Shown here one piece after another: positions 1-39,642 of a stretch of 39,642 nt of DNA. This DNA is from an uncultured Acidimicrobiaceae bacterium. Lineage in GTDB: Bacteria > Actinomycetota > Acidimicrobiia > Spongiisociales > ZC4RG35. The stretch lies in the NCBI GenBank assembly GCA_964600055.1, contig CAZRID010000001.1, forward strand, positions 1 through 39,642, in the 5' to 3' direction. The stretch's first letter is position 1. Each line of letters opens with the position of its first letter. The position numbers and the translations under genes are program-made. The notes beneath the pieces are model-generated. The model saw only the letters and a program-made list of their open reading frames with translations, was not told where the DNA came from and did not search any database.

Positions 1-106
1 CCATGTGTCTGCCGGCGCATCCTGGTCAGCCAGGAGGCCGGCTTTCCCTTCCGGGATATCTCGATCGGGCGACTGGTTCCCTGATAATCGATCAGCTCGA
101 AATGCA

Positions 107-121
107 GTTTCCGCCGGAAAC
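107..121 (+). promoter_or_regulatory. parS-like palindrome copy 1 (GTTTCCGCCGGAAAC)
   Basis: Exact 15-mer read directly from the sequence, about 90 nt upstream of the integrase start. The arms GTTTC/GAAAC match the arms of canonical parS. Confidence 0.6.
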
Positions 122-209
122 CCGAACCGATCAGATGGTGCTTCCGATCGAGGATGAACCCGTCCGCTCGGACCGTTTCGACCGCGCCGCCTAAAGCCGC
201 CCGGGTCAA

Positions 210-1064
210 ATGCCGATACTCCTCGGGTCGTTGGAGGAGAACCGTACCTTCCGCGCCTTCTTGGCCGGCGAGGGGCTGTCCACCAAAACCGCCGGCATCT
301 ACATAGCGAAGGTCGACAACGCCATCCTGTGGTTTGCTGCCAGAGGAGGGGACCTTGTGGGCGCCACAGCTGCCGATCTAGCCGCCTGGGCCTCTGAGCT
401 CGCGGATTCGAGCTCGACCAGGAGGCAAGCGCGTTCGGCCCTACAGCACTACTTCAACTGGGCCGGAAGGGCCAACGCACCCCTCCGGGCGATCAGGGTC
501 CCACCGAAACCTCGATACATCTGCCAGGCGATCACCGTCCGCCAGGCCGACGAGCTCCACGACCTCGCCATCCAGGTCGGGTTCCCGATGGGGACCGCCG
601 TCCTGATCGGTCTCTACCTCGGTTTGCGGGCCCACGAGATCGCCGGGGTTCGTTGGGACCGCTTCGATTATCGGATCGAGAAGTACACGGTCCACGGCAA
701 AGGGTCGTACGTGGCGACGTTGCCGGTTCATGAGGTGCTGGCCGGCCAGCTGATCAAGGTTCGCACCCCTTACGTGTTTCTGTTCCCCGGATCGCGGGAG
801 CGTGACCATGTCCATTACGGGACGATTTGGAAGTGGGTGAGGGAGATGGGCCGGCGGATCGGGTTGGAGGATCTCCGGCCGCACCAGCTGCGGCACACGG
901 CCGGGGCGACGTTGCATGACGCCACCGGGGATCTCCGGGCTACGGCCGACTTTCTCCGCCACCGTCGGCTCGAGACCACCATGATTTACACCCGGACCAC
1001 CGAGGACCGGCTCCGTATTGCGGTAAATACCGGTCTCAGGTTCGGGCAGCGGACAATGCTCTAG
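210..1064 (+). CDS. int: Tyrosine recombinase / phage integrase (XerC/D-like, 284 aa)
   Basis: Has an N-terminal SAM-like domain. Catalytic-type residues are visible in LRAHEI, HGKG, HQLRHT and FLRHRRLETTMIYT (R..K..HxxR..H..Y). Confidence 0.9.
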   Translation: MPILLGSLEENRTFRAFLAGEGLSTKTAGIYIAKVDNAILWFAARGGDLVGATAADLAAWASELADSSSTRRQARSALQHYFNWAGRANAPLRAIRVPPKPRYICQAITVRQADELHDLAIQVGFPMGTAVLIGLYLGLRAHEIAGVRWDRFDYRIEKYTVHGKGSYVATLPVHEVLAGQLIKVRTPYVFLFPGSRERDHVHYGTIWKWVREMGRRIGLEDLRPHQLRHTAGATLHDATGDLRATADFLRHRRLETTMIYTRTTEDRLRIAVNTGLRFGQRTML

Positions 1065-1084
1065 GCCGCAGGGGCGTCTGTCGT

Positions 1085-1552
1085 TTGATAGCTTTCGTCG
1101 CAATGAAACTCGGCTGGGGAGACCTGATCAACAGGGAGCAGATGAAGGCGCTGACGCAAAGTCGTGGATTTTGGCTCAGCTTGATTGTCGTTCTCTTGCT
1201 GATCGGGGTGGTCGCCACGGGAAACGGCGAGGCGCTGACGAGCGTTCCCGGAGGGGTGATCGTCGTATTGCTGTACTTCCTCCCCGCGCTCATCGCCAGG
1301 AAGAAGGCCAACTCGGGCTCCGTCTTCGTGATCAACCTGTTCTTCGGGTGGACTGTCATCGGCTGGGTCATCGCCCTGGCCATGGCCGCCAACAACCCGG
1401 CGCCGACCCAGGTGATGCAGGTCACGCAACGACAACCTCCCCGGTCGGCGCCGACCGGCAGGACCTGTCCTTTCTGCGCAGAAGAGATCCAACCGGCCGC
1501 CGTCGTCTGCAAACACTGCGGACGGGACCTCCCACCCCCACCCGACCGATGA
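1085..1552 (+). CDS. Imm-like superinfection immunity membrane protein fused to a C-terminal zinc ribbon
   Basis: The motif YFLPALIARKKANSGSVFVINLFFGWTVIGWVIALAMA matches the PF14373-type signature (YFLP...GWT..GW..AL). The C-terminus carries CPFC...CKHC. It lies next to int on the lysogeny strand. Confidence 0.7.
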   Translation: MIAFVAMKLGWGDLINREQMKALTQSRGFWLSLIVVLLLIGVVATGNGEALTSVPGGVIVVLLYFLPALIARKKANSGSVFVINLFFGWTVIGWVIALAMAANNPAPTQVMQVTQRQPPRSAPTGRTCPFCAEEIQPAAVVCKHCGRDLPPPPDR

Positions 1553-1569
1553 CCTCACTAAACGCGGAA

Positions 1570-1598
1570 GAACCCCCCTCCGAACGGGAGGGGGGTTC
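1570..1598 (+). terminator. Rho-independent terminator-like hairpin between convergent genes
   Basis: Perfect 12-bp stem gaacccccctcc / ggaggggggttc with a 5-nt loop, followed by tttc. It lies between the converging genes 1085-1552 (+) and 1688-2077 (-). Confidence 0.65.
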
Positions 1599-1687
1599 TT
1601 TCATCTCATGATTCTGATGTAGCCGATGGCGGCCCCGGCGAGGATGGCCAGGATCAGGACCGCGTAGAGGGTGGGACGCATTGGGGC

Positions 1688-2077
1688 CTATGTGGGGGGG
1701 TTTCCGTTGCGGGGGGTTTCTCCCAGGTCGATGAGTTGACGTCTGAGCTTTCCGTTGTCGTCGATCAGCTCGTCTCGGGTGGGCCGTTTGGCAACCTCTT
1801 CGATCAGAAGCCGGACCTCCCGGCGGAGCCCGTCGGTGCCTAGCCGTTCGTCTTCGAGCTCTCCGTCGAGACGCTTGATCTCATCGGTCAGGTTTTTGAT
1901 GACGAGGCTTTCCCTTTGTGCCTCGATGACGCCGGCTTCGGCCAGGGTTTTCTTGTCGACCGCTTTCTTGGATGGCTGACCGTGGGAAGCGACCCAGCCG
2001 CTGATCATCGGTGCCAGAATCCCGCCGGCGACGACGGCGACCGCGGCGACGATGGCGATGGTGATCCCTTCGGTCAT
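1688..2077 (-). CDS. Membrane-anchored coiled-coil protein at the distal end of the lysis cassette
   Basis: N-terminal TM helix (ITIAIVAAVAVVAGGILAPMISGW) followed by a charged coiled-coil-like region. Its start overlaps the stop of the gene upstream (ATGA). Confidence 0.55.
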   Translation of the reverse strand: MTEGITIAIVAAVAVVAGGILAPMISGWVASHGQPSKKAVDKKTLAEAGVIEAQRESLVIKNLTDEIKRLDGELEDERLGTDGLRREVRLLIEEVAKRPTRDELIDDNGKLRRQLIDLGETPRNGNPPT

Positions 2078-2379
2078 TTCGTCCTCGCTTTGTCGATGAT
2101 CGCCGTCGAAGCTCGCCGGGCCCGATGAACGATGAGGGCCGGGACGAAGATGATCGGGAAGAGCAGGACGATGACGGTGCCCCTCGGCAGGTCGAGCGGC
2201 CGGCCGGCGAAGTTGAAAGCGATCAGGATCAGGTCGGCGAGGTTGGCCAGTCCCAACATCCCGTATCCGACGGACCGCGCCGGGTGGTGTTGTCCTTTAG
2301 CTTCTCGGGCTTCCCAGAACCATACGAACGCGGCGTAGCCGGATGCCAGGCCGAGTGGGGCTATGGCAAGGAAGCCCAT
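2074..2379 (-). CDS. Holin-like multi-TM membrane protein
   Basis: 101 aa with about 3 hydrophobic helices and a basic C-terminus, immediately downstream of the amidase. Confidence 0.55.
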   Translation of the reverse strand: MGFLAIAPLGLASGYAAFVWFWEAREAKGQHHPARSVGYGMLGLANLADLILIAFNFAGRPLDLPRGTVIVLLFPIIFVPALIVHRARRASTAIIDKARTK

Positions 2380-2382
2380 GGC

Positions 2383-3192
2383 TCAGCCGTCGTCTCGGGT
2401 GTACTCGGCGAGGAGGAGGCAGGTGTACGGGTCGAGCTTGCCGCGGAGGACACCGGGCCGTCCGAGGATCTGGGCGGCTTCCTGATAGAAGGCGACCCTG
2501 GCTTCCATCTCCGGGCCGAACCACGTACCGCGCTCGAGGGGAACCTTGCCCCACTTCTGGTTTTCGTTGAGTGTGTTGAGGGCTCTCTTCCAAATGTCGA
2601 CGTCGTTGCCGACGTCGCCGACCTTGAGGATTGTTGCCATGTCACCCTCCTCGAGTAGCTGGCGGATCCGGGACCGGAACTGGGCCATGTCGACCCCGCG
2701 GGGGTCGACCTTCCGTCCGGGTGGGGTGGCGAATTCCTTGTGGCCGGCGACGTCGTTCTCGTCGGCGCCGACGTGATCGCAAATGGCGGCGGTGGCCCGT
2801 TCCATCACGTCGATCTGGGGGTTGGGCCATGGCTCACCGAGGCCGTCGTTGGCGGCTTCGAGTCCGATCAGGACCCGGTTACCGGTGAGCCCGTTCCAGC
2901 GGCCGACCCCTGAATGGTTGGCGATGCCGGAGGCGACCACGTAGATGATCCCGGTCCGGTCCGGTACCAGCTGGGCCAGCGGGCCGGCCAGGTCGATCCG
3001 TCCGCGGATGATCAGGGTGAGCAGGCCCGCAATCGCCAAGGTCTTCTTGGTGGCGGTGTGATGTTCGAGGACCCCCCGCGGATCGAACGGCTTGGTCTTG
3101 GTGTCGGTACCCCTGGTCTCCCACCCTTCGACGGTGCGGACGTTGCAGCCGGCGTCGTCGAGGACGTCGGAAAGCCACAGGGCCCGGGCCAT
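2383..3192 (-). CDS. Endolysin: N-acetylmuramoyl-L-alanine amidase (Amidase_2/PGRP-like) with a C-terminal peptidoglycan-binding-like domain
   Basis: Motifs EHHTAT, AGHKEF and GRKVDP are typical of zinc amidases. The C-terminal segment VGDVGNDVDIWKRALN resembles a PG-binding repeat. Confidence 0.85.
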   Translation of the reverse strand: MARALWLSDVLDDAGCNVRTVEGWETRGTDTKTKPFDPRGVLEHHTATKKTLAIAGLLTLIIRGRIDLAGPLAQLVPDRTGIIYVVASGIANHSGVGRWNGLTGNRVLIGLEAANDGLGEPWPNPQIDVMERATAAICDHVGADENDVAGHKEFATPPGRKVDPRGVDMAQFRSRIRQLLEEGDMATILKVGDVGNDVDIWKRALNTLNENQKWGKVPLERGTWFGPEMEARVAFYQEAAQILGRPGVLRGKLDPYTCLLLAEYTRDDG

Positions 3193-3512
3193 TACTCGTC
3201 GTCGAGTCTGACGTACTCGGAAACCTTGAGCGGTTCGAGCTGCTTGGCCTTGAGCACCTTGACGGCTTCGGCGACGATGGCGGAGACACCGGCGATGGCG
3301 ATGGCGGCGTTGGCCCGCCCGGTCCAGCTGGTGAACTCACCCACCTCGGGCACATAGGTGGCGCCGTAACCGCAGACGAAGGCGATGCCGTTGACGACGG
3401 CCCCGTCGAGCTTCGAGGTGCCGTCCGGATTCTTGGACAGCTTGCGGACGATGTCGACGAGGTATTTCACCCCGACGGTGGCCAACGCGAACGCGGTCAG
3501 TCCTAGTTCCAT
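3192..3512 (-). CDS. Holin-like membrane protein upstream of the endolysin
   Basis: 106 aa with hydrophobic helices and a charged C-terminus. A strong SD (aaggagaaacagaaATG) precedes the start, and the stop overlaps the endolysin start by 1 nt. Confidence 0.55.
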   Translation of the reverse strand: MELGLTAFALATVGVKYLVDIVRKLSKNPDGTSKLDGAVVNGIAFVCGYGATYVPEVGEFTSWTGRANAAIAIAGVSAIVAEAVKVLKAKQLEPLKVSEYVRLDDE

Positions 3513-3545
3513 TTCTGTTTCTCCTTGGTCGATCCGGCCCGGAAG

Positions 3546-3560
3546 GTTTCCGGCGGAAAC
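3546..3560 (-). promoter_or_regulatory. parS-like palindrome copy 2
   Basis: The minus strand reads GTTTCCGCCGGAAACC. It sits in the 64-nt gap between the tail fibre gene and the lysis cassette. Confidence 0.6.
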
Positions 3561-3576
3561 TTGGTTAGGTGCGCGG

Positions 3577-4479
3577 CTAACGCGGGGTGGTCAGATGGCA
3601 GGTGGCGTTGATGTAGTCGATCCAAAGGTCACTGCCGGAAGTGCCTGCCGACTTTTTCATGACGGCGCCGAAGCCGACATGTTCGGTCGAATCCAACGGG
3701 AGATTGGTGGTGTGGGTCGCTTCAAGGACCCCGTCGATCGAGAAGACAGCTTCGGAACCGTCGGCCGTGATTTGGATTGTCAGCCGGTCGAACGAGTTGG
3801 CCACTACGGCCACCCCTGTGTCGGTGACGGTTCGTGTGCCGGAGCTCGAATCGCAGGTGACGCATTGCCAGTTGACAGAGGGGGACACCCCGGTGGTGCC
3901 GTTGGTCGTGTAGATGAAGTAGACGCCGTCGCCGGGGAGGATCTGGTCAGGGGTGTCGGTGAATCCGAAGACGACCCCGAAGGTTTGTGTTCCGGTTGAC
4001 AGGGCGGGAAGCCAAAGCCTGCCTTCGAGAAACCAGGCTCCGCCTCCCAGGCGGAGGCCGGTCGGCATGGCGCCTTCAATGCCGGCCTGGCCGGTAGTGG
4101 TGGACCCTGTGGTGAGTCGGACCATTCCAACCGCGGTGACGTCGGGTGCGGCGGCGGTTGTGACTGCCGCCCCGGTGCCGAGCTGGGTGCGAAGCATCTG
4201 GCCGCCACCGGCCGTGTTCAAACCGGGAAATCCGGTGAAGTCGTCGTACATCCAGAACAGGGCCCGTGGCAACGTTTGAAGCTGGGCGAGGAGGTCGACA
4301 GGGTCGGTACTGCCACCGCCGCCCGGTGCAGATGGAAACCACAGCCCCAACCCGGCATCCCAAACGAGCGTGTCGCCGGCGGCGAGACCGGTGAGGTCGA
4401 CGTCGCCGAGATCAACGATCCCGCTACTGGTTGAGCCGCCTCGGGGTGGTTCGGTCGGATTGCGCCATCGGGTAGTCAT
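3577..4479 (-). CDS. Minor tail / putative receptor-binding fibre protein
   Basis: The N-terminal motif IVDLGDVDLTGLAAGDTLVWDAGLGLWFP plus a Gly run is typical of actinophage minor tail proteins. It is the last gene of the tail module and has an SD gaggag. Confidence 0.6.
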   Translation of the reverse strand: MTTRWRNPTEPPRGGSTSSGIVDLGDVDLTGLAAGDTLVWDAGLGLWFPSAPGGGGSTDPVDLLAQLQTLPRALFWMYDDFTGFPGLNTAGGGQMLRTQLGTGAAVTTAAAPDVTAVGMVRLTTGSTTTGQAGIEGAMPTGLRLGGGAWFLEGRLWLPALSTGTQTFGVVFGFTDTPDQILPGDGVYFIYTTNGTTGVSPSVNWQCVTCDSSSGTRTVTDTGVAVVANSFDRLTIQITADGSEAVFSIDGVLEATHTTNLPLDSTEHVGFGAVMKKSAGTSGSDLWIDYINATCHLTTPR

Positions 4480-4930
4480 CCGCTCTCCTCACCGGTTCGA
4501 GATGAAAGGTGACGTTGAGGACCACCCCGCGGGTTTCCACCAGCGTCTGCCACCGGTGACAGAGCCCACCAAACGAAGGCGGCCACAGGACTGTCTCGAG
4601 CAGATCCCAACCTTCAGGGGTGGCCGAGAAGGCATGCGGGCAGATATGGCCATCGGAGGGTCGCTGGTATCCGTAGACCACGATCGGGACCGCGGGGGCG
4701 GGGGGGATGCCGACTGGGAAGGCGATGTCGTCTTGGACGACGATGGTCCGATGGTCGAACTTTTCGAGGTGGGCCTTTTGACGGATCTGGCGGTAGGTGG
4801 AGACGACGCCGATCTTCTTGACCGGGTTGTGGATGGCGGGGAACCGTTCGAGCTGGTGGTGGGAGAAGCGGTGTTGTGCTTTGGCCCAGCGGTCGGTGTC
4901 CTGGTCGAGGTTGGGGACGAGGAGGTTCAC
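4424..4930 (-). CDS. Hypothetical minor tail protein
   Basis: Position between the Tal-like and fibre genes. It overlaps the next gene by 56 nt. Confidence 0.45.
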   Translation of the reverse strand: MNLLVPNLDQDTDRWAKAQHRFSHHQLERFPAIHNPVKKIGVVSTYRQIRQKAHLEKFDHRTIVVQDDIAFPVGIPPAPAVPIVVYGYQRPSDGHICPHAFSATPEGWDLLETVLWPPSFGGLCHRWQTLVETRGVVLNVTFHLEPVRRADDYPMAQSDRTTPRRLNQ

Positions 4931-6112
4931 TTAGCAGCAGGGGGCGGAGAACTCGGGTAGCCATGAGATCTCGAGGCGGGTGACCGCTCCGACCTGCCAG
5001 TCGATGTGCGGGGTCAAGTCGATGTAGTCGCTGGAGGTGACTGTGGCGAGGGGAGGTCGGTAGAGAATCCCTTGGCCGTAGGTCCAGGGGACGTCGGCTG
5101 ACCAGAGGCGGGCCGCTCTGGGGCCGAGGTGCTGGCCGCGGTAGGGGATCTGTTGGGTGCGGTCGCCGAAGCGGGTTGCGTGATCGAAAGCCCAGACGGT
5201 GTCTCCGACCGGCCACCGCCCGCGGATGGCTTCATGCTGACGGGCGTCGGCTTCGAGGTGGTTGGCGACCGGCCGGCTGGAAAGCTCACCTTCGAGGAAG
5301 CTGTCGATGACGCCGGCTACGTCGGATGGCGACCGCCGGAAACGGATGGTCCGTTCGATCGGGAGTCCGTGAGGGCCGTAGTAGGTCTCGTCGCCGTTGA
5401 GAACGTCGCCGACGACTGTGACGACGCCGTCGCCGTCTTCCTCGAGAGCGACGGCCCGGTTGGCCCAGCTGGTCGAGTCGCGGACTGTGGCCATCCGGAG
5501 CGCTTCGACTCCGATGTAGTTGGGGTCGGATCCCCAGTGGTGGCGGGTGACGACGATCCGAGGGTCGGTCATGTTGAAGACGTCGTCCCGTTCGATCGAG
5601 CAGGCGTCGAGGGTGCAGTTGGGGTTCATCCGGCCGTGGGCGCCGAGGGTTTGGAAGACGGTGCGGATGCACTCGAGCGGAGTTTTGTAGTTGAAGTTTC
5701 CGGTATAGGTGGGAAGGCCGGTGTCGACGACGATGCCGGGGAGGACCTCGTTGGGGAGGACCCCGCCGGCTCCGATCGGGATGAGGATGTCGGAGAGGGG
5801 AGCGGCGACGAAGACGGCCTCTTCGACCATCTGACCTTTGCCTTCACGGTCGCCGAGCCACCACCAGACGCCGGCGCCGGCGATGGTGTGCACCTCGGTG
5901 GCCAGGCGGGGTCGGATGACCACCCCTCCGTAGATGGAGTTGTCCATCAGCTGCTGGTCGGAAAAGAGCCGGTAGTTGGGATGCCACTGGGGGTGGACCA
6001 GGATCATCCCGTTGACTTCGATCCTCTCGAGGACGTCGTCGAGGGGAGTGGTGCCGGCTCGGAGGGGAAGGCTGAACGAGCCCGGATCTTCGAACCGTTC
6101 GATGTAACTCAC
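4931..6112 (-). CDS. Tail-associated (Tal/baseplate hub-like) protein, 393 aa
   Basis: Trimmed to the GTG at 6112, which forms a GTGA overlap with the stop of the upstream gene. The discarded 207-aa N-terminal extension is Arg/Pro/His-rich junk. It sits in the third position after the tape measure. Confidence 0.6.
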   Translation of the reverse strand: MSYIERFEDPGSFSLPLRAGTTPLDDVLERIEVNGMILVHPQWHPNYRLFSDQQLMDNSIYGGVVIRPRLATEVHTIAGAGVWWWLGDREGKGQMVEEAVFVAAPLSDILIPIGAGGVLPNEVLPGIVVDTGLPTYTGNFNYKTPLECIRTVFQTLGAHGRMNPNCTLDACSIERDDVFNMTDPRIVVTRHHWGSDPNYIGVEALRMATVRDSTSWANRAVALEEDGDGVVTVVGDVLNGDETYYGPHGLPIERTIRFRRSPSDVAGVIDSFLEGELSSRPVANHLEADARQHEAIRGRWPVGDTVWAFDHATRFGDRTQQIPYRGQHLGPRAARLWSADVPWTYGQGILYRPPLATVTSSDYIDLTPHIDWQVGAVTRLEISWLPEFSAPCC

Positions 6113-7410
6113 CGGGGGATAGCCCGGGTCTGCTCGGCGACGTCGGCCAGATATTGGGAGACCAGGTCGGCGGCCTGGTCGTTGGCCGGGGCGGAAGCAC
6201 CGCCGATCTCGGCCCCGATGAAAAAGTCGAACTCGGTGACAGCGGCGAAGGTGATGACCCCGGTGGTCAGGTTGGCCACATGGGTTTGTGAGGTGCCGAT
6301 CACCCAACGGTTGCCGTCGGTGGCGGCGCTGGCCCGGATCCCGACGTTGTTGGCGCCGATCGTGACCGCGGTGGCCGCTTCGGGGGTGTCGACCGCCACT
6401 GCCCAGTCGGTCGGGATCCCCGACGAGAAGTCGTAGAACCCTTGCACGAACGGCATCCCCCGGCGGAGGGTCAGGTTGAGGTGATGCTTGTTGGTGGTCT
6501 CTTCGACTTCGTTGGCTTCGCGGACCAGGGTGGTGATCCCACAGTGGGGTGCGTTCTTGACCACCGACGAGAACGACCAGTTGGGGACGACGGTGACGCC
6601 GCCGAAGAGGATTTTGAACCCGATCGGGGTCGACCAGGCGGTGCCGTTCCACCATGAGAAGAGGAGCCGGCCGTTCGAGATGAGCGATGTCAACCCGGGG
6701 GTGCAACGGCAGATGCCGTTGGAGAGCCGCCACACGTCGGGGTTGAGGGGGACTTTGATCCCGGACCGTCGGCGGAGCGGGGTGCCCGCCTCGAGCGGGT
6801 TGGCCACCTCGATCCGGACCGCCCCTTTGTGAAAGTCGGCCGGGCGGCCCGCCCAGCGTGGATCGGTGTCAGGGTCGAGCCCGATCGCCACTTGGATGAT
6901 CCCATCCTCGGTGGCCCGTTCGTGGATGCTGGGAGCGTCGTCGCCGGTGTAATAGGGCATGGCGTTGACCGGGGGGGCGTGGGACGCTTCGACGTCGGCG
7001 TCGACAAACCCGTAGTCGTTGGAAATGGTGATCACATGGAGGAGGGATTGGAATTCCATCCCGGCTTCGTTGCCGACATCCTCGATCGTCATCGAGAAGG
7101 GGAGAATGTGGAAGTCGGCTGCCATCTTCTTGCCGGTGATGCGGACGTCGACGATCCGGAAGAAGCTGTTCATGGTCGGATCCGGCGACCACAACATTGG
7201 GACCGCCAGGCCGACGTCGAGGCGGTGGGCGTCGGCCAGGGCCAGGAGCTCGTCGCGGAGGTAGAGAGCGTCGGCCAGAGCCGTTTTGACGATGTTGCCG
7301 GTGACGGTGAAGGTGGGGAGGCCGGTGCGGGGACCGGAGCGGTATTCCCAGTCGATGATCTCGGTGATGGTGACGGAGAGGCCGATCTGGCCGATTTGCA
7401 TGGTTCCCAT
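6109..7410 (-). CDS. Distal tail protein (Dit-like), 433 aa
   Basis: Immediately downstream of the tape measure, with a 1-nt stop/start overlap. Position is conserved in siphoviruses. Confidence 0.6.
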   Translation of the reverse strand: MGTMQIGQIGLSVTITEIIDWEYRSGPRTGLPTFTVTGNIVKTALADALYLRDELLALADAHRLDVGLAVPMLWSPDPTMNSFFRIVDVRITGKKMAADFHILPFSMTIEDVGNEAGMEFQSLLHVITISNDYGFVDADVEASHAPPVNAMPYYTGDDAPSIHERATEDGIIQVAIGLDPDTDPRWAGRPADFHKGAVRIEVANPLEAGTPLRRRSGIKVPLNPDVWRLSNGICRCTPGLTSLISNGRLLFSWWNGTAWSTPIGFKILFGGVTVVPNWSFSSVVKNAPHCGITTLVREANEVEETTNKHHLNLTLRRGMPFVQGFYDFSSGIPTDWAVAVDTPEAATAVTIGANNVGIRASAATDGNRWVIGTSQTHVANLTTGVITFAAVTEFDFFIGAEIGGASAPANDQAADLVSQYLADVAEQTRAIPR

Positions 7411-9800
7411 CAGGCGTGCTCGTTTCGGAAGCGTTCGATTCCGTCGGAGACCGAGTTGGCGACGCGGCGTTCCATCTCGGTGGCGGGGAGGCCGTTGATG
7501 TTGACGTCGATGCGGCCGCCTCCGCCGAAGCCGGCGGCGGCTGCTCCTCGTTCGAGGATCCCGGCTAGCCGGACTTGGCTGGCGAGGCCGGAAAGGTCGA
7601 ACCCGACGGGGATGATGAGTTGGGGGAGTCCCTGACCGGCGATGTCCATCGCCCCGGGGAGCTCGAGGGCGAGGAGGGCGGCCATGTCTTCGGCCTTGGG
7701 GATGATCGCCTCGGTGATCTGTGAGCTGATCTCCCCGCTCACCTGGTCGATCTCGAAACCGATGGCTTCGAACATGGCTTTGACTTCGGCTGGTGTCGAA
7801 CCGAGGGCGGCGGCGATGGCGACGAACCCTGAAGCCGGGTCGCCCTGGTTGAACGTTTCGAAAGCGGCCAGGGTGCGGAGGAGCTGCTCGGCCCGTTCGG
7901 CTGCTTCGCCGGCAGTTTCGGCGCTGCCGCCGGCACCTTCCACGTCCTTGATTTCTCCGAGGAGCTCCTGGAGGGATTGGAACTCTTGGACCGCGGCGAA
8001 GAAGGGGTTGGCAGCGGCGAGGAGGACGTCGGCCAGGTTCTCATGGGCGAGTCGGGCGGCGTCGAGCTGTTCGGCCAGGTTGGCGGCCTCCTGGGCGGCT
8101 GGGGAGAGACCTTCGGCCGAGAGCTGCTCGAGCAATGTTGTCAGGGGATCGACCTGACCGGCGGTTCCGGCGGCGGCGTCGCCGGCGGCGGCCATGCTGT
8201 GAGCCCAGCCGTCGGTGCCGCCCACCGCCATGTCCATGTTGGGGATGTAGTTACGGAAGATGGCCAGCAGATCGGTGGTGGTCAGACCGAGGTCCTGGCC
8301 GGCCTGGTGGGCGTCGAGGAAGGTTTGGCCGATAAGGCCCATCTGTTGAGAGGTGAGCCGGCCGGCGGCGGCGAGCCGGACGAACTCGGTGGTGGAGACT
8401 TTCCCGTTCCGGGCCAGGAACGCCATCTGCTCTGCTACTGCCGCTACCGGGTCGCGGGCGTTGGCCATGGCGTCGATGACGTTGTTGACGGCCACGTCGA
8501 GAAACAGGGCGGCTTTGGCGGCATCGGTGCCGGCCTGATTCCATGGCTGCAACGCCGCCACAACCAGACCGCCGGTGTCGCCGAGCACGTCTAGCCCTCT
8601 GAGGGTGGTGGTGGCGATGTCGGTCACTAACCCGACCAAAGGGTTGGTGGCCAGATCGGTCAGAGATACCACCAGGTCGGTAACCGCCGGGATGATGTCG
8701 TTGGTGATCACCGGGCCGATCGCTTGCAGGCCGAGCACCAGGGAGGGGACGATCTGTTGGCCGGCTTTGATCATCTCGACGTTGATCGCCTCGAGGGCCT
8801 GTTTCATCTTGAAGCCCTCGTCATCGGCCACCGCACCGAACGCGTCGCCGGCATCACCGGTGAAATCGGCGACCTTTGCCATCGTGGCGGCGGTCTGATC
8901 AGCCCCCGCTCCGACCAGGTTCAAGAATCCGGTCAGGGCTCTGACGTCGTCGAACACGTCGGAGATGGCCTCCTCGTTGCCCCGGAAGGCATCCTGGAGG
9001 AAGAGGAGAGTTTCGAGGAGCCCATCGTCGCGGACCGACCTGCGGATCTCGTCGAAGCTCAACCCGAGACCTTCGAGCCGTTCCTCGGCTTGGAGGGATG
9101 GATTCAGGAACGAGACCAGGATCCCCCGGAAACCGGTGAAGGCCTCATCGGCGCCGAGCCCTCGCAAAGTCATGGCAGCGATCGCACCGCCGACCTCTTC
9201 GAACTCGACACCCATCTGGGCCGCGATCGGAATGACCTTGCCGATGCCGTCGGCGATCGAGGCCGCCTCGGCTTTCCCTTCCCGCACGGTCGCCACCAGG
9301 ATGTCGGTGGCGGCGGCCGCCGAGAGCACTGCCGGGCCGTAGGCGCTGATGGCCGAGGTGACAGCGTCGGCGACAGTTGCCGTCTGGCCGAGGCCGGCGA
9401 CGGAGGCCATAGCCGATTGCTCAAGGATGTCCATCGCCTCGGCACCTTTGAAACCTGACGAGGCGATGAACTGGAGTGCTTCGGCCAGTTCCTGGGCCGA
9501 TTTGCCCATCCGCGGACCCATGACCAGGACCTGCTCGCTCCAGGCTTGTACCTGCTCCTCGGCGACGCCGGCCAAACCGACGATCCGGGAGAGGGTGTTC
9601 TCAAATGGGAGGAAGGCGTCGGCGGCCTTATCGGCAAACGCTCCAGAGGCGGCGACCAGACCGGTGAGGCCGACCCCGGCCGCCAACACACCAGGTGACA
9701 GGTTGGTTTTGAGGCCGGTGTTGAGAGCACCCCGGAACGACCCGAAGTCGGGGAGGATGGCCACCCCGGCCGAGGCGATGTTGGGTGTCCCGAAAGGCAT
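7410..9800 (-). CDS. Tape measure protein (796 aa)
   Basis: Large Ala/Gly-rich helical protein with a TP901-type TMP core (…SRIVGLAGVAEEQ…SAQELAEALQFIASSGFKGAEAM…). Follows the chaperone pair. Confidence 0.9.
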   Translation of the reverse strand: MPFGTPNIASAGVAILPDFGSFRGALNTGLKTNLSPGVLAAGVGLTGLVAASGAFADKAADAFLPFENTLSRIVGLAGVAEEQVQAWSEQVLVMGPRMGKSAQELAEALQFIASSGFKGAEAMDILEQSAMASVAGLGQTATVADAVTSAISAYGPAVLSAAAATDILVATVREGKAEAASIADGIGKVIPIAAQMGVEFEEVGGAIAAMTLRGLGADEAFTGFRGILVSFLNPSLQAEERLEGLGLSFDEIRRSVRDDGLLETLLFLQDAFRGNEEAISDVFDDVRALTGFLNLVGAGADQTAATMAKVADFTGDAGDAFGAVADDEGFKMKQALEAINVEMIKAGQQIVPSLVLGLQAIGPVITNDIIPAVTDLVVSLTDLATNPLVGLVTDIATTTLRGLDVLGDTGGLVVAALQPWNQAGTDAAKAALFLDVAVNNVIDAMANARDPVAAVAEQMAFLARNGKVSTTEFVRLAAAGRLTSQQMGLIGQTFLDAHQAGQDLGLTTTDLLAIFRNYIPNMDMAVGGTDGWAHSMAAAGDAAAGTAGQVDPLTTLLEQLSAEGLSPAAQEAANLAEQLDAARLAHENLADVLLAAANPFFAAVQEFQSLQELLGEIKDVEGAGGSAETAGEAAERAEQLLRTLAAFETFNQGDPASGFVAIAAALGSTPAEVKAMFEAIGFEIDQVSGEISSQITEAIIPKAEDMAALLALELPGAMDIAGQGLPQLIIPVGFDLSGLASQVRLAGILERGAAAAGFGGGGRIDVNINGLPATEMERRVANSVSDGIERFRNEHA

Positions 9801-10494
9801 CAGTGGACCGTCCTTTCACCGCCAGGGACCGCGCCTACCCGGAAGGCGTCGAGGGAGAGGACGGTGGCTTTCCGTTTGGTCAGCTGGTTGAAGGTGGCCA
9901 GCCATTCGGGGGTTTCGGTTTCGAGCGGGTTGGCCACCTCGCCGACGGTCCGGTCGATGGCCGGCCGTTTGGGACCGTGGGCTTTCCACACTGCCCGGAT
10001 GAAGGCCGAGTCGGGTGGGAGGTTGTCGATCCGGTTGCGGAGGGTGCGCCAGCTCAGGCTGAGCGGGTCGCTGATCCGGTAGTACCTGTCGAGGTCCGCC
10101 TCCGCCGCCCCGAAGTTTTCGATGATGAGGTCGGGGAGGCTGGGGAGGGGGGGTCTTCGGCCACCTCCACGGTGGTCTCTTCGTCACCGGGGGAGCGGCC
10201 GGCGATTCCCATGTACTCCATCCACAGTTCGCCGGCCGCCCAGCGGAGCTCGTCGAGGGTGAGTTCGGTCTTGATCGCATCGAGCTGATCGCCGAAGAGC
10301 ATGTCGTAGAACGGTCTGACCACTTCGGCGGGCATGATCCGGCCGAAGGCTTTGGATCCGTGCTCGCGTTGGAAATCCAAAAAGGCGCCCGAGTTGATGT
10401 CGGGTGGGAACTCGAACGTGCGACCGCGCGGGAACCGAAGTGTGATCGGTTCCCGCGCGGAGCGTGCTTCGTCGTATTGGTGGATCCGCCCCAT
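9800..10494 (-). CDS. Tail assembly chaperone, -1 frameshift fusion (G-T-like)
   Basis: My translation of the -1 frame from 10147 gives LPSLPDLIIENFGAAEADLDRYYRISDPLSLSWRTLRNRIDNLPPDSAFIRAVWKAHG... It ends in a TGATG overlap with the tape measure start. The -1 frame is open only from 10183. Confidence 0.7.
10054..10494 (-). CDS. Tail assembly chaperone, zero-frame product (G-like)
   Basis: Lies between the major tail and tape measure genes. Contains the in-phase slippery run C CCC CCC at 10153-10147. Confidence 0.75.
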   Translation of the reverse strand: MGRIHQYDEARSAREPITLRFPRGRTFEFPPDINSGAFLDFQREHGSKAFGRIMPAEVVRPFYDMLFGDQLDAIKTELTLDELRWAAGELWMEYMGIAGRSPGDEETTVEVAEDPPSPASPTSSSKTSGRRRRTSTGTTGSATRSA

Positions 10495-11057
10495 CAGGTG
10501 AGGGACACGTACTCGTCGAGGGTCCAGATGGAACCGGACGACGGTTTCGCCAGCCGGAAGGTGGTGGCGATGATCGCCTTCTGCGGGGCCTTACGGAACG
10601 GGATCGACGCCTGGCCGACCGACCACGCCTTGGGGCATTGCAGGTCGGAATGGAACGGGGTGTTGCTGTTGAAGAACCGGAACAGCAACGCCTTGGCGAC
10701 CGCCGAGGTCAGCGACGGGGGAGTCAAGGTGCGGCGGACCGGGGGACCGGGGATCGCGGTCAACGTGCCACCGTTGAGGACGTTCTGGAGCGTCTCGGCG
10801 ATCATCTGCGCCAGGGCGATCGTGAGCCGATACTCGACCGCGGTGAAGCGGGTGTCGATCGGTTCGGCCTCCTCGGCGACATCGATGTTCTCGAAGGTCA
10901 TGTCGAACTCGAAGGCGGCACCCTGGTCGGAATAGCCGACGTCGATCCATGTCCCCGCGGGGGCTGTTTCCGGGGTGGCCGGGAAGGCGGTCGCGAGAGG
11001 GGCTGTCCACATTTGGCCGGGGCCGACTAGGACCTGGGTTACATTTCTTGCTGGCAT
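10494..11057 (-). CDS. Major tail protein (187 aa)
   Basis: Position directly upstream of the chaperones, appropriate size, SD aggagg. Confidence 0.75.
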   Translation of the reverse strand: MPARNVTQVLVGPGQMWTAPLATAFPATPETAPAGTWIDVGYSDQGAAFEFDMTFENIDVAEEAEPIDTRFTAVEYRLTIALAQMIAETLQNVLNGGTLTAIPGPPVRRTLTPPSLTSAVAKALLFRFFNSNTPFHSDLQCPKAWSVGQASIPFRKAPQKAIIATTFRLAKPSSGSIWTLDEYVSLT

Positions 11058-11102
11058 TCGTTGTCCTCCTGCCTGGTTGCGGGTCCTTGTCGGACCGGTC
11101 GG

Positions 11103-11357
11103 TTACTTGCTGGTCTTGGCCTTTGCACGTCGGGGAGCTCGGACGGTTCTCGGAGTGGTGGTCTTGGCGGCCGCCTTCTTCACTTCCGCGAAGGCGGGGA
11201 GCCGGGGCTTGTCCTCGCCAGCCCAGATCTCGACCTTCTCGAGGTTGGCCCATTCGGTCTCGTCGACCTCGTAGACCTCGCCGGCGATGAACATCGCCTT
11301 GCCGATCTCCACGGCCGAGGTGGGCCACAGAGCCGGGTTGACTTGGATGGTGTGCAT
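11103..11357 (-). CDS. Small protein with a basic Ala/Lys/Arg C-terminal tail (84 aa)
   Basis: Trimmed to the ATG at 11357, preceded by caggaggcct. The tail reads KKAAAKTTTPRTVRAPRRAKAKTSK. It resembles the gene at 18697-18993. Confidence 0.6.
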   Translation of the reverse strand: MHTIQVNPALWPTSAVEIGKAMFIAGEVYEVDETEWANLEKVEIWAGEDKPRLPAFAEVKKAAAKTTTPRTVRAPRRAKAKTSK

Positions 11358-11418
11358 AGGCCTCCTGTCGGATCGACGTGGATAGGTGTCGCAGCCCCAG
11401 AACCCGGAACGGTGGCCG

Positions 11419-11814
11419 TCAGGAGCTGGGACGGAGAGTGAGAGCGGCCAGGACCGTGAAACGGGCCCACTTGGTGAGAGGCTCGGGCGTCCGTCGCCAC
11501 GAGATCGAGCCGACTCCGTAACCGAACCCCTGGCCGTTGGAAACATGGTTGAGAGCTTCGAGCTGGTCGACCACCGTCCGGTAGAGGACGTCGACGCCGG
11601 CCTCGTCGTCGTCGTAACAGTCGAACTGGAGCTGGGCTATGTCGATCGGGGCTTCGCTCCCATCGGTGGCAGCGTCGAACAGGAAGACCCGGAGGAACGG
11701 CATGGGGGGCTCGTTGGGGAGTTTGGTGGCCACCCGGGTTCCGACCAGAGCGGCGATGGGGACGTTGGCTTTGGCCCATGCCACCGCGAACCGTTCCGGG
11801 GATGGGCGGGGCAT
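11419..11814 (-). CDS. Tail terminator / tail completion-like protein (131 aa)
   Basis: Trimmed to the ATG at 11814 (TGATG overlap). Position is upstream of the major tail protein. Confidence 0.5.
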   Translation of the reverse strand: MPRPSPERFAVAWAKANVPIAALVGTRVATKLPNEPPMPFLRVFLFDAATDGSEAPIDIAQLQFDCYDDDEAGVDVLYRTVVDQLEALNHVSNGQGFGYGVGSISWRRTPEPLTKWARFTVLAALTLRPSS

Positions 11815-12095
11815 CAGGCCTCCTCGAGGAAGAGCAGACCGCCATGGCCGGCGGCATGGTCGGCCTGATAGCGCCAGGCGGTGCCGGTCGAGCGGACAAT
11901 GGTGGCGGTGTCGAGGTGGATCTGTCCGCCGGCCTGACGGACCGCAGACTCCAGGTAGAGGTTGATCATCCCGACCCCGTCGAGGAGCTGGGCCCACTCG
12001 GCCGCCTTGAGCGGAGAGATCACCAACTCGCGTCCGCTCCGGGCCGCCTCGAGGAGATCCTCCCGGGCCCGGGCCCGTCTCACCGCTTTCTTCAT
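11814..12095 (-). CDS. Hypothetical protein in the head-tail joining module
   Basis: Translationally coupled on both sides. No motif recognised. Confidence 0.5.
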   Translation of the reverse strand: MKKAVRRARAREDLLEAARSGRELVISPLKAAEWAQLLDGVGMINLYLESAVRQAGGQIHLDTATIVRSTGTAWRYQADHAAGHGGLLFLEEA

Positions 12096-12409
12096 CCGAG
12101 ATGCTGACGGATCGTGAGGTTGGCGGCCTGGCGGGCGAAGGGTTGCGGTTCGGTGTCGCCGGTTCCGAACTCGACGAAAGGGAAATGCTCGGCTTCGGAT
12201 CCGATCAGGAGGGCGAGCTCGTCACCGGAACGGTCTACCACGGCGTAGGCCTTGTCCCGGAGCTCGCCGCTGTCGACCGGGGCTCCCCGCTTCACTTCCC
12301 GCTCGGCGGTCGGGCGGAGCTTCTCCTCCCAGAACGGGGCGACCAGATCGACCAGCTCGCCGTCCAAGTCGAGATCCATGACCACTGTCAGATCTCCGAA
12401 GCCGATCAT
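12092..12409 (-). CDS. HK97 gp10-like head-tail joining protein (105 aa)
   Basis: Trimmed to the ATG at 12409 (ATGA overlap). The motif PVDSGELRDK...FVEFGTG is typical of the gp10 family. Confidence 0.65.
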   Translation of the reverse strand: MIGFGDLTVVMDLDLDGELVDLVAPFWEEKLRPTAEREVKRGAPVDSGELRDKAYAVVDRSGDELALLIGSEAEHFPFVEFGTGDTEPQPFARQAANLTIRQHLG

Positions 12410-12744
12410 TGCACCACCTCGAATGTGACCTTCTGATGGTGGACCGCGGCGCGGCCCCACTCCTTGGCGATCGAGACCAGATGCTCGGCCACCCGGCCGT
12501 CATAGGTGACCTCGTCTCCGTCCTGACAGTCGAGAGCGGGTGGAACCCAGGCGGTGTAGCGGATCAAGGTGAGCTGGTCGCTGATCCGTTCACGGTGGAT
12601 CTCTTTTATCCGGGCCGGGGAGGGGGAGCCGGCCACGTGGGCCAGAGTCCCGATCGGCTTGCCGAAATCGTCCGCCGCGGCGGGGATGTCGGCGGTGAAC
12701 CTCTTCACGGTGAGCTCGTCGGGGAGGAGTCCGAGCAGACCCAT
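12406..12744 (-). CDS. Head closure / head-tail adaptor protein (112 aa)
   Basis: Trimmed to the ATG at 12744. Position lies between the connector-like and gp10-like genes. Confidence 0.5.
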   Translation of the reverse strand: MGLLGLLPDELTVKRFTADIPAAADDFGKPIGTLAHVAGSPSPARIKEIHRERISDQLTLIRYTAWVPPALDCQDGDEVTYDGRVAEHLVSIAKEWGRAAVHHQKVTFEVVQ

Positions 12745-12745
12745 G

Positions 12746-13369
12746 TCAGAGACCGGGAAGGATGTAACGGTCGAGGATCGGCCACATCCATTCGGAGAAC
12801 TCGACCAGGTTGTTGAGACCGTCGGCCGGGCCGAAATATTCGGCCCGGTAGGTGTCGATCTGTTCGGCTTTGAGACCTTCCGAGGGGCCACCGCCGGCGG
12901 CGTTGGCCGCACCCATCTGGAAGGCGTGGGCTGCCATCCAGGCGACGACGTCGACCAGAGCCTTCGGGGCCTGGTTGGCCGGGTATCCGCCCTGATAGGT
13001 GACGACGATCCCTTGCGGCTTCGAGGTCCGCCACTCGGCCTGGTTTCCGCCGGAAACTCTGATGAGCCGGCCTTCCAGGTCGGCGTCGCTGTAAAGCAGA
13101 TAGTCGGAAGCGGAAAGGGTGACGCCGGCTTCGACCACCGTGGTGATCGAAACGACCGGCAGATATTTGAGGAACAGGGCCCTCCGCGGGGAACCGGCAT
13201 GATGCCCGTCGAACCGTTCGGTGTGGGCGGTCTGCTCGAGCGGTCGGCCGAGATGACTTTCGACGTGGCCCTGGGCCGCCTCGAGGAGAGCGGTGACCAC
13301 CGCGTCGGGTTCGGAGGTCACATCGATTTGGAGCCGCTTCTCGACGTCGGCCTGGATAGCGATGGTCAA
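12746..13369 (-). CDS. Head-tail connector (gp6-like) protein
   Basis: N-terminus ADVEKRLQID...VVTALLEAAQGHVESHLGRPL is typical of gp6-like connector proteins. Contains parS-like copy 3. Confidence 0.55.
   Translation of the reverse strand: MTIAIQADVEKRLQIDVTSEPDAVVTALLEAAQGHVESHLGRPLEQTAHTERFDGHHAGSPRRALFLKYLPVVSITTVVEAGVTLSASDYLLYSDADLEGRLIRVSGGNQAEWRTSKPQGIVVTYQGGYPANQAPKALVDVVAWMAAHAFQMGAANAAGGGPSEGLKAEQIDTYRAEYFGPADGLNNLVEFSEWMWPILDRYILPGL
13043..13057 (+). promoter_or_regulatory. parS-like palindrome copy 3 (inside a CDS)
   Basis: The plus strand reads GGTTTCCGCCGGAAAC. The transcribed minus strand carries the central-G form. Confidence 0.5.
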
Positions 13370-13378
13370 TCGAACCTC

Positions 13379-14860
13379 CTACCAGGGGGGCGAGTCGCCG
13401 GGGCCGACCCGGGTGAAACCGACCGGGTTCCGGGTGAAACCGACCGGATCCGGCGACCAGAAGGAGGCGGCGGGGAGGGCGTCGGTGGCGGTGACCGTGG
13501 CGGTGATCAGGATCTGGAGCTGGTCGACGGCGTCGAAACGGTCGGTGGCGGCCACTGTGACGATCACAACGATCCCGAGTGCTTCGGCCCCGCTCCACGA
13601 ATGGGACCCGTCGATGGTGACCACACCGGTGATGGTGAGGTTCTCGACCGAGTCGAGCCGATCGCTGGCGGCCACGGTGGCGGCCGCTTCGATCTCACGG
13701 TTCTCCACCGCGTCGAGTCGGTCGGTGGCGGTGATCGTGACACTGCCCGAAACCTCGCGGCCGGTCTCGTCGTAATGGGCGGAGCCGGCGAGCGTGTCAG
13801 TCCCGGTGACCGTCGAAACGATCGTCACCTCGCGGCTGGACTCCTCATGGTCCTGGCGATCGGATCCTGAAACTGTGCCGGCGACGGCCACCTCGGCGGC
13901 CTCGACCATGTCGACCCGATCGGAGCCGGTCACGCTTGAGGTGATCGTGATAGTGAGGTTCTCGACGTACCGCTTGGCGTCGGTGCCGGTAACCGTGGCG
14001 GCGATCGACAGCTCGGCCGCTTCGACCATGTCGACCCGATCGGTGCCCGCCACGGTCGCTACCGCGGCGACCTCGCGGCCGGCTTCCTCATGGTCCTGCT
14101 GGTCGGTTCCGGTGACGGTGCCGGTGACGGATATCTCACGGCCGGTCTCGTCGAAGAGGGTGCCGCCCGCTACTTCTCGGATGGCGATGAGCGATACCAC
14201 CCACCCGGCGCCTGCTGGGGCCGACGAGGGAGTGTCGGTGAAGGTGTCCCCGGTGATCGTGGCCAGGCGGGTGGCGACATGTACTGTGACGTTGTTAGCC
14301 GCTGGGGTGCCGGTGGTACCGAAATCGAACTGTTCGGTGTAATCGGCGTCGGTGGTAAATGTAATCTCGTTCTCGGTGGCATCGATTCCGATCCACATCC
14401 GCTCGATTGAGCTGAGTCCGGAAAGGGTTACCTCATGCGTCGCTCCGCCGGTTCCATCAACATGGGCGGGAGTTTCCACCGCGTAGTCGCTGGCACCGAT
14501 GGGAATTTCGAGGATGCAGATGGCCTTGGCGGCGGTGTTGCCCGAACGGTTGCCGGTGATCGTGTCGCCGGTTCCAATCTCGGTGGTGACGAGGGTGATC
14601 CAGGCCGATTTTGTGATGCCATCGGCGACGGCACCTTCCGAGCGGGTGCGCTCATAGAGCTTTACCCAGGTGTGTCCGTCGGTATCGGTGACTGAGGTGT
14701 GATGGGTAGAAGCCCCAGAGGTAGTCGTGGAGTTGTCGGTGGCGAACACCACCAGCGCCAGGCGTCCGACAGCAATAGCCGCGCTCGGAGAGAACGCAAT
14801 GCTGGCGCCGGATACCTTCTCTGATGCCGACCCGCGGGCAACGGGGGTACCGAAGGCCAT
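13379..14860 (-). CDS. Repeat-array protein: about 235-aa N-terminal domain plus about 11 degenerate 19-25-aa repeats
   Basis: Repeats of the type E..(R)E(V/I)....TV(T/A)G(T/S)DR.D.V run from aa 236 to about aa 470. The C-terminus carries PVGFTRN PVGFTRV. Confidence 0.7.
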   Translation of the reverse strand: MAFGTPVARGSASEKVSGASIAFSPSAAIAVGRLALVVFATDNSTTTSGASTHHTSVTDTDGHTWVKLYERTRSEGAVADGITKSAWITLVTTEIGTGDTITGNRSGNTAAKAICILEIPIGASDYAVETPAHVDGTGGATHEVTLSGLSSIERMWIGIDATENEITFTTDADYTEQFDFGTTGTPAANNVTVHVATRLATITGDTFTDTPSSAPAGAGWVVSLIAIREVAGGTLFDETGREISVTGTVTGTDQQDHEEAGREVAAVATVAGTDRVDMVEAAELSIAATVTGTDAKRYVENLTITITSSVTGSDRVDMVEAAEVAVAGTVSGSDRQDHEESSREVTIVSTVTGTDTLAGSAHYDETGREVSGSVTITATDRLDAVENREIEAAATVAASDRLDSVENLTITGVVTIDGSHSWSGAEALGIVVIVTVAATDRFDAVDQLQILITATVTATDALPAASFWSPDPVGFTRNPVGFTRVGPGDSPPW

Positions 14861-14863
14861 TGG

Positions 14864-16390
14864 TTAACTCCAAACGCCGGACTGCCACCTATGGATTTCG
14901 ACTCCACCTTCCAAGATTCTCAACACCGACCCCGCCCCCAACGACGTGATCGTGAAGTCGGCCGGGAGTAGACCGCAATCCTCGAACCGGTACGAAATAG
15001 GGGTAGTCCCGGCCTGGACCAGCACGTTCGTCCACGTCGCCCGACGGGCCACCACGTCGCCACGGATGACCGTGATCGGGGCGTGGGCGATGACAAGCTG
15101 CCCGTCGGTCAGATAGTCTTCAAAAAGGATGGCGTCTTCCCGTTCCGACTTGGCGAACGACCAGAGCGCCGCCCGGTTCGGCGAGACCGGGCCTGGGCCG
15201 TCGGCGGTAGACGTGATTTGACGGAACCGGGAATCGTTCCGATAAGCCCCCGAGATGATCCCACCCCGCCCGTTCCGATAAGAGTCGAACCGGTTAAACG
15301 GATGGGAGTAGAGATGGTCGTTCTGCCAGTTGAACAATCCGAGGGCGTTGTTGTTGTGAGAGACGCAGTCGTCGAACTGCCACACCGCCCCGCCCACATT
15401 CGCCCCGGAATGTTCCGGCCAGTGGAAACCGGACGACTGGGTCCCACCGCTAACCGCCGCCGCTACAGAGTCGACACAACGATTATCGGAACCGGCCAGC
15501 AACAAAAACCCGGTCAGCCGGATAGCGTTCTGACTGTTCGACGCTGACACCCCCAACGCCAAACAGTGGTCGTACAAGTTGTCATTGGTGTTGTTGGCGG
15601 TGTGATTGTTGTCCAGTGGCCGATCCCACCAATACGGGTCGTCTTTCGTGTTGTAGGCAACACAGTCGACAAACGAAACCCCATACGAAGCGTGCGGAAC
15701 GAAAGCATGGTTCTTCCCACCCTCAACCACAACAGCCTCGACTATCGACCCGCGGCTGGCCTCACCGTTGAGATGGAAGTGGAGCGGATAGTCACCGAGG
15801 ACTCCGGTCGTGCCCGAATCAACGACGGCGAGATGCTTTAAAGATTGGACGCCGGCACCCTCATGAAAGTGGAGCCGGCGCAGATTGATGAACTTGATCG
15901 ACCGGGTGAGGTTGGCGACTTCCGGCTTCGCAATCGAACCGTCGACCAAAGTCACGTCGGGCGAGTTGACCGGTCGGACAGTGGCCGCCCACGAACCCTG
16001 CCAAGTGATGACGGTCGGCACGTAAACCCCGACCTTGGTGGGGGCTACACCCAAACGGTCACCGGTCACCCAGCCAGTTGTATCTCCACCCCAGGGAGTC
16101 CAACCCTTCTTGACCTTTCCGGCCAGAGTGACAACCCCGCCGTTCTGGACAAGGATTTGGAACCCGTTCCCGGCAACCGTGAACGTGTCGATCCCGGTCA
16201 GAGTGCCTTCGACAATCAGATCCCCGGTCAGGTTCACATTGCCGACGATCTGCGCGGTAGTCCCAGTGGGAATAGTCCCGGAATAGTTGCCAGAGATTTG
16301 CACAGTGGCTAGCGCCTTTCGATGGAACAGACCAACCCCCAACGCAGCCAGCCAGCCCGCAAGGATTTGCAAGAACCGGCGGCGATGCAT
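14864..16390 (-). CDS. Tat-signal beta-helix protein (G8-like N-terminus, pectate-lyase-fold-like), 508 aa
   Basis: MHRRRFLQILAGWLAALGVGLFHRKALA-TV has a twin-arginine motif and an AxA cleavage site. The body is rich in short Gly/Asn/Val beta-helix-like repeats. Confidence 0.65.
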   Translation of the reverse strand: MHRRRFLQILAGWLAALGVGLFHRKALATVQISGNYSGTIPTGTTAQIVGNVNLTGDLIVEGTLTGIDTFTVAGNGFQILVQNGGVVTLAGKVKKGWTPWGGDTTGWVTGDRLGVAPTKVGVYVPTVITWQGSWAATVRPVNSPDVTLVDGSIAKPEVANLTRSIKFINLRRLHFHEGAGVQSLKHLAVVDSGTTGVLGDYPLHFHLNGEASRGSIVEAVVVEGGKNHAFVPHASYGVSFVDCVAYNTKDDPYWWDRPLDNNHTANNTNDNLYDHCLALGVSASNSQNAIRLTGFLLLAGSDNRCVDSVAAAVSGGTQSSGFHWPEHSGANVGGAVWQFDDCVSHNNNALGLFNWQNDHLYSHPFNRFDSYRNGRGGIISGAYRNDSRFRQITSTADGPGPVSPNRAALWSFAKSEREDAILFEDYLTDGQLVIAHAPITVIRGDVVARRATWTNVLVQAGTTPISYRFEDCGLLPADFTITSLGAGSVLRILEGGVEIHRWQSGVWS

Positions 16391-16397
16391 CAGGCAC

Positions 16398-17852
16398 TCA
16401 CGAGTAGCCCCGGGCGGCCCACTGCGCCGGGGTGGCATCGTTGTTCAACCAATGGTTCACCGACCCGACCTCGGTGTTGTGAAACCAAATCACCTGGTTA
16501 GGCGTCGAGTTCGGGTTGCAACCTTCATAGGTGACAGCGATGTGCTGCCCGGTCCAAGCGTTCCCGATGGCACCTTGGATCGTGTTGTCACGGACCACCG
16601 TCCCACAAACCGAGTTGGCGTGGTCGGCGGGGAAAGAGCGGTTCGGCTGGTAGAGGATGATCCCGTTGCGGGCCCCGTCGATCGTGTTCCCCGAAATGAG
16701 GATCGCCCCGCCGTAGTTGTTGAAAATGGCGGCGTCCCGATACTCCTGCGGCTGCGACCCGTAAGCCGTGTTGACCAGGGTGTTGTCGCGGATCGTCCCA
16801 CCCTCACCCAATTCGACGATGATGCCGTGGCGTTGAATGTCGTGGACGTAGTTGCCTTCGATGAGGAACCCGCCGTTGTTCCCATCCAGCCACAAGCCGT
16901 TGCCGCCGCTGTCGATGTTTCTGATCTCAGAGTTGCGGACCGTGAAGCCGGACGAGTGGTTGATCTTGGAAATACCCCGGTCGGAAGCGACGAACCGAGG
17001 AGCGAAGGGAAGCCCATCGACCCCGCATTGGGAGAGGAGCGAGTGGTCGACCGTGTGATTGCTGCCGGACCCGCCGATGCAATACTGGCCGTTCTGTTGC
17101 GAGGTGATGTAGGAGGCGAGCCAGCCGGAACCGCCGAAGCGCAACCCTGAAAGTCGGTTGTCCTTAAACTCGACGTTCCGGATGACGACGTTGTTGGCCC
17201 CGTTAGCCAGAAACGGGCTGTTGCCCGGAGCGTCGTCCAGTCCCCGGTACCGGCGGATGGTCATGTTGGCAAAGAGGTTGTTCGTCTGGAGCCGCCAGGC
17301 AACCTCGATGGTGGCCTGGCCATCAAAGATGACCGCGCCATGATTGTTGGCAGGGCCGTAGTAGCGGTTGCCCGCCTTGTTCGGAAGGTCACCCAGGAGG
17401 TAGGTACCGGGCTCTAAAGCGAAGGCGGTACCGGCCGGTCGGCTGTTGATCTGGCTGACAATGTTGGCTGGGGTGACCGCAACCGCACCGGAGGGGACCG
17501 CCAGCGACGCACCCGCAACCCCGGCGCCGTAGAGACCCGAAGGTGCTGTGGTAGTCGTTGTGGGCGGCGCCACTGTCGTCGTCGTAGTGGGCGCCACCGT
17601 GGTTGTAGTGGTCGGAGCCGCCGCCGTTGTGGTCGTCGTTGGTACTGCCGTCGTCGAAGTGCTCGAGGTCGTCGTGGAGGGCGGAGCGGTCGTTGTGGGT
17701 AGGGCGTAGCCCTGCTCGATGACGATGTCCGCTATGTCCCGCCACGCCTGCTCGGGAGTGCGCGCGGTCTGACCGCCGACCGAAAGGGCGGCAGCCAGAA
17801 CCGCGAGCATCAGGCCCGCCGTCAGGCCCGCCGTCAGACGACGCCTCGTCAT
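16398..17852 (-). CDS. Secreted right-handed parallel beta-helix protein with a Thr/Pro-rich linker, 484 aa
   Basis: Signal peptide MTRRRLTAGLTAGLMLAVLAAALSVGG, then about 55 aa of T/P/S/A-rich linker, then PbH1-like repeats (NNVVIRNVEF, FTVRNSEIRN, GFLIEGNYVHD, GTIRDNTL, ILISGNTI, VVRDNTI). Confidence 0.7.
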   Translation of the reverse strand: MTRRRLTAGLTAGLMLAVLAAALSVGGQTARTPEQAWRDIADIVIEQGYALPTTTAPPSTTTSSTSTTAVPTTTTTAAAPTTTTTVAPTTTTTVAPPTTTTTAPSGLYGAGVAGASLAVPSGAVAVTPANIVSQINSRPAGTAFALEPGTYLLGDLPNKAGNRYYGPANNHGAVIFDGQATIEVAWRLQTNNLFANMTIRRYRGLDDAPGNSPFLANGANNVVIRNVEFKDNRLSGLRFGGSGWLASYITSQQNGQYCIGGSGSNHTVDHSLLSQCGVDGLPFAPRFVASDRGISKINHSSGFTVRNSEIRNIDSGGNGLWLDGNNGGFLIEGNYVHDIQRHGIIVELGEGGTIRDNTLVNTAYGSQPQEYRDAAIFNNYGGAILISGNTIDGARNGIILYQPNRSFPADHANSVCGTVVRDNTIQGAIGNAWTGQHIAVTYEGCNPNSTPNQVIWFHNTEVGSVNHWLNNDATPAQWAARGYS

Positions 17853-18424
17853 GCGAGCTTGACCCCGATGGTGACGTCGAGGGTGTCGGCGATGACCAGG
17901 GTTCGAGTCGCAGATAGGGCTACCCAGGCCAGATGGAGCCCGGCGGTTCCGTTCTGGGCGGTGCCCAAGATCAGCTGGGTCGCTGCTGACCAGGTGCCGC
18001 CGGCGGTGAAGGTCTTGGTCCCTGTCACCGTCCGCATGTCCCCGGAGTCGAGCGCCGGATCCGACCAGTCGGTACCGCGGGCTACTTGGATCCCGTCGTA
18101 GCTGGTGCCGGTGACCTCTCCGGTGAGTGTGGCCAGGGTGTCAGTTTCGATCGGGGTGTCGTTGTAGAGCCGCAGATATGTGTTGGTCCGGACGGCGACG
18201 TCGTCGAAGTAGACATCGAGGATGTCCTTTTCGCCTTCGTCGGCCAGGGCGTTGGGGGTCCACAGCTGGGAGCGGCGCACCTCGCGGTCGGCCCGTGATC
18301 CTTTGAGGATCGCGCCGATGGCGAAGTCCTCCGATCGGTGGCCACCATCGGACGCCCACAACAGATATTGGCGGCCGTCATCGGCAATCCGATACTGCGC
18401 GAACTTGTACTTGGTGCCGATCAT
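17849..18424 (-). CDS. Hypothetical late protein (191 aa)
   Basis: Trimmed to the ATG at 18424 (ATGA overlap). It is coupled by ATGA to the secreted beta-helix gene downstream. Confidence 0.6.
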   Translation of the reverse strand: MIGTKYKFAQYRIADDGRQYLLWASDGGHRSEDFAIGAILKGSRADREVRRSQLWTPNALADEGEKDILDVYFDDVAVRTNTYLRLYNDTPIETDTLATLTGEVTGTSYDGIQVARGTDWSDPALDSGDMRTVTGTKTFTAGGTWSAATQLILGTAQNGTAGLHLAWVALSATRTLVIADTLDVTIGVKLA

Positions 18425-18693
18425 GACCCACCTCCTTCGGCCTTTGCCGCGGCCATCTCTGCCCAGATCGCGCGGTGTTCGTCGACCTGATCGACGTAAA
18501 GCCGGACCGGCCCGTTGGGGCCTTCCACGGTGACCACCTCGACCTGGTCGAACTCGGGCTCGGTCGCCTCGAGTCCGAGCGTCGCCCGGGCTTTGGCCTC
18601 GATCCGCTGATCCGAGTACCGCTTCGGATCGCGGTATCGCTTCCGGAGCTCGGGGCCGGCGGCCGGCCTCTTCGGTCTCTTGCGAGTGGCCAT
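18421..18693 (-). CDS. Hypothetical head-module protein (90 aa)
   Basis: Basic N-terminus. Coupled to its neighbours. Confidence 0.5.
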   Translation of the reverse strand: MATRKRPKRPAAGPELRKRYRDPKRYSDQRIEAKARATLGLEATEPEFDQVEVVTVEGPNGPVRLYVDQVDEHRAIWAEMAAAKAEGGGS

Positions 18694-18696
18694 GGC

Positions 18697-18993
18697 TCAG
18701 GCCTTCTTCTTGGCGGCAGTCGCCCTCTTGGCTCTCGCCTTGGCAGCGTTCGCTGCCTTGGATGCTGCCTTCTGAGCTGCGGCAGCCTTCTTGGCGGCCT
18801 GATCGGCGTCGGCCTTGACGGCCGCTGCTGCCGCGGCTTCTTTGGCGGCGAGCTCGTCCGGGGACTCGAACGTCTTGAAGCCGGAGACCGTCTTCAGCTG
18901 ATCGCCGATCCGCTCGGATACTTCGAACTCGTCGCCCTGCTGGATCACCAGCTCGGCACGGCGCGGTTTGACAGAGTCGTAGATGAGACGCAT
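18697..18993 (-). CDS. Small protein with a long Ala/Lys-rich basic tail (98 aa)
   Basis: Trimmed to the ATG at 18993, with an AGGAGG 7 nt upstream. The tail reads AAKKAAAAQKAASKAANAAKARAKRATAAKKKA. Confidence 0.65.
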   Translation of the reverse strand: MRLIYDSVKPRRAELVIQQGDEFEVSERIGDQLKTVSGFKTFESPDELAAKEAAAAAAVKADADQAAKKAAAAQKAASKAANAAKARAKRATAAKKKA

Positions 18994-19036
18994 GAACCAA
19001 CCTCCTGAGGTGGGTAGAGCGACAGATCCCGGGATC

Positions 19037-19071
19037 AGAGAGGGAGCGGGTTTGAGGCCCACTCCCTCTCT
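19037..19071 (-). terminator. Stem-loop immediately downstream of the major capsid gene
   Basis: agagagggagcggg / cccactccctctct pairs at 13 of 14 positions with a 7-nt loop. There is no clear U-tract. Confidence 0.45.
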
Positions 19072-19086
19072 TGTGTTCCCCGGTGA

Positions 19087-20814
19087 TCAGTCGAGGTTGT
19101 AGAGGTAAGCGGTGTCGTCGTCGGTCGACTCACCGAGGTTCTGGAAGTCCTCACGCATGAAGCCGACCACGACCCTCTGGTAGCTCTCCCGATAGATCGA
19201 GTCGTCGACCTCGACGTCGAGGCCCATCCGCTGACCCATCACCCAGGCGCCACGGTTGACGACCACCAACCCGGTCTGGGTGGTGGTGACGCCGTCGTTG
19301 ACGCCGGTGGCGTTCATGTCCTCGCGGAAGTGCTCGGAGACGATGATCGGCGTTCCGTCGATCGATCCGAGCTGACCGTTGAGGATCGTTGCGGCCGCGC
19401 CCATCTTGTCGACCGTGGTCACGTCGGACGTGGCCAGGAGGTCGTAGTAGGCGGCGATCGAGGTGATGATGGCGATGTCGGCGGGGTTGAGGCCCCACTT
19501 GCCCATCGCCGCCCGGGCACCGCGGAGCAACGCCAGGGTCACGATGGCACTGCCACCGTTGACGAAGGTGTTGGCGATCCCTCGCTTGCGGAGCCCGTCC
19601 CAGGCGGTGGCAGCGTCGGTGGCACCGACTGCTTGCGTATCCGTATCCTGGTGGGTGCCGTCGGTGTCACCGTTGATGATGGCCCGCTCTTCGGCATCGA
19701 CGAAGGCCCTGGCCAGCTTGAACTTGACGAAGGGCAGCACCGCGATGGCCGAGTCTGCCTCCATCGACCTCGAGAACAGGATCCTCCCACCGAAGATCTC
19801 GGCGTCGAAGGTTGCCGCTCCGGTGCCGGGCGTGCTCGCCGTCACCTTGGTGGCCGTGTCCGAGGTCGGCTCGGGGACCCGGTAGGCGACAGCGTCGGCG
19901 CCTTCCAGCGGCCACTTCCACGGGTTGGTCGGCATATCGACCCGCGGAAACAACGGAGCCACCCGGCCGGCCGCTCGGACCTTCTCGTGAAGGTCGGCGC
20001 CGATCCCGGTCGGAACCCAGTTTCCACCCTCGGCGGCAGTGTCGACGTCGAGAGCGCGGAGGGAATGCTCGAAGCGTTCCTTCATCCGCTTGTCGGCCCT
20101 GGCCGAAGCGAAAGCGTCACGGCTCGACTTCGCCGAACGGTCGACCATGAACCCGAAGAGGATCATGTCGGCCACAGTCCGCTGGAAATGGCGGATGGTC
20201 GCCTGGTGCTCGGCTCGGAAGTCGCCGATGCGGGGAGCGAGGGCGATGTCCTCGTTCTGGTTGCGGACGTAGACCTGCTCGACGGCGTTGCGGGCCCCGA
20301 ACTGGTTGGGGAGGAAATGGCCGTTCTGGCTGATCGAACCTGCGGGGACTTCCTCGAGCGTCGCCCAGAGGAGCTCGTCGAGGCTGCGGTTGGCCGAAGC
20401 CGGCGGATCCGAGATCAGGTTGATCTTGGGGACGGCCCGTTCCTTGATCTTGTCGTAGTCCGCCGATCTCGTTGCAGATGCCGACTTCTCAGCCAGTTCG
20501 TCGAGCAGCGTTTCTGCCGCGTCGAACTCGACCTTGGCTTCGTCGTATCGCTTCTTCTCGTCCTCGGTGAGGACCCGCTCTTCGGCTTTGGCGGTTCGGA
20601 AGATCTCGCCCATCGATTCGTGGGCCTTGCGCCGCTTCTCTTTGGCGGCGTCGAGCTCCTGGTTGATGGTTTCGATCTCGAGGTAGCCCATGTCCGAGGC
20701 GAAGCCGCGGAGGGCCATTTGGAACCGTTGGCCGATTCCGAGCCCGGGCTTGAACAATGTGACCATCAGGGCGATGTACGCCAAGAAGGCCAGAAGGGTG
20801 ATGAATGTCTTCAC
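19087..20814 (-). CDS. Major capsid protein, HK97 fold, with an N-terminal delta/scaffold-like coiled coil
   Basis: Position after the protease. Has a coiled-coil N-terminal region and a typical HK97-like body. The GTG start at 20814 is preceded by TAAGGAGAAACG. Confidence 0.85.
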   Translation of the reverse strand: MKTFITLLAFLAYIALMVTLFKPGLGIGQRFQMALRGFASDMGYLEIETINQELDAAKEKRRKAHESMGEIFRTAKAEERVLTEDEKKRYDEAKVEFDAAETLLDELAEKSASATRSADYDKIKERAVPKINLISDPPASANRSLDELLWATLEEVPAGSISQNGHFLPNQFGARNAVEQVYVRNQNEDIALAPRIGDFRAEHQATIRHFQRTVADMILFGFMVDRSAKSSRDAFASARADKRMKERFEHSLRALDVDTAAEGGNWVPTGIGADLHEKVRAAGRVAPLFPRVDMPTNPWKWPLEGADAVAYRVPEPTSDTATKVTASTPGTGAATFDAEIFGGRILFSRSMEADSAIAVLPFVKFKLARAFVDAEERAIINGDTDGTHQDTDTQAVGATDAATAWDGLRKRGIANTFVNGGSAIVTLALLRGARAAMGKWGLNPADIAIITSIAAYYDLLATSDVTTVDKMGAAATILNGQLGSIDGTPIIVSEHFREDMNATGVNDGVTTTQTGLVVVNRGAWVMGQRMGLDVEVDDSIYRESYQRVVVGFMREDFQNLGESTDDDTAYLYNLD

Positions 20815-20823
20815 CGTTTCTCC

Positions 20824-21579
20824 TTACTTGAGGAGGAGCTGGTGCTCGCGCTCCAGCTGCTCCAGTTCCAGTAGTGCCAGTTGGGTCAGGTCCGGCCCGG
20901 GCGCGGGTGGTGTCTGTTCCCTGGAAGGGTCCGACCCGTCACCGGGTGGTGCCATTCCGATTTCCTTCCACAGCTCGGAGAGCTGTTGGGGGGAAAGTTT
21001 TCTGAGGTGGTCGGCCATGTTGCGGACGCCTTGGACTTCGGCGGCGGCGTTGGCCGGGAAGATGCAGGGCCCGTACTCGCGGAGGCGGACCTCGAGACGA
21101 TGAATCTTGGGAAGGTCGCCAGATTCCTTGGCCGGATCGATCCGCTTCGATTGGATCGGGTAGAACGCGAAGCTGTACGAGTCGATGGTGGGAGGGTCGG
21201 CCGCGATCTGGGCGAAGACTTCCTCGCCGAGCTCGGACCCGTTGAACCTGGTCGAGGTCCACAGACCTTTGCCGTCTTCTTTGACCTCGAGCGGGGCGCC
21301 GATCGGGAGGGAGTGCCGATCGGAGGGCCAGCCGTGGATGTCACAGCCATGGTTGAAGAGGCACTTGAGCTTGCGGAACCCTTTGGCGTTGTGCTCGCGG
21401 AGGGTCTTGACGAAGGCGCCCTTCTTGAAGCTCTCCATGTAGTGGCCGTCCTGCCAGTCGTAACATTCGTACTCGACGTCGAAGACCGAGGCGTAGGCGT
21501 CGACGAGGCGGTTGCCCTGCCCGTCGGTGCGGACCTGGAGGTCGATCAGTTCGAAGGCGCGGTTGAACTCAGTCTCCAC
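20824..21579 (-). CDS. Prohead protease (HK97/S78 family)
   Basis: The motifs LFNHG...PIG and DSYSFAF, and its position between portal and capsid. Confidence 0.85.
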   Translation of the reverse strand: METEFNRAFELIDLQVRTDGQGNRLVDAYASVFDVEYECYDWQDGHYMESFKKGAFVKTLREHNAKGFRKLKCLFNHGCDIHGWPSDRHSLPIGAPLEVKEDGKGLWTSTRFNGSELGEEVFAQIAADPPTIDSYSFAFYPIQSKRIDPAKESGDLPKIHRLEVRLREYGPCIFPANAAAEVQGVRNMADHLRKLSPQQLSELWKEIGMAPPGDGSDPSREQTPPAPGPDLTQLALLELEQLEREHQLLLK

Positions 21580-21600
21580 AGGGATTACCTCCGGGGGGTT

Positions 21601-22875
21601 TCAGGGCTGGGGGGTTACGGTGATCTTGCCGGCGGCCAGGAGCACCGCTCCGGAGTCGGGATCGACCACGTTCATGTTGGCGGGCCGGTAGGCCACGTTC
21701 ATCCCCTCGCGGGGTGGGTAGTTCTCCCGCCGGCGGGGCTCGTCGAGGGTGAGCCATCCGTCCTGGACGCCCTGGTGGTAAGCCTCGTAGCGGGTCTTGA
21801 TGTCGCCGCGGAGGAGGCCTTCGAGGTTGAACTCGCCGAAGGTGTTGGGGGTGACCAGGTCGCTGGCGGGATGGTTGATCCAAGCTTCGAGACGGAGACA
21901 CCACGGCCGGATCGAGTCGGTGACCGATTCGATCGACTGATGTTCGATGTTGTTGTTGGTCGACCTGGTCAGCTCGTAGAGCTTGTGCGGTGGGATCCGG
22001 AGGATCCGGGCCACCTCGGTGACCCCGAACTGGCGGGACTCGAGAAGCTGGGCATCGTCCGCCTTGAGGTCGATCGTGTTGTACGTAGCGCCGGCGGAGA
22101 GGACCGGGGTGAGATTGGCCTTCTTGAGTCCCTTGTGGAACTCGCTCATCTCCTCCTGGAGCCTCTTACGTTTGGCTGCGTCGTCGCCGGTGCCGGTGCC
22201 GCCTTTGATCGGGGCGGTCAGTTGGATGTAGTCGCGGAGGTGAGTGCCGTTGGCGAAGAAGGTGGCGGCCAGCTCGTCGGCAGCGGCGACGGTGCCGAGA
22301 CTGAGACGGTGAGCCTGAATCGGGCTGATCGGGTTGATCCCGTCGAGGCACAAGAACGGAACCCAGAAGACGTCGTGGTCGGTGTAGGTCTTCCAGTTTC
22401 CGTCAGAAACTTTGACCTCGTATACGCGGAGGCCGGTCTTCTCATCGGACTTCGGTTTGACCCGATCGGGGTGGAGGAACCGCATCCCGATCACCTGGCC
22501 GAAGGTGTCTCGCAATTTGAAGCCGGCGCAATAGCCGCGGTTGAGGAGGGAGAGCATCCACGACTCGAACAGGCTTTGCCGGATCCATCCCTCGTCGGGC
22601 TGTTCGAGCCAGACCGGACCGGCGCTGAAGGTTCGTTCGTTCTGAGTGAGCCGGCGGAAACTATCGAAGGGGAGGAAGGCGACGGTCTCGGAGAGGTAGC
22701 GGATCCCGGAGTACCAGGCGGTAATGCCAAGGGCGCGGCGGTCGCTCATAGCCACCCCGGCCGCGGTCGGCCCGTAGCCGGCGTTGCTGGCCAGCAACGC
22801 CCCGAAGTCCTCTAGGGAGAGCGGGTCGAACCTTTTCTTGGTGCGGGCGGCGGCGATACGACCGAAGGCGCTCAT
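21601..22875 (-). CDS. Portal protein (HK97 family)
   Basis: 424 aa, downstream of the terminase. General portal-like sequence character. Confidence 0.85.
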   Translation of the reverse strand: MSAFGRIAAARTKKRFDPLSLEDFGALLASNAGYGPTAAGVAMSDRRALGITAWYSGIRYLSETVAFLPFDSFRRLTQNERTFSAGPVWLEQPDEGWIRQSLFESWMLSLLNRGYCAGFKLRDTFGQVIGMRFLHPDRVKPKSDEKTGLRVYEVKVSDGNWKTYTDHDVFWVPFLCLDGINPISPIQAHRLSLGTVAAADELAATFFANGTHLRDYIQLTAPIKGGTGTGDDAAKRKRLQEEMSEFHKGLKKANLTPVLSAGATYNTIDLKADDAQLLESRQFGVTEVARILRIPPHKLYELTRSTNNNIEHQSIESVTDSIRPWCLRLEAWINHPASDLVTPNTFGEFNLEGLLRGDIKTRYEAYHQGVQDGWLTLDEPRRRENYPPREGMNVAYRPANMNVVDPDSGAVLLAAGKITVTPQP

Positions 22876-23051
22876 TCGGACTCATCCGATTCAGATTCGA
22901 GCTCGGGGCTCTGACCAACGGCCCAGCCGCGGAGCTCGGCTATCGCCAGGATCAAACCACCGGCGACGACGAGAGCCCAGCCGGGGCCGGCCACCAGGTA
23001 GATCCCGGCGGCGATCATGGCCACACCGAGCGCTTCGAGGGCATCGGTCAT
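22872..23051 (-). CDS. Unlisted 59-aa membrane protein between TerL and portal
   Basis: My translation is MTDALEALGVAMIAAGIYLVAGPGWALVVAGGLILAIAELRGWAVGQSPELESESDESE. ATGA overlaps occur at both ends. It falls below the size cutoff of the ORF track. Confidence 0.6.
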   Translation of the reverse strand: MTDALEALGVAMIAAGIYLVAGPGWALVVAGGLILAIAELRGWAVGQSPELESESDESE

Positions 23052-24739
23052 TCGTCTCCTCCCACGACGAAGGCGAAGGCCTCGTCTTCCTCGTCTTGCT
23101 CGCGGAAGGCGGCGGCGATGGCCATGACCAGGGCCACGACCCCGTCGATCTTCCCTGATGATTTCTTGCGGCTCGGCTTTTTCTTGCCGTCGGCGTCGAC
23201 CTCGGCGATCGTGTTGTCGATCATCCAGCGGAGGACCGGGTTGCCGCCATGGTGGAGTCGGGCCGAGGTGGCCAGGGCGATGAGCCGGTCGGTGGGATCG
23301 CCCAGCTCGTTGACGGTCTGACGAATGTCGTAAACCTCGAGGCCGGCTTCGTCGAGGAGCACACCCAGCTGCTTCGATTGGAAGGGGTCCTTGCCCACCT
23401 CGACTACGTCGAAGGTGCGGCGGAGGGTGTCGATCTCGGTCTCTATGAAGCGGTCATCGATGATCTCGCCGGGGGTGGCGATCACATGCTTCGAGTTGAC
23501 CCAGCCCCGCATCGCCTCTTTGAAATGTTTGGCCCATCCGTCGTAACCGTCTGAGAGGTTGGCCTCCGGGATCCAGAACCGGGCGACCACGTCGAGACAT
23601 GCCTTGGGCTCTTCACCCTTCTTGGGCTTGCGACAGTTCTTGCATTTGCCGGCCTCGTTCTTGAAGACCAGGAGAAGCGCGGCGAGGTCGGTGGTGGAGG
23701 CGTTGTCGAGGCCACCCCAGGCTTGACGCCCGCGGAGTTTCTTCTCGTCGATGATGCCGGCGGACTTGTCCCACACCATCAGGTCGAGGAGCTTGTTGGC
23801 GGCGCCGGCGGAAGGAGGGAGCCACATGCCGAGGTTGAGACGTTTGAAGCTGATCAGCTCGGCCGGGCTCTGCTCGAGCTTCGGCATCCGGGCCCGGAAG
23901 TCCTCGATCGCGAGGATGGCGTCGCCGGCTTTGACCTCCGCCCGTGTACCCAAAGCAGGGTTGGCTTGCCGCCACACCTTCTCCGATTTCCAGTCGGCGT
24001 CGGGCGGGTTGAAGTAGAGCGCCGGGTAGTAGGTCGGATCTTCGATGACGCCGGCCGCGACCTGGACCGCGTAGTCGTGCTCCTGTTTGGCGAGGAGCAC
24101 CGGGTCGTCGATGCCGGCGGTGGTGATCCCGATCAGTATCGGCTCTTGGCGGGCGATGCCCGATTTCTGCATCAGGTCCCACAGGTCGCGAGATCTCGCC
24201 CGGTGCGGCTCGTCGAACACCACCCTCGAAGCGTTGATGCCGTCCTGGACTCCGACGTCGGCCGAGATCACCCGGTAGACCGACTCGGTCTTGGGGACGT
24301 AGATGACGCCGTGGTGGGCGATCCTCGATCGGAAGACCTTGGCCCGCCGGCTGAGCAGCGGCGATGCTTCGACCATGTCGGCGGCGACGTTGAAGACGAT
24401 GGCGGCCTGGCCCTTCGAGTTGGCCACCGAGAAGACCTCGGCGCCGTTCTCGCCATCGGCGAAGAGTCCCTGAAGGGCGAGTCCGGAACCGATCGGGGAC
24501 TTGCCTTGCTTGGCGCCCATCTCCCACCAGACGGTGCGGACTACACGGAGGCCGTCCTCGTTGCGGATCCGTCCGAGGATCTGGGAGACGTGGAGACGCT
24601 GCCACGGCAACAGACGGAAGGGCTTTCCGGCCAGGTGACCCTTTACGTGGACGAGGACCTGGTCGAAGAATCTGCAGGCGTCGCCGGCGGTGGGCTGATC
24701 GAAGTACCAGTTAGTCGAGGAGGTCTGCGCCGGGCTCAT
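23048..24739 (-). CDS. terL: Terminase large subunit
   Basis: 563 aa with Terminase_1-like character (ATPase N-terminal half, nuclease C-terminal half). Follows TerS. Confidence 0.9.
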   Translation of the reverse strand: MSPAQTSSTNWYFDQPTAGDACRFFDQVLVHVKGHLAGKPFRLLPWQRLHVSQILGRIRNEDGLRVVRTVWWEMGAKQGKSPIGSGLALQGLFADGENGAEVFSVANSKGQAAIVFNVAADMVEASPLLSRRAKVFRSRIAHHGVIYVPKTESVYRVISADVGVQDGINASRVVFDEPHRARSRDLWDLMQKSGIARQEPILIGITTAGIDDPVLLAKQEHDYAVQVAAGVIEDPTYYPALYFNPPDADWKSEKVWRQANPALGTRAEVKAGDAILAIEDFRARMPKLEQSPAELISFKRLNLGMWLPPSAGAANKLLDLMVWDKSAGIIDEKKLRGRQAWGGLDNASTTDLAALLLVFKNEAGKCKNCRKPKKGEEPKACLDVVARFWIPEANLSDGYDGWAKHFKEAMRGWVNSKHVIATPGEIIDDRFIETEIDTLRRTFDVVEVGKDPFQSKQLGVLLDEAGLEVYDIRQTVNELGDPTDRLIALATSARLHHGGNPVLRWMIDNTIAEVDADGKKKPSRKKSSGKIDGVVALVMAIAAAFREQDEEDEAFAFVVGGDE

Positions 24740-25337
24740 TGTCCGCAGTCACCGGGAGCTTGAGCCGGCCACGGCTCGAGAGGCCGAGGCCGAACTCGGA
24801 GGCGTAGACCTTGACCGCCGTCCGATACTGGTTGAGAACGGTGGCGATCGGATGGCGGACGATCCCCCGCTCGCCGGCGATGGTGAGCCCTTCCACCGAA
24901 AGGGCCCGCTCACATTGATCGATCCGGGCGACGCAGACGCAGTAGTCGGCCAAGGCACCGAGGTCGAGGACCGTCAAAAGCTTGTAGCGGATCAGCTCGG
25001 GTGCGATCCGCCGCCACTCATGCGATGCAATCTTCCGGGTGCGGGTCAGCTCGCGGCTCTTCCCCGTCCACGACTCGTGGGCCCAGTTGTACCTACGTTC
25101 GGCCGCCACCCGGTTGGTGACCGACTTCTCGTCGTCGCCTTCGTCGAAGAGCTCGGGGTAGGACGCCATCGCCGGCTTGATCGGGGGAGGGAACCACTCC
25201 TTCCAGTCCGGCTCGCGGATGTCGGAGATAGAGGCGACCGCCACCACCGGAATCGTCTCGGGGATCGGGCGCTTGCCAGGATTGCCGAGGATCAGCTTCA
25301 AATGGGGATGTTTTGGCTTTCGGCCAGGGCTTGCCAT
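24711..25337 (-). CDS. terS: Terminase small subunit (P27 family)
   Basis: Trimmed to the ATG at 25337, with SD gggaggtgg. The N-terminus GRKPKHPHLKLILGNPGKRPIPE is typical of the P27 family. Confidence 0.8.
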   Translation of the reverse strand: MASPGRKPKHPHLKLILGNPGKRPIPETIPVVAVASISDIREPDWKEWFPPPIKPAMASYPELFDEGDDEKSVTNRVAAERRYNWAHESWTGKSRELTRTRKIASHEWRRIAPELIRYKLLTVLDLGALADYCVCVARIDQCERALSVEGLTIAGERGIVRHPIATVLNQYRTAVKVYASEFGLGLSSRGRLKLPVTADNEPGADLLD

Positions 25338-25462
25338 GCTTTTCCACCTCCCTGGAGCGCAATGCTGTGGATTTCGCGGCGGCTCGCGGCTTATGAACCA
25401 GATCGGGCCTATTGGACTCGAGTCGAGAGGAATCGACCCCCCCCTACCCCTTCCTCGAAGGG

Positions 25463-25852
25463 CTACCCAGACCGGCGAGCGTTGCAAGCTCGGCAAAGGA
25501 CCCGGAGCTCGCCGAGCGGATCACCACCGGCAGCAATCGAGTCAAGGTGATCCGCGGTGAGATCTCGAGAAGTGTGCGCCGGCACACCCCAACCAGGGCA
25601 CCACCATCCATGTCGAACGACGTGGGAAACGACGGCTTCCGCACGTCGTCGACGATCGGCTCGAGAGCGCGGTGTCGTTGTCTCGTGGCGGTCGCAGCGC
25701 GGCGGGCGGTTACGAGTGAGGCGGCCGCACCGTCGACCGTTCGCGAGCTTGGCGCCACATGGACGCTTGGGTCGAAGACTCAAGCTGGTCGTCGCATCAA
25801 CCGCAAGAGCCTTAGCCAGAAGTGCAGCCTTCGGCATCCGACTCGGTCGCAC
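25463..25852 (-). CDS. HNH endonuclease
   Basis: Motif DLTADHLDSIAAGGD...LRVLCRACNARR. Its position upstream of TerS is typical of HK97-like cos phages. Confidence 0.8.
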   Translation of the reverse strand: MRPSRMPKAALLAKALAVDATTSLSLRPKRPCGAKLANGRRCGRLTRNRPPRCDRHETTTPRSRADRRRRAEAVVSHVVRHGWWCPGWGVPAHTSRDLTADHLDSIAAGGDPLGELRVLCRACNARRSG

Positions 25853-25925
25853 GCACCACGCATGGGCGGGAGGTTGTCGTACTCAGTTCCCCAAGCTCCG
25901 TTCAGATCCCAACCTGACGTGCCCA

Positions 25926-26126
25926 TCAGTTTCCGGCGGAAACTTTCGTCTTGTCATCGACCTCGACACGGAAGGCAGCCGCAACCAGGCGGGCAGTAGC
26001 CACCGCTGCGCGCTTGGTTTTGTACATCTCCGAGGTGTAGAGGATCCGGCCATTGGCTCCTCGGATCCTCGACCAGTACTCGCGGGTCTTGACGCTGCGA
26101 TAGACCTCAACACGGAACCTGGTCAC
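25926..26126 (-). CDS. DUF1508 (YegP-like) protein, 66 aa
   Basis: Trimmed to the GTG at 26126 (GTGA overlap). The motif FRVEVYRS...YWSRIRGANGRILYTSEMYKTKRAA matches the YegP repeat pattern. Confidence 0.65.
   Translation of the reverse strand: MTRFRVEVYRSVKTREYWSRIRGANGRILYTSEMYKTKRAAVATARLVAAAFRVEVDDKTKVSAGN
25929..25943 (-). promoter_or_regulatory. parS-like palindrome copy 4
   Basis: The minus strand reads aaaGTTTCCGCCGGAAACtga. It overlaps the last codons and the stop of the DUF1508-like gene, at the early/packaging boundary. Confidence 0.6.
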
Positions 26127-26428
26127 GATCCGACGACCGATCCGTCTTCCCACTTGAACTCGGCGACGCCCGCATGGAGTCCACACTTGACGCAGTAGGT
26201 AGCTCCGTAGAACGTGGGTTGGGCCGCATAGGTCTCAGCGAGTGCCTGGCCCATCGAGGTGGCAGCACCGCAGAGGTTGTGGATGTAGGTCTTGCGCACT
26301 GGGCGGATGAAGCCTCGGGACCGCTCTTCGTCGCTCAGCACCAGGTAGACCTCGGCCTGTGGTCGTGGCTCGGTGTCGGTGCCTCGAGACAGTCTCGGGT
26401 CGGTGGGATCCGAAGTGGTTCCGCTCAT
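26123..26428 (-). CDS. Hypothetical Cys-containing protein (101 aa)
   Basis: Trimmed to the ATG at 26428. Contains LCGAAT...YCVKCG. Confidence 0.5.
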   Translation of the reverse strand: MSGTTSDPTDPRLSRGTDTEPRPQAEVYLVLSDEERSRGFIRPVRKTYIHNLCGAATSMGQALAETYAAQPTFYGATYCVKCGLHAGVAEFKWEDGSVVGS

Positions 26429-26499
26429 GACTGGGACCGCCCTTTCGGTTTTGTGTGGTGAGCCCATCGGAGGCGCTGGCACTTCGGGAAGCGGGCGGA

Positions 26500-26622
26500 G
26501 TCAGGTACCTGGATGAGTTCGCATTCCGATTCAACAATCGGGACAACACGTTCCGGTTCCGTGACACCTTGCAACGTCTGTGTCAAAGCGAAGTGTTGAC
26601 ATATCAGGAACTTGTGTCCTGA
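26500..26622 (+). pseudogene. IS1595-family transposase C-terminal remnant
   Basis: The plus-frame translation VRYLDEFAFRFNNRDNTFRFRDTLQRLCQSEVLTYQELVS* carries the YLDEFxFRFNxR C-terminal signature. No upstream transposase body is present (in-frame stop at 26428-26430). Confidence 0.6.
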
Positions 26623-27266
26623 GGTGCGATTCCACCCATAGGCATCCCAGAAATCGCCTCCGTCAGGGTTCGGCGCCAGTGTTCGACCATAACGGGAGGA
26701 ACCGCGAACCCTACGCGTTCGAATGTGCAACGCCGAAATACGACCCCCACCATTCCGATGACGCCCGCCGTAGGTTGGGGTTCTAGACCGAACACGACCG
26801 TGACTATCGGAGAGGTAAAGGTGACCGTTCCGTCGAAGTGCGGACCCGGTGGACTGGTCGGGGTCAACACAGCCGGACCCACAATCCGACAGTCCTGAAA
26901 TATCTTGTTGCTGATGATCGGCGTCCCGACGCGCACCATATCGACCACGTTGATCCGTCGATGATTGATGACCTGAGCAGCTAACTCCTCGTCGGTGGCG
27001 ATAGGCAATTCACCGAAGTCGGAGGCGGGGGGTGAGGAACTAGGCGCTACGGCGAGCAATTGCGGACGCCACGTTCCAAGCGCAGCCAGGACAAGCGAAA
27101 AAACCCCGATCCCAAGGACCGCGATCCAGAGACCCGGAAGGTCTGTAAGAGTGCGCAGCACAAACGAGGCGACGCTGCTCACGCCGAGACCCCACCACAC
27201 GAAATGGAGGGTCGAAATGTTGCCGAGCCACCTCCACGCAATCGCCAAAACGCTACGACCCGACAT
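26604..27266 (-). CDS. Membrane protein (2 N-terminal TM helices plus a soluble domain), moron gene
   Basis: 220 aa with hydrophobic N-terminal helices, in the lower-GC stretch. No family recognised. Confidence 0.55.
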   Translation of the reverse strand: MSGRSVLAIAWRWLGNISTLHFVWWGLGVSSVASFVLRTLTDLPGLWIAVLGIGVFSLVLAALGTWRPQLLAVAPSSSPPASDFGELPIATDEELAAQVINHRRINVVDMVRVGTPIISNKIFQDCRIVGPAVLTPTSPPGPHFDGTVTFTSPIVTVVFGLEPQPTAGVIGMVGVVFRRCTFERVGFAVPPVMVEHWRRTLTEAISGMPMGGIAPQDTSS

Positions 27267-27451
27267 CCCGAGAATCGTAGTGACGGGTTAGGACGCGACT
27301 GAGTCACTTATACCGTCCTGTATGAGGCAGGTGAGCACGGCCGGGCTGCTCTGCGCCGCTGTGGGAGGTTTGGGGGCCAGTACCTCGTGGGGGAGGTCGG
27401 CTCACTCCAATAACCGGGACCATAGACACCGTCTGTCAAGGATTTGTGGAT

Positions 27452-27700
27452 TTAGTTCCGACAGTGTGTTTTCGAGCAATGCGCGGTTTGCAGCTGTTCG
27501 AGTGTCTTGACCCGGCCAGCCTTCAGATCGGCTTCGGCGGCGGCGAGGTCGTGTCGGAACCAGCAGCTAACCAGCTCCAGGTCGAGGGTCACCCGGTCGC
27601 CTAGACGTTCCCCAATCGGGATACCGCAGCACGGCATCAGGTGGCTTCCGATCGGTGGGCACATGTGGGTCACGACATCGGTTGCAATCTCGTCACTCAC
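27452..27700 (-). CDS. Cys-rich small protein (82 aa), moron gene
   Basis: GTG start directly after the 25-nt leader repeat. Contains HMCPPIGSHLMPCCG and a C-terminal AAAEADLKAGRV helix. Confidence 0.5.
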   Translation of the reverse strand: MSDEIATDVVTHMCPPIGSHLMPCCGIPIGERLGDRVTLDLELVSCWFRHDLAAAEADLKAGRVKTLEQLQTAHCSKTHCRN

Positions 27701-28136
27701 GTTTCACCTTCTCTTTCAGGCTTTGGGGCTGAGAGGGGGATAAGGAAACGCCAGCCGCATTCGGCGTGTCTGCCCTGTCCAACCTCGTCGCCCGCGAAAA
27801 GGATGCAGTGGGTTCTACGGGATGACCACCAGGGGGAGTCACGGCCCAAATTATCGGGCCGTCGTCAGTGGCATTACCTTCAAGCGGCAGCGTGGCAACT
27901 AGCAGCGACTCACCGATGAGTCCGTACATCTCCCACCCGACCTCGTCCCACCAGTCAGCAAGCCAGCAACCTGGGCGCTTACCGCTGCTCTCGATCGTGC
28001 AGCCCAACTCGTCGGGGCAGACAACATGGCCCCTCGCGCCTTCCCACTCCAACCAAACCTCGAACTTGTGGGCATTGACGGGAAGGCATGTTCCTAGCGA
28101 TTCTCCGTCCAAGTAGTACGGGATGCGCTCGCTCAT
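27693..28136 (-). CDS. Hypothetical protein (147 aa), moron gene
   Basis: ATGA-coupled to the 35-aa ORF upstream. Trp/Cys-rich N-terminal part. No family recognised. Confidence 0.5.
   Translation of the reverse strand: MSERIPYYLDGESLGTCLPVNAHKFEVWLEWEGARGHVVCPDELGCTIESSGKRPGCWLADWWDEVGWEMYGLIGESLLVATLPLEGNATDDGPIIWAVTPPGGHPVEPTASFSRATRLDRADTPNAAGVSLSPSQPQSLKEKVKRE
27707..27731 (-). repeat. 25-nt leader repeat, copy 1
   Basis: The minus strand reads CAGCCCCAAAGCCTGAAAGAGAAGG and ends 6 nt before the GTG at 27700. It is identical to 28250-28274. Confidence 0.85.
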
Positions 28137-28240
28137 TCGTCGTCCCAGTTTCGGCCCTGAAAGATCGCTCCGCCCTCACCGTCTGGATAGATGATGGATG
28201 GTGCGCCTTCGATCGCCTCTTGAACTGTCGCAACTCTCAC
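28133..28240 (-). CDS. Unlisted 35-aa ORF behind leader repeat copy 2
   Basis: My translation is VRVATVQEAIEGAPSIIYPDGEGGAIFQGRNWDDE. The GTG lies 9 nt after the repeat, and the stop overlaps the next start (ATGA). Confidence 0.4.
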   Translation of the reverse strand: MRVATVQEAIEGAPSIIYPDGEGGAIFQGRNWDDE

Positions 28241-28249
28241 TTCGGGCTC

Positions 28250-28274
28250 CCTTCTCTTTCAGGCTTTGGGGCTG
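28250..28274 (-). repeat. 25-nt leader repeat, copy 2
   Basis: Identical 25-mer, ending 9 nt before the GTG at 28240. Confidence 0.85.
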
Positions 28275-28326
28275 GGTCAGTCATATACGATCGAAGTTGA
28301 ATCGAGGTCCTTGCAACCATCGCATG

Positions 28327-28821
28327 CTATGCGGCCTCACCGTCGCCGGCCCGGAGCTTGAACCCGCACCACGTGCAATAACGTTCGAGGAGGATCCCGA
28401 GCGGTTGATGACACTGCCGGCATGAGCGTCTCGTCGATCGCACCTCGGGGGTGGTCCGGTTGAACGTGGCGACCTCGCCGGTCAGCTTGTGCAAATGGTC
28501 CATCACCCCCTCGAGGAAGTTGTGGGCGTAGACGGGGGTCGGGTCGAACATCGGGGGCTCCCCCCCGCCGGTGATCTTCGGCTTGTCAGTCCGGATCGCC
28601 TGATTCGCATCCGACAGGAGAGCGGTGGCGTCGACCTGGAAGAGGAACTCACGGACGATCGACTGATGGTCCGGTGTCAGGTCGCGGACCCATCCGATCT
28701 GTTTGCGGAGCTCCTCAGCGGTGCCGACGTGAGCCCGGATCGTTTTCTCGGCCTGGGCGAGTTTCCGCTCCAGCTCGGCGATGCGAGGCCCTCGCTTATC
28801 GGTGAGATGTTGCCTAGCCAT
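28327..28821 (-). CDS. Coiled-coil protein with a C-terminal zinc ribbon
   Basis: Contains AELERKLAQAEKTIRAH and a C-terminal CRQC...CTWC. The start could be the ATG at 28821 or the GTG at 28827. Confidence 0.55.
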   Translation of the reverse strand: MARQHLTDKRGPRIAELERKLAQAEKTIRAHVGTAEELRKQIGWVRDLTPDHQSIVREFLFQVDATALLSDANQAIRTDKPKITGGGEPPMFDPTPVYAHNFLEGVMDHLHKLTGEVATFNRTTPEVRSTRRSCRQCHQPLGILLERYCTWCGFKLRAGDGEAA

Positions 28822-28975
28822 CGACACAGTCCCAACAGACGAAAACTGGGACCGCTCCTTCTTCTTGGATGGAGATGCGGATGGTGGCGAGCTCGCCGCA
28901 TTGGGTGCATGGCCGGCGGTCGGTGACGTCGTCGTCGATGGTGGCGTGGAGGCCCTCGTCGGGTTCAGTTGCCAT
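28814..28975 (-). CDS. Unlisted 53-aa zinc-ribbon protein
   Basis: My translation is MATEPDEGLHATIDDDVTDRRPCTQCGELATIRISIQEEGAVPVFVCWDCVDG (CxxC...CxxC). It overlaps both neighbours. Confidence 0.5.
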   Translation of the reverse strand: MATEPDEGLHATIDDDVTDRRPCTQCGELATIRISIQEEGAVPVFVCWDCVDG

Positions 28976-29267
28976 CGATTACCTCGGGGAGCATGAAGAC
29001 GGGGAGTCGGGTGCCTGGGAAGCCGAGGACGATGAGACCTCCGGCTTGGAGTTTTTCGAGGTCGCCTTCCTCGAGGGTGAGGACGACGGAGGTAACCGGC
29101 CAGAGGGTGCCTTCCGCGGAGCCGGTGGGGTGGACCTGGTAGGTGACGGCTTCGGCTGGGGGGATCACCGGGTCGTTGAGGTCACCGTTGGGCGCTGTCC
29201 AGATGGCGCGTGTGGCTTCGGGTCCGAATTGGGCGAGGAGTCCGGCAGAGATAGGGATTGGTCTCAT
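28965..29267 (-). CDS. Hypothetical early protein (100 aa)
   Basis: Trimmed to the ATG at 29267 (ATGA overlap). Confidence 0.5.
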   Translation of the reverse strand: MRPIPISAGLLAQFGPEATRAIWTAPNGDLNDPVIPPAEAVTYQVHPTGSAEGTLWPVTSVVLTLEEGDLEKLQAGGLIVLGFPGTRLPVFMLPEVIDGN

Positions 29268-29659
29268 GGGATGGCCTGGCCACCGTCGGGGCATACGAGG
29301 CAGTCCTCGAGGAGGTGATCCCAGCTGTCCCAGGTGAACTCGCCTGGAGGCATCTTGAGATCGGCTTTGAATCCGGGCGGGGGTTGGCGGGGGACCATCT
29401 CGAGGGTGATGACATGGGCGAGGAGTTGGCGGAAACCGCCGGGGAGGGGGGTGCCTTCGTCTTGAGACGTTCCCAAGTCGTCGATGACGTCGAGAACTGC
29501 CTGGCAGATCGGATGGGCCCGATAGGTCCACATGTCGTCTTCGAAGATGCCGACTGACTTGATGTAGATGGTGCCGGCAGGGATCGGCCATTCGCACAGT
29601 TGGCACTGGTGGTCTTTGCGGGCTGTTGGTTGGCTTGCGCTCAACTGGATCCAGCTCAT
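29264..29659 (-). CDS. Hypothetical Cys/His-containing early protein (131 aa)
   Basis: ATG at 29659 in an ATGA overlap. Contains CQLC...HPIC. Confidence 0.5.
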   Translation of the reverse strand: MSWIQLSASQPTARKDHQCQLCEWPIPAGTIYIKSVGIFEDDMWTYRAHPICQAVLDVIDDLGTSQDEGTPLPGGFRQLLAHVITLEMVPRQPPPGFKADLKMPPGEFTWDSWDHLLEDCLVCPDGGQAIP

Positions 29660-30033
29660 GGCCGCCACCCTTTCATCGTCTCGGCGGCTCTAAGGTCGAA
29701 AAGGAGTCCGTCGTCGGTGGCGATGATCCCGGGGAACCTTTGGGCGAGGGCTTCGCAGAGGAGGCGGGCTTCCTGTTCGACCTGGTTGGAGAATTCGCCG
29801 CCGGTGAAGACACCTTTGGCGATGAGGAGTTGGATGAGGGCAGACGATTCGGCTCGGAGGATCAGGGTCAATTCGCGGTGGTTGCGGACGGCGTCGCCTT
29901 CCGGGTCGCCCTTGGCACGGGTACCGAGTTGCCAGCCGGCCAGCAACACCCGCCACTTGCCGAGACGGTTCAGCCAGGGCAGACGGGACTGGTACGGGGA
30001 CGGATCGGGACCATCGGGATCAGGCATCGTCAT
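29656..30033 (-). CDS. Hypothetical early protein (125 aa)
   Basis: ATGA overlap with the upstream gene. Good GC3 bias. Confidence 0.55.
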   Translation of the reverse strand: MTMPDPDGPDPSPYQSRLPWLNRLGKWRVLLAGWQLGTRAKGDPEGDAVRNHRELTLILRAESSALIQLLIAKGVFTGGEFSNQVEQEARLLCEALAQRFPGIIATDDGLLFDLRAAETMKGWRP

Positions 30034-30677
30034 CGGGACCGCTTCCAGGCGACCCGCGGCGGGTTGGCCTGGCCTCGGATCTCGGCGTGGACCTGGCCGG
30101 TGCTGTCAACGACTCGCACGACGTCGAATCCCACCTTGCGGATGAAGAACGGAGCCATGACGCCGGGCGTGAACGCGGCGGCGGCTTGGAGGCCGGCCTC
30201 GAGGATGGCGATGGCGGCCCATTGTTGGTTGGAGGCGCAGAGCATCGCGCCGAGTGCGTACTCGCAGCCGGATCCGACAGCGGAGAGTCCTACTTCGGTC
30301 TCGATGAAGGAGAGGTCAGAACTGAATTCGAACAGCCGACTCCGGTAGCCGACCAACGCTGACCCTGATTCCTCCCGATCGTTTTCCTTCTTCAACCATC
30401 CCTCCGACTGGAGGGCGTTACGCACCGTCGGGACGAACTCTTTGACCAGGTACTCCTCGGCGTCCTTGCGGACGTCGTACGGAGGTTCGGTCCGATATTG
30501 GAGGATCTGGCCGAATCGGAAGCTGGTGGTGTAACCCAGAACCAGAGTCCCGGATCCGGTGTGGAGCTCGACCAGCTTGGGGGTCTTGAGAGCGGCCCGC
30601 CAGTTGGGAGAGGCGCCACAAGCATCGCCTCCGAGCCAGACGTCGCCGTCGTTGACGACTCCGACGATCGCGGTCAC
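30030..30677 (-). CDS. HslV/proteasome-beta-like Ntn-hydrolase-fold protein (215 aa)
   Basis: Trimmed to the GTG at 30677 (GTGA overlap). The N-terminus (M)TAIVGVVNDGDVWLGGDA places Thr at position 2. GSGCEYALGA resembles the HslV motif GSGGxYAL. Confidence 0.55.
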   Translation of the reverse strand: MTAIVGVVNDGDVWLGGDACGASPNWRAALKTPKLVELHTGSGTLVLGYTTSFRFGQILQYRTEPPYDVRKDAEEYLVKEFVPTVRNALQSEGWLKKENDREESGSALVGYRSRLFEFSSDLSFIETEVGLSAVGSGCEYALGAMLCASNQQWAAIAILEAGLQAAAAFTPGVMAPFFIRKVGFDVVRVVDSTGQVHAEIRGQANPPRVAWKRSR

Positions 30678-30895
30678 GAGTGGGTCCTCTGTTTGCGGTA
30701 GTCGTCGGCTTTGGGACAGACGGCGTGGTGGGGGAGGTAGGTGTCGACGATCCGGACCTGGGGCTCGCCGGCTTCGTCCATCGAGACGACCGCGGCCCGC
30801 TTCTCTTTGCTGGCGGCGTGGAGGGGGATGGGCCGGTCGGTGTTCTTCGACCGGGCCCAGACGATTTCGGCGTTGCAGCCGCGGCAATGGTTCAC
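30674..30895 (-). CDS. Small zinc-finger-like protein (73 aa)
   Basis: Trimmed to the GTG at 30895 (GTGA overlap). Contains CRGC...HHAVC. Confidence 0.5.
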   Translation of the reverse strand: MNHCRGCNAEIVWARSKNTDRPIPLHAASKEKRAAVVSMDEAGEPQVRIVDTYLPHHAVCPKADDYRKQRTHS

Positions 30896-31335
30896 GGTTG
30901 GAACCGGCGGATGAGAGCGGCGACGATCGGGAAAAGGGTACGGACCGCGGCGATGTCGGCTTCCGGTTCGGCGTGGCGCCACAGGTAGGTGACGGCGGCG
31001 GCGTCGCCGTTGAGCCAGCCGGTGACGAGGGCGGCGGCGAGGTGGCCACCTTCGGTCTGGTCGACGTCGGCCGGGAAGAACGCCTGCCAGTTCCGGCCGG
31101 TGGTGGGGACGACACTTTTGGCTACTGCGAGGAGTCCGTAGACGACGTCGGACCACATGGCGTGGGCGGCGACGCTGAACGTTTCGGGGTCGGTCAGATC
31201 AGGGTCGGGGAGGGTGCGGGCGATCTCGACCAGGTACGGATCCAGCACGTGGAGCTCAGAGTTTCCGACCAGGGCTTTGAGAGCGTTGGAGATGAGCCCG
31301 ATACGGCGGAGGTCGGTTTCCGGCGGAAACCTCAT
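30892..31335 (-). CDS. Hypothetical early protein (147 aa)
   Basis: Trimmed to the ATG at 31335 (ATGA overlap). Codons 3-7 are formed by parS-like copy 5. Confidence 0.5.
   Translation of the reverse strand: MRFPPETDLRRIGLISNALKALVGNSELHVLDPYLVEIARTLPDPDLTDPETFSVAAHAMWSDVVYGLLAVAKSVVPTTGRNWQAFFPADVDQTEGGHLAAALVTGWLNGDAAAVTYLWRHAEPEADIAAVRTLFPIVAALIRRFQP
31316..31330 (-). promoter_or_regulatory. parS-like palindrome copy 5
   Basis: The minus strand reads atgagGTTTCCGCCGGAAACC. It lies at the junction after the wHTH gene. Confidence 0.6.
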
Positions 31336-31739
31336 GGCCGGGTCCCGTAGAGGTGGGCCTGGCGGTGGGCGTCCAACACGATCCGGAGGGGGTGGCCGTT
31401 GGGGTTGGAGAGGAACTCGCCGCATGAACATTGGTAGCCGGAGATGAGGGTCGGAGGCCAGGACCGGTCCGACGGTTTGCGGTCAGCCCAGAAGCGGGTG
31501 CGGGGACCGAGATGGGTTTGGTGGACCCGTTTGCGGATGACGTCGGCTTTGGCGAGGCGGTGGAGCTCTCCGCGGACAGTGCCAAGGCCGACGTCGAGCC
31601 GGTCGGCGACCTGACGGGGAGTCCAGGCGGTGCCGGTGTCGGAGAGCAGCAGGTCGAGGATCTGGTGGATGACCGAACCGACCTTGACTTGAGGCTCACC
31701 ACACCAGTAGCAGGAGCGGGCTGGGACCGCGGCGGTCAT
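31332..31739 (-). CDS. Winged-helix (MarR-like) DNA-binding protein with Cys pairs (135 aa)
   Basis: IHQILDLLLSDTGTAWTPRQVADRLDVGLGTVRGELHRLAKADVIRKR is a wHTH pattern. Also contains CYWCG and CSCG. Confidence 0.55.
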   Translation of the reverse strand: MTAAVPARSCYWCGEPQVKVGSVIHQILDLLLSDTGTAWTPRQVADRLDVGLGTVRGELHRLAKADVIRKRVHQTHLGPRTRFWADRKPSDRSWPPTLISGYQCSCGEFLSNPNGHPLRIVLDAHRQAHLYGTRP

Positions 31740-32179
31740 TAGAAGACGTCCACGGTTTCGTCTTCGGATTCGGGTGAAGCCTGGTCGAGGACGACGGTTT
31801 GTTCGGTGCCGCATTTGACGCAGATCCGGGTTTGGTATCCGCCTTCGGCTGGCCATGGTTGCCAAATGTGGGGGCACCAGGTGGGGTCGGTCGGGTCGAC
31901 GTCGTCGGGGATGTTCTTTTTGGCGGCGGTTTTAGCGGCGGCTCGGAGCTCGTCGGCGTGTGGAGGCCGGCCTTTGCCTTCGTCGTACCAGACGCGGGCC
32001 GCCTGCCAGATCGCTTTGGCGGGGATCCGTTCGAAGTCGGGGTAGAGCACTTCGGCTCGGGACGGTGGGGCCGGCTCGCCGGTTTTCGGTTTGGGGGTGG
32101 CCCATTCGCGGGAGCGGGGCCAACGGTCGACGATCCAGTCGACGATGTCGACCCACTCGTCGGGCCGGCAGGCGCTCAT
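31739..32179 (-). CDS. Hypothetical early protein (146 aa)
   Basis: Coupled on both sides. C-terminal CVKCG. Confidence 0.5.
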   Translation of the reverse strand: MSACRPDEWVDIVDWIVDRWPRSREWATPKPKTGEPAPPSRAEVLYPDFERIPAKAIWQAARVWYDEGKGRPPHADELRAAAKTAAKKNIPDDVDPTDPTWCPHIWQPWPAEGGYQTRICVKCGTEQTVVLDQASPESEDETVDVF

Positions 32180-32472
32180 ACCGGCTCCGCAATCTGAGCG
32201 AGAGCCTCGAGGAGGTCCTCGACGACGAATTGAGGATCGACCCAGAAGGTGGAACCTGTCTCATCGGCGAGCCGGCTTCGCACTTTCAGCTTGGCAACGA
32301 ATGCCTCCGTTGCTCGGGCCTTAGACGACGTGTCGACGGACACGAGAAGCTTCCAACCGCAGTCGGGACGATGTTTCGGCCGACCAGTGATGTAGCAATG
32401 GTTGGGTCCGCCGGGAAGGTTCGAGATGCGAGGCCCATCCATGCTCGGTTCGATGCAGAGCCAGACTTTCAT
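32176..32472 (-). CDS. Hypothetical early protein (98 aa)
   Basis: Trimmed to the ATG at 32472 (TGATG overlap). Confidence 0.45.
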   Translation of the reverse strand: MKVWLCIEPSMDGPRISNLPGGPNHCYITGRPKHRPDCGWKLLVSVDTSSKARATEAFVAKLKVRSRLADETGSTFWVDPQFVVEDLLEALAQIAEPV

Positions 32473-32873
32473 CACGTCAGCACCTGGCGGATCACCCCGG
32501 ATGACCAGTCCGACGGCCGCCACAGATACCACGAGTTGGGGAGGGCCAGCTGCCACTTCTCCTGGTCGCGGGTCAGGCTCCCCTTCTCCGATTTGAACTC
32601 GACGAACAGGACCATGCCTCGGCGGGCGAAGACGACGTCGGGGAAGCCGGGGTCGCCCTGGATCGGGGTGGCCATGTGGCCCTTGGTCCAGGCCGGCCGG
32701 GTGTGCATCGCCAGCCAGCCGCGGAGGTGGGCGTAGTCGATGACGGCGGTCTGGAGCTCGCCCTCGAGCATGGCCCGGTCGAGAGTCTTGCGGGCAGGGC
32801 TGCGCTCCGGTAGCACCAGGTCCTCATCTGGGCCCGGATCGAACCGCAACTCGGAGATCGGGATCCGGCTCAT
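32472..32873 (-). CDS. VRR-NUC domain nuclease (133 aa)
   Basis: Trimmed to the ATG at 32873. The motif EGELQTAVIDYAHLRGW...GDPGFPDVVFARRGMVLFVEFKSEKGSLTRDQEKW is the PD-(D/E)xK VRR-NUC pattern. Confidence 0.75.
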   Translation of the reverse strand: MSRIPISELRFDPGPDEDLVLPERSPARKTLDRAMLEGELQTAVIDYAHLRGWLAMHTRPAWTKGHMATPIQGDPGFPDVVFARRGMVLFVEFKSEKGSLTRDQEKWQLALPNSWYLWRPSDWSSGVIRQVLT

Positions 32874-33895
32874 GCCACACCGGCTTTCGAGGCGGCCGGC
32901 TTGCAGCTCGGACACGGATAGGTCTCTTCGCCGGCGTCGCCATGGTCGACTGGGACCGCGGTGCCGGTTGGGGTGTGGGCGATGAGTCCGCGGCCGCCGC
33001 ATTGGCCGCAGGGTGGGCCGCCGATCGGGGTGACTGGGGAGGTTCGGTCGAGGTTGAACCGGGCCCAGTTGGAGGCGAGGCCGAGTGGGGTGTACTCGAG
33101 GCGTTTCGGTTCGACCCAGGTGCGGCGGTAGATCTTCGATCGGCGAAGGACTTCGGTGGGGGTGGCTTTGGACTCTCGGAGGAGTTTGGCCGCCCGGTTC
33201 CATTTGCCCCGTTCGGAGCCGTTGGTCGGTTGCGGATATCCGGCTTCGATGAGGGCGTCCCAGATCGGGTCGGCCGGTCTCGGTTGCGGAGCGGTTTCGC
33301 GTTCGACCGTAGGGAGAACTAATGGTGGTTCTTGATGGTTCCCTTTAGAGACCGGCAATGGGTTGCCGGTCTTAACGACGTCTGGTTGCCGGTCTTGATT
33401 CGCGTTAAGACCGGCAATGGGTTGCCGGTCTTGGCCGGGAACTACAACCACTTTCGCGGACTGCCCTTGAGCGGCAATGGGTTGCCGGTCTTGGCCGGTT
33501 TCGGGCCCGATCGAGGACTCGGATGGTTCCGATCCGGTGGCCGGGTTAAGACCGGCAATGGGTTGCCGGTCTTGATCGGTGAGGTCGATGACGAGCTCGT
33601 CGTCGGAGTTGATAGCTTCGATCAGGCTGGGCCAGCTGATCGCATGGGAAGCTTCGGGGATCCGGAGTTGATACTCCTGGGAGGCTTGCCGGCGGCGGGC
33701 GGCGACGTCGACCAGACCGAGCCGGCGGAGCGTCTCAAGGTGGTGGCGGACCGTCCGTTCAGCCCCGGACACCGCCCGGGCGAGTGACGCTTGGCCGGGA
33801 TGGCAGCGGCCGTCGTCGTTGGCATGGTCGGCGAGTCGGAGGAGGAGCAATTTGAGATGGCCGGGGAGGCCATCCATCTCCCACACTTTCGACAT
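32870..33895 (-). CDS. HTH replication-initiator-like protein with an internal DRQPIAGLN repeat linker (341 aa)
   Basis: N-terminal wHTH (LLLLRLADHANDDG...ASLARAVSGAERTVRHHLETLRRLGLV), an internal repeat linker encoded by the palindrome array, and a C-terminal CGQCGG...CPSC. Confidence 0.6.
   Translation of the reverse strand: MSKVWEMDGLPGHLKLLLLRLADHANDDGRCHPGQASLARAVSGAERTVRHHLETLRRLGLVDVAARRRQASQEYQLRIPEASHAISWPSLIEAINSDDELVIDLTDQDRQPIAGLNPATGSEPSESSIGPETGQDRQPIAAQGQSAKVVVVPGQDRQPIAGLNANQDRQPDVVKTGNPLPVSKGNHQEPPLVLPTVERETAPQPRPADPIWDALIEAGYPQPTNGSERGKWNRAAKLLRESKATPTEVLRRSKIYRRTWVEPKRLEYTPLGLASNWARFNLDRTSPVTPIGGPPCGQCGGRGLIAHTPTGTAVPVDHGDAGEETYPCPSCKPAASKAGVA
33349..33572. repeat. Palindromic iteron-like array (candidate origin of replication)
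   Basis: AGACCGGCAATGGGTTGCCGGTCT occurs exactly at 33349-33372, 33408-33431 and 33549-33572. A 22/24 copy lies at 33468-33491 and a right half-site at 33386-33395. A comparatively AT-rich stretch flanks it at about 33311-33348. Confidence 0.6.
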
Positions 33896-33906
33896 GAGGC
33901 GGATGC

Positions 33907-34281
33907 TCAAGATGGTTCTCCCAGGTAGGCGGCGGCGACGGTCCCGTCGTCGTTGAGCACCACCCGCCACTGTCCCCGCCGGTCGCTCGCCGGCATCAGC
34001 GCCTGGCCGTCGAGCTCGAGGGCAGTGGCACCCGACATGACCAGCGCACCGACCAGCTGGCAGAGAATCTGCTCCTCGGACAGCATCACGGTCGCTGTAG
34101 CAACCTCAGTAATCGTGTAGGAGCGTTTCTTGGCGGAGGTGTGGCCGTCGGGTAAGACCCGCAAGGTTCGACCGGCCAGGGTGACCTCGTGCGCCGACTC
34201 ATGTGAGTGGGCGGATCGGAGAGTCGACACCGTCAACGACGTCGCCTTCACCGTCCGCTCGAGGTGGGGCTGCCAAGTCAT
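33907..34281 (-). CDS. Hypothetical early protein (124 aa)
   Basis: ATGA-coupled to the upstream gene. Confidence 0.5.
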   Translation of the reverse strand: MTWQPHLERTVKATSLTVSTLRSAHSHESAHEVTLAGRTLRVLPDGHTSAKKRSYTITEVATATVMLSEEQILCQLVGALVMSGATALELDGQALMPASDRRGQWRVVLNDDGTVAAAYLGEPS

Positions 34282-34538
34282 TCGACTTCACTACCCGGCA
34301 TATAGGTGCCGGCGGCGATCAGCTTGACCCGGACCGCGGCCGACGCACCCCAAAGGTGGCGGGCCCTGGCGATCAGCAAAGCGTGGAGGCCCAGCTCCTC
34401 CGCCCGCCACGCCTGCCAGATCGCATCACGGAGATCGGCCGGCAGTTGGAACCAATGCTTACGGCACGCCAAACGGTGACGGGGAACCTTGGCCTTGCAA
34501 CGCGGAGCCGGGCAGCCGTGGAAGCTGGGGAGACTCAT
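34278..34538 (-). CDS. Hypothetical early protein (86 aa)
   Basis: Coupled. Contains CPAPRC...ACRKHW. Confidence 0.5.
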   Translation of the reverse strand: MSLPSFHGCPAPRCKAKVPRHRLACRKHWFQLPADLRDAIWQAWRAEELGLHALLIARARHLWGASAAVRVKLIAAGTYMPGSEVE

Positions 34539-34834
34539 ACCGGCACCCCCTCCGGATCTCCGGCCGGGTCATACGGCTTCGGGGTGGGATCGGTCGAGAT
34601 GGCGATAGCCAACGCCGCCGCCAGGATCCGCACCGCTTCGTCGTGGACGTTGTAACCGAGGCCGGGGAACCGGGCCGCGATGGCGAACTTGCCGACATGC
34701 TCCGACAGTGAGGCCAGCTGGACGAGGGGCGGCGAATGGAGAACAGACTCGCCGGCGAAAAGGGACTCGTCGTCGATCATCAACTCGGTCGCCTTCGACA
34801 CCAGCACCGTGATCCGATCCGGATGCGTGTACAT
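34535..34834 (-). CDS. Hypothetical early protein (99 aa)
   Basis: 1-nt overlap with the ParB-like stop. Confidence 0.5.
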   Translation of the reverse strand: MYTHPDRITVLVSKATELMIDDESLFAGESVLHSPPLVQLASLSEHVGKFAIAARFPGLGYNVHDEAVRILAAALAIAISTDPTPKPYDPAGDPEGVPV

Positions 34835-36255
34835 CAGGCCGGGACCGCCTCGAGTTCACGATCGGGGTCTCCCTCGAGGAGGCCTTGGCCGTGGCGGGCG
34901 AGGAGGTCGAGGAACTGGTATCGGAAGTCGGTTTTGGAATCCCGCCACGAGTACTCGAACGATTCCGCGAAAGCGACCGCCGCTGCCAGGGCGACTCGTG
35001 GTGGGTCGATGGGGAACAGGTCGAGCAGGGCGGCCTTGCGGATCTTGTGGCCGGCCGACTGGTTGAGCTTGCGGTGAAGCTTGGAGAACGGGGTGGCGCT
35101 GAGGAGGTCGTTGGCGGTGGTCAGCTGGACCGAGTTCATCGTGTCGATCAGGAGGAGGACCGCCTGGTGGTAGACCAGCTCGGGATGGTCGACCGTGACC
35201 AGGGCAGCGGCGGCCTGCTCGAGCCGGATGGCTTTGGCTTTTTCCCGGGCTCTGTCCGCGGCGTTTCGACGGTGGCCGTCGTCGGCGGAGACGTCTTGGC
35301 CGGCGGCTAGTTTTACCTGTGAGGGTCCGGAGGCGTTGTGCCGGTTCGGTTCGACACACCACCAGCGGGGCTCGCAGACCCGCTGCTTGTTGTTGGCCCA
35401 GTGGAAGGTGACATCGAAACGGGCGCAGGGTTCGGTCTTGTGAGCCTCGACGTCGACCTGCAAACCCCACCGGTCGACTCGGGCCAGACCACCGATCTGG
35501 CGGTCGATGTCGCTCAACCGGGAGTAGCCGAGGGCGGTCATCTCCGCGGCGAAGCGGGACTCGGCGAGTCGGTGACCGGCGAGCTCTGCCTCCTGGCGGA
35601 TCTCATGGGCCAGCGAACCGAAGTCCTCTTCGGCCATGGCGGTGACGGTGTCGGCGATGGTCTCGAGCAGACCCTCGCGGTCGACGCCCTCGATCTTCAA
35701 CGTGGCCGCCAACTGGTAGGCGTCGTCGAGGCGGAGGGACCCTTTGGCGACCAGGTCGAGCGCCTGCTTGGGAAGGTCGAGAAGCGTCAGCCGCTTCGAC
35801 ACGTGCGACTTGGTGCGGGAAACCCGGCGGGCGATGTCGACCTGTTTGAGGCCGAGATCGAGCAGCCGTTTGAAAGCGTTGGCCTCGTCGACCGGGGACA
35901 GGTCCTCACGTTGGAGGTTCTCGACCAGCTGGAGGATCGCCGCCTCGGTCGCGTCGAGGACAGTGACGAGGGCGGGGATGGTCTTCGAGCCGGCCTTGGC
36001 AGCCGCGGCGTGACGACGGTGGCCGGCCACGATCAACCATCGCCCCTTCCTCGAGGGATGTTCACGGACTAGGACCGGTTCGAGGACGCCATGTTCGACG
36101 ATCGAAGCGGCCAGCTCGCGGAGGTCGCCCAGGTTTGAGCGGGGATTGTCCGGATCGGGATCGACTTTGCCGATCGGGAGGGAGAGGACCTCGGTCACGC
36201 TGCCACCCCGTCTCTCCCGACCATGCAAATGTCCCGCCGGACCTACTTCATTCAT
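34834..36255 (-). CDS. ParB/Spo0J-like protein with a long C-terminal extension (473 aa); no ParA partner in the window
   Basis: ParB N-terminal domain (DPDPDNPRS...LAASIVEHGVLEPVLV...IVAGHRRHAAA) and HTH (QVDIARRVSRTKSHVSKRL). About 280 further residues are unrecognised. Confidence 0.8.
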   Translation of the reverse strand: MNEVGPAGHLHGRERRGGSVTEVLSLPIGKVDPDPDNPRSNLGDLRELAASIVEHGVLEPVLVREHPSRKGRWLIVAGHRRHAAAAKAGSKTIPALVTVLDATEAAILQLVENLQREDLSPVDEANAFKRLLDLGLKQVDIARRVSRTKSHVSKRLTLLDLPKQALDLVAKGSLRLDDAYQLAATLKIEGVDREGLLETIADTVTAMAEEDFGSLAHEIRQEAELAGHRLAESRFAAEMTALGYSRLSDIDRQIGGLARVDRWGLQVDVEAHKTEPCARFDVTFHWANNKQRVCEPRWWCVEPNRHNASGPSQVKLAAGQDVSADDGHRRNAADRAREKAKAIRLEQAAAALVTVDHPELVYHQAVLLLIDTMNSVQLTTANDLLSATPFSKLHRKLNQSAGHKIRKAALLDLFPIDPPRVALAAAVAFAESFEYSWRDSKTDFRYQFLDLLARHGQGLLEGDPDRELEAVPA

Positions 36256-36545
36256 CGGGTTCTCCTCAAGCTGTAGAGCAGAGCCGAGAAGAACACGTCG
36301 GACCGTGCCTCTTTCTCGGCGTCACGGATATGGCGATCGACCGAACCGGAATGGACACCGATCGCCGCTGCGATCTCCACCGATCGGAGGCCGAGATCTC
36401 GGCGGGCGATGAACGCCACCAGCCGGCGGCCTTTCACCGCGGCCGCGCAGCGATGGCCGGAACGGATCCGATCGGGGAAGACTTGGCATTCGAGGGCGAC
36501 GTCGTCGACGAGGGACTCGAGTGGGGAAGTGGCGGTCAGAGTCAC
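36252..36545 (-). CDS. DnaA-domain-IV-like HTH protein (97 aa)
   Basis: RRLVAFIARRDLGLRSVEIAAAIGVHSGSVDRHIRDAEKE resembles the DnaA C-terminal HTH. Confidence 0.5.
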   Translation of the reverse strand: MTLTATSPLESLVDDVALECQVFPDRIRSGHRCAAAVKGRRLVAFIARRDLGLRSVEIAAAIGVHSGSVDRHIRDAEKEARSDVFFSALLYSLRRTR

Positions 36546-36551
36546 GATGGG

Positions 36552-36686
36552 TCAGTCGTCCTCTTCGACGTCGCCGGCGGTCATCGCCAATCCATAGAAA
36601 GCGAGCGCGGCGCACACGACGCCGACGATGAGCCACACCCACCCTGGGACCGCGGTCAGGTTGATACCGGGGAGGGTTGAGCTCAT
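36552..36686 (-). CDS. Small membrane protein (44 aa)
   Basis: Trimmed to the ATG at 36686 (ATGA overlap). One TM helix and an acidic tail. Confidence 0.45.
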   Translation of the reverse strand: MSSTLPGINLTAVPGWVWLIVGVVCAALAFYGLAMTAGDVEEDD

Positions 36687-37108
36687 GAGTTGACCACCTG
36701 GAGGATGAACTTTTTGGAGCGTCGGTAGACCCTTTCGGAGAGGCGGACGTGGGCCCGCCACTCTTGGGCCAAGAGGTCGATGGTGGCGTCCTCATGGTCG
36801 GGTGAGTCGGCGAGTTGGCGGCCTTCCCATCCGCAGCTGCAACTGACCGAGTAGAACTCAGAGGCGCCGCCGGCGGATCCGTCGCGGGAGGCGCAAACGA
36901 CATGTAGCGGCATCCGCGGTGGGGGAGGGGAGGTGTTGAGGTCGATCGTTGGCAGCTCCGGGAGCTGCGGAAGTGCTGGCCAATGCCAGGGGTCGGAGAG
37001 GTCGACCGTGACGCCGTTTCCGGGCGGGACCTCGAGGTGGCCGGGGCCGATCGGGCCGCTGGGGCCGATGTCTTCGGCGGCGGTGTACTTGGGCTTGGGT
37101 GACTCCAT
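36683..37108 (-). CDS. Hypothetical early protein (141 aa)
   Basis: Trimmed to the ATG at 37108 (TAATG overlap). Confidence 0.5.
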   Translation of the reverse strand: MESPKPKYTAAEDIGPSGPIGPGHLEVPPGNGVTVDLSDPWHWPALPQLPELPTIDLNTSPPPPRMPLHVVCASRDGSAGGASEFYSVSCSCGWEGRQLADSPDHEDATIDLLAQEWRAHVRLSERVYRRSKKFILQVVNS

Positions 37109-37356
37109 TATCTTTTCTCCTCGTCTGTGATCCGCATGGCTCCGCCGGCAAGGGCGGAACCGGCCAGGCCCCATGCGGCCAGGTCGCGGAGGGAGACGTC
37201 GAAGTACCTGATCATTTCGACGATCCCCCAACAGCCCACGGAGATCGCCAGCACTCCGGCGAATATCGCCGCTCCTCCGGTCGCTCCCACGCCGAACTTC
37301 TTCCACGGCGACCGCCGGCGGCGATAGCCGGCCGCCGCCAGGTGACGGGTTCTCAT
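37108..37356 (-). CDS. Membrane protein (about 82 aa; start uncertain among 37356, 37365 and 37452)
   Basis: TM helices GVGATGGAAIFAGVLAISVGCWGIV and AAWGLAGSALAGGA. GC3 bias drops upstream of 37365. Confidence 0.45.
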   Translation of the reverse strand: MRTRHLAAAGYRRRRSPWKKFGVGATGGAAIFAGVLAISVGCWGIVEMIRYFDVSLRDLAAWGLAGSALAGGAMRITDEEKR

Positions 37357-37501
37357 CTGATCCACTAGCCCACCTTCCACGTAGGTACCTCTGTCGCTGC
37401 TTTGAAAAGGAGCCGGCCCGCCCGTTGGGGGGTATCCGCAATCCGTCGCCACCAGGAGGGCGAGTGGGCAGGATTTGGACGGGCCGGGGCCGCCGGCGAG
37501 A

Positions 37502-37534
37502 CGCCTCCGGAGGCGGAGGTTGGCTCCACCTCCG
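37502..37534 (-). terminator. Overlapping 14-nt perfect palindrome and 7-bp hairpin in an early intergenic gap
   Basis: CGCCTCCGGAGGCG at 37502-37515 overlaps cggaggt/acctccg at 37514-37534. They lie in the 110-205-nt non-coding gap of the leftward early operon. Confidence 0.35.
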
Positions 37535-37561
37535 AACCTCGACGACGGGAAGGGGAAACGG

Positions 37562-37771
37562 TCACAGGCACTTCTCGCAGACCATCAGCCTCGACACCGG
37601 GTGCTTACGGAACGCTTTGGCGTAACCCCAATGGGGACACCCCGGCCGGGTCGACGATCGGGAAAGGCTTCCCCCTGCATCCGCCCGCCGGAGTGGGAGT
37701 GGGGGCCGGGCGGACGCAGGGGAAACTTGACCGGCGGCGTTTGGGACCGTGGGGGTGGTGTGGTGGCTCAT
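37562..37771 (-). CDS. Small protein with a C-terminal Cys/His cluster (69 aa)
   Basis: ATG at 37771 in an ATGA overlap. The C-terminus reads GCPHWGYAKAFRKHPVSRLMVCEKCL. Confidence 0.4.
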   Translation of the reverse strand: MSHHTTPTVPNAAGQVSPASARPPLPLRRADAGGSLSRSSTRPGCPHWGYAKAFRKHPVSRLMVCEKCL

Positions 37772-38295
37772 CCCCAACATCCCCTCGAGGACCGCCAGGC
37801 GCCCAAACCCTGGGTGAGCCAGATCTGGTAGGCGACAGCGGCGTTGGTCCACGGGTCGGTGTAATCACCAGGCCAGCCCTTCTGCCAGAGCGGCATGATT
37901 TGGAAGAGGCCGAGAGCTCCGGAGCCGTGACGGTTTGGCACTGATGGAACTCCGCCCGATTCGCAGTCGATGACTTTGAGCATGAGGTCGACCTGGTCGG
38001 CTGGCCAGTAGTGGGCGACCAGCGGCCGCCACTGTTCGACTCCGGCGGACATCGGCGTTGGGCTGCCTGTAATCCTCAACGCCGATGTCACCGGACTTGG
38101 AACCATCCGCGCCGGGCGGTGGCGGAACTTCATCCCGGCGTACTCGGCCATCAGCTGGGCTGGAGGGTCGAACGGTGTGAACCCTTGAGCTTCGACCCGG
38201 TGGTGCCAGTCCGCTTCCCACACTGCGAGCTCGACGTCGGTATGCGCCACCAGCGGAGGGAAGGCGAGGACCGCGGTGAGAGCAACAGCTGACAT
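37768..38295 (-). CDS. Secreted lytic transglycosylase (SLT/lysozyme-like), 175 aa
   Basis: Signal peptide MSAVALTAVLAFPPLVAHT. Catalytic-region motif VIDCESGG...SGALGLFQIM. Confidence 0.7.
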   Translation of the reverse strand: MSAVALTAVLAFPPLVAHTDVELAVWEADWHHRVEAQGFTPFDPPAQLMAEYAGMKFRHRPARMVPSPVTSALRITGSPTPMSAGVEQWRPLVAHYWPADQVDLMLKVIDCESGGVPSVPNRHGSGALGLFQIMPLWQKGWPGDYTDPWTNAAVAYQIWLTQGLGAWRSSRGCWG

Positions 38296-38441
38296 CACAA
38301 GTCCAGTCCGGCCAGGGTCGACCACCCGGCTAGCCAGTTATCGGTCAGCTCGCCGGTAGAGGTCGGAGTGTCCAACAACACCCATGCCATGACCGCGAAG
38401 AACACGACCCACATGACGAAGAGGGGGACGGTGACTTTCAT
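38295..38441 (-). CDS. Small membrane protein (48 aa)
   Basis: Trimmed to the ATG at 38441 (ATGA overlap). TM helix VPLFVMWVVFFAVMAWVLL. Confidence 0.45.
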   Translation of the reverse strand: MKVTVPLFVMWVVFFAVMAWVLLDTPTSTGELTDNWLAGWSTLAGLDL

Positions 38442-38749
38442 GCCAGCCACCCGAAACCGACCAGCTTCCAAAACGAGAAGAGCCCTAGCAGCACACCGGC
38501 TGCCAGGGCCAAACCGCCGGTAACCATGAACCGCACCGCCGACGCCGCGCCACACTCGGCGTCGTCGTGTGGACCGGACCCGCCGGCCTCGAGGTGGGTG
38601 ATCAGAAGCGGATCGGGCTGACTCTCCGGAACCCGTGGCCTGCTGGGGCCGAATGGATCGTCGGACCCAACCAAAGGAGGACCGAACGGGTCGCTGGGAC
38701 CGCCAACAGTGTCACGGCCAGGACCGCGAAGATTCGACCATTGCTCCAT
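38438..38749 (-). CDS. Pro/Gly-rich protein with a C-terminal TM anchor (103 aa)
   Basis: Trimmed to the ATG at 38749. The C-terminus reads FMVTGGLALAAGVLLGLFSFWKLVGFGWLA. Confidence 0.45.
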   Translation of the reverse strand: MEQWSNLRGPGRDTVGGPSDPFGPPLVGSDDPFGPSRPRVPESQPDPLLITHLEAGGSGPHDDAECGAASAVRFMVTGGLALAAGVLLGLFSFWKLVGFGWLA

Positions 38750-38982
38750 CAGCAGGTCGCCTCGGCGAGGATGGTGGTCGAGGTGCTGTCGGTGACGATC
38801 GCCGACCCGAGACACACCTGGTCACGTTCGATCAGGATGTCGAGTTGACTTTCAACCGAGGTGAGGAAGACGGTGTACTCGGCGTGTGTCTCCCGGATCC
38901 CGACCAGGCGACCAGCCGAATAGACCGCCGCCAGGAGGCAGACCAAAACGATCGCCGTCCACAACCTCGAAGACGTGACCAT
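38749..38982 (-). CDS. Signal-anchored small protein (77 aa)
   Basis: Trimmed to the ATG at 38982 (TGATG overlap). N-terminal helix LWTAIVLVCLLAAVYSAG. Confidence 0.45.
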   Translation of the reverse strand: MVTSSRLWTAIVLVCLLAAVYSAGRLVGIRETHAEYTVFLTSVESQLDILIERDQVCLGSAIVTDSTSTTILAEATC

Positions 38983-39200
38983 CAGGCCGCACCCTCGCTG
39001 GCTGGATCGAGGGCTCGGCACCAAGCACTGATGGTGCTGGCCGTGACCGTCACGAGTCCACCGGTTAGGTGGTGAAGCTCCATCGATATCGTCTCGAAGG
39101 ACTTGCCGGCGTGGCGGCTGCTGGTTAGGAGAGTTCGGAGATCGTCGCACCCCTTGTCAGCGAGGATCCGCTCGACCATCTGCTGGAGTTTGGCAGCCAT
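38982..39200 (-). CDS. Cro-like / early HTH regulator (72 aa)
   Basis: First gene of the leftward operon, divergent from the XRE gene. HTH-like segment SFETISMELHHLTGGLVTVTASTISAWCRAL. Confidence 0.5.
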   Translation of the reverse strand: MAAKLQQMVERILADKGCDDLRTLLTSSRHAGKSFETISMELHHLTGGLVTVTASTISAWCRALDPASEGAA

Positions 39201-39299
39201 TCCAATAGCTTGGCATTTTCACCAAACAGTGTCAAGCATTCACCAAGAAATCCGCGGGACACCTTGATTCTTGTTATCGGAATGGCCTAGCCTCACGGC
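39201..39299. promoter_or_regulatory. Divergent immunity switch region with repeated operator-like motif and candidate promoters
   Basis: AT-richer 99-nt gap. GCATTTTCACCAA (39213-39225) and GCATTCACCAA (39236-39246) form a repeated motif. TTGATT (39264-39269), an 18-nt spacer and TAGCCT (39288-39293) end 6 nt before the ATG at 39300. A TTGACA occurs on the minus strand. Confidence 0.5.
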
Positions 39300-39566
39300 A
39301 TGGCGGAAAAGGAATGGACACCGGTACTGGGGCTTCGAATGGCAATGACACGACGTGGGCAGAGCCGCGCTGACCTCGCCGTCGAACTAGAGAAGACACT
39401 CGGCAAGCGTTGGACGGAGACGATGGTCAACGAGCTTGTGGCTGGCCGCAAGCGGATCACCCTCGAGATCCTTATGGCTATCTCGGAGATCCAGCGGATC
39501 CCGCTCGAGTACTACGCCTATGGGCGACAGAAGAGCCGGTACGCTGACGAACCTATTCCGGGGTAG
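39300..39566 (+). CDS. XRE-family HTH repressor (CI-like), 88 aa
   Basis: HTH_3 pattern (RRGQSRADLAVELEKTLGKRWTETMVNELVAGRKRITLEILMAISEIQRIPLEYY). Divergent from the early operon. Confidence 0.75.
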   Translation: MAEKEWTPVLGLRMAMTRRGQSRADLAVELEKTLGKRWTETMVNELVAGRKRITLEILMAISEIQRIPLEYYAYGRQKSRYADEPIPG

Positions 39567-39629
39567 CTCAATTGGCAGAGCGGTGGACTGTTAATCCATA
39601 GGTTGAGAGTTCAAGTCTCTCCCCCGGAG
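39557..39629 (+). tRNA. tRNA-Asn(GTT): tRNA-Asn (anticodon GTT), 73 nt, CCA not encoded
   Basis: Hand-folded. Acceptor stem tccgggg/ccccgga; D arm gctc..gagc; anticodon stem gtgga/tccat with loop ctGTTaa; T arm gagag-ttcaagt-ctctc; discriminator g. Confidence 0.85.
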
Positions 39630-39642
39630 CAAGAGGTCGTGA

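What the first reader, a model, noticed from the sequence alone, without database searches (positions are those of the whole stretch)
107..31330. Dispersed parS-like palindrome GTTTCCG(C/G)CGGAAAC: five exact copies plus degenerate and half sites
I read the same 15-mer at 107-121, 3546-3560, 13043-13057, 25929-25943 and 31316-31330. A degenerate copy, GTTTCCGTCAGAAAC, lies at 22396-22410, and half-sites CCG(C/G)CGGAAAC lie near 5334 and 22651. Under uniform base composition a given 15-mer is expected about 7e-5 times in 2 x 39.6 kb (my arithmetic), so five copies is not chance. The arms GTTTC/GAAAC are those of canonical chromosomal parS (TGTTTCACGTGAAACA), but the centre is 5 nt and GC-rich. 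The genome encodes a ParB-like protein (34834-36255) and no ParA. Four of the five copies show the same central-C form on the locally transcribed strand. Four also sit at module boundaries: upstream of int, between the fibre gene and the lysis cassette, at the early/packaging boundary, and after the wHTH gene. This placement recalls the orientation-biased stoperators of mycobacteriophage L5. My hypothesis is that these are loading or silencing sites for the phage ParB-like protein, or for the wHTH protein at 31332-31739.
Basis: partly seen in the sequence, partly recalled or inferred. Interest (0 to 1): 0.8.

Follow-up and report, generated by a model that had tools for sequence, protein, structure and literature searches.

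The report
Dispersed binding sites for phage ParB
A temperate phage genome carries five or six copies of a perfect 15-base palindrome that, judged by comparison with related phages, are the docking sites of the phage's own partner-less ParB protein, which points to a genome-wide DNA-clamp system of a kind so far known from plasmids and integrative elements.

Summary
GTTTCCG(C/G)CGGAAAC occurs exactly five times at the stated coordinates, against 0 in 100 shuffles. A sixth copy with one mismatch lies at 22396.

It is not a host repeat, an RNA hairpin or an immunity operator. A relative with about 74% DNA identity keeps the exact motif at both syntenic places that could be examined.

More distant relatives carry near-identical sites at matching positions: the end of the gene in the wHTH position, the early/packaging boundary, and a head-tail connector gene.

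In 52 phage loci with ParB relatives, 15-bp 7-1-7 palindromes with the core CCG-N-CGG occur two to seven times per locus only where the ParB recognition helix reads H(V/I)SKRL. Three motif classes (GTTTC, GATTC, GATGC) track the residues equivalent to Caulobacter ParB 172/173, which are known DNA-reading positions. In five of seven GATTC-class phages one copy lies inside parB itself.

No ParA gene and no ParA-binding motif is present. wHTH homologues are absent from most motif-bearing relatives.

Best reading: these are parS-type loading sites of an orphan ParB CTPase acting over the whole genome, like KorB or BisD. Binding and function remain inferred. It is a new variant of a known kind.

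The parts
107..121 (.). Site 1, GTTTCCGCCGGAAAC. It is intergenic, 89 nt upstream of the integrase start at 210, and about 118 nt after tRNA-Asn if the contig is circular.
3546..3560 (.). Site 2, GTTTCCGGCGGAAAC. It lies in the 64-nt gap between the tail-fibre-like gene (3577-4479, -) and the holin-like gene (3192-3512, -).
13043..13057 (.). Site 3, GTTTCCGCCGGAAAC. It is inside the head-tail adaptor gene 12746-13369 (-), where it encodes V-S-G-G-N.
   Evidence: The analogous site in the L175-type phage lies in a head-closure-like gene (L303 13657).
22396..22410 (.). Probable site 6, GTTTCCGTCAGAAAC, with one arm mismatch. It is inside the portal gene 21601-22875 (-).
   Evidence: The identical variant is used in L372 (14660), and the CAG half-site variant in L175, L179 and L303.
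25929..25943 (.). Site 4, GTTTCCGGCGGAAAC. It forms the last five codons of the DUF1508 gene 25926-26126 (-), at the end of the early region and before the gap that precedes terS/terL.
   Evidence: It is conserved exactly in L302 at 5309. Syntenic sites are L179 12081 and L372 14329/14660.
31316..31330 (.). Site 5, GTTTCCGGCGGAAAC. It starts 1 nt after the stop of the wHTH gene (31332-31739, -) and forms codons 2-7 of gene 30892-31335 (-).
   Evidence: It is conserved exactly in L302 at 1129, in a different coding context. Syntenic near-sites are L179 7953 and L175 14126.
34834..36255 (-). Orphan ParB-family protein (473 aa, or 454 aa from the GTG at 36198), the proposed reader of the sites. 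It has a CTPase fold with GHRRHAA and ENLQRED, an HTH with recognition helix SHVSKRLTLL, a Zn-like H272/C277/C300/H306 module and a helical C-terminal domain.
36252..36545 (-). A 97-aa protein with a weak sigma70-region-4/HTH match, encoded directly upstream of parB and overlapping it. Its place as a possible partner is speculative (KorA- or BisC-like).
   Evidence: It is conserved only in L174 and L372 among the relatives.

Best explanation
The 15-bp palindromes are the cognate parS-type sites of the phage's own orphan ParB-family protein (34834-36255). A ParB dimer is proposed to recognise each 7-1-7 palindrome through its helix-turn-helix, whose recognition helix reads HVSKRL. By analogy with ParB, KorB and BisD, it would then close as a CTP-bound clamp and slide away. 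Five or six loading sites spaced 3.4-9.5 kb apart would let the protein cover the whole 39.6-kb genome. There is no ParA, no ParA-binding peptide, and the phage has an integrase. The role is therefore most likely not partition. More likely it is genome-wide control or organisation of the phage DNA, for example of the single long leftward lytic transcription unit and of the early-to-late boundary, where a site is conserved. What is shown: the sites exist, they are conserved at syntenic positions, they are restricted to phages with this ParB type, their sequence covaries with ParB residues 172/173, and some copies are embedded in parB. What is inferred: physical binding, CTP dependence, sliding, and the biological output.
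For: There are five exact copies against 0 expected.

A relative from sample SRR21686406 (L174 and L302; ParB 65% and wHTH 73% identical; DNA about 74%) keeps the exact motif at both syntenic places covered. It has none elsewhere in 13 kb, which mirrors the window. The central base and the coding context differ.

The only palindrome with arms of 7 or more shared by the window and this relative is this motif.

Distant relatives (ParB 36-39%) carry sites with one or two mismatches at matching positions.

Among 52 loci with ParB relatives, sites of the three classes number 38 in 334 kb of loci with an H[VI]SKRL helix. They number 3 in 535 kb of other ParB loci and 1 in 1.83 Mb of control phage loci. 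Ten of 19 H[VI]SKRL loci have two or more sites, against 0 of 33 others (Fisher p = 6e-6).

The motif class tracks ParB residues 172/173. The GTTTC class has TK, SP, SA or SK. The GATTC class has xQ in 7 of 7. The GATGC class has NQ in 3 of 3. These positions contact parS or NBS in solved complexes, and Q173 reads an adenine (PMC7383237; register).

Five of seven GATTC-class phages embed a copy in parB, with the local peptide changed to DSGGI or DSGRI.

The ParB HTH is 100% identical between the window and its relative although the proteins are 65% identical overall. S153, K154 and R155 are invariant in 10 group members.

The fold matches ParB, Noc and KorB. Odd palindromes are known for ParB-family clamps: KorB OB is 13 bp (PMC5577506), and BisD bisS is 11-n-11 and lies inside genes (PMC12409273).
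Against: There is no binding experiment, and AlphaFold2 cannot model the DNA complex.

The relatives were retrieved through ParB, so every motif-bearing locus has ParB by construction. Only about 10 kb on each side was seen.

The motif classes A and G were defined after looking at these loci.

The covariation is partly phylogenetic. A rough NJ tree suggests that class T is one clade, although class G appears twice.

Six H[VI]SKRL loci show no site in the stretch held.

In the window no site lies within 3.5 kb of parB.

The invariant GHRR, with His in place of the Glu of GERR, may mean altered CTP hydrolysis.

The downstream function (regulation, compaction or packaging) is not constrained by the data.
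Confidence: 0.75

Rival explanations
1. The sites are operators of the zinc-ribbon wHTH protein (31332-31739), whose gene ends next to site 5.
For: A site sits at the 3' end of the wHTH gene in the window, in L302 and in L179. The protein has a weak HTH match.
Against: A wHTH homologue was detected only in L179 among the motif-bearing ParB loci. L175 and L372 (class T) and all class A and G loci lack one within 10 kb of parB. The gene in the same position in L175 is unrelated, yet it carries the site. The recognition-helix region differs at several positions between the window and its close relative although the motif is identical. No residue/base covariation could be seen for this protein.
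Confidence: 0.06
2. The sites are dispersed operators of the immunity repressor, like L5 stoperators or phiC31 conserved inverted repeats, and they silence the prophage.
For: The copies are dispersed and highly conserved, and many lie at gene boundaries. An XRE-like gene lies at 39300-39566.
Against: No copy lies in the divergent immunity region 39200-39300, which has its own TTGGCATTTTCACCAA-type repeats. The site is a perfect palindrome, and its central base is not orientation-conserved. Motif variants track ParB residues, and copies are embedded in parB. That stoperators are asymmetric and orientation-biased is my own knowledge.
Confidence: 0.05
3. The motif is a short boundary sequence that promotes recombination between phage modules, and it is kept for that reason.
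For: Homology blocks between the window and L302 end exactly at the motif at both sites. The window has an extra gene (30892-31335) inserted right after site 5, flanked by TCCGCCGGAAACCG and TCCGCCGGTTCCAACCG.
Against: Sites also lie inside conserved structural genes and inside parB. A recombination role does not explain the symmetric covariation with ParB residues. Shared 15-mers would become mosaic joints as a side effect of being conserved.
Confidence: 0.05
4. The motif is a host-factor binding site or a generic host repeat.
For: The host is unknown, so a host factor cannot be excluded directly.
Against: Exact matches in 2.9 million viral contigs number 93, all single. This is about what I expect by chance. 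The genome scan returned only single matches scattered over many phyla. It was cut at 119 rows, so it is not exhaustive. The variants track a phage-encoded protein.
Confidence: 0.04
5. The motif acts as an RNA hairpin, as a terminator, attenuator or processing site.
For: A 6-bp stem with a 3-nt loop can form. Site 4 scores as terminator-like, but only on the non-transcribed strand.
Against: Folding energies of the five contexts equal those of shuffles (z from -0.19 to +0.75), and the hairpin is absent from the minimum-energy fold in two of the five. Site 5 lies in an ATGA-coupled gene junction. Sites 3 and 6 are in mid-gene.
Confidence: 0.02

Closest known systems
KorB and its OB operators on IncP plasmid RK2
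   Same: Both have a ParB-family CTPase/HTH protein. Both have several copies of an odd-length palindrome dispersed over the replicon (OB consensus is 13 bp, TTTAGCGGCTAAA; PMC5577506). KorB clamps load at the sites and slide to act at a distance on transcription (PMC11790492). KorB is among the structural matches (8qa8/8qa9), with a weak KorB Pfam match.
   Different: KorB also serves partition with the ParA IncC, and none is present here. KorB works with KorA or TrbA, and no partner is established here. The host element here is an integrating siphophage, not a plasmid. The site sequence, the C-terminal domains and the GHRR motif differ.
BisD and bisS on the integrative conjugative element ICEclc
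   Same: BisD is a ParB-like CTP clamp on an integrated mobile element. Its odd palindromic loading sites (GAGCTATCCCCnGGGGATAGCTC) lie inside coding genes. It carries an extra lineage-specific domain. It spreads along the direction of transcription and controls distant promoters (PMC12409273).
   Different: BisD has two sites 2 kb apart rather than five or six around the genome. It needs BisC, and a ParA-like gene is nearby. No sequence relationship between the extra domains was tested.
Chromosomal ParB/Spo0J-parS and Noc-NBS
   Same: These give the best sequence and structure matches (T. thermophilus Spo0J 6e-33). The half-site GTTTC is shared with parS, and C at position 6 with NBS. The specificity positions 172/173 appear to be used in the same way (PMC7383237). 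A site inside the parB gene recalls the parS within B. subtilis spo0J (my own knowledge).
   Different: The palindrome is 15 bp with an extra central base pair. Residues at 173, 179, 184, 201 and 204 are K, R, D, D and Y instead of R, T, A, G and R (the last three placed from my memory of the Caulobacter sequence). There is no ParA, no ParA-binding motif and no membrane helix.
Dispersed SopB centromere sites IR1-4 of the plasmid-prophage N15
   Same: A temperate phage with several single palindromic ParB-family sites instead of one centromere array (four natural IR sites, PMC7205306). That they are dispersed in the genome is my own knowledge.
   Different: N15 is a linear plasmid prophage with SopA. 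The phage here has an integrase and a tRNA-Asn attachment region and no ParA.
Stoperators of mycobacteriophage L5
   Same: Many short conserved sites scattered through a temperate actinophage genome.
   Different: Stoperators are asymmetric, orientation-biased and bound by the immunity repressor (my own knowledge). The sites here are palindromic, show no conserved orientation and are absent from the immunity region.

Membership tests
ParABS partition system | ParB-family protein with an N-terminal CTPase fold (GxxRxxA and ENxxR boxes) and an HTH DNA-binding domain | tested here: met
   ParB_N 1.7e-18 and HTH_ParB 4.3e-12. GHRRHAA and ENLQRED are present. Sequence matches to ParB, Noc and KorB chains in PDB and fold matches.
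ParABS partition system | Palindromic parS site specifically bound by the ParB | tested here: inconclusive
   Co-occurrence, residue/base covariation and copies embedded in parB all support it. No binding assay is possible with these tools.
ParABS partition system | Cognate ParA ATPase and a ParA-interaction motif (L/F/I)G(K/R)G(L/F/I) in ParB | tested here: not met
   No Soj-like hit in the window or in any of 53 ParB loci, and no Walker-A match in the window. The motif is absent from all 51 group ParBs (motif definition from PMC12704722).
ParABS partition system | Extrachromosomal or chromosomal replicon that needs segregation | tested here: not met
   A tyrosine integrase and an adjacent tRNA-Asn point to an integrating prophage.
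KorB/OB-type global regulator | Multiple dispersed operator palindromes on the element | tested here: met
   Five exact copies and one near-exact copy, spaced 3.4-9.5 kb apart.
KorB/OB-type global regulator | Clamp-locking co-repressor (KorA/TrbA) with its own operators at promoters | tested here: inconclusive
   A 97-aa weak-HTH gene lies directly upstream of parB. It is conserved only in L174 and L372. No second motif was found.
KorB/OB-type global regulator | CTP-dependent sliding and repression at a distance | not testable with these tools
   This needs biochemistry and reporter assays.
BisD/bisS-type activator clamp | ParB-like core plus an extra effector domain, and odd palindromic sites within genes | tested here: met
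   The C-terminal 270 residues have no PDB match and carry invariant H272, C277, C300 and H306. Sites 3 to 6 overlap coding sequence. Homology of the extra domain to the BisD activator domain was not tested.
BisD/bisS-type activator clamp | BisC-like partner bound at target promoters | not tested
   No BisC sequence was at hand.
L5-type stoperators | Asymmetric site with an orientation tied to transcription, also present at the immunity promoter, bound by the repressor | tested here: not met
   The site is a perfect palindrome. The central base is not conserved between relatives. No copy lies in 39200-39300.
Intrinsic terminator or RNA hairpin element | Stable stem-loop, stable beyond shuffled controls, at transcript ends | tested here: not met
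   z-scores range from -0.19 to +0.75. One site lies in a translationally coupled junction.
Host-wide repeated element | Many copies in host genomes outside the phage | tested here: inconclusive
   Only single, taxonomically scattered matches were returned. The genome scan was truncated and the host is unknown.

The most novel reading that the evidence does not exclude
A widespread clade of integrating, mostly soil-metagenome, high-GC temperate siphophages uses an orphan ParB CTP clamp, loaded at several parS-like sites around the genome, as a master regulator or organiser of the lytic programme. It might gate the early-to-late switch at the conserved site pair that brackets the packaging-module promoter or cos region. 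The clade shows a readable specificity code: residues 172/173 against bases 2 and 4 of the half-site. This code has diversified into at least three mutually orthogonal protein/site pairs, possibly to avoid cross-talk between co-resident phages.
Probability: 0.35. Interest if true: 0.85.

Novelty: new variant of a known kind. Interest (0 to 1): 0.7.

Why it matters
Orphan ParB-CTPase proteins are common on prophages, but their targets and roles are essentially unknown (PMC12704722).

This work gives a concrete protein/site pairing for one large phage clade, with three natural specificity classes and a predicted two-residue code. That makes the question of what phage ParBs do directly testable by EMSA, ChIP-seq and residue swaps.

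If the proteins act like KorB or BisD, long-range control of genes by sliding clamps would extend from plasmids and ICEs to ordinary integrating phages. The orthogonal ParB/site pairs could also serve as DNA-labelling or synthetic-regulation tools for high-GC bacteria.

Tried and rejected
- Megablast of 25 kb against cultured phages found no match. One 'distant' search failed on a length limit.
- ParB as a single query in viral contigs and genome contigs found no relative.
- An exact look-up of the window's ParB found no contig on record.
- Members of the TerL 90% cluster (49-aa fragments, L180-L182) are unrelated at the DNA level.
- A concatenated seven-protein query to multiplex the homologue search failed. 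It returned one irrelevant hit and cost one of three searches.
- TerL relatives in IMG/VR are at most 45% identical and lack the motif. They were used as controls.
- The Rfam scan found only tRNA-Asn.
- Promoter and terminator scans show nothing consistent at the sites.
- Isolated half-sites are not clearly enriched.
- A relaxed search for any CCG-N-CGG odd palindrome is noisy in GC-rich DNA and was not used for statistics.
- The PDB fold search explains only the N-terminal 200 residues of ParB.
- The 5mYOX-activator type of phage ParB (PMC13229309) was considered and set aside. Those ParBs lack an evident DNA-binding domain, and no dioxygenase match appeared among the window proteins I scanned.

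Full report
**Observation.** The pattern GTTTCCGSCGGAAAC matches exactly at 107, 3546, 13043, 25929 and 31316. It matches none of 100 dinucleotide-preserving shuffles. Markov models of order 1 to 3 expect 1e-4 to 3e-4 copies per variant. With up to three mismatches there are ten matches against 1.73 expected. The best extra match is GTTTCCGTCAGAAAC at 22396. The flanks of the copies share nothing, so only the 15-mer is repeated. Isolated half-sites number 13 against about 8 expected, which is not clearly enriched.

**The window.** It is 64% G+C. It is a whole 39,642-base contig held by NCBI and Logan, and it has no close relative among cultured phages.

**Genome layout.** Codon-model gene calls and family scans give a temperate siphophage.
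- A short + strand lysogeny module holds an XRE-like gene at 39300-39566, tRNA-Asn at 39557-39630 and the integrase at 210-1064.
- Everything else lies on the - strand, as one long leftward array.
- The early genes include an SLT-like protein, a 97-aa weak HTH, ParB (34834-36255), an HTH_36 replication initiator with internal iterons, and a zinc-ribbon wHTH (31332-31739).
- A DUF1508 gene follows, then terS, terL, portal, protease, capsid, connector, tape measure, fibre, holin-like gene and amidase.

**Position of the sites.**
- Sites 107 and 3546 are intergenic.
- Site 13043 is inside the head-tail adaptor gene.
- Site 22396 is inside the portal gene.
- Site 25929 is the last five codons of the DUF1508 gene, at the end of the early region.
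- Site 31316 begins 1 nt after the wHTH stop and forms codons 2-7 (M-R-F-P-P-E-T) of the next gene.

Four of the five exact sites are non-coding or within 20 nt of a gene end, against 16.8% of genome positions (p = 0.003, on my own gene calls).

**What it is not.**
- As RNA, the five contexts fold no better than shuffles (z from -0.19 to +0.75), and the hairpin is missing from two of the five minimum-energy folds. One site lies in an ATGA-coupled junction.
- The immunity intergenic region (39200-39300) has no copy and carries different repeats.
- A scan of 2.9 million viral contigs gave 93 single matches, about what I expect by chance.
- The genome scan gave only single matches scattered across many phyla. 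It was truncated, so it is not exhaustive.
- Rfam finds only the tRNA.

**Conservation in a close relative.** ParB has a 65%-identical homologue on a 7.7-kb Logan contig (L174). The wHTH protein has a 73%-identical homologue on a 5.6-kb contig from the same sample (L302). DNA identity to the window is about 74%.
- L302 has the exact motif twice.
- One copy lies in the last codons of the wHTH gene, encoding K-F-P-A-E-T-A. The other lies in the last codons of the DUF1508 gene, encoding K-V-S-G-G-N-S.
- These are the syntenic counterparts of 31316 and 25929.
- The central base differs from the window, and so does the coding context.
- L174 has no copy, like the homologous stretch of the window.
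- The motif is the only palindrome with arms of 7 or more that the window shares with these contigs.
- Homology blocks end exactly at the motif. The window has an extra gene (30892-31335) inserted just after site 5.

**Conservation in distant relatives.** Phages whose ParB is only 36-39% identical carry near-sites at matching positions.
- L179 has GTTTCCGCCAGAAAA 3 nt after the stop of its wHTH homologue. It has GTTTCCGCCAGAAAC 70 nt upstream of its packaging module.
- L175 has GTTTCCGCCAGAAAC in the last codons of the gene in the wHTH position, which is not a wHTH homologue.
- The same phage has a second copy in a head-closure-like gene (L303 13657).
- L372 has three sites. Two of them bracket the non-coding gap between an early terminator and an HNH-like gene.
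- Matches with two or fewer mismatches occur 10 times in 1.86 Mb of unrelated phage loci.

**Who reads it.** I retrieved 50 IMG/VR loci with ParB relatives from an alignment of group members. For each I extracted the recognition-helix region and scanned for sites.
- Dispersed 7-1-7 palindromes with the core CCG-N-CGG occur two to seven times per locus.
- Loci with two or more sites all have a helix reading H[VI]SKRL.
- Unique sites number 38 in 334 kb of such loci, 3 in 535 kb of other ParB loci, and 1 in 1.83 Mb of controls.
- Ten of 19 H[VI]SKRL loci have two or more sites, against 0 of 33 others (Fisher p = 6e-6).

The sites fall into three classes that track the two residues just before the helix.

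| Class | Site | Residues at 172/173 | Phages |
|---|---|---|---|
| T | GTTTC[CT]G-N-C[GA]GAAAC | TK, SP, SA, SK | window, L175, L179, L372 |
| A | GATTCCG-N-CGGAATC | xQ in all seven | L376, L377, L378, L380, L383, L386, L396 |
| G | GATGCCG-N-CGGCATC | NQ in all three | L381, L387, L388 |

- The alignment to B. subtilis Spo0J places these residues at Caulobacter ParB 172/173.
- In solved ParB-parS and Noc-NBS complexes, S172 and R173 contact DNA. The R173Q change switches recognition from guanine to adenine (PMC7383237).
- The changes in the site are symmetric in both arms, as expected for a dimeric reader.
- In five of seven class A phages one copy lies inside parB. There the local peptide is DSGGI or DSGRI, whereas other family members have varied x-[AS]-G-x-[ILV] sequences.
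- Between the window and its close relative, the ParB HTH is 100% identical although the proteins are 65% identical overall.
- S153, K154 and R155 are invariant in ten group members.
- The wHTH protein has a homologue in only one motif-bearing relative, and its helix is less conserved.

**Caveats.**
- The loci were found through ParB, and only about 10 kb on each side is held.
- Classes A and G were defined after inspection.
- A rough tree suggests that class T is a single clade, although class G arises twice.
- Six H[VI]SKRL loci show no site in the stretch held.

**The protein.**
- ParB has the CTPase boxes, but with an invariant His in place of the Glu of GERR (GHRRHAA).
- It lacks the ParA-binding motif, as do all 51 group members (motif from PMC12704722).
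- No ParA-like gene is present in the window or in any ParB locus.
- The AlphaFold2 model (pLDDT 86) matches ParB, Noc and KorB over the first 200 residues or so.
- The C-terminal 270 residues, with invariant H272, C277, C300 and H306, match nothing in the PDB.

**Mechanism.** The best-supported reading is that the palindromes are parS-type sites of this orphan ParB. Clamp loading, CTP dependence and sliding are inferred from the family. The phage integrates and has no ParA, so partition is unlikely.

The closest working analogues are two.
- KorB on RK2 has an odd 13-bp operator, dispersed copies and long-range repression by a sliding clamp (PMC5577506, PMC11790492).
- BisD on ICEclc has odd palindromic sites inside genes, an extra effector domain, spreading with transcription and promoter activation (PMC12409273).

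The conserved site, or site pair, at the early/late gap hints at control of the late operon or of the packaging region. This is speculation.

**Novelty.** Full-text searches found no description of parS-like sites for orphan ParBs of integrating phages. I rate the finding as a new variant of a known kind. The ParB-site pairing is well supported computationally. The biological function remains open.

Noticed in passing
window 33342-33579: Four copies of the palindrome AAGACCGGCAA-TGGG-TTGCCGGTCTT lie at 59-81 nt spacing, inside the HTH_36 replication-initiator-like gene (32870-33970, -). The same CGGCAA-N4-TTGCCG array lies inside the HTH_36 gene of L179 (6088-6261). L175 has TCACCGGTGA five times in its HTH_36 gene. 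This is probably an iteron-type origin.
   Followed up: partly
window 39300-39642 and 1-1064: tRNA-Asn (39557-39630, +) overlaps the end of an XRE-like ORF and would sit about 580 nt upstream of the integrase if the contig is circular. This is probably an attP within the tRNA. No terminal repeat was found.
   Followed up: no
window 39200-39300: The divergent intergenic region carries repeats TTGGCATTTTCACCAA and CATTCACCAAG. These are candidate immunity operators and are unlike the 15-mer.
   Followed up: no
window 30892-31335, compared with L302 1141-1150: A 147-aa gene is present only in the window. It sits exactly after site 5 and is flanked by TCCGCCGGAAACCG and TCCGCCGGTTCCAACCG. Both homology blocks with L302 end at the motif, so the motif coincides with mosaic joints.
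   Followed up: partly
window 13500-14170: Several 51-98 nt imperfect direct repeats lie inside the 493-aa gene 13379-14860 (-), which has no family match. This is a repeat-built structural protein. Three more large unassigned genes follow, up to 19000.
   Followed up: no
window 26300-28300: This stretch has lower G+C (about 0.60) and scores poorly with the phage's own codon model. Its ORFs 26604-27266 and 27693-28136 have no family match. It may be acquired cargo.
   Followed up: no
window 34834-36255 (ParB residues 200-473): A lineage-specific C-terminal region has invariant H272, C277, C300 and H306, which look like a zinc site, followed by a helical domain. It has no PDB fold match. The catalytic Glu of GERR is an invariant His in the closest group members.
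   Followed up: partly
L372 14290-14700: A strong terminator-like hairpin (GAGGCCCCGCCGGGGCCTC plus a T run) is followed at once by one site. A second site lies 330 nt later, just before an HNH/zinc-ribbon gene. The two sites bracket the early/late non-coding gap.
   Followed up: partly
L175 11407-11871 and L179 3914-4729: Distant relatives encode a second ParB_N protein directly after parB, fused to WhiB in L175 or with its own HTH in L179. The window has none. The WhiB fusion points to actinobacterial hosts.
   Followed up: no

Follow-up and report, generated by a model that had tools for sequence, protein, structure and literature searches.

Two adjacent genes in the late structural operon of a temperate siphovirus, here termed A and B, may well encode enzymes that are expressed late in infection, exported and used to attack a surface glycan of the host before or at lysis, a reading to which we give about an even chance. 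The infected cell would probably secrete A and B rather than mount them on the virus particle. The evidence comes from the N-terminal signals and folds of the two proteins, their position in the genome and the genomic context of their homologs.

Position of genes A and B in the phage genome

The window, i.e., the whole stretch of DNA analysed (~39.6 kb), is a complete temperate siphovirus genome, the temperate lifestyle being indicated by an integrase gene (210-1064) and a tRNA-Asn at the contig end. The host is an uncultured actinobacterium. Genes A and B are located on the minus strand in a slot that is bounded by capsid genes on one side and by the head-tail adaptor on the other, with the following members.

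19087..20814, minus strand: major capsid protein (Pfam Phage_capsid and phrog_10), upstream boundary of the slot
17849..18424, minus strand: Gp80-like small fibre-type protein (Pfam PF23140 Gp80, 31.2 bits against a cut-off of 27)
16398..17852, minus strand: gene A, exported-type beta-helix protein of 484 aa (ORF, Pfam, AlphaFold model and PDB fold matches)
14864..16390, minus strand: gene B, Tat-signal beta-helix protein of 508 aa (ORF, profile, model and fold matches)
13379..14860, minus strand: repeat protein "FIB" of 493 aa, directly downstream of B (ORF and sequence)
12746..13369, minus strand: head-tail adaptor (phrog_442, 3.1e-31), downstream boundary of the slot

The major capsid gene is followed by two small genes and then by the Gp80-like gene, which lies directly upstream of A and has ATGA overlaps at both ends, the overlap with the start of A being at 17849-17852. 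Gaps of 7 nt and 3 nt separate A from B and B from the next gene, respectively. The coordinates, minus-strand reading frames, ATGA overlap and short gaps given in an earlier note on this DNA were all reproduced in the ORF list and the sequence, and Pfam and PHROG calls on the neighbouring genes confirmed its placement of the pair between capsid-side genes and the head-tail connector.

FIB consists of a conserved N-terminal domain, repeats of ~20 aa and a conserved C-terminal motif (FW..DPVGFT..PVGFT..GD.PPW), and no match to it was detected in Pfam, PHROG or PADLOC. A, B and the Gp80-like protein were likewise unmatched among the PADLOC anti-phage defence profiles. In a scan of the late operon, promoter and terminator signals were not in excess in the A/B region, and the GC content over 15-17 kb was found to fall to 0.60 compared with ~0.65. 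Among GC3-filtered ORFs, only one further signal-like N terminus was found in the late operon, and it depends on extending the major capsid ORF to a GTG at 20814, which is doubtful. Searches with tblastn of A, B, FIB and the Gp80-like protein against 50,697 GenBank phage records yielded no match and, hence, no cultured relative with proteomics.

N-terminal signals of A and B

Signals were called from motif and hydrophobicity heuristics combined with conservation among homologs. The signal of each protein is as follows.

16307..16390, minus strand: twin-arginine signal peptide of B, aa 1-28 (MH-RRRFLQ, h-region ILAGWLAALGVGLF, HRK, ALA-TV)
17772..17852, minus strand: signal peptide of A, aa 1-27 (MTRRR, 22 uncharged residues, predicted cleavage VGG-Q at V25-G26-G27 / Q28)

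The N terminus of B reads MHRRRFLQILAGWLAALGVGLFHRKALA, followed by the predicted cleavage site and then by TV. The Tat motif, H-R-R-R-F-L-Q, is of the S/T-R-R-x-F-L-K type and occupies residues 2 to 8, and the h-region of 17 uncharged residues (mean hydropathy, 1.95) is followed by HRK and then by A26-L27-A28 / T29. When a strict Tat pattern was applied to all six frames, matches were restricted to the two alternative starts of B among 736 candidate starts. The upstream one of these, an ATG at 16438, would merely extend the n-region. The RRRFLQ motif is retained in divergent homologs of B, and the codons for H2 and R3 differ synonymously from those of the homolog in phage L001, RRRFLQ being preserved at the protein level. 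An earlier description of this N terminus as a textbook twin-arginine motif with ALA-TV was, therefore, borne out by both the unique pattern match and the conservation among homologs. The NCBIfam Tat-signal model was not reported for A or B, NCBIfam giving just sub-threshold beta-helix repeat matches.

The N terminus of A did not match even a loose Tat pattern. Examined as a Sec-type signal, it exhibited a positive n-region, a hydrophobic core and small residues at -3 and -1. The h-region has a mean Kyte-Doolittle hydropathy of 1.82, and within it lies an exact tandem duplication of 12 nt (LTAG LTAG, 17810-17837). G, A, S and T together account for 13 of its 22 residues, a composition that could also suit an uncleaved SAR segment of the kind released on depolarisation. 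Homologs of A retain a small-x-small motif and then Q after the hydrophobic core, and this conserved cleavage-type motif argues for cleavage. A short conserved helix (aa 33-46, 14 residues) follows and precedes a linker.

17538..17699, minus strand: Thr/Pro-rich linker of A, aa 52-105 (54 aa; from the sequence, with pLDDT <50 and no secondary structure)

Linkers of this type are typical of secreted actinobacterial enzymes. The same leader of signal, helix and Thr/Pro linker was detected on three other proteins (P0141, P0143 and P0149) whose C-terminal domains differ. The architecture previously proposed for A, namely an MTRRR start, a hydrophobic core, a Thr/Pro linker of ~55 aa and a beta-helix, was confirmed, with the linker being 54 aa in length.

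Folds of A and B

Both proteins are confidently modelled as right-handed beta-helices of the polysaccharide lyase, hydrolase or epimerase type, in the following segments.

16401..17495, minus strand: beta-helix catalytic-type domain of A, aa ~120-484 (Pfam, AlphaFold model and PDB folds)
14867..16306, minus strand: mature beta-helix of B (alignment of 45 homologs and model)

Gene A matched Pfam Beta_helix (PF13229) with 53.6 bits, the cut-off being 25.9 (2.7e-14), and was barely at the cut-off for NosD (4e-5). Its AlphaFold model (mean pLDDT, 82.9) contains a stacked-strand beta-helix from residue ~120, preceded by just the 14-residue helix and the disordered linker, with no particle-binding domain. 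The best fold match in the PDB was the A-module of the AlgE4 epimerase, and other matches included chondroitinase B/PL6 and GH87.

For B, the model had a mean pLDDT of 93.4 and the beta-helix begins at residue 30, immediately behind the signal, again with no particle-binding domain. The best sequence-profile and the best fold match were both with the CEMIP/TMEM2 family: B scored 26.1 bits with PF24606 (CEMIP_beta-hel), just below the cut-off of 27.3, with precomputed matches present on B itself and on nearly all of its homologs, and the ectodomain of TMEM2 (8c6i) was the top PDB match (E = 4.5e-8; query TM-score, 0.52). Members of this family differ from B in that they are located on the surface of eukaryotic cells and have lectin-like domains inserted. 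Further matches were with capsule lyases, depolymerases and tailspikes, and AlgG was also present. An alignment of 45 homologs identified invariant residues at H204 and H206 (within YPLHFH), H233, S235, G237 and W324. TMEM2 itself showed no hyaluronidase activity, and an active site could not be located in it (PMC10206443); the closest solved fold, therefore, gives no assurance that B is catalytically active.

Sequence searches with A and B against PDB chains gave no match at E <= 1, and PHROGs contained no family for either protein. The profile matches of A and the models of both proteins agreed with the earlier assignment to beta-helix enzymes.

Cellular relatives of B

The cellular relatives of B are found mostly in Acidimicrobiia and are encoded within surface-polysaccharide biosynthesis clusters, a setting established by inspection of three loci and, for many more, by a marker search. 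These clusters contain Rml, ABC-2, glycosyltransferase and sulfotransferase genes. Tat or Sec/TM N termini were detected by the heuristic in 31 of 33 cluster-borne homologs, and the Tat-bearing cellular enzymes were sister to the phage B clade in a rough NJ tree. These results indicated that B is host derived, having been copied from an enzyme of the host surface-sugar clusters, and document direct capture by a phage of a polysaccharide-cluster processing enzyme with its signal peptide intact. The pairing of enzyme and cluster provides a sequence handle by which uncultured Acidimicrobiia phages can be matched to the glycan type of the host.

A characterized protein with similar features is WceF of Pantoea stewartii, a right-handed beta-helix with a Tat signal and a tailspike-like fold that is encoded within the stewartan EPS cluster (PMC7949094). 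WceF resembles the cellular relatives of B in its signal, fold and cluster location and in acting on the polymer of that cluster but differs from A and B in being a chromosomally encoded, 736-aa trimer with extra domains from a Gram-negative host (PMC7949094). It exhibited no PDB-sequence similarity to A or B and was absent from the top 50 fold matches.

Homologs in related phages

The slot is syntenic across phages of distinct head lineages, with S78 protease, ClpP protease or Mu-like heads, and in related phages it may also contain glycosyltransferase, methyltransferase, NeuB or epimerase genes. A small protein is encoded just upstream of the A/B homologs in every phage locus examined; this protein matched Pfam Gp80 in L178 and L180 and belonged to other small-protein subfamilies in L003, L013, L015 and L181. 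One homolog of B, P0043, is located after the lysis cassette, adjoining a sulfotransferase and near regulatory genes. A scan of IMG/VR for relatives of B detected only 7 distant loci; for A, scans with two narrower alignments yielded no confirmed locus and a wider alignment was too diverse.

The B homologs of the syntenic phages L003/L004, L005 and L181 lack a signal altogether, indicating that pre-lysis export is not needed for the enzyme core. A hidden N-terminal extension or frameshift fusion of the L003 homolog was excluded by an in-frame TGA directly upstream of the ATG, and just 9 open codons, none of them a start codon, are present upstream of the L005 homolog. Each signal-less homolog is preceded by an ORF of 85-90 aa. 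The ORF of L003 gave weak, sub-threshold matches to PKD, filamin and Big domains, its L181 counterpart is 55% identical to it and that of L005 had no Pfam match. Hitch-hiker export through the Tat pathway by means of these ORFs was rejected, as the ORFs themselves have no signal. A strict alternation between small ORF and Tat signal, which was apparent as a mutually exclusive 5-versus-3 pattern of loci, was weakened by P0016 and P0017, in which a Tat signal and an Ig-like segment occur in one protein; the Ig-like segment is, hence, not simply an alternative to export.

Proposed role before and during lysis

A and B would be made late in infection alongside the virion proteins and exported from the still-intact cell. 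B would fold in the cytoplasm, be exported by the host Tat machinery and be cleaved at ALA-TV; A would leave through its Sec-type signal and be cut at VGG-Q, leaving a mature protein in which a helix and a Thr/Pro spacer precede the beta-helix. The target would lie outside the membrane and may be a secondary cell-wall or capsular polysaccharide of the host, presumably the product of Rml/ABC-2/glycosyltransferase/sulfotransferase clusters of the type that encode the cellular relatives of B. Thinning of this layer before and during holin-endolysin lysis would ease escape of the progeny and prevent their re-adsorption to debris, and could also block superinfection. The earlier note had likewise proposed exported glycan-degrading enzymes; the beta-helix folds, conserved signals, late operon and cluster-borne relatives agree with that proposal, and it is from these that we infer export, the substrate, the bond chemistry, the timing and the benefit to the phage.

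Phage depolymerases are usually viewed as virion parts for entry or as surplus soluble enzyme freed at lysis. A depolymerase secreted late in infection by the host Tat or Sec machinery would, if confirmed, represent a third mode, with an exit or receptor-destroying function comparable to that of viral neuraminidase. For a phylum that has been little studied, A and B are also candidate glycan-degrading enzymes of a self-secreting type. No direct precedent for a phage-encoded, Tat-exported depolymerase was detected in a literature search of a limited collection, in which absence is no proof.

The relationship of A and B to lysis was examined through the lysis cassette of the window and that of a related phage.

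1688..3512, minus strand: lysis cassette (106-aa membrane protein, Amidase_2 endolysin, 3-TM holin candidate and TM-plus-charged protein)

The endolysin (2383-3192) has no signal, and the last protein of the cassette combines an N-terminal TM segment with a charged, probably helical, C-terminal part. Genes A and B are located ~11 kb away. In phage contig L007, P0126, a distant relative of A (~32% identity), opens the lysis cassette and lies directly upstream of an Amidase_2 endolysin gene, whose start it overlaps; by analogy, this position is consistent with an accessory lysis or exit role for A.

Mycobacteriophage LysB embodies the same concept of a second enzyme for an envelope layer beyond the reach of the endolysin. 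LysB is an alpha/beta-hydrolase esterase that remains cytoplasmic until holin action and whose gene lies beside that of LysA, whereas A and B are exported-type beta-helices encoded between head and neck genes. A functional analogy to LysB, suggested earlier, thus gains from P0126 beside the endolysin but does not extend to fold, chemistry or the ~11-kb distance of the window genes. If correct, our reading would extend the accessory lysis idea to non-mycolate actinobacteria, with glycan as the layer attacked. That a lytic enzyme can be exported before lysis is shown by Lys44, a Sec-signal endolysin of phage fOg44, and by SAR endolysins, which leave through host machinery before the holin is triggered (PMC6116005). 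These enzymes differ from A and B in being peptidoglycan hydrolases of lysis cassettes with Sec or SAR signals rather than Tat signals.

Alternative explanations

A and B could instead be lysogenic-conversion genes whose products trim or remodel the surface glycan of the lysogen, changing serotype or removing a receptor and so excluding related phages. The temperate nature of the phage, the GC dip, the surface-sugar genes in the same slot of related phages and the typical moron position of P0043 are consistent with this idea, but the tight packing weakly contradicts it: the genes overlap structural neighbours at their start and stop codons, there is neither room for nor an excess of promoter and terminator signals, and synteny is kept across three head lineages. 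We consider it unlikely that A and B are morons, which had been offered as an alternative before. Exported proteins might also modify a glycan, as C5-epimerases such as AlgE4 and AlgG do, or merely bind it. AlgE4 and AlgG are among the fold matches of A and B, respectively, the active site of TMEM2 could not be assigned (PMC10206443) and WceF controls chain length rather than bulk degradation (PMC7949094). Most fold neighbours of the two proteins are, however, lyases or hydrolases, the invariant His-rich cluster of B suggests catalysis and the A-like relative beside an endolysin suggests a destructive role; a non-depolymerizing function, therefore, appears very unlikely.

Mounting on the virion, with the Gp80-like protein, A, B and FIB building fibres or spikes at the head-tail junction, would require that the signals be unused, partly used (dual localisation) or bypassed, for example by a GTG at codon 30 of B. 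The slot abuts the upstream side of the head-tail adaptor gene, the enzymes are preceded by a small protein in every phage locus examined (Pfam Gp80 in three of them), and the 85-90-aa ORFs ahead of the signal-less homologs have weak Ig-like matches in L003. The fold is also tailspike-like, and the P22 tailspike, Klebsiella K1 lyase, KP34p57 and phi297 gp61 share with A and B a beta-helix and a presumed host-glycan target. In the portion of the GP4 description drawn on here, Gp80 of this Ralstonia podophage forms fibre I, attached at the neck, and a 93-aa Ig-like protein joins the fibres to the adaptor (PMC11445570); a Gp80-family protein likewise precedes A and B in the window. GP4 is, however, a proteobacterial podophage and the window phage an actinobacterial siphovirus, and that portion mentions neither beta-helix enzymes nor signal peptides as part of the fibre system (PMC11445570). 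Phage tailspikes and depolymerases carry a particle-binding domain at the N terminus and lack signal peptides, whereas mature B starts at the helix with no anchor domain in its model, and their genes, unlike A and B, usually follow the tape-measure and tail-tip genes. Both signals are of canonical type, are conserved and derive from cellular enzymes that are exported, the linker of A is of a secreted type, P0126 sits in a lysis cassette and P0016 and P0017 unite a Tat signal with an Ig-like segment. Virion mounting of A and B is, on this evidence, quite unlikely, and secretion by the infected cell is preferred.

Delivery in sister phages

For some relatives, virion mounting or release at lysis is possible, given the signal-less homologs and the fibre-like genes of the slot. 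A broader and doubtful proposal is that one captured depolymerase core has two interchangeable deliveries, Tat/Sec export or neck mounting, in a host-glycan module kept between the head and neck genes by a widespread group of actinobacterial siphoviruses, with the N-terminal module being swapped repeatedly. The exported form would then be a secreted receptor-destroying or exit enzyme, and sister phages would carry a signal-less core behind a small, perhaps Ig-like ORF (of the three such ORFs, one gave weak matches). Sister pairs with and without Tat signals provide a natural experiment on the evolution of delivery mode. The FIB N-terminal domain was found downstream of B as the subtype of the window in L003 and L006 and as a second subtype in L001, L005 and L043. 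In L178, the 465-aa protein downstream of B opens like FIB (MAFSAVTERGSA...), and the C-terminal motif of FIB recurs in a 296-aa protein of L180.

Genes A and B in the late operon of a temperate siphovirus

The window, an entire contig of 39,642 bases, encodes a complete temperate siphovirus with nearly all of its genes on the minus strand. No close relative was found among GenBank phages, all of the capsid matches having less than 35% identity and covering about half of the protein or less. The two genes of interest, A and B, were located exactly where an earlier note, made from the sequence alone, had placed them, in a slot between the major capsid and head-tail adaptor genes. The tight packing described in that note was also confirmed, with an ATGA overlap at 17849-17852, a gap of 7 nt between A and B and a gap of 3 nt after B.

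Features of the window
210-1064, plus strand, tyrosine integrase
2383-3192, Amidase_2 endolysin without a signal, core of the lysis cassette
7410-9800, tape measure
10494-11057, tail tube
12746-13369, head-tail adaptor
13379-14860, minus strand, 493-aa repeat protein
14864-16390, minus strand, gene B
16398-17852, minus strand, gene A
19087-20814, major capsid protein, HK97-type
20824-21579, S78 prohead protease
21601-22875, portal
23048-24739, large terminase
39557-39630, tRNA-Asn, right-hand contig end
Tail-tip genes, also present

Protein A (484 aa) passed the Pfam Beta_helix threshold and reached the NosD cut-off. Protein B (508 aa) scored 26.1 bits against CEMIP_beta-hel, just below the cut-off of 27.3, and precomputed annotations assign nearly all 115 homologs of B to this family. 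AlphaFold models made from homolog alignments were confident (pLDDT of 93.4 for B and 82.9 for A), each consisting of an N-terminal helix, corresponding to the signal, and a right-handed parallel beta-helix. The two elements are separated in A by a further helix of 14 residues and a disordered Thr/Pro region (residues 52 to 105). Fold searches with these models against PDB and BFVD matched B to the TMEM2 ectodomain, Klebsiella K1 capsule lyase, GH110 enzymes and phage depolymerases and tailspikes, and A to the AlgE4 epimerase module, chondroitinase B and other PL6 lyases, and GH87 glucanases. The models and matches indicated that the initial description of both proteins as polysaccharide lyase/glycosidase-like beta-helices was right for the fold, but a chemistry could not be assigned. 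No active site has been assigned even in TMEM2 (PMC10206443).

Export signals of A and B

Signals were classified by motif and hydropathy heuristics together with conservation. The N-terminus of B is MH-RRRFLQ-ILAGWLAALGVGLF-HRK-ALA/TV (the slash marking the predicted cleavage site) and comprises an R-R-x-F-L twin-arginine core, 17 uncharged residues, basic c-region residues and an AxA site. A strict Tat pattern applied to 736 candidate starts in six frames was matched solely by the two alternative starts of B, the upstream one of which (ATG at 16438) would lengthen the n-region only. The twin-arginine motif was kept in divergent B homologs with otherwise dissimilar signal sequences (e.g., MKRREFLKGAAL and MDRRRFIKTLGAA). 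Relative to the homolog in L001, a related phage locus, the H2 and R3 codons are synonymously altered with RRRFLQ intact, and the first 45 codons contain 7 synonymous and 5 nonsynonymous differences. This pattern of conservation and synonymous change indicates that the signal segment of B is translated and under selection. Right after the predicted Tat cleavage site, codon 30 of B is a GTG (16301-16303) with AAAGG about 11 nt upstream; speculatively, it could be the start of a signal-less cytoplasmic isoform.

The N-terminus of A consists of MTRRR and then 22 uncharged residues extending to VGG/Q, with a small-x-small/Q motif at the same position in its relatives. No Tat pattern was detected in A, even in a loose form, and its putative signal was, therefore, called Sec-type. 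The A-type leader (signal, a short helix resembling EALEAIAxILVEQGxxLP and a Thr/Pro linker) was also found joined to unrelated C-terminal domains in the metagenomic proteins P0141, P0143 and P0149, which is how a secretion leader behaves. Within the signal core of A, a 12-nt stretch is perfectly duplicated in tandem (CTGACGGCGGGC on the coding strand; window 17810-17837) and encodes LTAG-LTAG, making the hydrophobic region four residues longer than in the L001 homolog.

The export-type N-termini proposed for A and B in the earlier note were borne out as predicted motifs that are present and kept in homologs, and both proteins are likely exported in the window phage. Among the GC3-filtered ORFs of the late operon, the only other signal-like N-terminus was a doubtful GTG extension of the capsid gene at 20814. 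This longest capsid ORF opens with a hydrophobic segment, MKTFITLLAFLAYIALMVTLF (window 20740-20814), and the true start is probably downstream, e.g., at MALRGF.

Cellular relatives of B

All three of the cellular B homologs inspected were situated within surface-polysaccharide loci, which contained dTDP-rhamnose genes, ABC-2 exporters, GT2 and GT4 glycosyltransferases, sulfotransferases, polysaccharide deacetylases and a Wzx-type flippase. In metagenomes and GTDB genomes, a marker search covering some 170 additional loci detected a polysaccharide context for many more homologs, and the same context surrounded the closest genomic relatives of B (42 to 45% identity, in Acidimicrobiia MAGs). Export-type N-termini were assigned heuristically to 31 of the 33 untruncated homologs in clear polysaccharide contexts (14 Tat-like and 17 Sec/TM-like). 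The family is modest in size, with 750 clusters at E <= 1e-10 among 1.84 billion representatives, and in a rough, approximate neighbor-joining tree the phage clade was sister to Tat-bearing cellular enzymes. The best-characterized analogue of these cellular relatives is Pantoea WceF, which has a Tat signal and a beta-helix, tailspike-like fold and is encoded in the stewartan cluster, on whose polymer it acts (PMC7949094). The simplest history would be that phages took the exported processing enzyme of such a cluster, signal included.

The capsid-adaptor slot in related phages

About eight independent phage loci were inspected, and the slot is conserved among phages with different head lineages.

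Slot contents of related phage loci
L001: S78 protease head; 215-aa protein, LamG-like protein, A, B (Tat), repeat protein, adaptor
L178: Mu-like head; Gp80, B (Tat), repeat protein
L180: head unassigned, 242-aa unannotated gene at the protease position; Gp80, A, 167-aa Sec-signal protein, two small proteins, protein with the C-terminal motif of the repeat protein, adaptor
L013 and L015 (IMG/VR): S78-type head in L013; small protein, B homolog with signal, large proteins, adaptor

Compared with their L001 counterparts, A of the window is 84% identical and B is ~90% identical over its first 100 residues and ~37% identical at its C-terminus; the slot region is mosaic between the two phages. Two contexts elsewhere point to function. 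In L007, the first gene of the lysis cassette encodes P0126, a distant A-like protein (32% identity) that has a leader of the same type, and overlaps the start codon of the Amidase_2 endolysin. In L179, a Tat-bearing B homolog follows the lysis cassette, with a sulfotransferase adjacent and regulatory genes nearby, a moron-like position. The gene after the L007 endolysin (10826-11314) encodes a 162-aa protein with a HEFGH zinc-protease-type motif, and a multi-TM holin candidate is next.

Glycosyltransferase, methyltransferase and NeuB/CMP-sugar or epimerase genes were present in the slot of several related phages. Genes of these kinds, among them those for NeuB/CMP-sugar synthetase or NAD-epimerase, were located within or immediately behind the head-gene block, adjoining the enzyme slot, in L003 (5227-8761), L005 (3183-5573), L013 (5508-6587) and L181 (1316-2182), and in L178 they are upstream of the capsid gene (3009-5630). 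Such genes could mediate virion glycosylation or host-glycan remodeling. The 167-aa protein of L180 (7492-7995) is a third slot protein of predicted exported type; it carries a clear Sec signal (MKRILLFLVLGLMLLMATTPAIA/DH) and matches no family. The repeat protein encoded directly after B contains degenerate ~20-aa repeats, VTGTDRVDMVEAAE-like, within 13470-14170, and a C-terminal motif, FW..DPVGFT..PVGFT..GD.PPW, that is present again in related phages, where the repeat unit is wholly different. This protein is fiber-like, and none of the known families matches it.

Signal-less homologs of B

Syntenic B homologs without a signal were detected in L003/L004, L005 and L181. In the two loci checked, a missed extension or frameshift fusion was excluded, by an in-frame TGA directly upstream of the ATG in L003 and by an upstream stretch of only nine open codons, devoid of a start codon, in L005. 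Each signal-less B is preceded by an 85- to 90-aa ORF, with an ATGA overlap in L003 and L181 and a GTGA overlap in L005. Matches of the L003 ORF to PKD/filamin/Big were weak and sub-threshold; the L181 ORF shares 55% identity with the L003 ORF, and no Pfam match was obtained for that of L005. No such ORF was present in the five signal-bearing syntenic loci (5 versus 3; P ~0.018, Fisher's exact test on phylogenetically nonindependent loci).

In podophage GP4, fibers including Gp80 are joined to the head-to-tail adaptor via a 93-aa Ig-like adaptor protein (PMC11445570); by analogy, neck mounting of a signal-less B is conceivable. Signal-less and Tat-bearing sequences were interleaved in the B tree. 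Proteins P0016 and P0017 have both a Tat signal and the Ig-like segment, arguing against a clean alternative between signal and segment. We, therefore, consider it doubtful that the B core has two delivery modes, being secreted with a signal or neck-mounted without one.

Proposed role and alternatives

In the explanation that we favor, A and B would be coexpressed late with the virion genes, folded B would leave through Tat and A through Sec, the signals would then be cleaved, and both proteins would act on the surface glycan of the uncultured host, before lysis and as it proceeds. We infer actual export from the signals and cleavage of a host glycan from the beta-helix, and the mechanism as a whole seems evenly poised between right and wrong. 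Expression of A and B from the prophage as conversion genes is unlikely. In a scan of 12-21 kb, promoter and terminator signals were not enriched, which argues against an autonomous cassette but leaves room for an embedded promoter. That A and B are virion-mounted neck enzymes, the arrangement considered for the signal-less homologs, is rather less likely, and least likely of all is export of proteins that do not degrade glycans but modify or bind them.

Beta-helix depolymerases and accessory lysis enzymes are already known, as are exported endolysins (PMC6116005). A literature search found no described phage beta-helix enzyme with a Tat or Sec signal, located in a structural operon and derived from a host polysaccharide-cluster enzyme.

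Other features of the window

A, B, the repeat protein and the Gp80-like protein encoded upstream of A matched no defense-system profile. The integrase is at the far left of the contig and tRNA-Asn at the far right, and the termini do not overlap. This arrangement fits either a break of the contig at the att site or circular permutation, and tRNA-Asn is the likely integration target. In the early/regulatory region, a 38-nt unit with the palindrome AAGACCGGCAATGGGTTGCCGGTCTT occurs four times at 33342-33579 with a spacing of 59 to 81 nt; these units could serve as operators or iterons or form stacked hairpins. An exact 25-nt direct repeat (27707-27731 and 28250-28274, 543 nt apart) is located within 26000-29000, a region of lower GC (0.60 to 0.61) where the GC3 codon-composition filter retained few ORFs.

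Follow-up and report, generated by a model that had tools for sequence, protein, structure and literature searches.

What is a block of four small, GC-poor genes doing at the junction between the early and packaging regions of a temperate phage, and where did it come from? The window analysed here, the whole of a 39,642-nt stretch of DNA, is a temperate-phage contig, as judged from its integrase, tRNA-Asn and XRE-like regulator. One flank of the block consists of early genes (replication initiator, ParB-like, HslV-like) and the other of the HNH/TerS/TerL packaging genes, as a preliminary description of this DNA had proposed. Blocks of unknown genes at phage module junctions are common, and in that sense the accessory block itself is ordinary. 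On balance, we favor reading the block as a patchwork of accessory genes, acquired horizontally and outside the phage core, at the early/packaging junction of a tailed phage. Held jointly with this, and to the same moderate degree, is the proposal that the C-terminal ~100 residues of its 220-aa product are a divergent member of the Knotted Solenoid family, at ~30-35% identity. This degree of confidence covers the structural and evolutionary description of the block, not its mechanism.

The preliminary description had found the block less GC-rich than its surroundings from hand counts (30/60, 38/60 and 46/60 G+C, all exact on recounting), and a sliding-window test bears this out. At 0.591 GC, 26429-28326 is the minimum-GC 1898-bp window of the 39.6-kb contig, ~3 SD below the contig mean of 0.644 (sd 0.017 for windows of this size). 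Only 0.13% of such windows are equally low, and every one of these overlaps the block. In 300-bp windows, the dip starts at ~26,400 and ends at ~28,300, and both positions are gene boundaries. The individual genes carry the same signal: total GC of the 220-aa and 147-aa genes falls below that of all 40 reference genes, the 82-aa gene ranks third lowest, and GC3 of the three is 0.66-0.71, compared with an overall mean of 0.775 and an early-gene mean of 0.753. The shift is nonetheless a modest one, of ~5 points. ORF calling placed the four ORFs and the gaps, including the 185 nt at 27267-27451, where they had originally been located; all four ORFs are on the minus strand, co-oriented with the early and late genes on both flanks. 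The features of the block are as follows.

26429-28326, no strand: low-GC block, with boundaries at gene boundaries
26429-26603: intergenic gap of 175 nt
26455-26622, plus: 55-codon ORF, earlier called a transposase remnant
26604-27266, minus: 220-aa gene (ORF, coding signature), with N-terminal membrane anchor, Pro/Ser linker and putative C-terminal Knotted Solenoid-family domain
26661-26948, minus: putative Knotted Solenoid-like domain, codons 107-202 (phmmer, hhalign, family HMM)
27069-27266, minus: predicted membrane anchor, codons 1-66 (AF2 helices, Kyte-Doolittle)
27267-27451, minus: 185-nt intergenic region upstream of the 220-aa gene
27452-27700, minus: 82-aa Cys/His-rich ORFan, with its GTG start 6 nt after repeat copy 2
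27693-28136, minus: 147-aa ORF
27693-27830, minus: codons 103-147 plus stop of the 147-aa ORF, a non-conserved disordered tail running through the hairpin and repeat copy 2
27707-27731, minus: direct repeat copy 2, identical to copy 1, ending 6 nt upstream of the 82-aa GTG
27748-27767, minus: terminator-like hairpin in the 147-aa tail, just upstream of repeat copy 2
27831-28136, minus: codons 1-102 of the 147-aa ORF, conserved all-beta domain (HMMER, alignment, AF2)
28133-28240, minus: 35-aa ORF, with its stop overlapping the 147-aa ATG (ATGA)
28241-28326: intergenic gap of 86 nt
28250-28274, minus: direct repeat copy 1, CAGCCCCAAAGCCTGAAAGAGAAGG, ending 9 nt upstream of the 35-aa GTG

The largest of these genes, which shows a coding signature along its length, had been described as encoding a membrane protein, and the predictions agree. 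In the 220-aa product, a definite transmembrane helix spans residues 43-66 and a weaker, hydrophobic one spans 19-37, with Kyte-Doolittle maxima of 2.42 (residues 45-64) and 1.41 (19-37), and AF2 places helices at 3-42 and 44-64 with pLDDT 75-88. This single-sequence model falls below pLDDT 50 over residues 72-220, and is usable for the membrane helices only.

The fold to which we tentatively assign the C-terminal domain of the protein is itself a newcomer. Knotted Solenoids (9SOJ/9QIX/9RDS) were first described in 2026, with no known function and a reported distribution confined to bacteria (Sikora et al., PNAS 2026, PMC13123833). Their coils are triangular, not quadrilateral, and follow a "skip-and-backtrack" order that gives a trefoil (3_1) knot, while an exposed hydrophobic face mediates a symmetric homodimer; the family motifs are F-x-x-C at the starts of coils 2, 3 and 4 and G-P where the knot core begins, and the HMMER cutoff used for the family was 1e-3 (PMC13123833). 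When the 220-aa protein, a singleton among 5.8 billion clusters, was compared with the PDB by phmmer, these three structures were the only matches at E<=10 (9SOJ, E 0.0069; 9QIX, E 0.014; 9RDS, E 0.74), and shuffling either partner never reproduced the real phage/PDB score (0/200,000). Comparison of the domain with the three PDB fragments by hhalign gave 76% probability. We also recovered 12 metagenomic relatives, and a profile of 11 of them matches the crystal structures at ~1e-28 over nearly their full length. That profile aligns with phage residues 107-199 at 97.5% probability (E 8e-12), and a family HMM from which the phage protein was left out gives it 48.7 bits, where the best of 200,000 shuffles reached 12.7; because retrieval of the metagenomic members, by patterns with tblastn confirmation, involved the phage protein, the 48.7 bits and the 97.5% are somewhat favored by selection. 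The independent anchors of this putative assignment are the direct PDB matches (E ~0.007-0.014) and the agreement of motifs. Applied to the six-frame translation of the window, the HMM matched no ORF besides the 220-aa gene.

The motifs of the phage domain, IFQDCRIVGPAV ... HFDGTVTF ... VFRRCTFERVGF, illustrate both the likeness and the divergence. F-x-x-C is present in coil 2 (FQDC) and coil 4 (FRRC), whereas coil 3 reads HFDGT and is without both family cysteines. The phage G-P lies within IVGPAV, the aligned counterpart of FQGPAI in 9SOJ and of EGPAV in the metagenomic members; loop lengths in the knot core differ from those of 9SOJ by 2-residue indels only; and the domain, which also has the terminal F..C.F..VGF motif, covers residues 11-128 of the 139 of the crystallised chain, knot core included, with small indels. 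Two further differences concern architecture and context. In 8/8 metagenomic loci with enough flank, the canonical genes lie between pheS and pheT, often as tandem paralogues, and their products are soluble and ~135 aa long; the phage gene lies outside the pheS-pheT context of the canonical genes examined, and its product adds the N-terminal membrane anchor and Pro/Ser linker. The N-terminal extras named in the main text of PMC13123833 include no membrane anchor, and pattern scans of IMG/VR and tblastn of INPHARED found no other phage member. The 220-aa protein appears to be the first phage-encoded and the first membrane-anchored member of the family.

How far does this kinship extend? Pentapeptide-repeat proteins are the nearest unknotted relatives of Knotted Solenoids (PMC13123833), and canonical members match Pfam Pentapeptide_3 (PF13576) in 11/11 cases. 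The phage domain has a similar Phe/Cys repeat pattern at coil starts; the 220-aa protein itself has no Pfam Pentapeptide match at E<=0.1 and matches no PDB pentapeptide protein at E<=10. A second point of comparison is HalA (9NYI), the effector of the Hailong defence system, described as a transmembrane ion channel gated by DNA (Tan et al. 2025 in PMC13434031). On that description, HalA is alike in overall idea only, in that it combines TM helices with a pentapeptide-like beta-solenoid region; it has 371 aa to the phage protein's 220. The canonical Knotted Solenoid profile matches HalA weakly over this pentapeptide-like region (residues 72-157, E 2.5e-5), and the phage protein does not match it even at E<=10. 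Neighbouring genes have no nucleotidyltransferase domain in Pfam or PHROGs, and there is no HalB-like partner gene. The apparent resemblance to HalA is one at the level of the repeat superfamily only.

The 147-aa ORF divides into two parts. A full HMMER search of 1.84 billion representatives gave seven relatives (E 3e-12 to 2e-4), all aligned within residues 1-98, and the family has six invariant residues, H23, C40, C46, C57, W62 and E69, of which the His/Cys3 set is compatible with zinc binding. All of the relatives lie in phage-like arrays of small genes, on contigs of 51-65% GC and with neighbours that are not conserved. AF2 gives pLDDT 72-83 at residues 1-50 and below 50 for the tail, with the eight-sequence model at 59 overall. 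The family profile found nothing in PDB, Pfam or PHROGs, and Foldseek of the structure models against PDB and BFVD gave nothing below E 0.4. The tail is matched by no homologue, and its GC1/2/3 of 0.60/0.58/0.60 is without the codon-position signature of codons 1-102 (0.61/0.49/0.72). Within it lies the putative terminator, a hairpin with a 6-bp stem, four GC pairs and a T-rich tail, TTCCTTATCC. The last ~45 residues are probably read-through into a recombination joint.

Less can be said of the two remaining ORFs. The 82-aa ORF overlaps the end of the 147-aa ORF by 8 nt, and its product is a singleton with nothing significant in Pfam, PHROGs, NCBIfam, PADLOC or the PDB; its match to PHROG 10431 (E 0.027, function not assigned in PHROGs) is the best family-library match of the block. 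The 35-aa ORF is without a coding signature (GC3 0.556, below GC1 at 0.667) and has no homologue in the loci with 147-aa relatives. It is doubtful as a gene, and is probably a chance upstream ORF that owes its start to repeat copy 1. It had been stated originally that none of the four products could be recognised; that still holds for these two, while the 220-aa protein can be placed with the Knotted Solenoids and the 147-aa protein in its small family. When 5.8 billion protein clusters were searched through shared 5-residue words only, three block products came out as singletons, and exact-protein look-ups found no block protein on record with context.

The 25-bp direct repeat bears on how these small genes came together. 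It is perfect, includes the Shine-Dalgarno region, and has one copy on either side of the unit formed by the 35-aa and 147-aa ORFs. Outside the iteron array no exact repeat is longer, and 0/100 shuffles yielded even one match. Its copies are sharply bounded, with unrelated sequences upstream. No further copies were found in the window (<=3 mismatches), in IMG/VR or in 182 fetched loci, and the repeat is therefore neither a dispersed "start-associated sequence" nor a known mobile-element end; the 543-bp unit that it brackets has no inverted repeats at its flanks. It looks like an insertion scar, although it could alternatively be a shared regulatory or translational operator. We infer that the 147-aa gene entered the 82-aa gene at its translation-initiation region, with duplication of 25 bp, an event that would also have created the 35-aa upstream ORF and the junk tail on the 147-aa ORF. 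So read, the repeat, with its ribosome-binding site, is a clean and datable mark left by the splicing of a small gene into the initiation region of another.

The presence or absence of the block in related phages would bear on its acquisition. Neither megablast of 20000-33000 nor blastn of 25800-29700 gave a match among 50,697 phages, and best TerL identities were 36% in INPHARED, 45% in IMG/VR and 39% in GTDB genomes. Not one of 160 TerL-relative loci has any block gene or flanking small gene. (The 90% cluster that contains this TerL also contains two unrelated low-GC 49-aa peptides, a clustering artefact.) With no close phage relative in the collections searched, the block genes could alternatively be old residents of the lineage.

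Might there have been no acquisition at all? The genes would then be lineage-specific small early genes, their low GC a product of intergenic DNA and of weak codon selection on genes that are short and little expressed, and the repeat a translational or regulatory site common to two genes. The same lack of relatives leaves room for this, GC3 of other early genes extends down to 0.71 (0.71-0.72) and so overlaps that of the block genes, a further low-GC stretch lies at ~14.9-16.4 kb, and the repeat holds a Shine-Dalgarno region 6-9 nt from two GTG starts. Yet the block has the lowest GC among all windows of its size, and its limits coincide with gene ends; a perfect and sharply bounded repeat fits recent duplication better than a conserved operator, copy 2 sits inside a non-conserved ORF tail that shows no coding signature, and the 147-aa relatives are scattered over unrelated phage-like contigs. 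We judge this explanation markedly improbable. Of the grounds on which the block had been called an acquired accessory cassette, composition stands, and the 25-bp repeat, the patchy 147-aa family and the three singleton products add to it; what falls away is the transposase remnant that the block was said to abut. The plus-strand ORF at 26455-26622 has a mild coding-like GC pattern (0.61/0.41/0.64) and a peptide, YLDEFAFRFNNR, that we take to resemble the C-terminal motif of IS1595-type transposases, and delivery of the block by an IS element, with this ORF as the decayed transposase gene, would fit both. However, the ORF has no transposase match in Pfam (E<=0.1), NCBIfam (E<=1) or PADLOC and none by tblastn at E<=10 against 72,556 plasmids (a short fragment could escape searches of this kind), no more transposase-like frames lie upstream of it, and terminal inverted repeats around the block were not found. 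A regular expression for its motif gave no example for calibration in 2.5 Mb of fetched loci. Delivery by an IS element is, in our estimation, very improbable.

A moron, in the sense of Juhala and Hendrix, is an additional gene that brings a promoter and a terminator of its own and is inserted between genes that are adjacent in related phages. The block has in common with phage morons its atypical composition, extra intergenic DNA, between-module position and insertion-like repeat scar, and the term proposed in the preliminary description was apt to that extent. Where it departs is in having no detected promoter or terminator of its own and in being co-oriented with its flanks. A sigma-70 scan of 25800-29000 found 0 consensus promoters, although the promoters of the host may not follow this consensus; no terminator follows the 220-aa gene, and all terminator-like hairpins lie inside ORFs. 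The 185-nt spacer ahead of this gene is without a sigma-70 consensus promoter, its TTGACA and TATAAG hexamers, visible by eye, not being spaced as in a promoter; it folds no better than shuffles (z = +1.15), and Rfam has no match to it or anywhere else in the block. Could the block nonetheless be a moron expressed in lysogeny that protects the lysogen through superinfection exclusion or abortive infection? Its membrane-anchored product would then block the DNA entry of incoming phages or act as an effector at the membrane, in partnership with the small proteins. The temperate lifestyle, low GC, membrane anchor and 185-nt gap are consistent with such a role, as is the weak match between the canonical profile and HalA. 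Against it, beyond the missing sigma-70-type promoter and terminator, the phage protein matches neither HalA nor has a HalB-like nucleotidyltransferase nearby, and the canonical family resides in a housekeeping operon, not in defence islands; moreover, lysogen expression is not implied by a block on the same strand as both its early and late flanks. The four products have nothing significant in Pfam, PHROGs, NCBIfam or PADLOC, where PADLOC-DB 2.0 has 0 families matching them at E<=1 (it dates from 2023, and newer systems may be missing), and the candidate roles first suggested, in defence, superinfection exclusion, toxin-antitoxin or anti-defence, gain no positive evidence from these libraries. 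We consider a lysogeny-expressed moron unlikely, and instead would expect the block to be transcribed by read-through from the surrounding same-strand operon. A toxin-antitoxin pair, in which the Cys-rich 82-aa protein would be the antitoxin to the product of the 147-aa gene, has in its favor two small genes with an 8-nt overlap and the C-terminal helix predicted for the 82-aa protein in the preliminary description. The block products match no family of toxins or antitoxins in Pfam, PADLOC or NCBIfam, the gene beside a 147-aa relative is never 82-aa-related (8 loci, 4/7 homologues), and the overlap is created by a non-native tail across the repeat joint; such a pair is extremely unlikely. No result here supports a defence or toxin-antitoxin label for the block.

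What, then, might a phage do with a tethered Knotted Solenoid? Speculatively, the 220-aa protein would dimerise via its solenoid, as canonical members do, and from the membrane would bind or sequester the conserved host partner of the family. The pheS-pheT context of the cellular genes points to a partner that may be linked to phenylalanyl-tRNA synthetase or tRNA. Pentapeptide-repeat proteins of the Qnr/MfpA/McbG kind are DNA mimics, and nucleic-acid mimicry of that sort could be an alternative to partner binding. By either route, host physiology or the entry of competing phages might be modulated. Taken alone, this mechanistic step for the 220-aa protein lies somewhere between unlikely and decidedly unlikely; the fuller proposition, in which the phage captured and membrane-tethered a Knotted Solenoid that acts on the partner of the cellular family (PheRS- or tRNA-Phe-linked, or nucleic acid) for host takeover or exclusion, we regard as decidedly unlikely. 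If capture and tethering did take place to this end, the phage protein would provide the first functional handle on the fold. Together, the pheS-pheT loci and the phage member suggest two concrete ways to test for function, one through partners with a link to phenylalanyl-tRNA synthetase and the other through the interaction between phage and host.

The window is an entire contig of 39,642 bp, and its gene content is that of a temperate tailed phage. Its left end (210–1064) encodes an integrase and its right end (39300–39630) an XRE-like regulator ORF together with a tRNA-Asn(GTT); if the contig is circular these ends would be adjacent, the pattern expected of an attP/immunity region. Nearly all genes other than those at the left and right ends lie on the minus strand. 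The lower-GC block of four minus-strand ORFs considered here has early genes on one side and HNH endonuclease and terminase genes on the other, and so sits between the early and packaging regions, as the preliminary description had placed it; all four ORFs and the gaps of 185, 86, and 175 nt were likewise located as described.

Features of the phage genome and the block
210–1064, plus strand: tyrosine integrase
23048–24739: large terminase, past the block
24711–25496: small terminase, past the block
25463–25852: HNH endonuclease, past the block
26429–28326: lower-GC block
26604–27266, minus strand: 220-aa ORF of the block
27452–27700, minus strand: 82-aa ORF of the block
27693–28136, minus strand: 147-aa ORF of the block
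28133–28240, minus strand: 35-aa ORF of the block
27731–27707, minus strand: 25-bp repeat, copy 2
28274–28250, minus strand: 25-bp repeat, copy 1
30030–31115: HslV-like peptidase, early gene
32870–33970: lambda-O-like replication initiator, early gene
34834–36255: ParB-like protein, early gene
39557–39630: tRNA-Asn(GTT), complete, adjoining the XRE-like ORF

Portal, capsid, beta-helix fiber proteins, tape measure, and an amidase endolysin are also encoded past the block. At the DNA level the phage has no match among 50,697 phage records, and the best identity of its large terminase is 36% in those records, 45% in IMG/VR, and 39% in a set of one genome per GTDB species; judged by these comparisons, it has no close sequenced relative. 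The cluster that groups the 563-aa terminase at 90% identity has an AT-rich, unrelated Logan-contig peptide of 49 aa as its representative; this is a clustering artefact and not a relative.

Residues ~107–202 of the 220-aa protein very probably form a divergent domain of the Knotted Solenoid (KS) family. The protein is a singleton in a collection of 5.8 billion protein clusters, with no family match in Pfam, PHROG, NCBIfam, or PADLOC. Against PDB sequences, phmmer returned exactly three matches at E≤10, all of them KS structures (9SOJ, E 0.0069, titled ‘Novel 3_1 knotted solenoid’; 9QIX, 0.014; and 9RDS, 0.74). The alignment spans chain residues 11–128 of 139; when either partner was shuffled, 0 of 200,000 randomized sequences reached its score. 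The family comprises 184 members, all bacterial and 51% from Caulobacteraceae, usually 100–160 aa in length and of function stated as unknown; its motifs are a Phe-x-x-Cys that opens coils 2–4 and a Gly-Pro that opens the knot core (PMC13123833). Where these motifs align the phage protein carries IFQDCRIVGPAV and VFRRCTFERVGF, while its third coil (HFDGTVTF) is without the family cysteines.

An alignment combining the phage domain with PDB fragments was used to scan metagenome contigs and yielded 12 loci encoding proteins of ~130–140 aa. A profile built from 11 of the 12, leaving out PDB and phage sequences, matches almost the whole length of 9QIX, 9RDS, and 9SOJ at E ~1e-28, and these proteins are therefore genuine KS members. 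By hhalign, residues 107–199 of the 220-aa protein match this profile with 97.5% probability (E 8e-12, 35% identity), and a family HMM, built from two PDB fragments and all 12 proteins from metagenomes with the phage protein left out, scores it at 48.7 bits, where the top score among 200,000 shuffles is 12.7; both figures are somewhat flattered because the members were retrieved with patterns and a confirmation step in which the phage protein took part. The unbiased anchors for homology are the direct PDB matches and the motif agreement. The same HMM matched no other ORF in a six-frame translation of the window.

Ahead of this domain lie a definite transmembrane helix at residues 43–66 (Kyte-Doolittle 2.4) and a second, less hydrophobic helix at 19–37, which form a helical hairpin in an AlphaFold model (pLDDT 75–88); across the solenoid region the single-sequence model has pLDDT <50. 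One membrane span would place the C-terminal domain outside the cytoplasm, and two would place it inside. In contrast to canonical KS proteins, which are soluble and ~135 aa long, the phage version is predicted to be membrane-anchored, is phage-encoded, and is only 30–35% identical to them, and it looks like an architectural outlier. Searches for other phage-borne members returned nothing meaningful from INPHARED (tblastn with the phage protein, 9SOJ, and a type-A member) and none from pattern scans of IMG/VR. A KS domain carried by a phage and predicted to be tethered to the membrane appears to be new within this very recently defined family.

Eight metagenomic loci have flanks long enough to show gene context, and in every one the KS gene is enclosed by pheS (358 aa) and pheT (~800 aa) in the order infC-rpmI-rplT-pheS-KS-pheT (for example, positions 6833–11135 of one metagenome contig), and often, in several loci, there are two tandem paralogues: a type A (‘IWLPQL’) and the crystallized Brevundimonas type B (‘ILPINRP’). 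Gene context is not discussed in the main text of PMC13123833. Given the pheS-pheT setting, cellular KS seems to be a housekeeping-operon gene with a soluble product, and the phage version is the outlier. Pentapeptide_3 of Pfam matches 11 of 11 canonical members; the 220-aa protein has no Pentapeptide_3 match in Pfam and no match to HalA in PDB at E≤10. HalA (9NYI) is summarized in PMC13434031 as a membrane ion channel that serves as effector in the Hailong defense system. The canonical KS profile weakly matches its pentapeptide-like part (9NYI chain A 72–157, E 2.5e-5), which suggests that the cytoplasmic part of HalA and KS have common repeat ancestry, although for the 220-aa phage protein HalA is an analogy only.

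One tentative and rather doubtful mechanism is that the 220-aa protein would keep a solenoid dimer at the membrane and there bind the conserved cellular partner of the KS family. The pheS-pheT linkage suggests a partner connected with phenylalanyl-tRNA synthetase or tRNA, and the pentapeptide-repeat kinship suggests nucleic-acid mimicry. Together, the membrane-anchored phage protein and the pheS-pheT context offer a route to the function of the family.

Blocks of unknown accessory genes at module junctions are routine in phage genomics. The GC content of this one is 0.591 versus a contig mean of 0.644 (sd 0.017 over all 1898-bp windows), the lowest of all windows of that size; 0.13% are equally low, every one overlapping the block. 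In 300-bp windows the dip runs from ~26,400 to ~28,300, its ends falling where the next gene starts and where a 166-aa gene stops. The 220-aa and 147-aa genes have GC below every one of 40 reference genes, and their GC3, 0.66–0.71, compares with a mean of 0.775 over all genes and of 0.753 over the early ones. The shift noted in the preliminary description, whose three hand counts were exactly right on recount, is real, if modest. Another low-GC stretch (14864–16438, GC 0.601) covers the gene for a 524-aa beta-helix protein. It falls within a run of four large genes at 13379–19000, three with beta-helix or fiber-like domains and the fourth (13379–14860) with internal 50–100-nt repeats at 13511–14170; this run is probably a host-range module swapped between phages.

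Within the block, two perfect copies of a 25-bp direct repeat (CAGCCCCAAAGCCTGAAAGAGAAGG), 543 bp apart, bracket the 35-aa and 147-aa ORFs. This is the longest exact repeat of the contig outside an iteron array; no third copy occurs in the window even at three mismatches (0 of 100 shuffles match), and none was found in IMG/VR or in 182 fetched loci. On the upstream side the similarity between the copies stops abruptly at unrelated sequence; on the other side only patchy matches follow. Each copy stops 6–9 nt ahead of a GTG start and provides a purine-rich ribosome-binding site, copy 1 for the 35-aa ORF and copy 2 for the 82-aa gene. On the reading we favor, the 147-aa gene with some leader would have been inserted where translation of the 82-aa gene initiates, and 25 bp would have been duplicated in the process. 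A fortuitous 35-codon ORF, ending in ATGA on the 147-aa start, would now begin from copy 1, and the 147-aa ORF, its original stop lost, would read through the old terminator and copy 2 to a TGA overlapping the start of the 82-aa gene. Alternatively, the repeat may be a shared translational operator. The 35-aa ORF has GC3 of 0.556 and no homologue.

The 147-aa protein returned only itself in a word-indexed search, while a full HMMER search of 1.84 billion representatives gave seven relatives (E 3e-12 to 2e-4, 30–45% identity, 107–143 aa), all matching inside residues 1–98. Invariant H23, C40, C46, C57, W62, and E69 in their alignment are compatible with a putative zinc site. The family profile has no match in Pfam, PHROGs, or PDB, and a moderate all-beta AF2 model (pLDDT 59; 72–83 over residues 1–50) has no Foldseek match. 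Residues ~103–147 form a non-conserved, predicted disordered tail whose coding sequence crosses a terminator-like hairpin (27767–27748) and repeat copy 2, and whose codon-position GC is patternless (0.60/0.58/0.60 versus 0.61/0.49/0.72 for the domain). Four of the seven relatives were placed, in phage-like arrays of short, overlapping, same-strand genes, one containing RusA, WhiB, and DNA methyltransferases; their contigs have 51–65% GC, and their neighbors are not conserved with the window. The 82-aa protein, a singleton in the cluster collection, is rich in Cys and His (C14, C24, C25, C46, C75, C80; H12, H20, H50, H74, H79) and has no significant match in Pfam, PHROGs, NCBIfam, PADLOC, or PDB; the antitoxin-like C-terminal helix once proposed for it gains no support.

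Both the composition and the repeat scar favor acquisition, probably more than once, and it is quite improbable that the block was not acquired at all. The autonomy implied by calling it a moron cassette fared less well: no sigma-70 consensus promoter occurs in 25800–29000 (a consensus that may not be the host’s), no terminator was found after the 220-aa gene, the 185-nt spacer has no Rfam match or unusual folding, and all block genes are co-oriented with their flanks. We somewhat favor the view that the block is a mosaic whose accessory genes were acquired, are dispensable, and are transcribed by read-through from the operon upstream. Delivery by an insertion sequence is scarcely credible: the plus-strand ORF 26455–26622, described earlier as a transposase remnant and bearing a peptide, YLDEFAFRFNNR, that may resemble IS1595 transposases, has no transposase match in Pfam, NCBIfam, or PADLOC and none at all by tblastn against 72,556 plasmids, even at E≤10.

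The preliminary description also offered defense or toxin–antitoxin functions as candidates and advised family searches, in which no block product matches a known family of either kind (Pfam, PADLOC). A lysogen-protecting exclusion or defense function is accordingly unlikely, and a toxin–antitoxin pair of the 147-aa and 82-aa proteins is more improbable by far, their pairing not being conserved among homologues at the loci of four of the seven relatives.

Elsewhere in the phage, four 38-nt repeats ~60 nt apart (33342–33579), each with the palindromic core AGACCGGCAATGGGTTGCCGGTCTT, fall within the lambda-O-like initiator gene (32870–33970), and their iteron-like look probably marks a replication origin. 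A 15–16-nt palindrome, GTTTCCG(G/C)CGGAAAC, has at least five copies, mostly at gene boundaries; immediately past the downstream end of the block, one coincides with the stop of a DUF1508-like gene. The palindrome may be recognized by a regulator or act as a short terminator hairpin.

104–121, 3543–3560, 13042–13057, 22393–22410, 25926–25943, 31313–31330: sites of the palindrome

The 166-aa gene directly upstream of the block (28327–28827) has no family match; its product has a coiled-coil-like N-terminus and a C-terminal CxxC...CxxC zinc-ribbon motif (CRQCHQ...CTWCG), and a position such as this, just ahead of the packaging genes, would fit a regulator of late genes.
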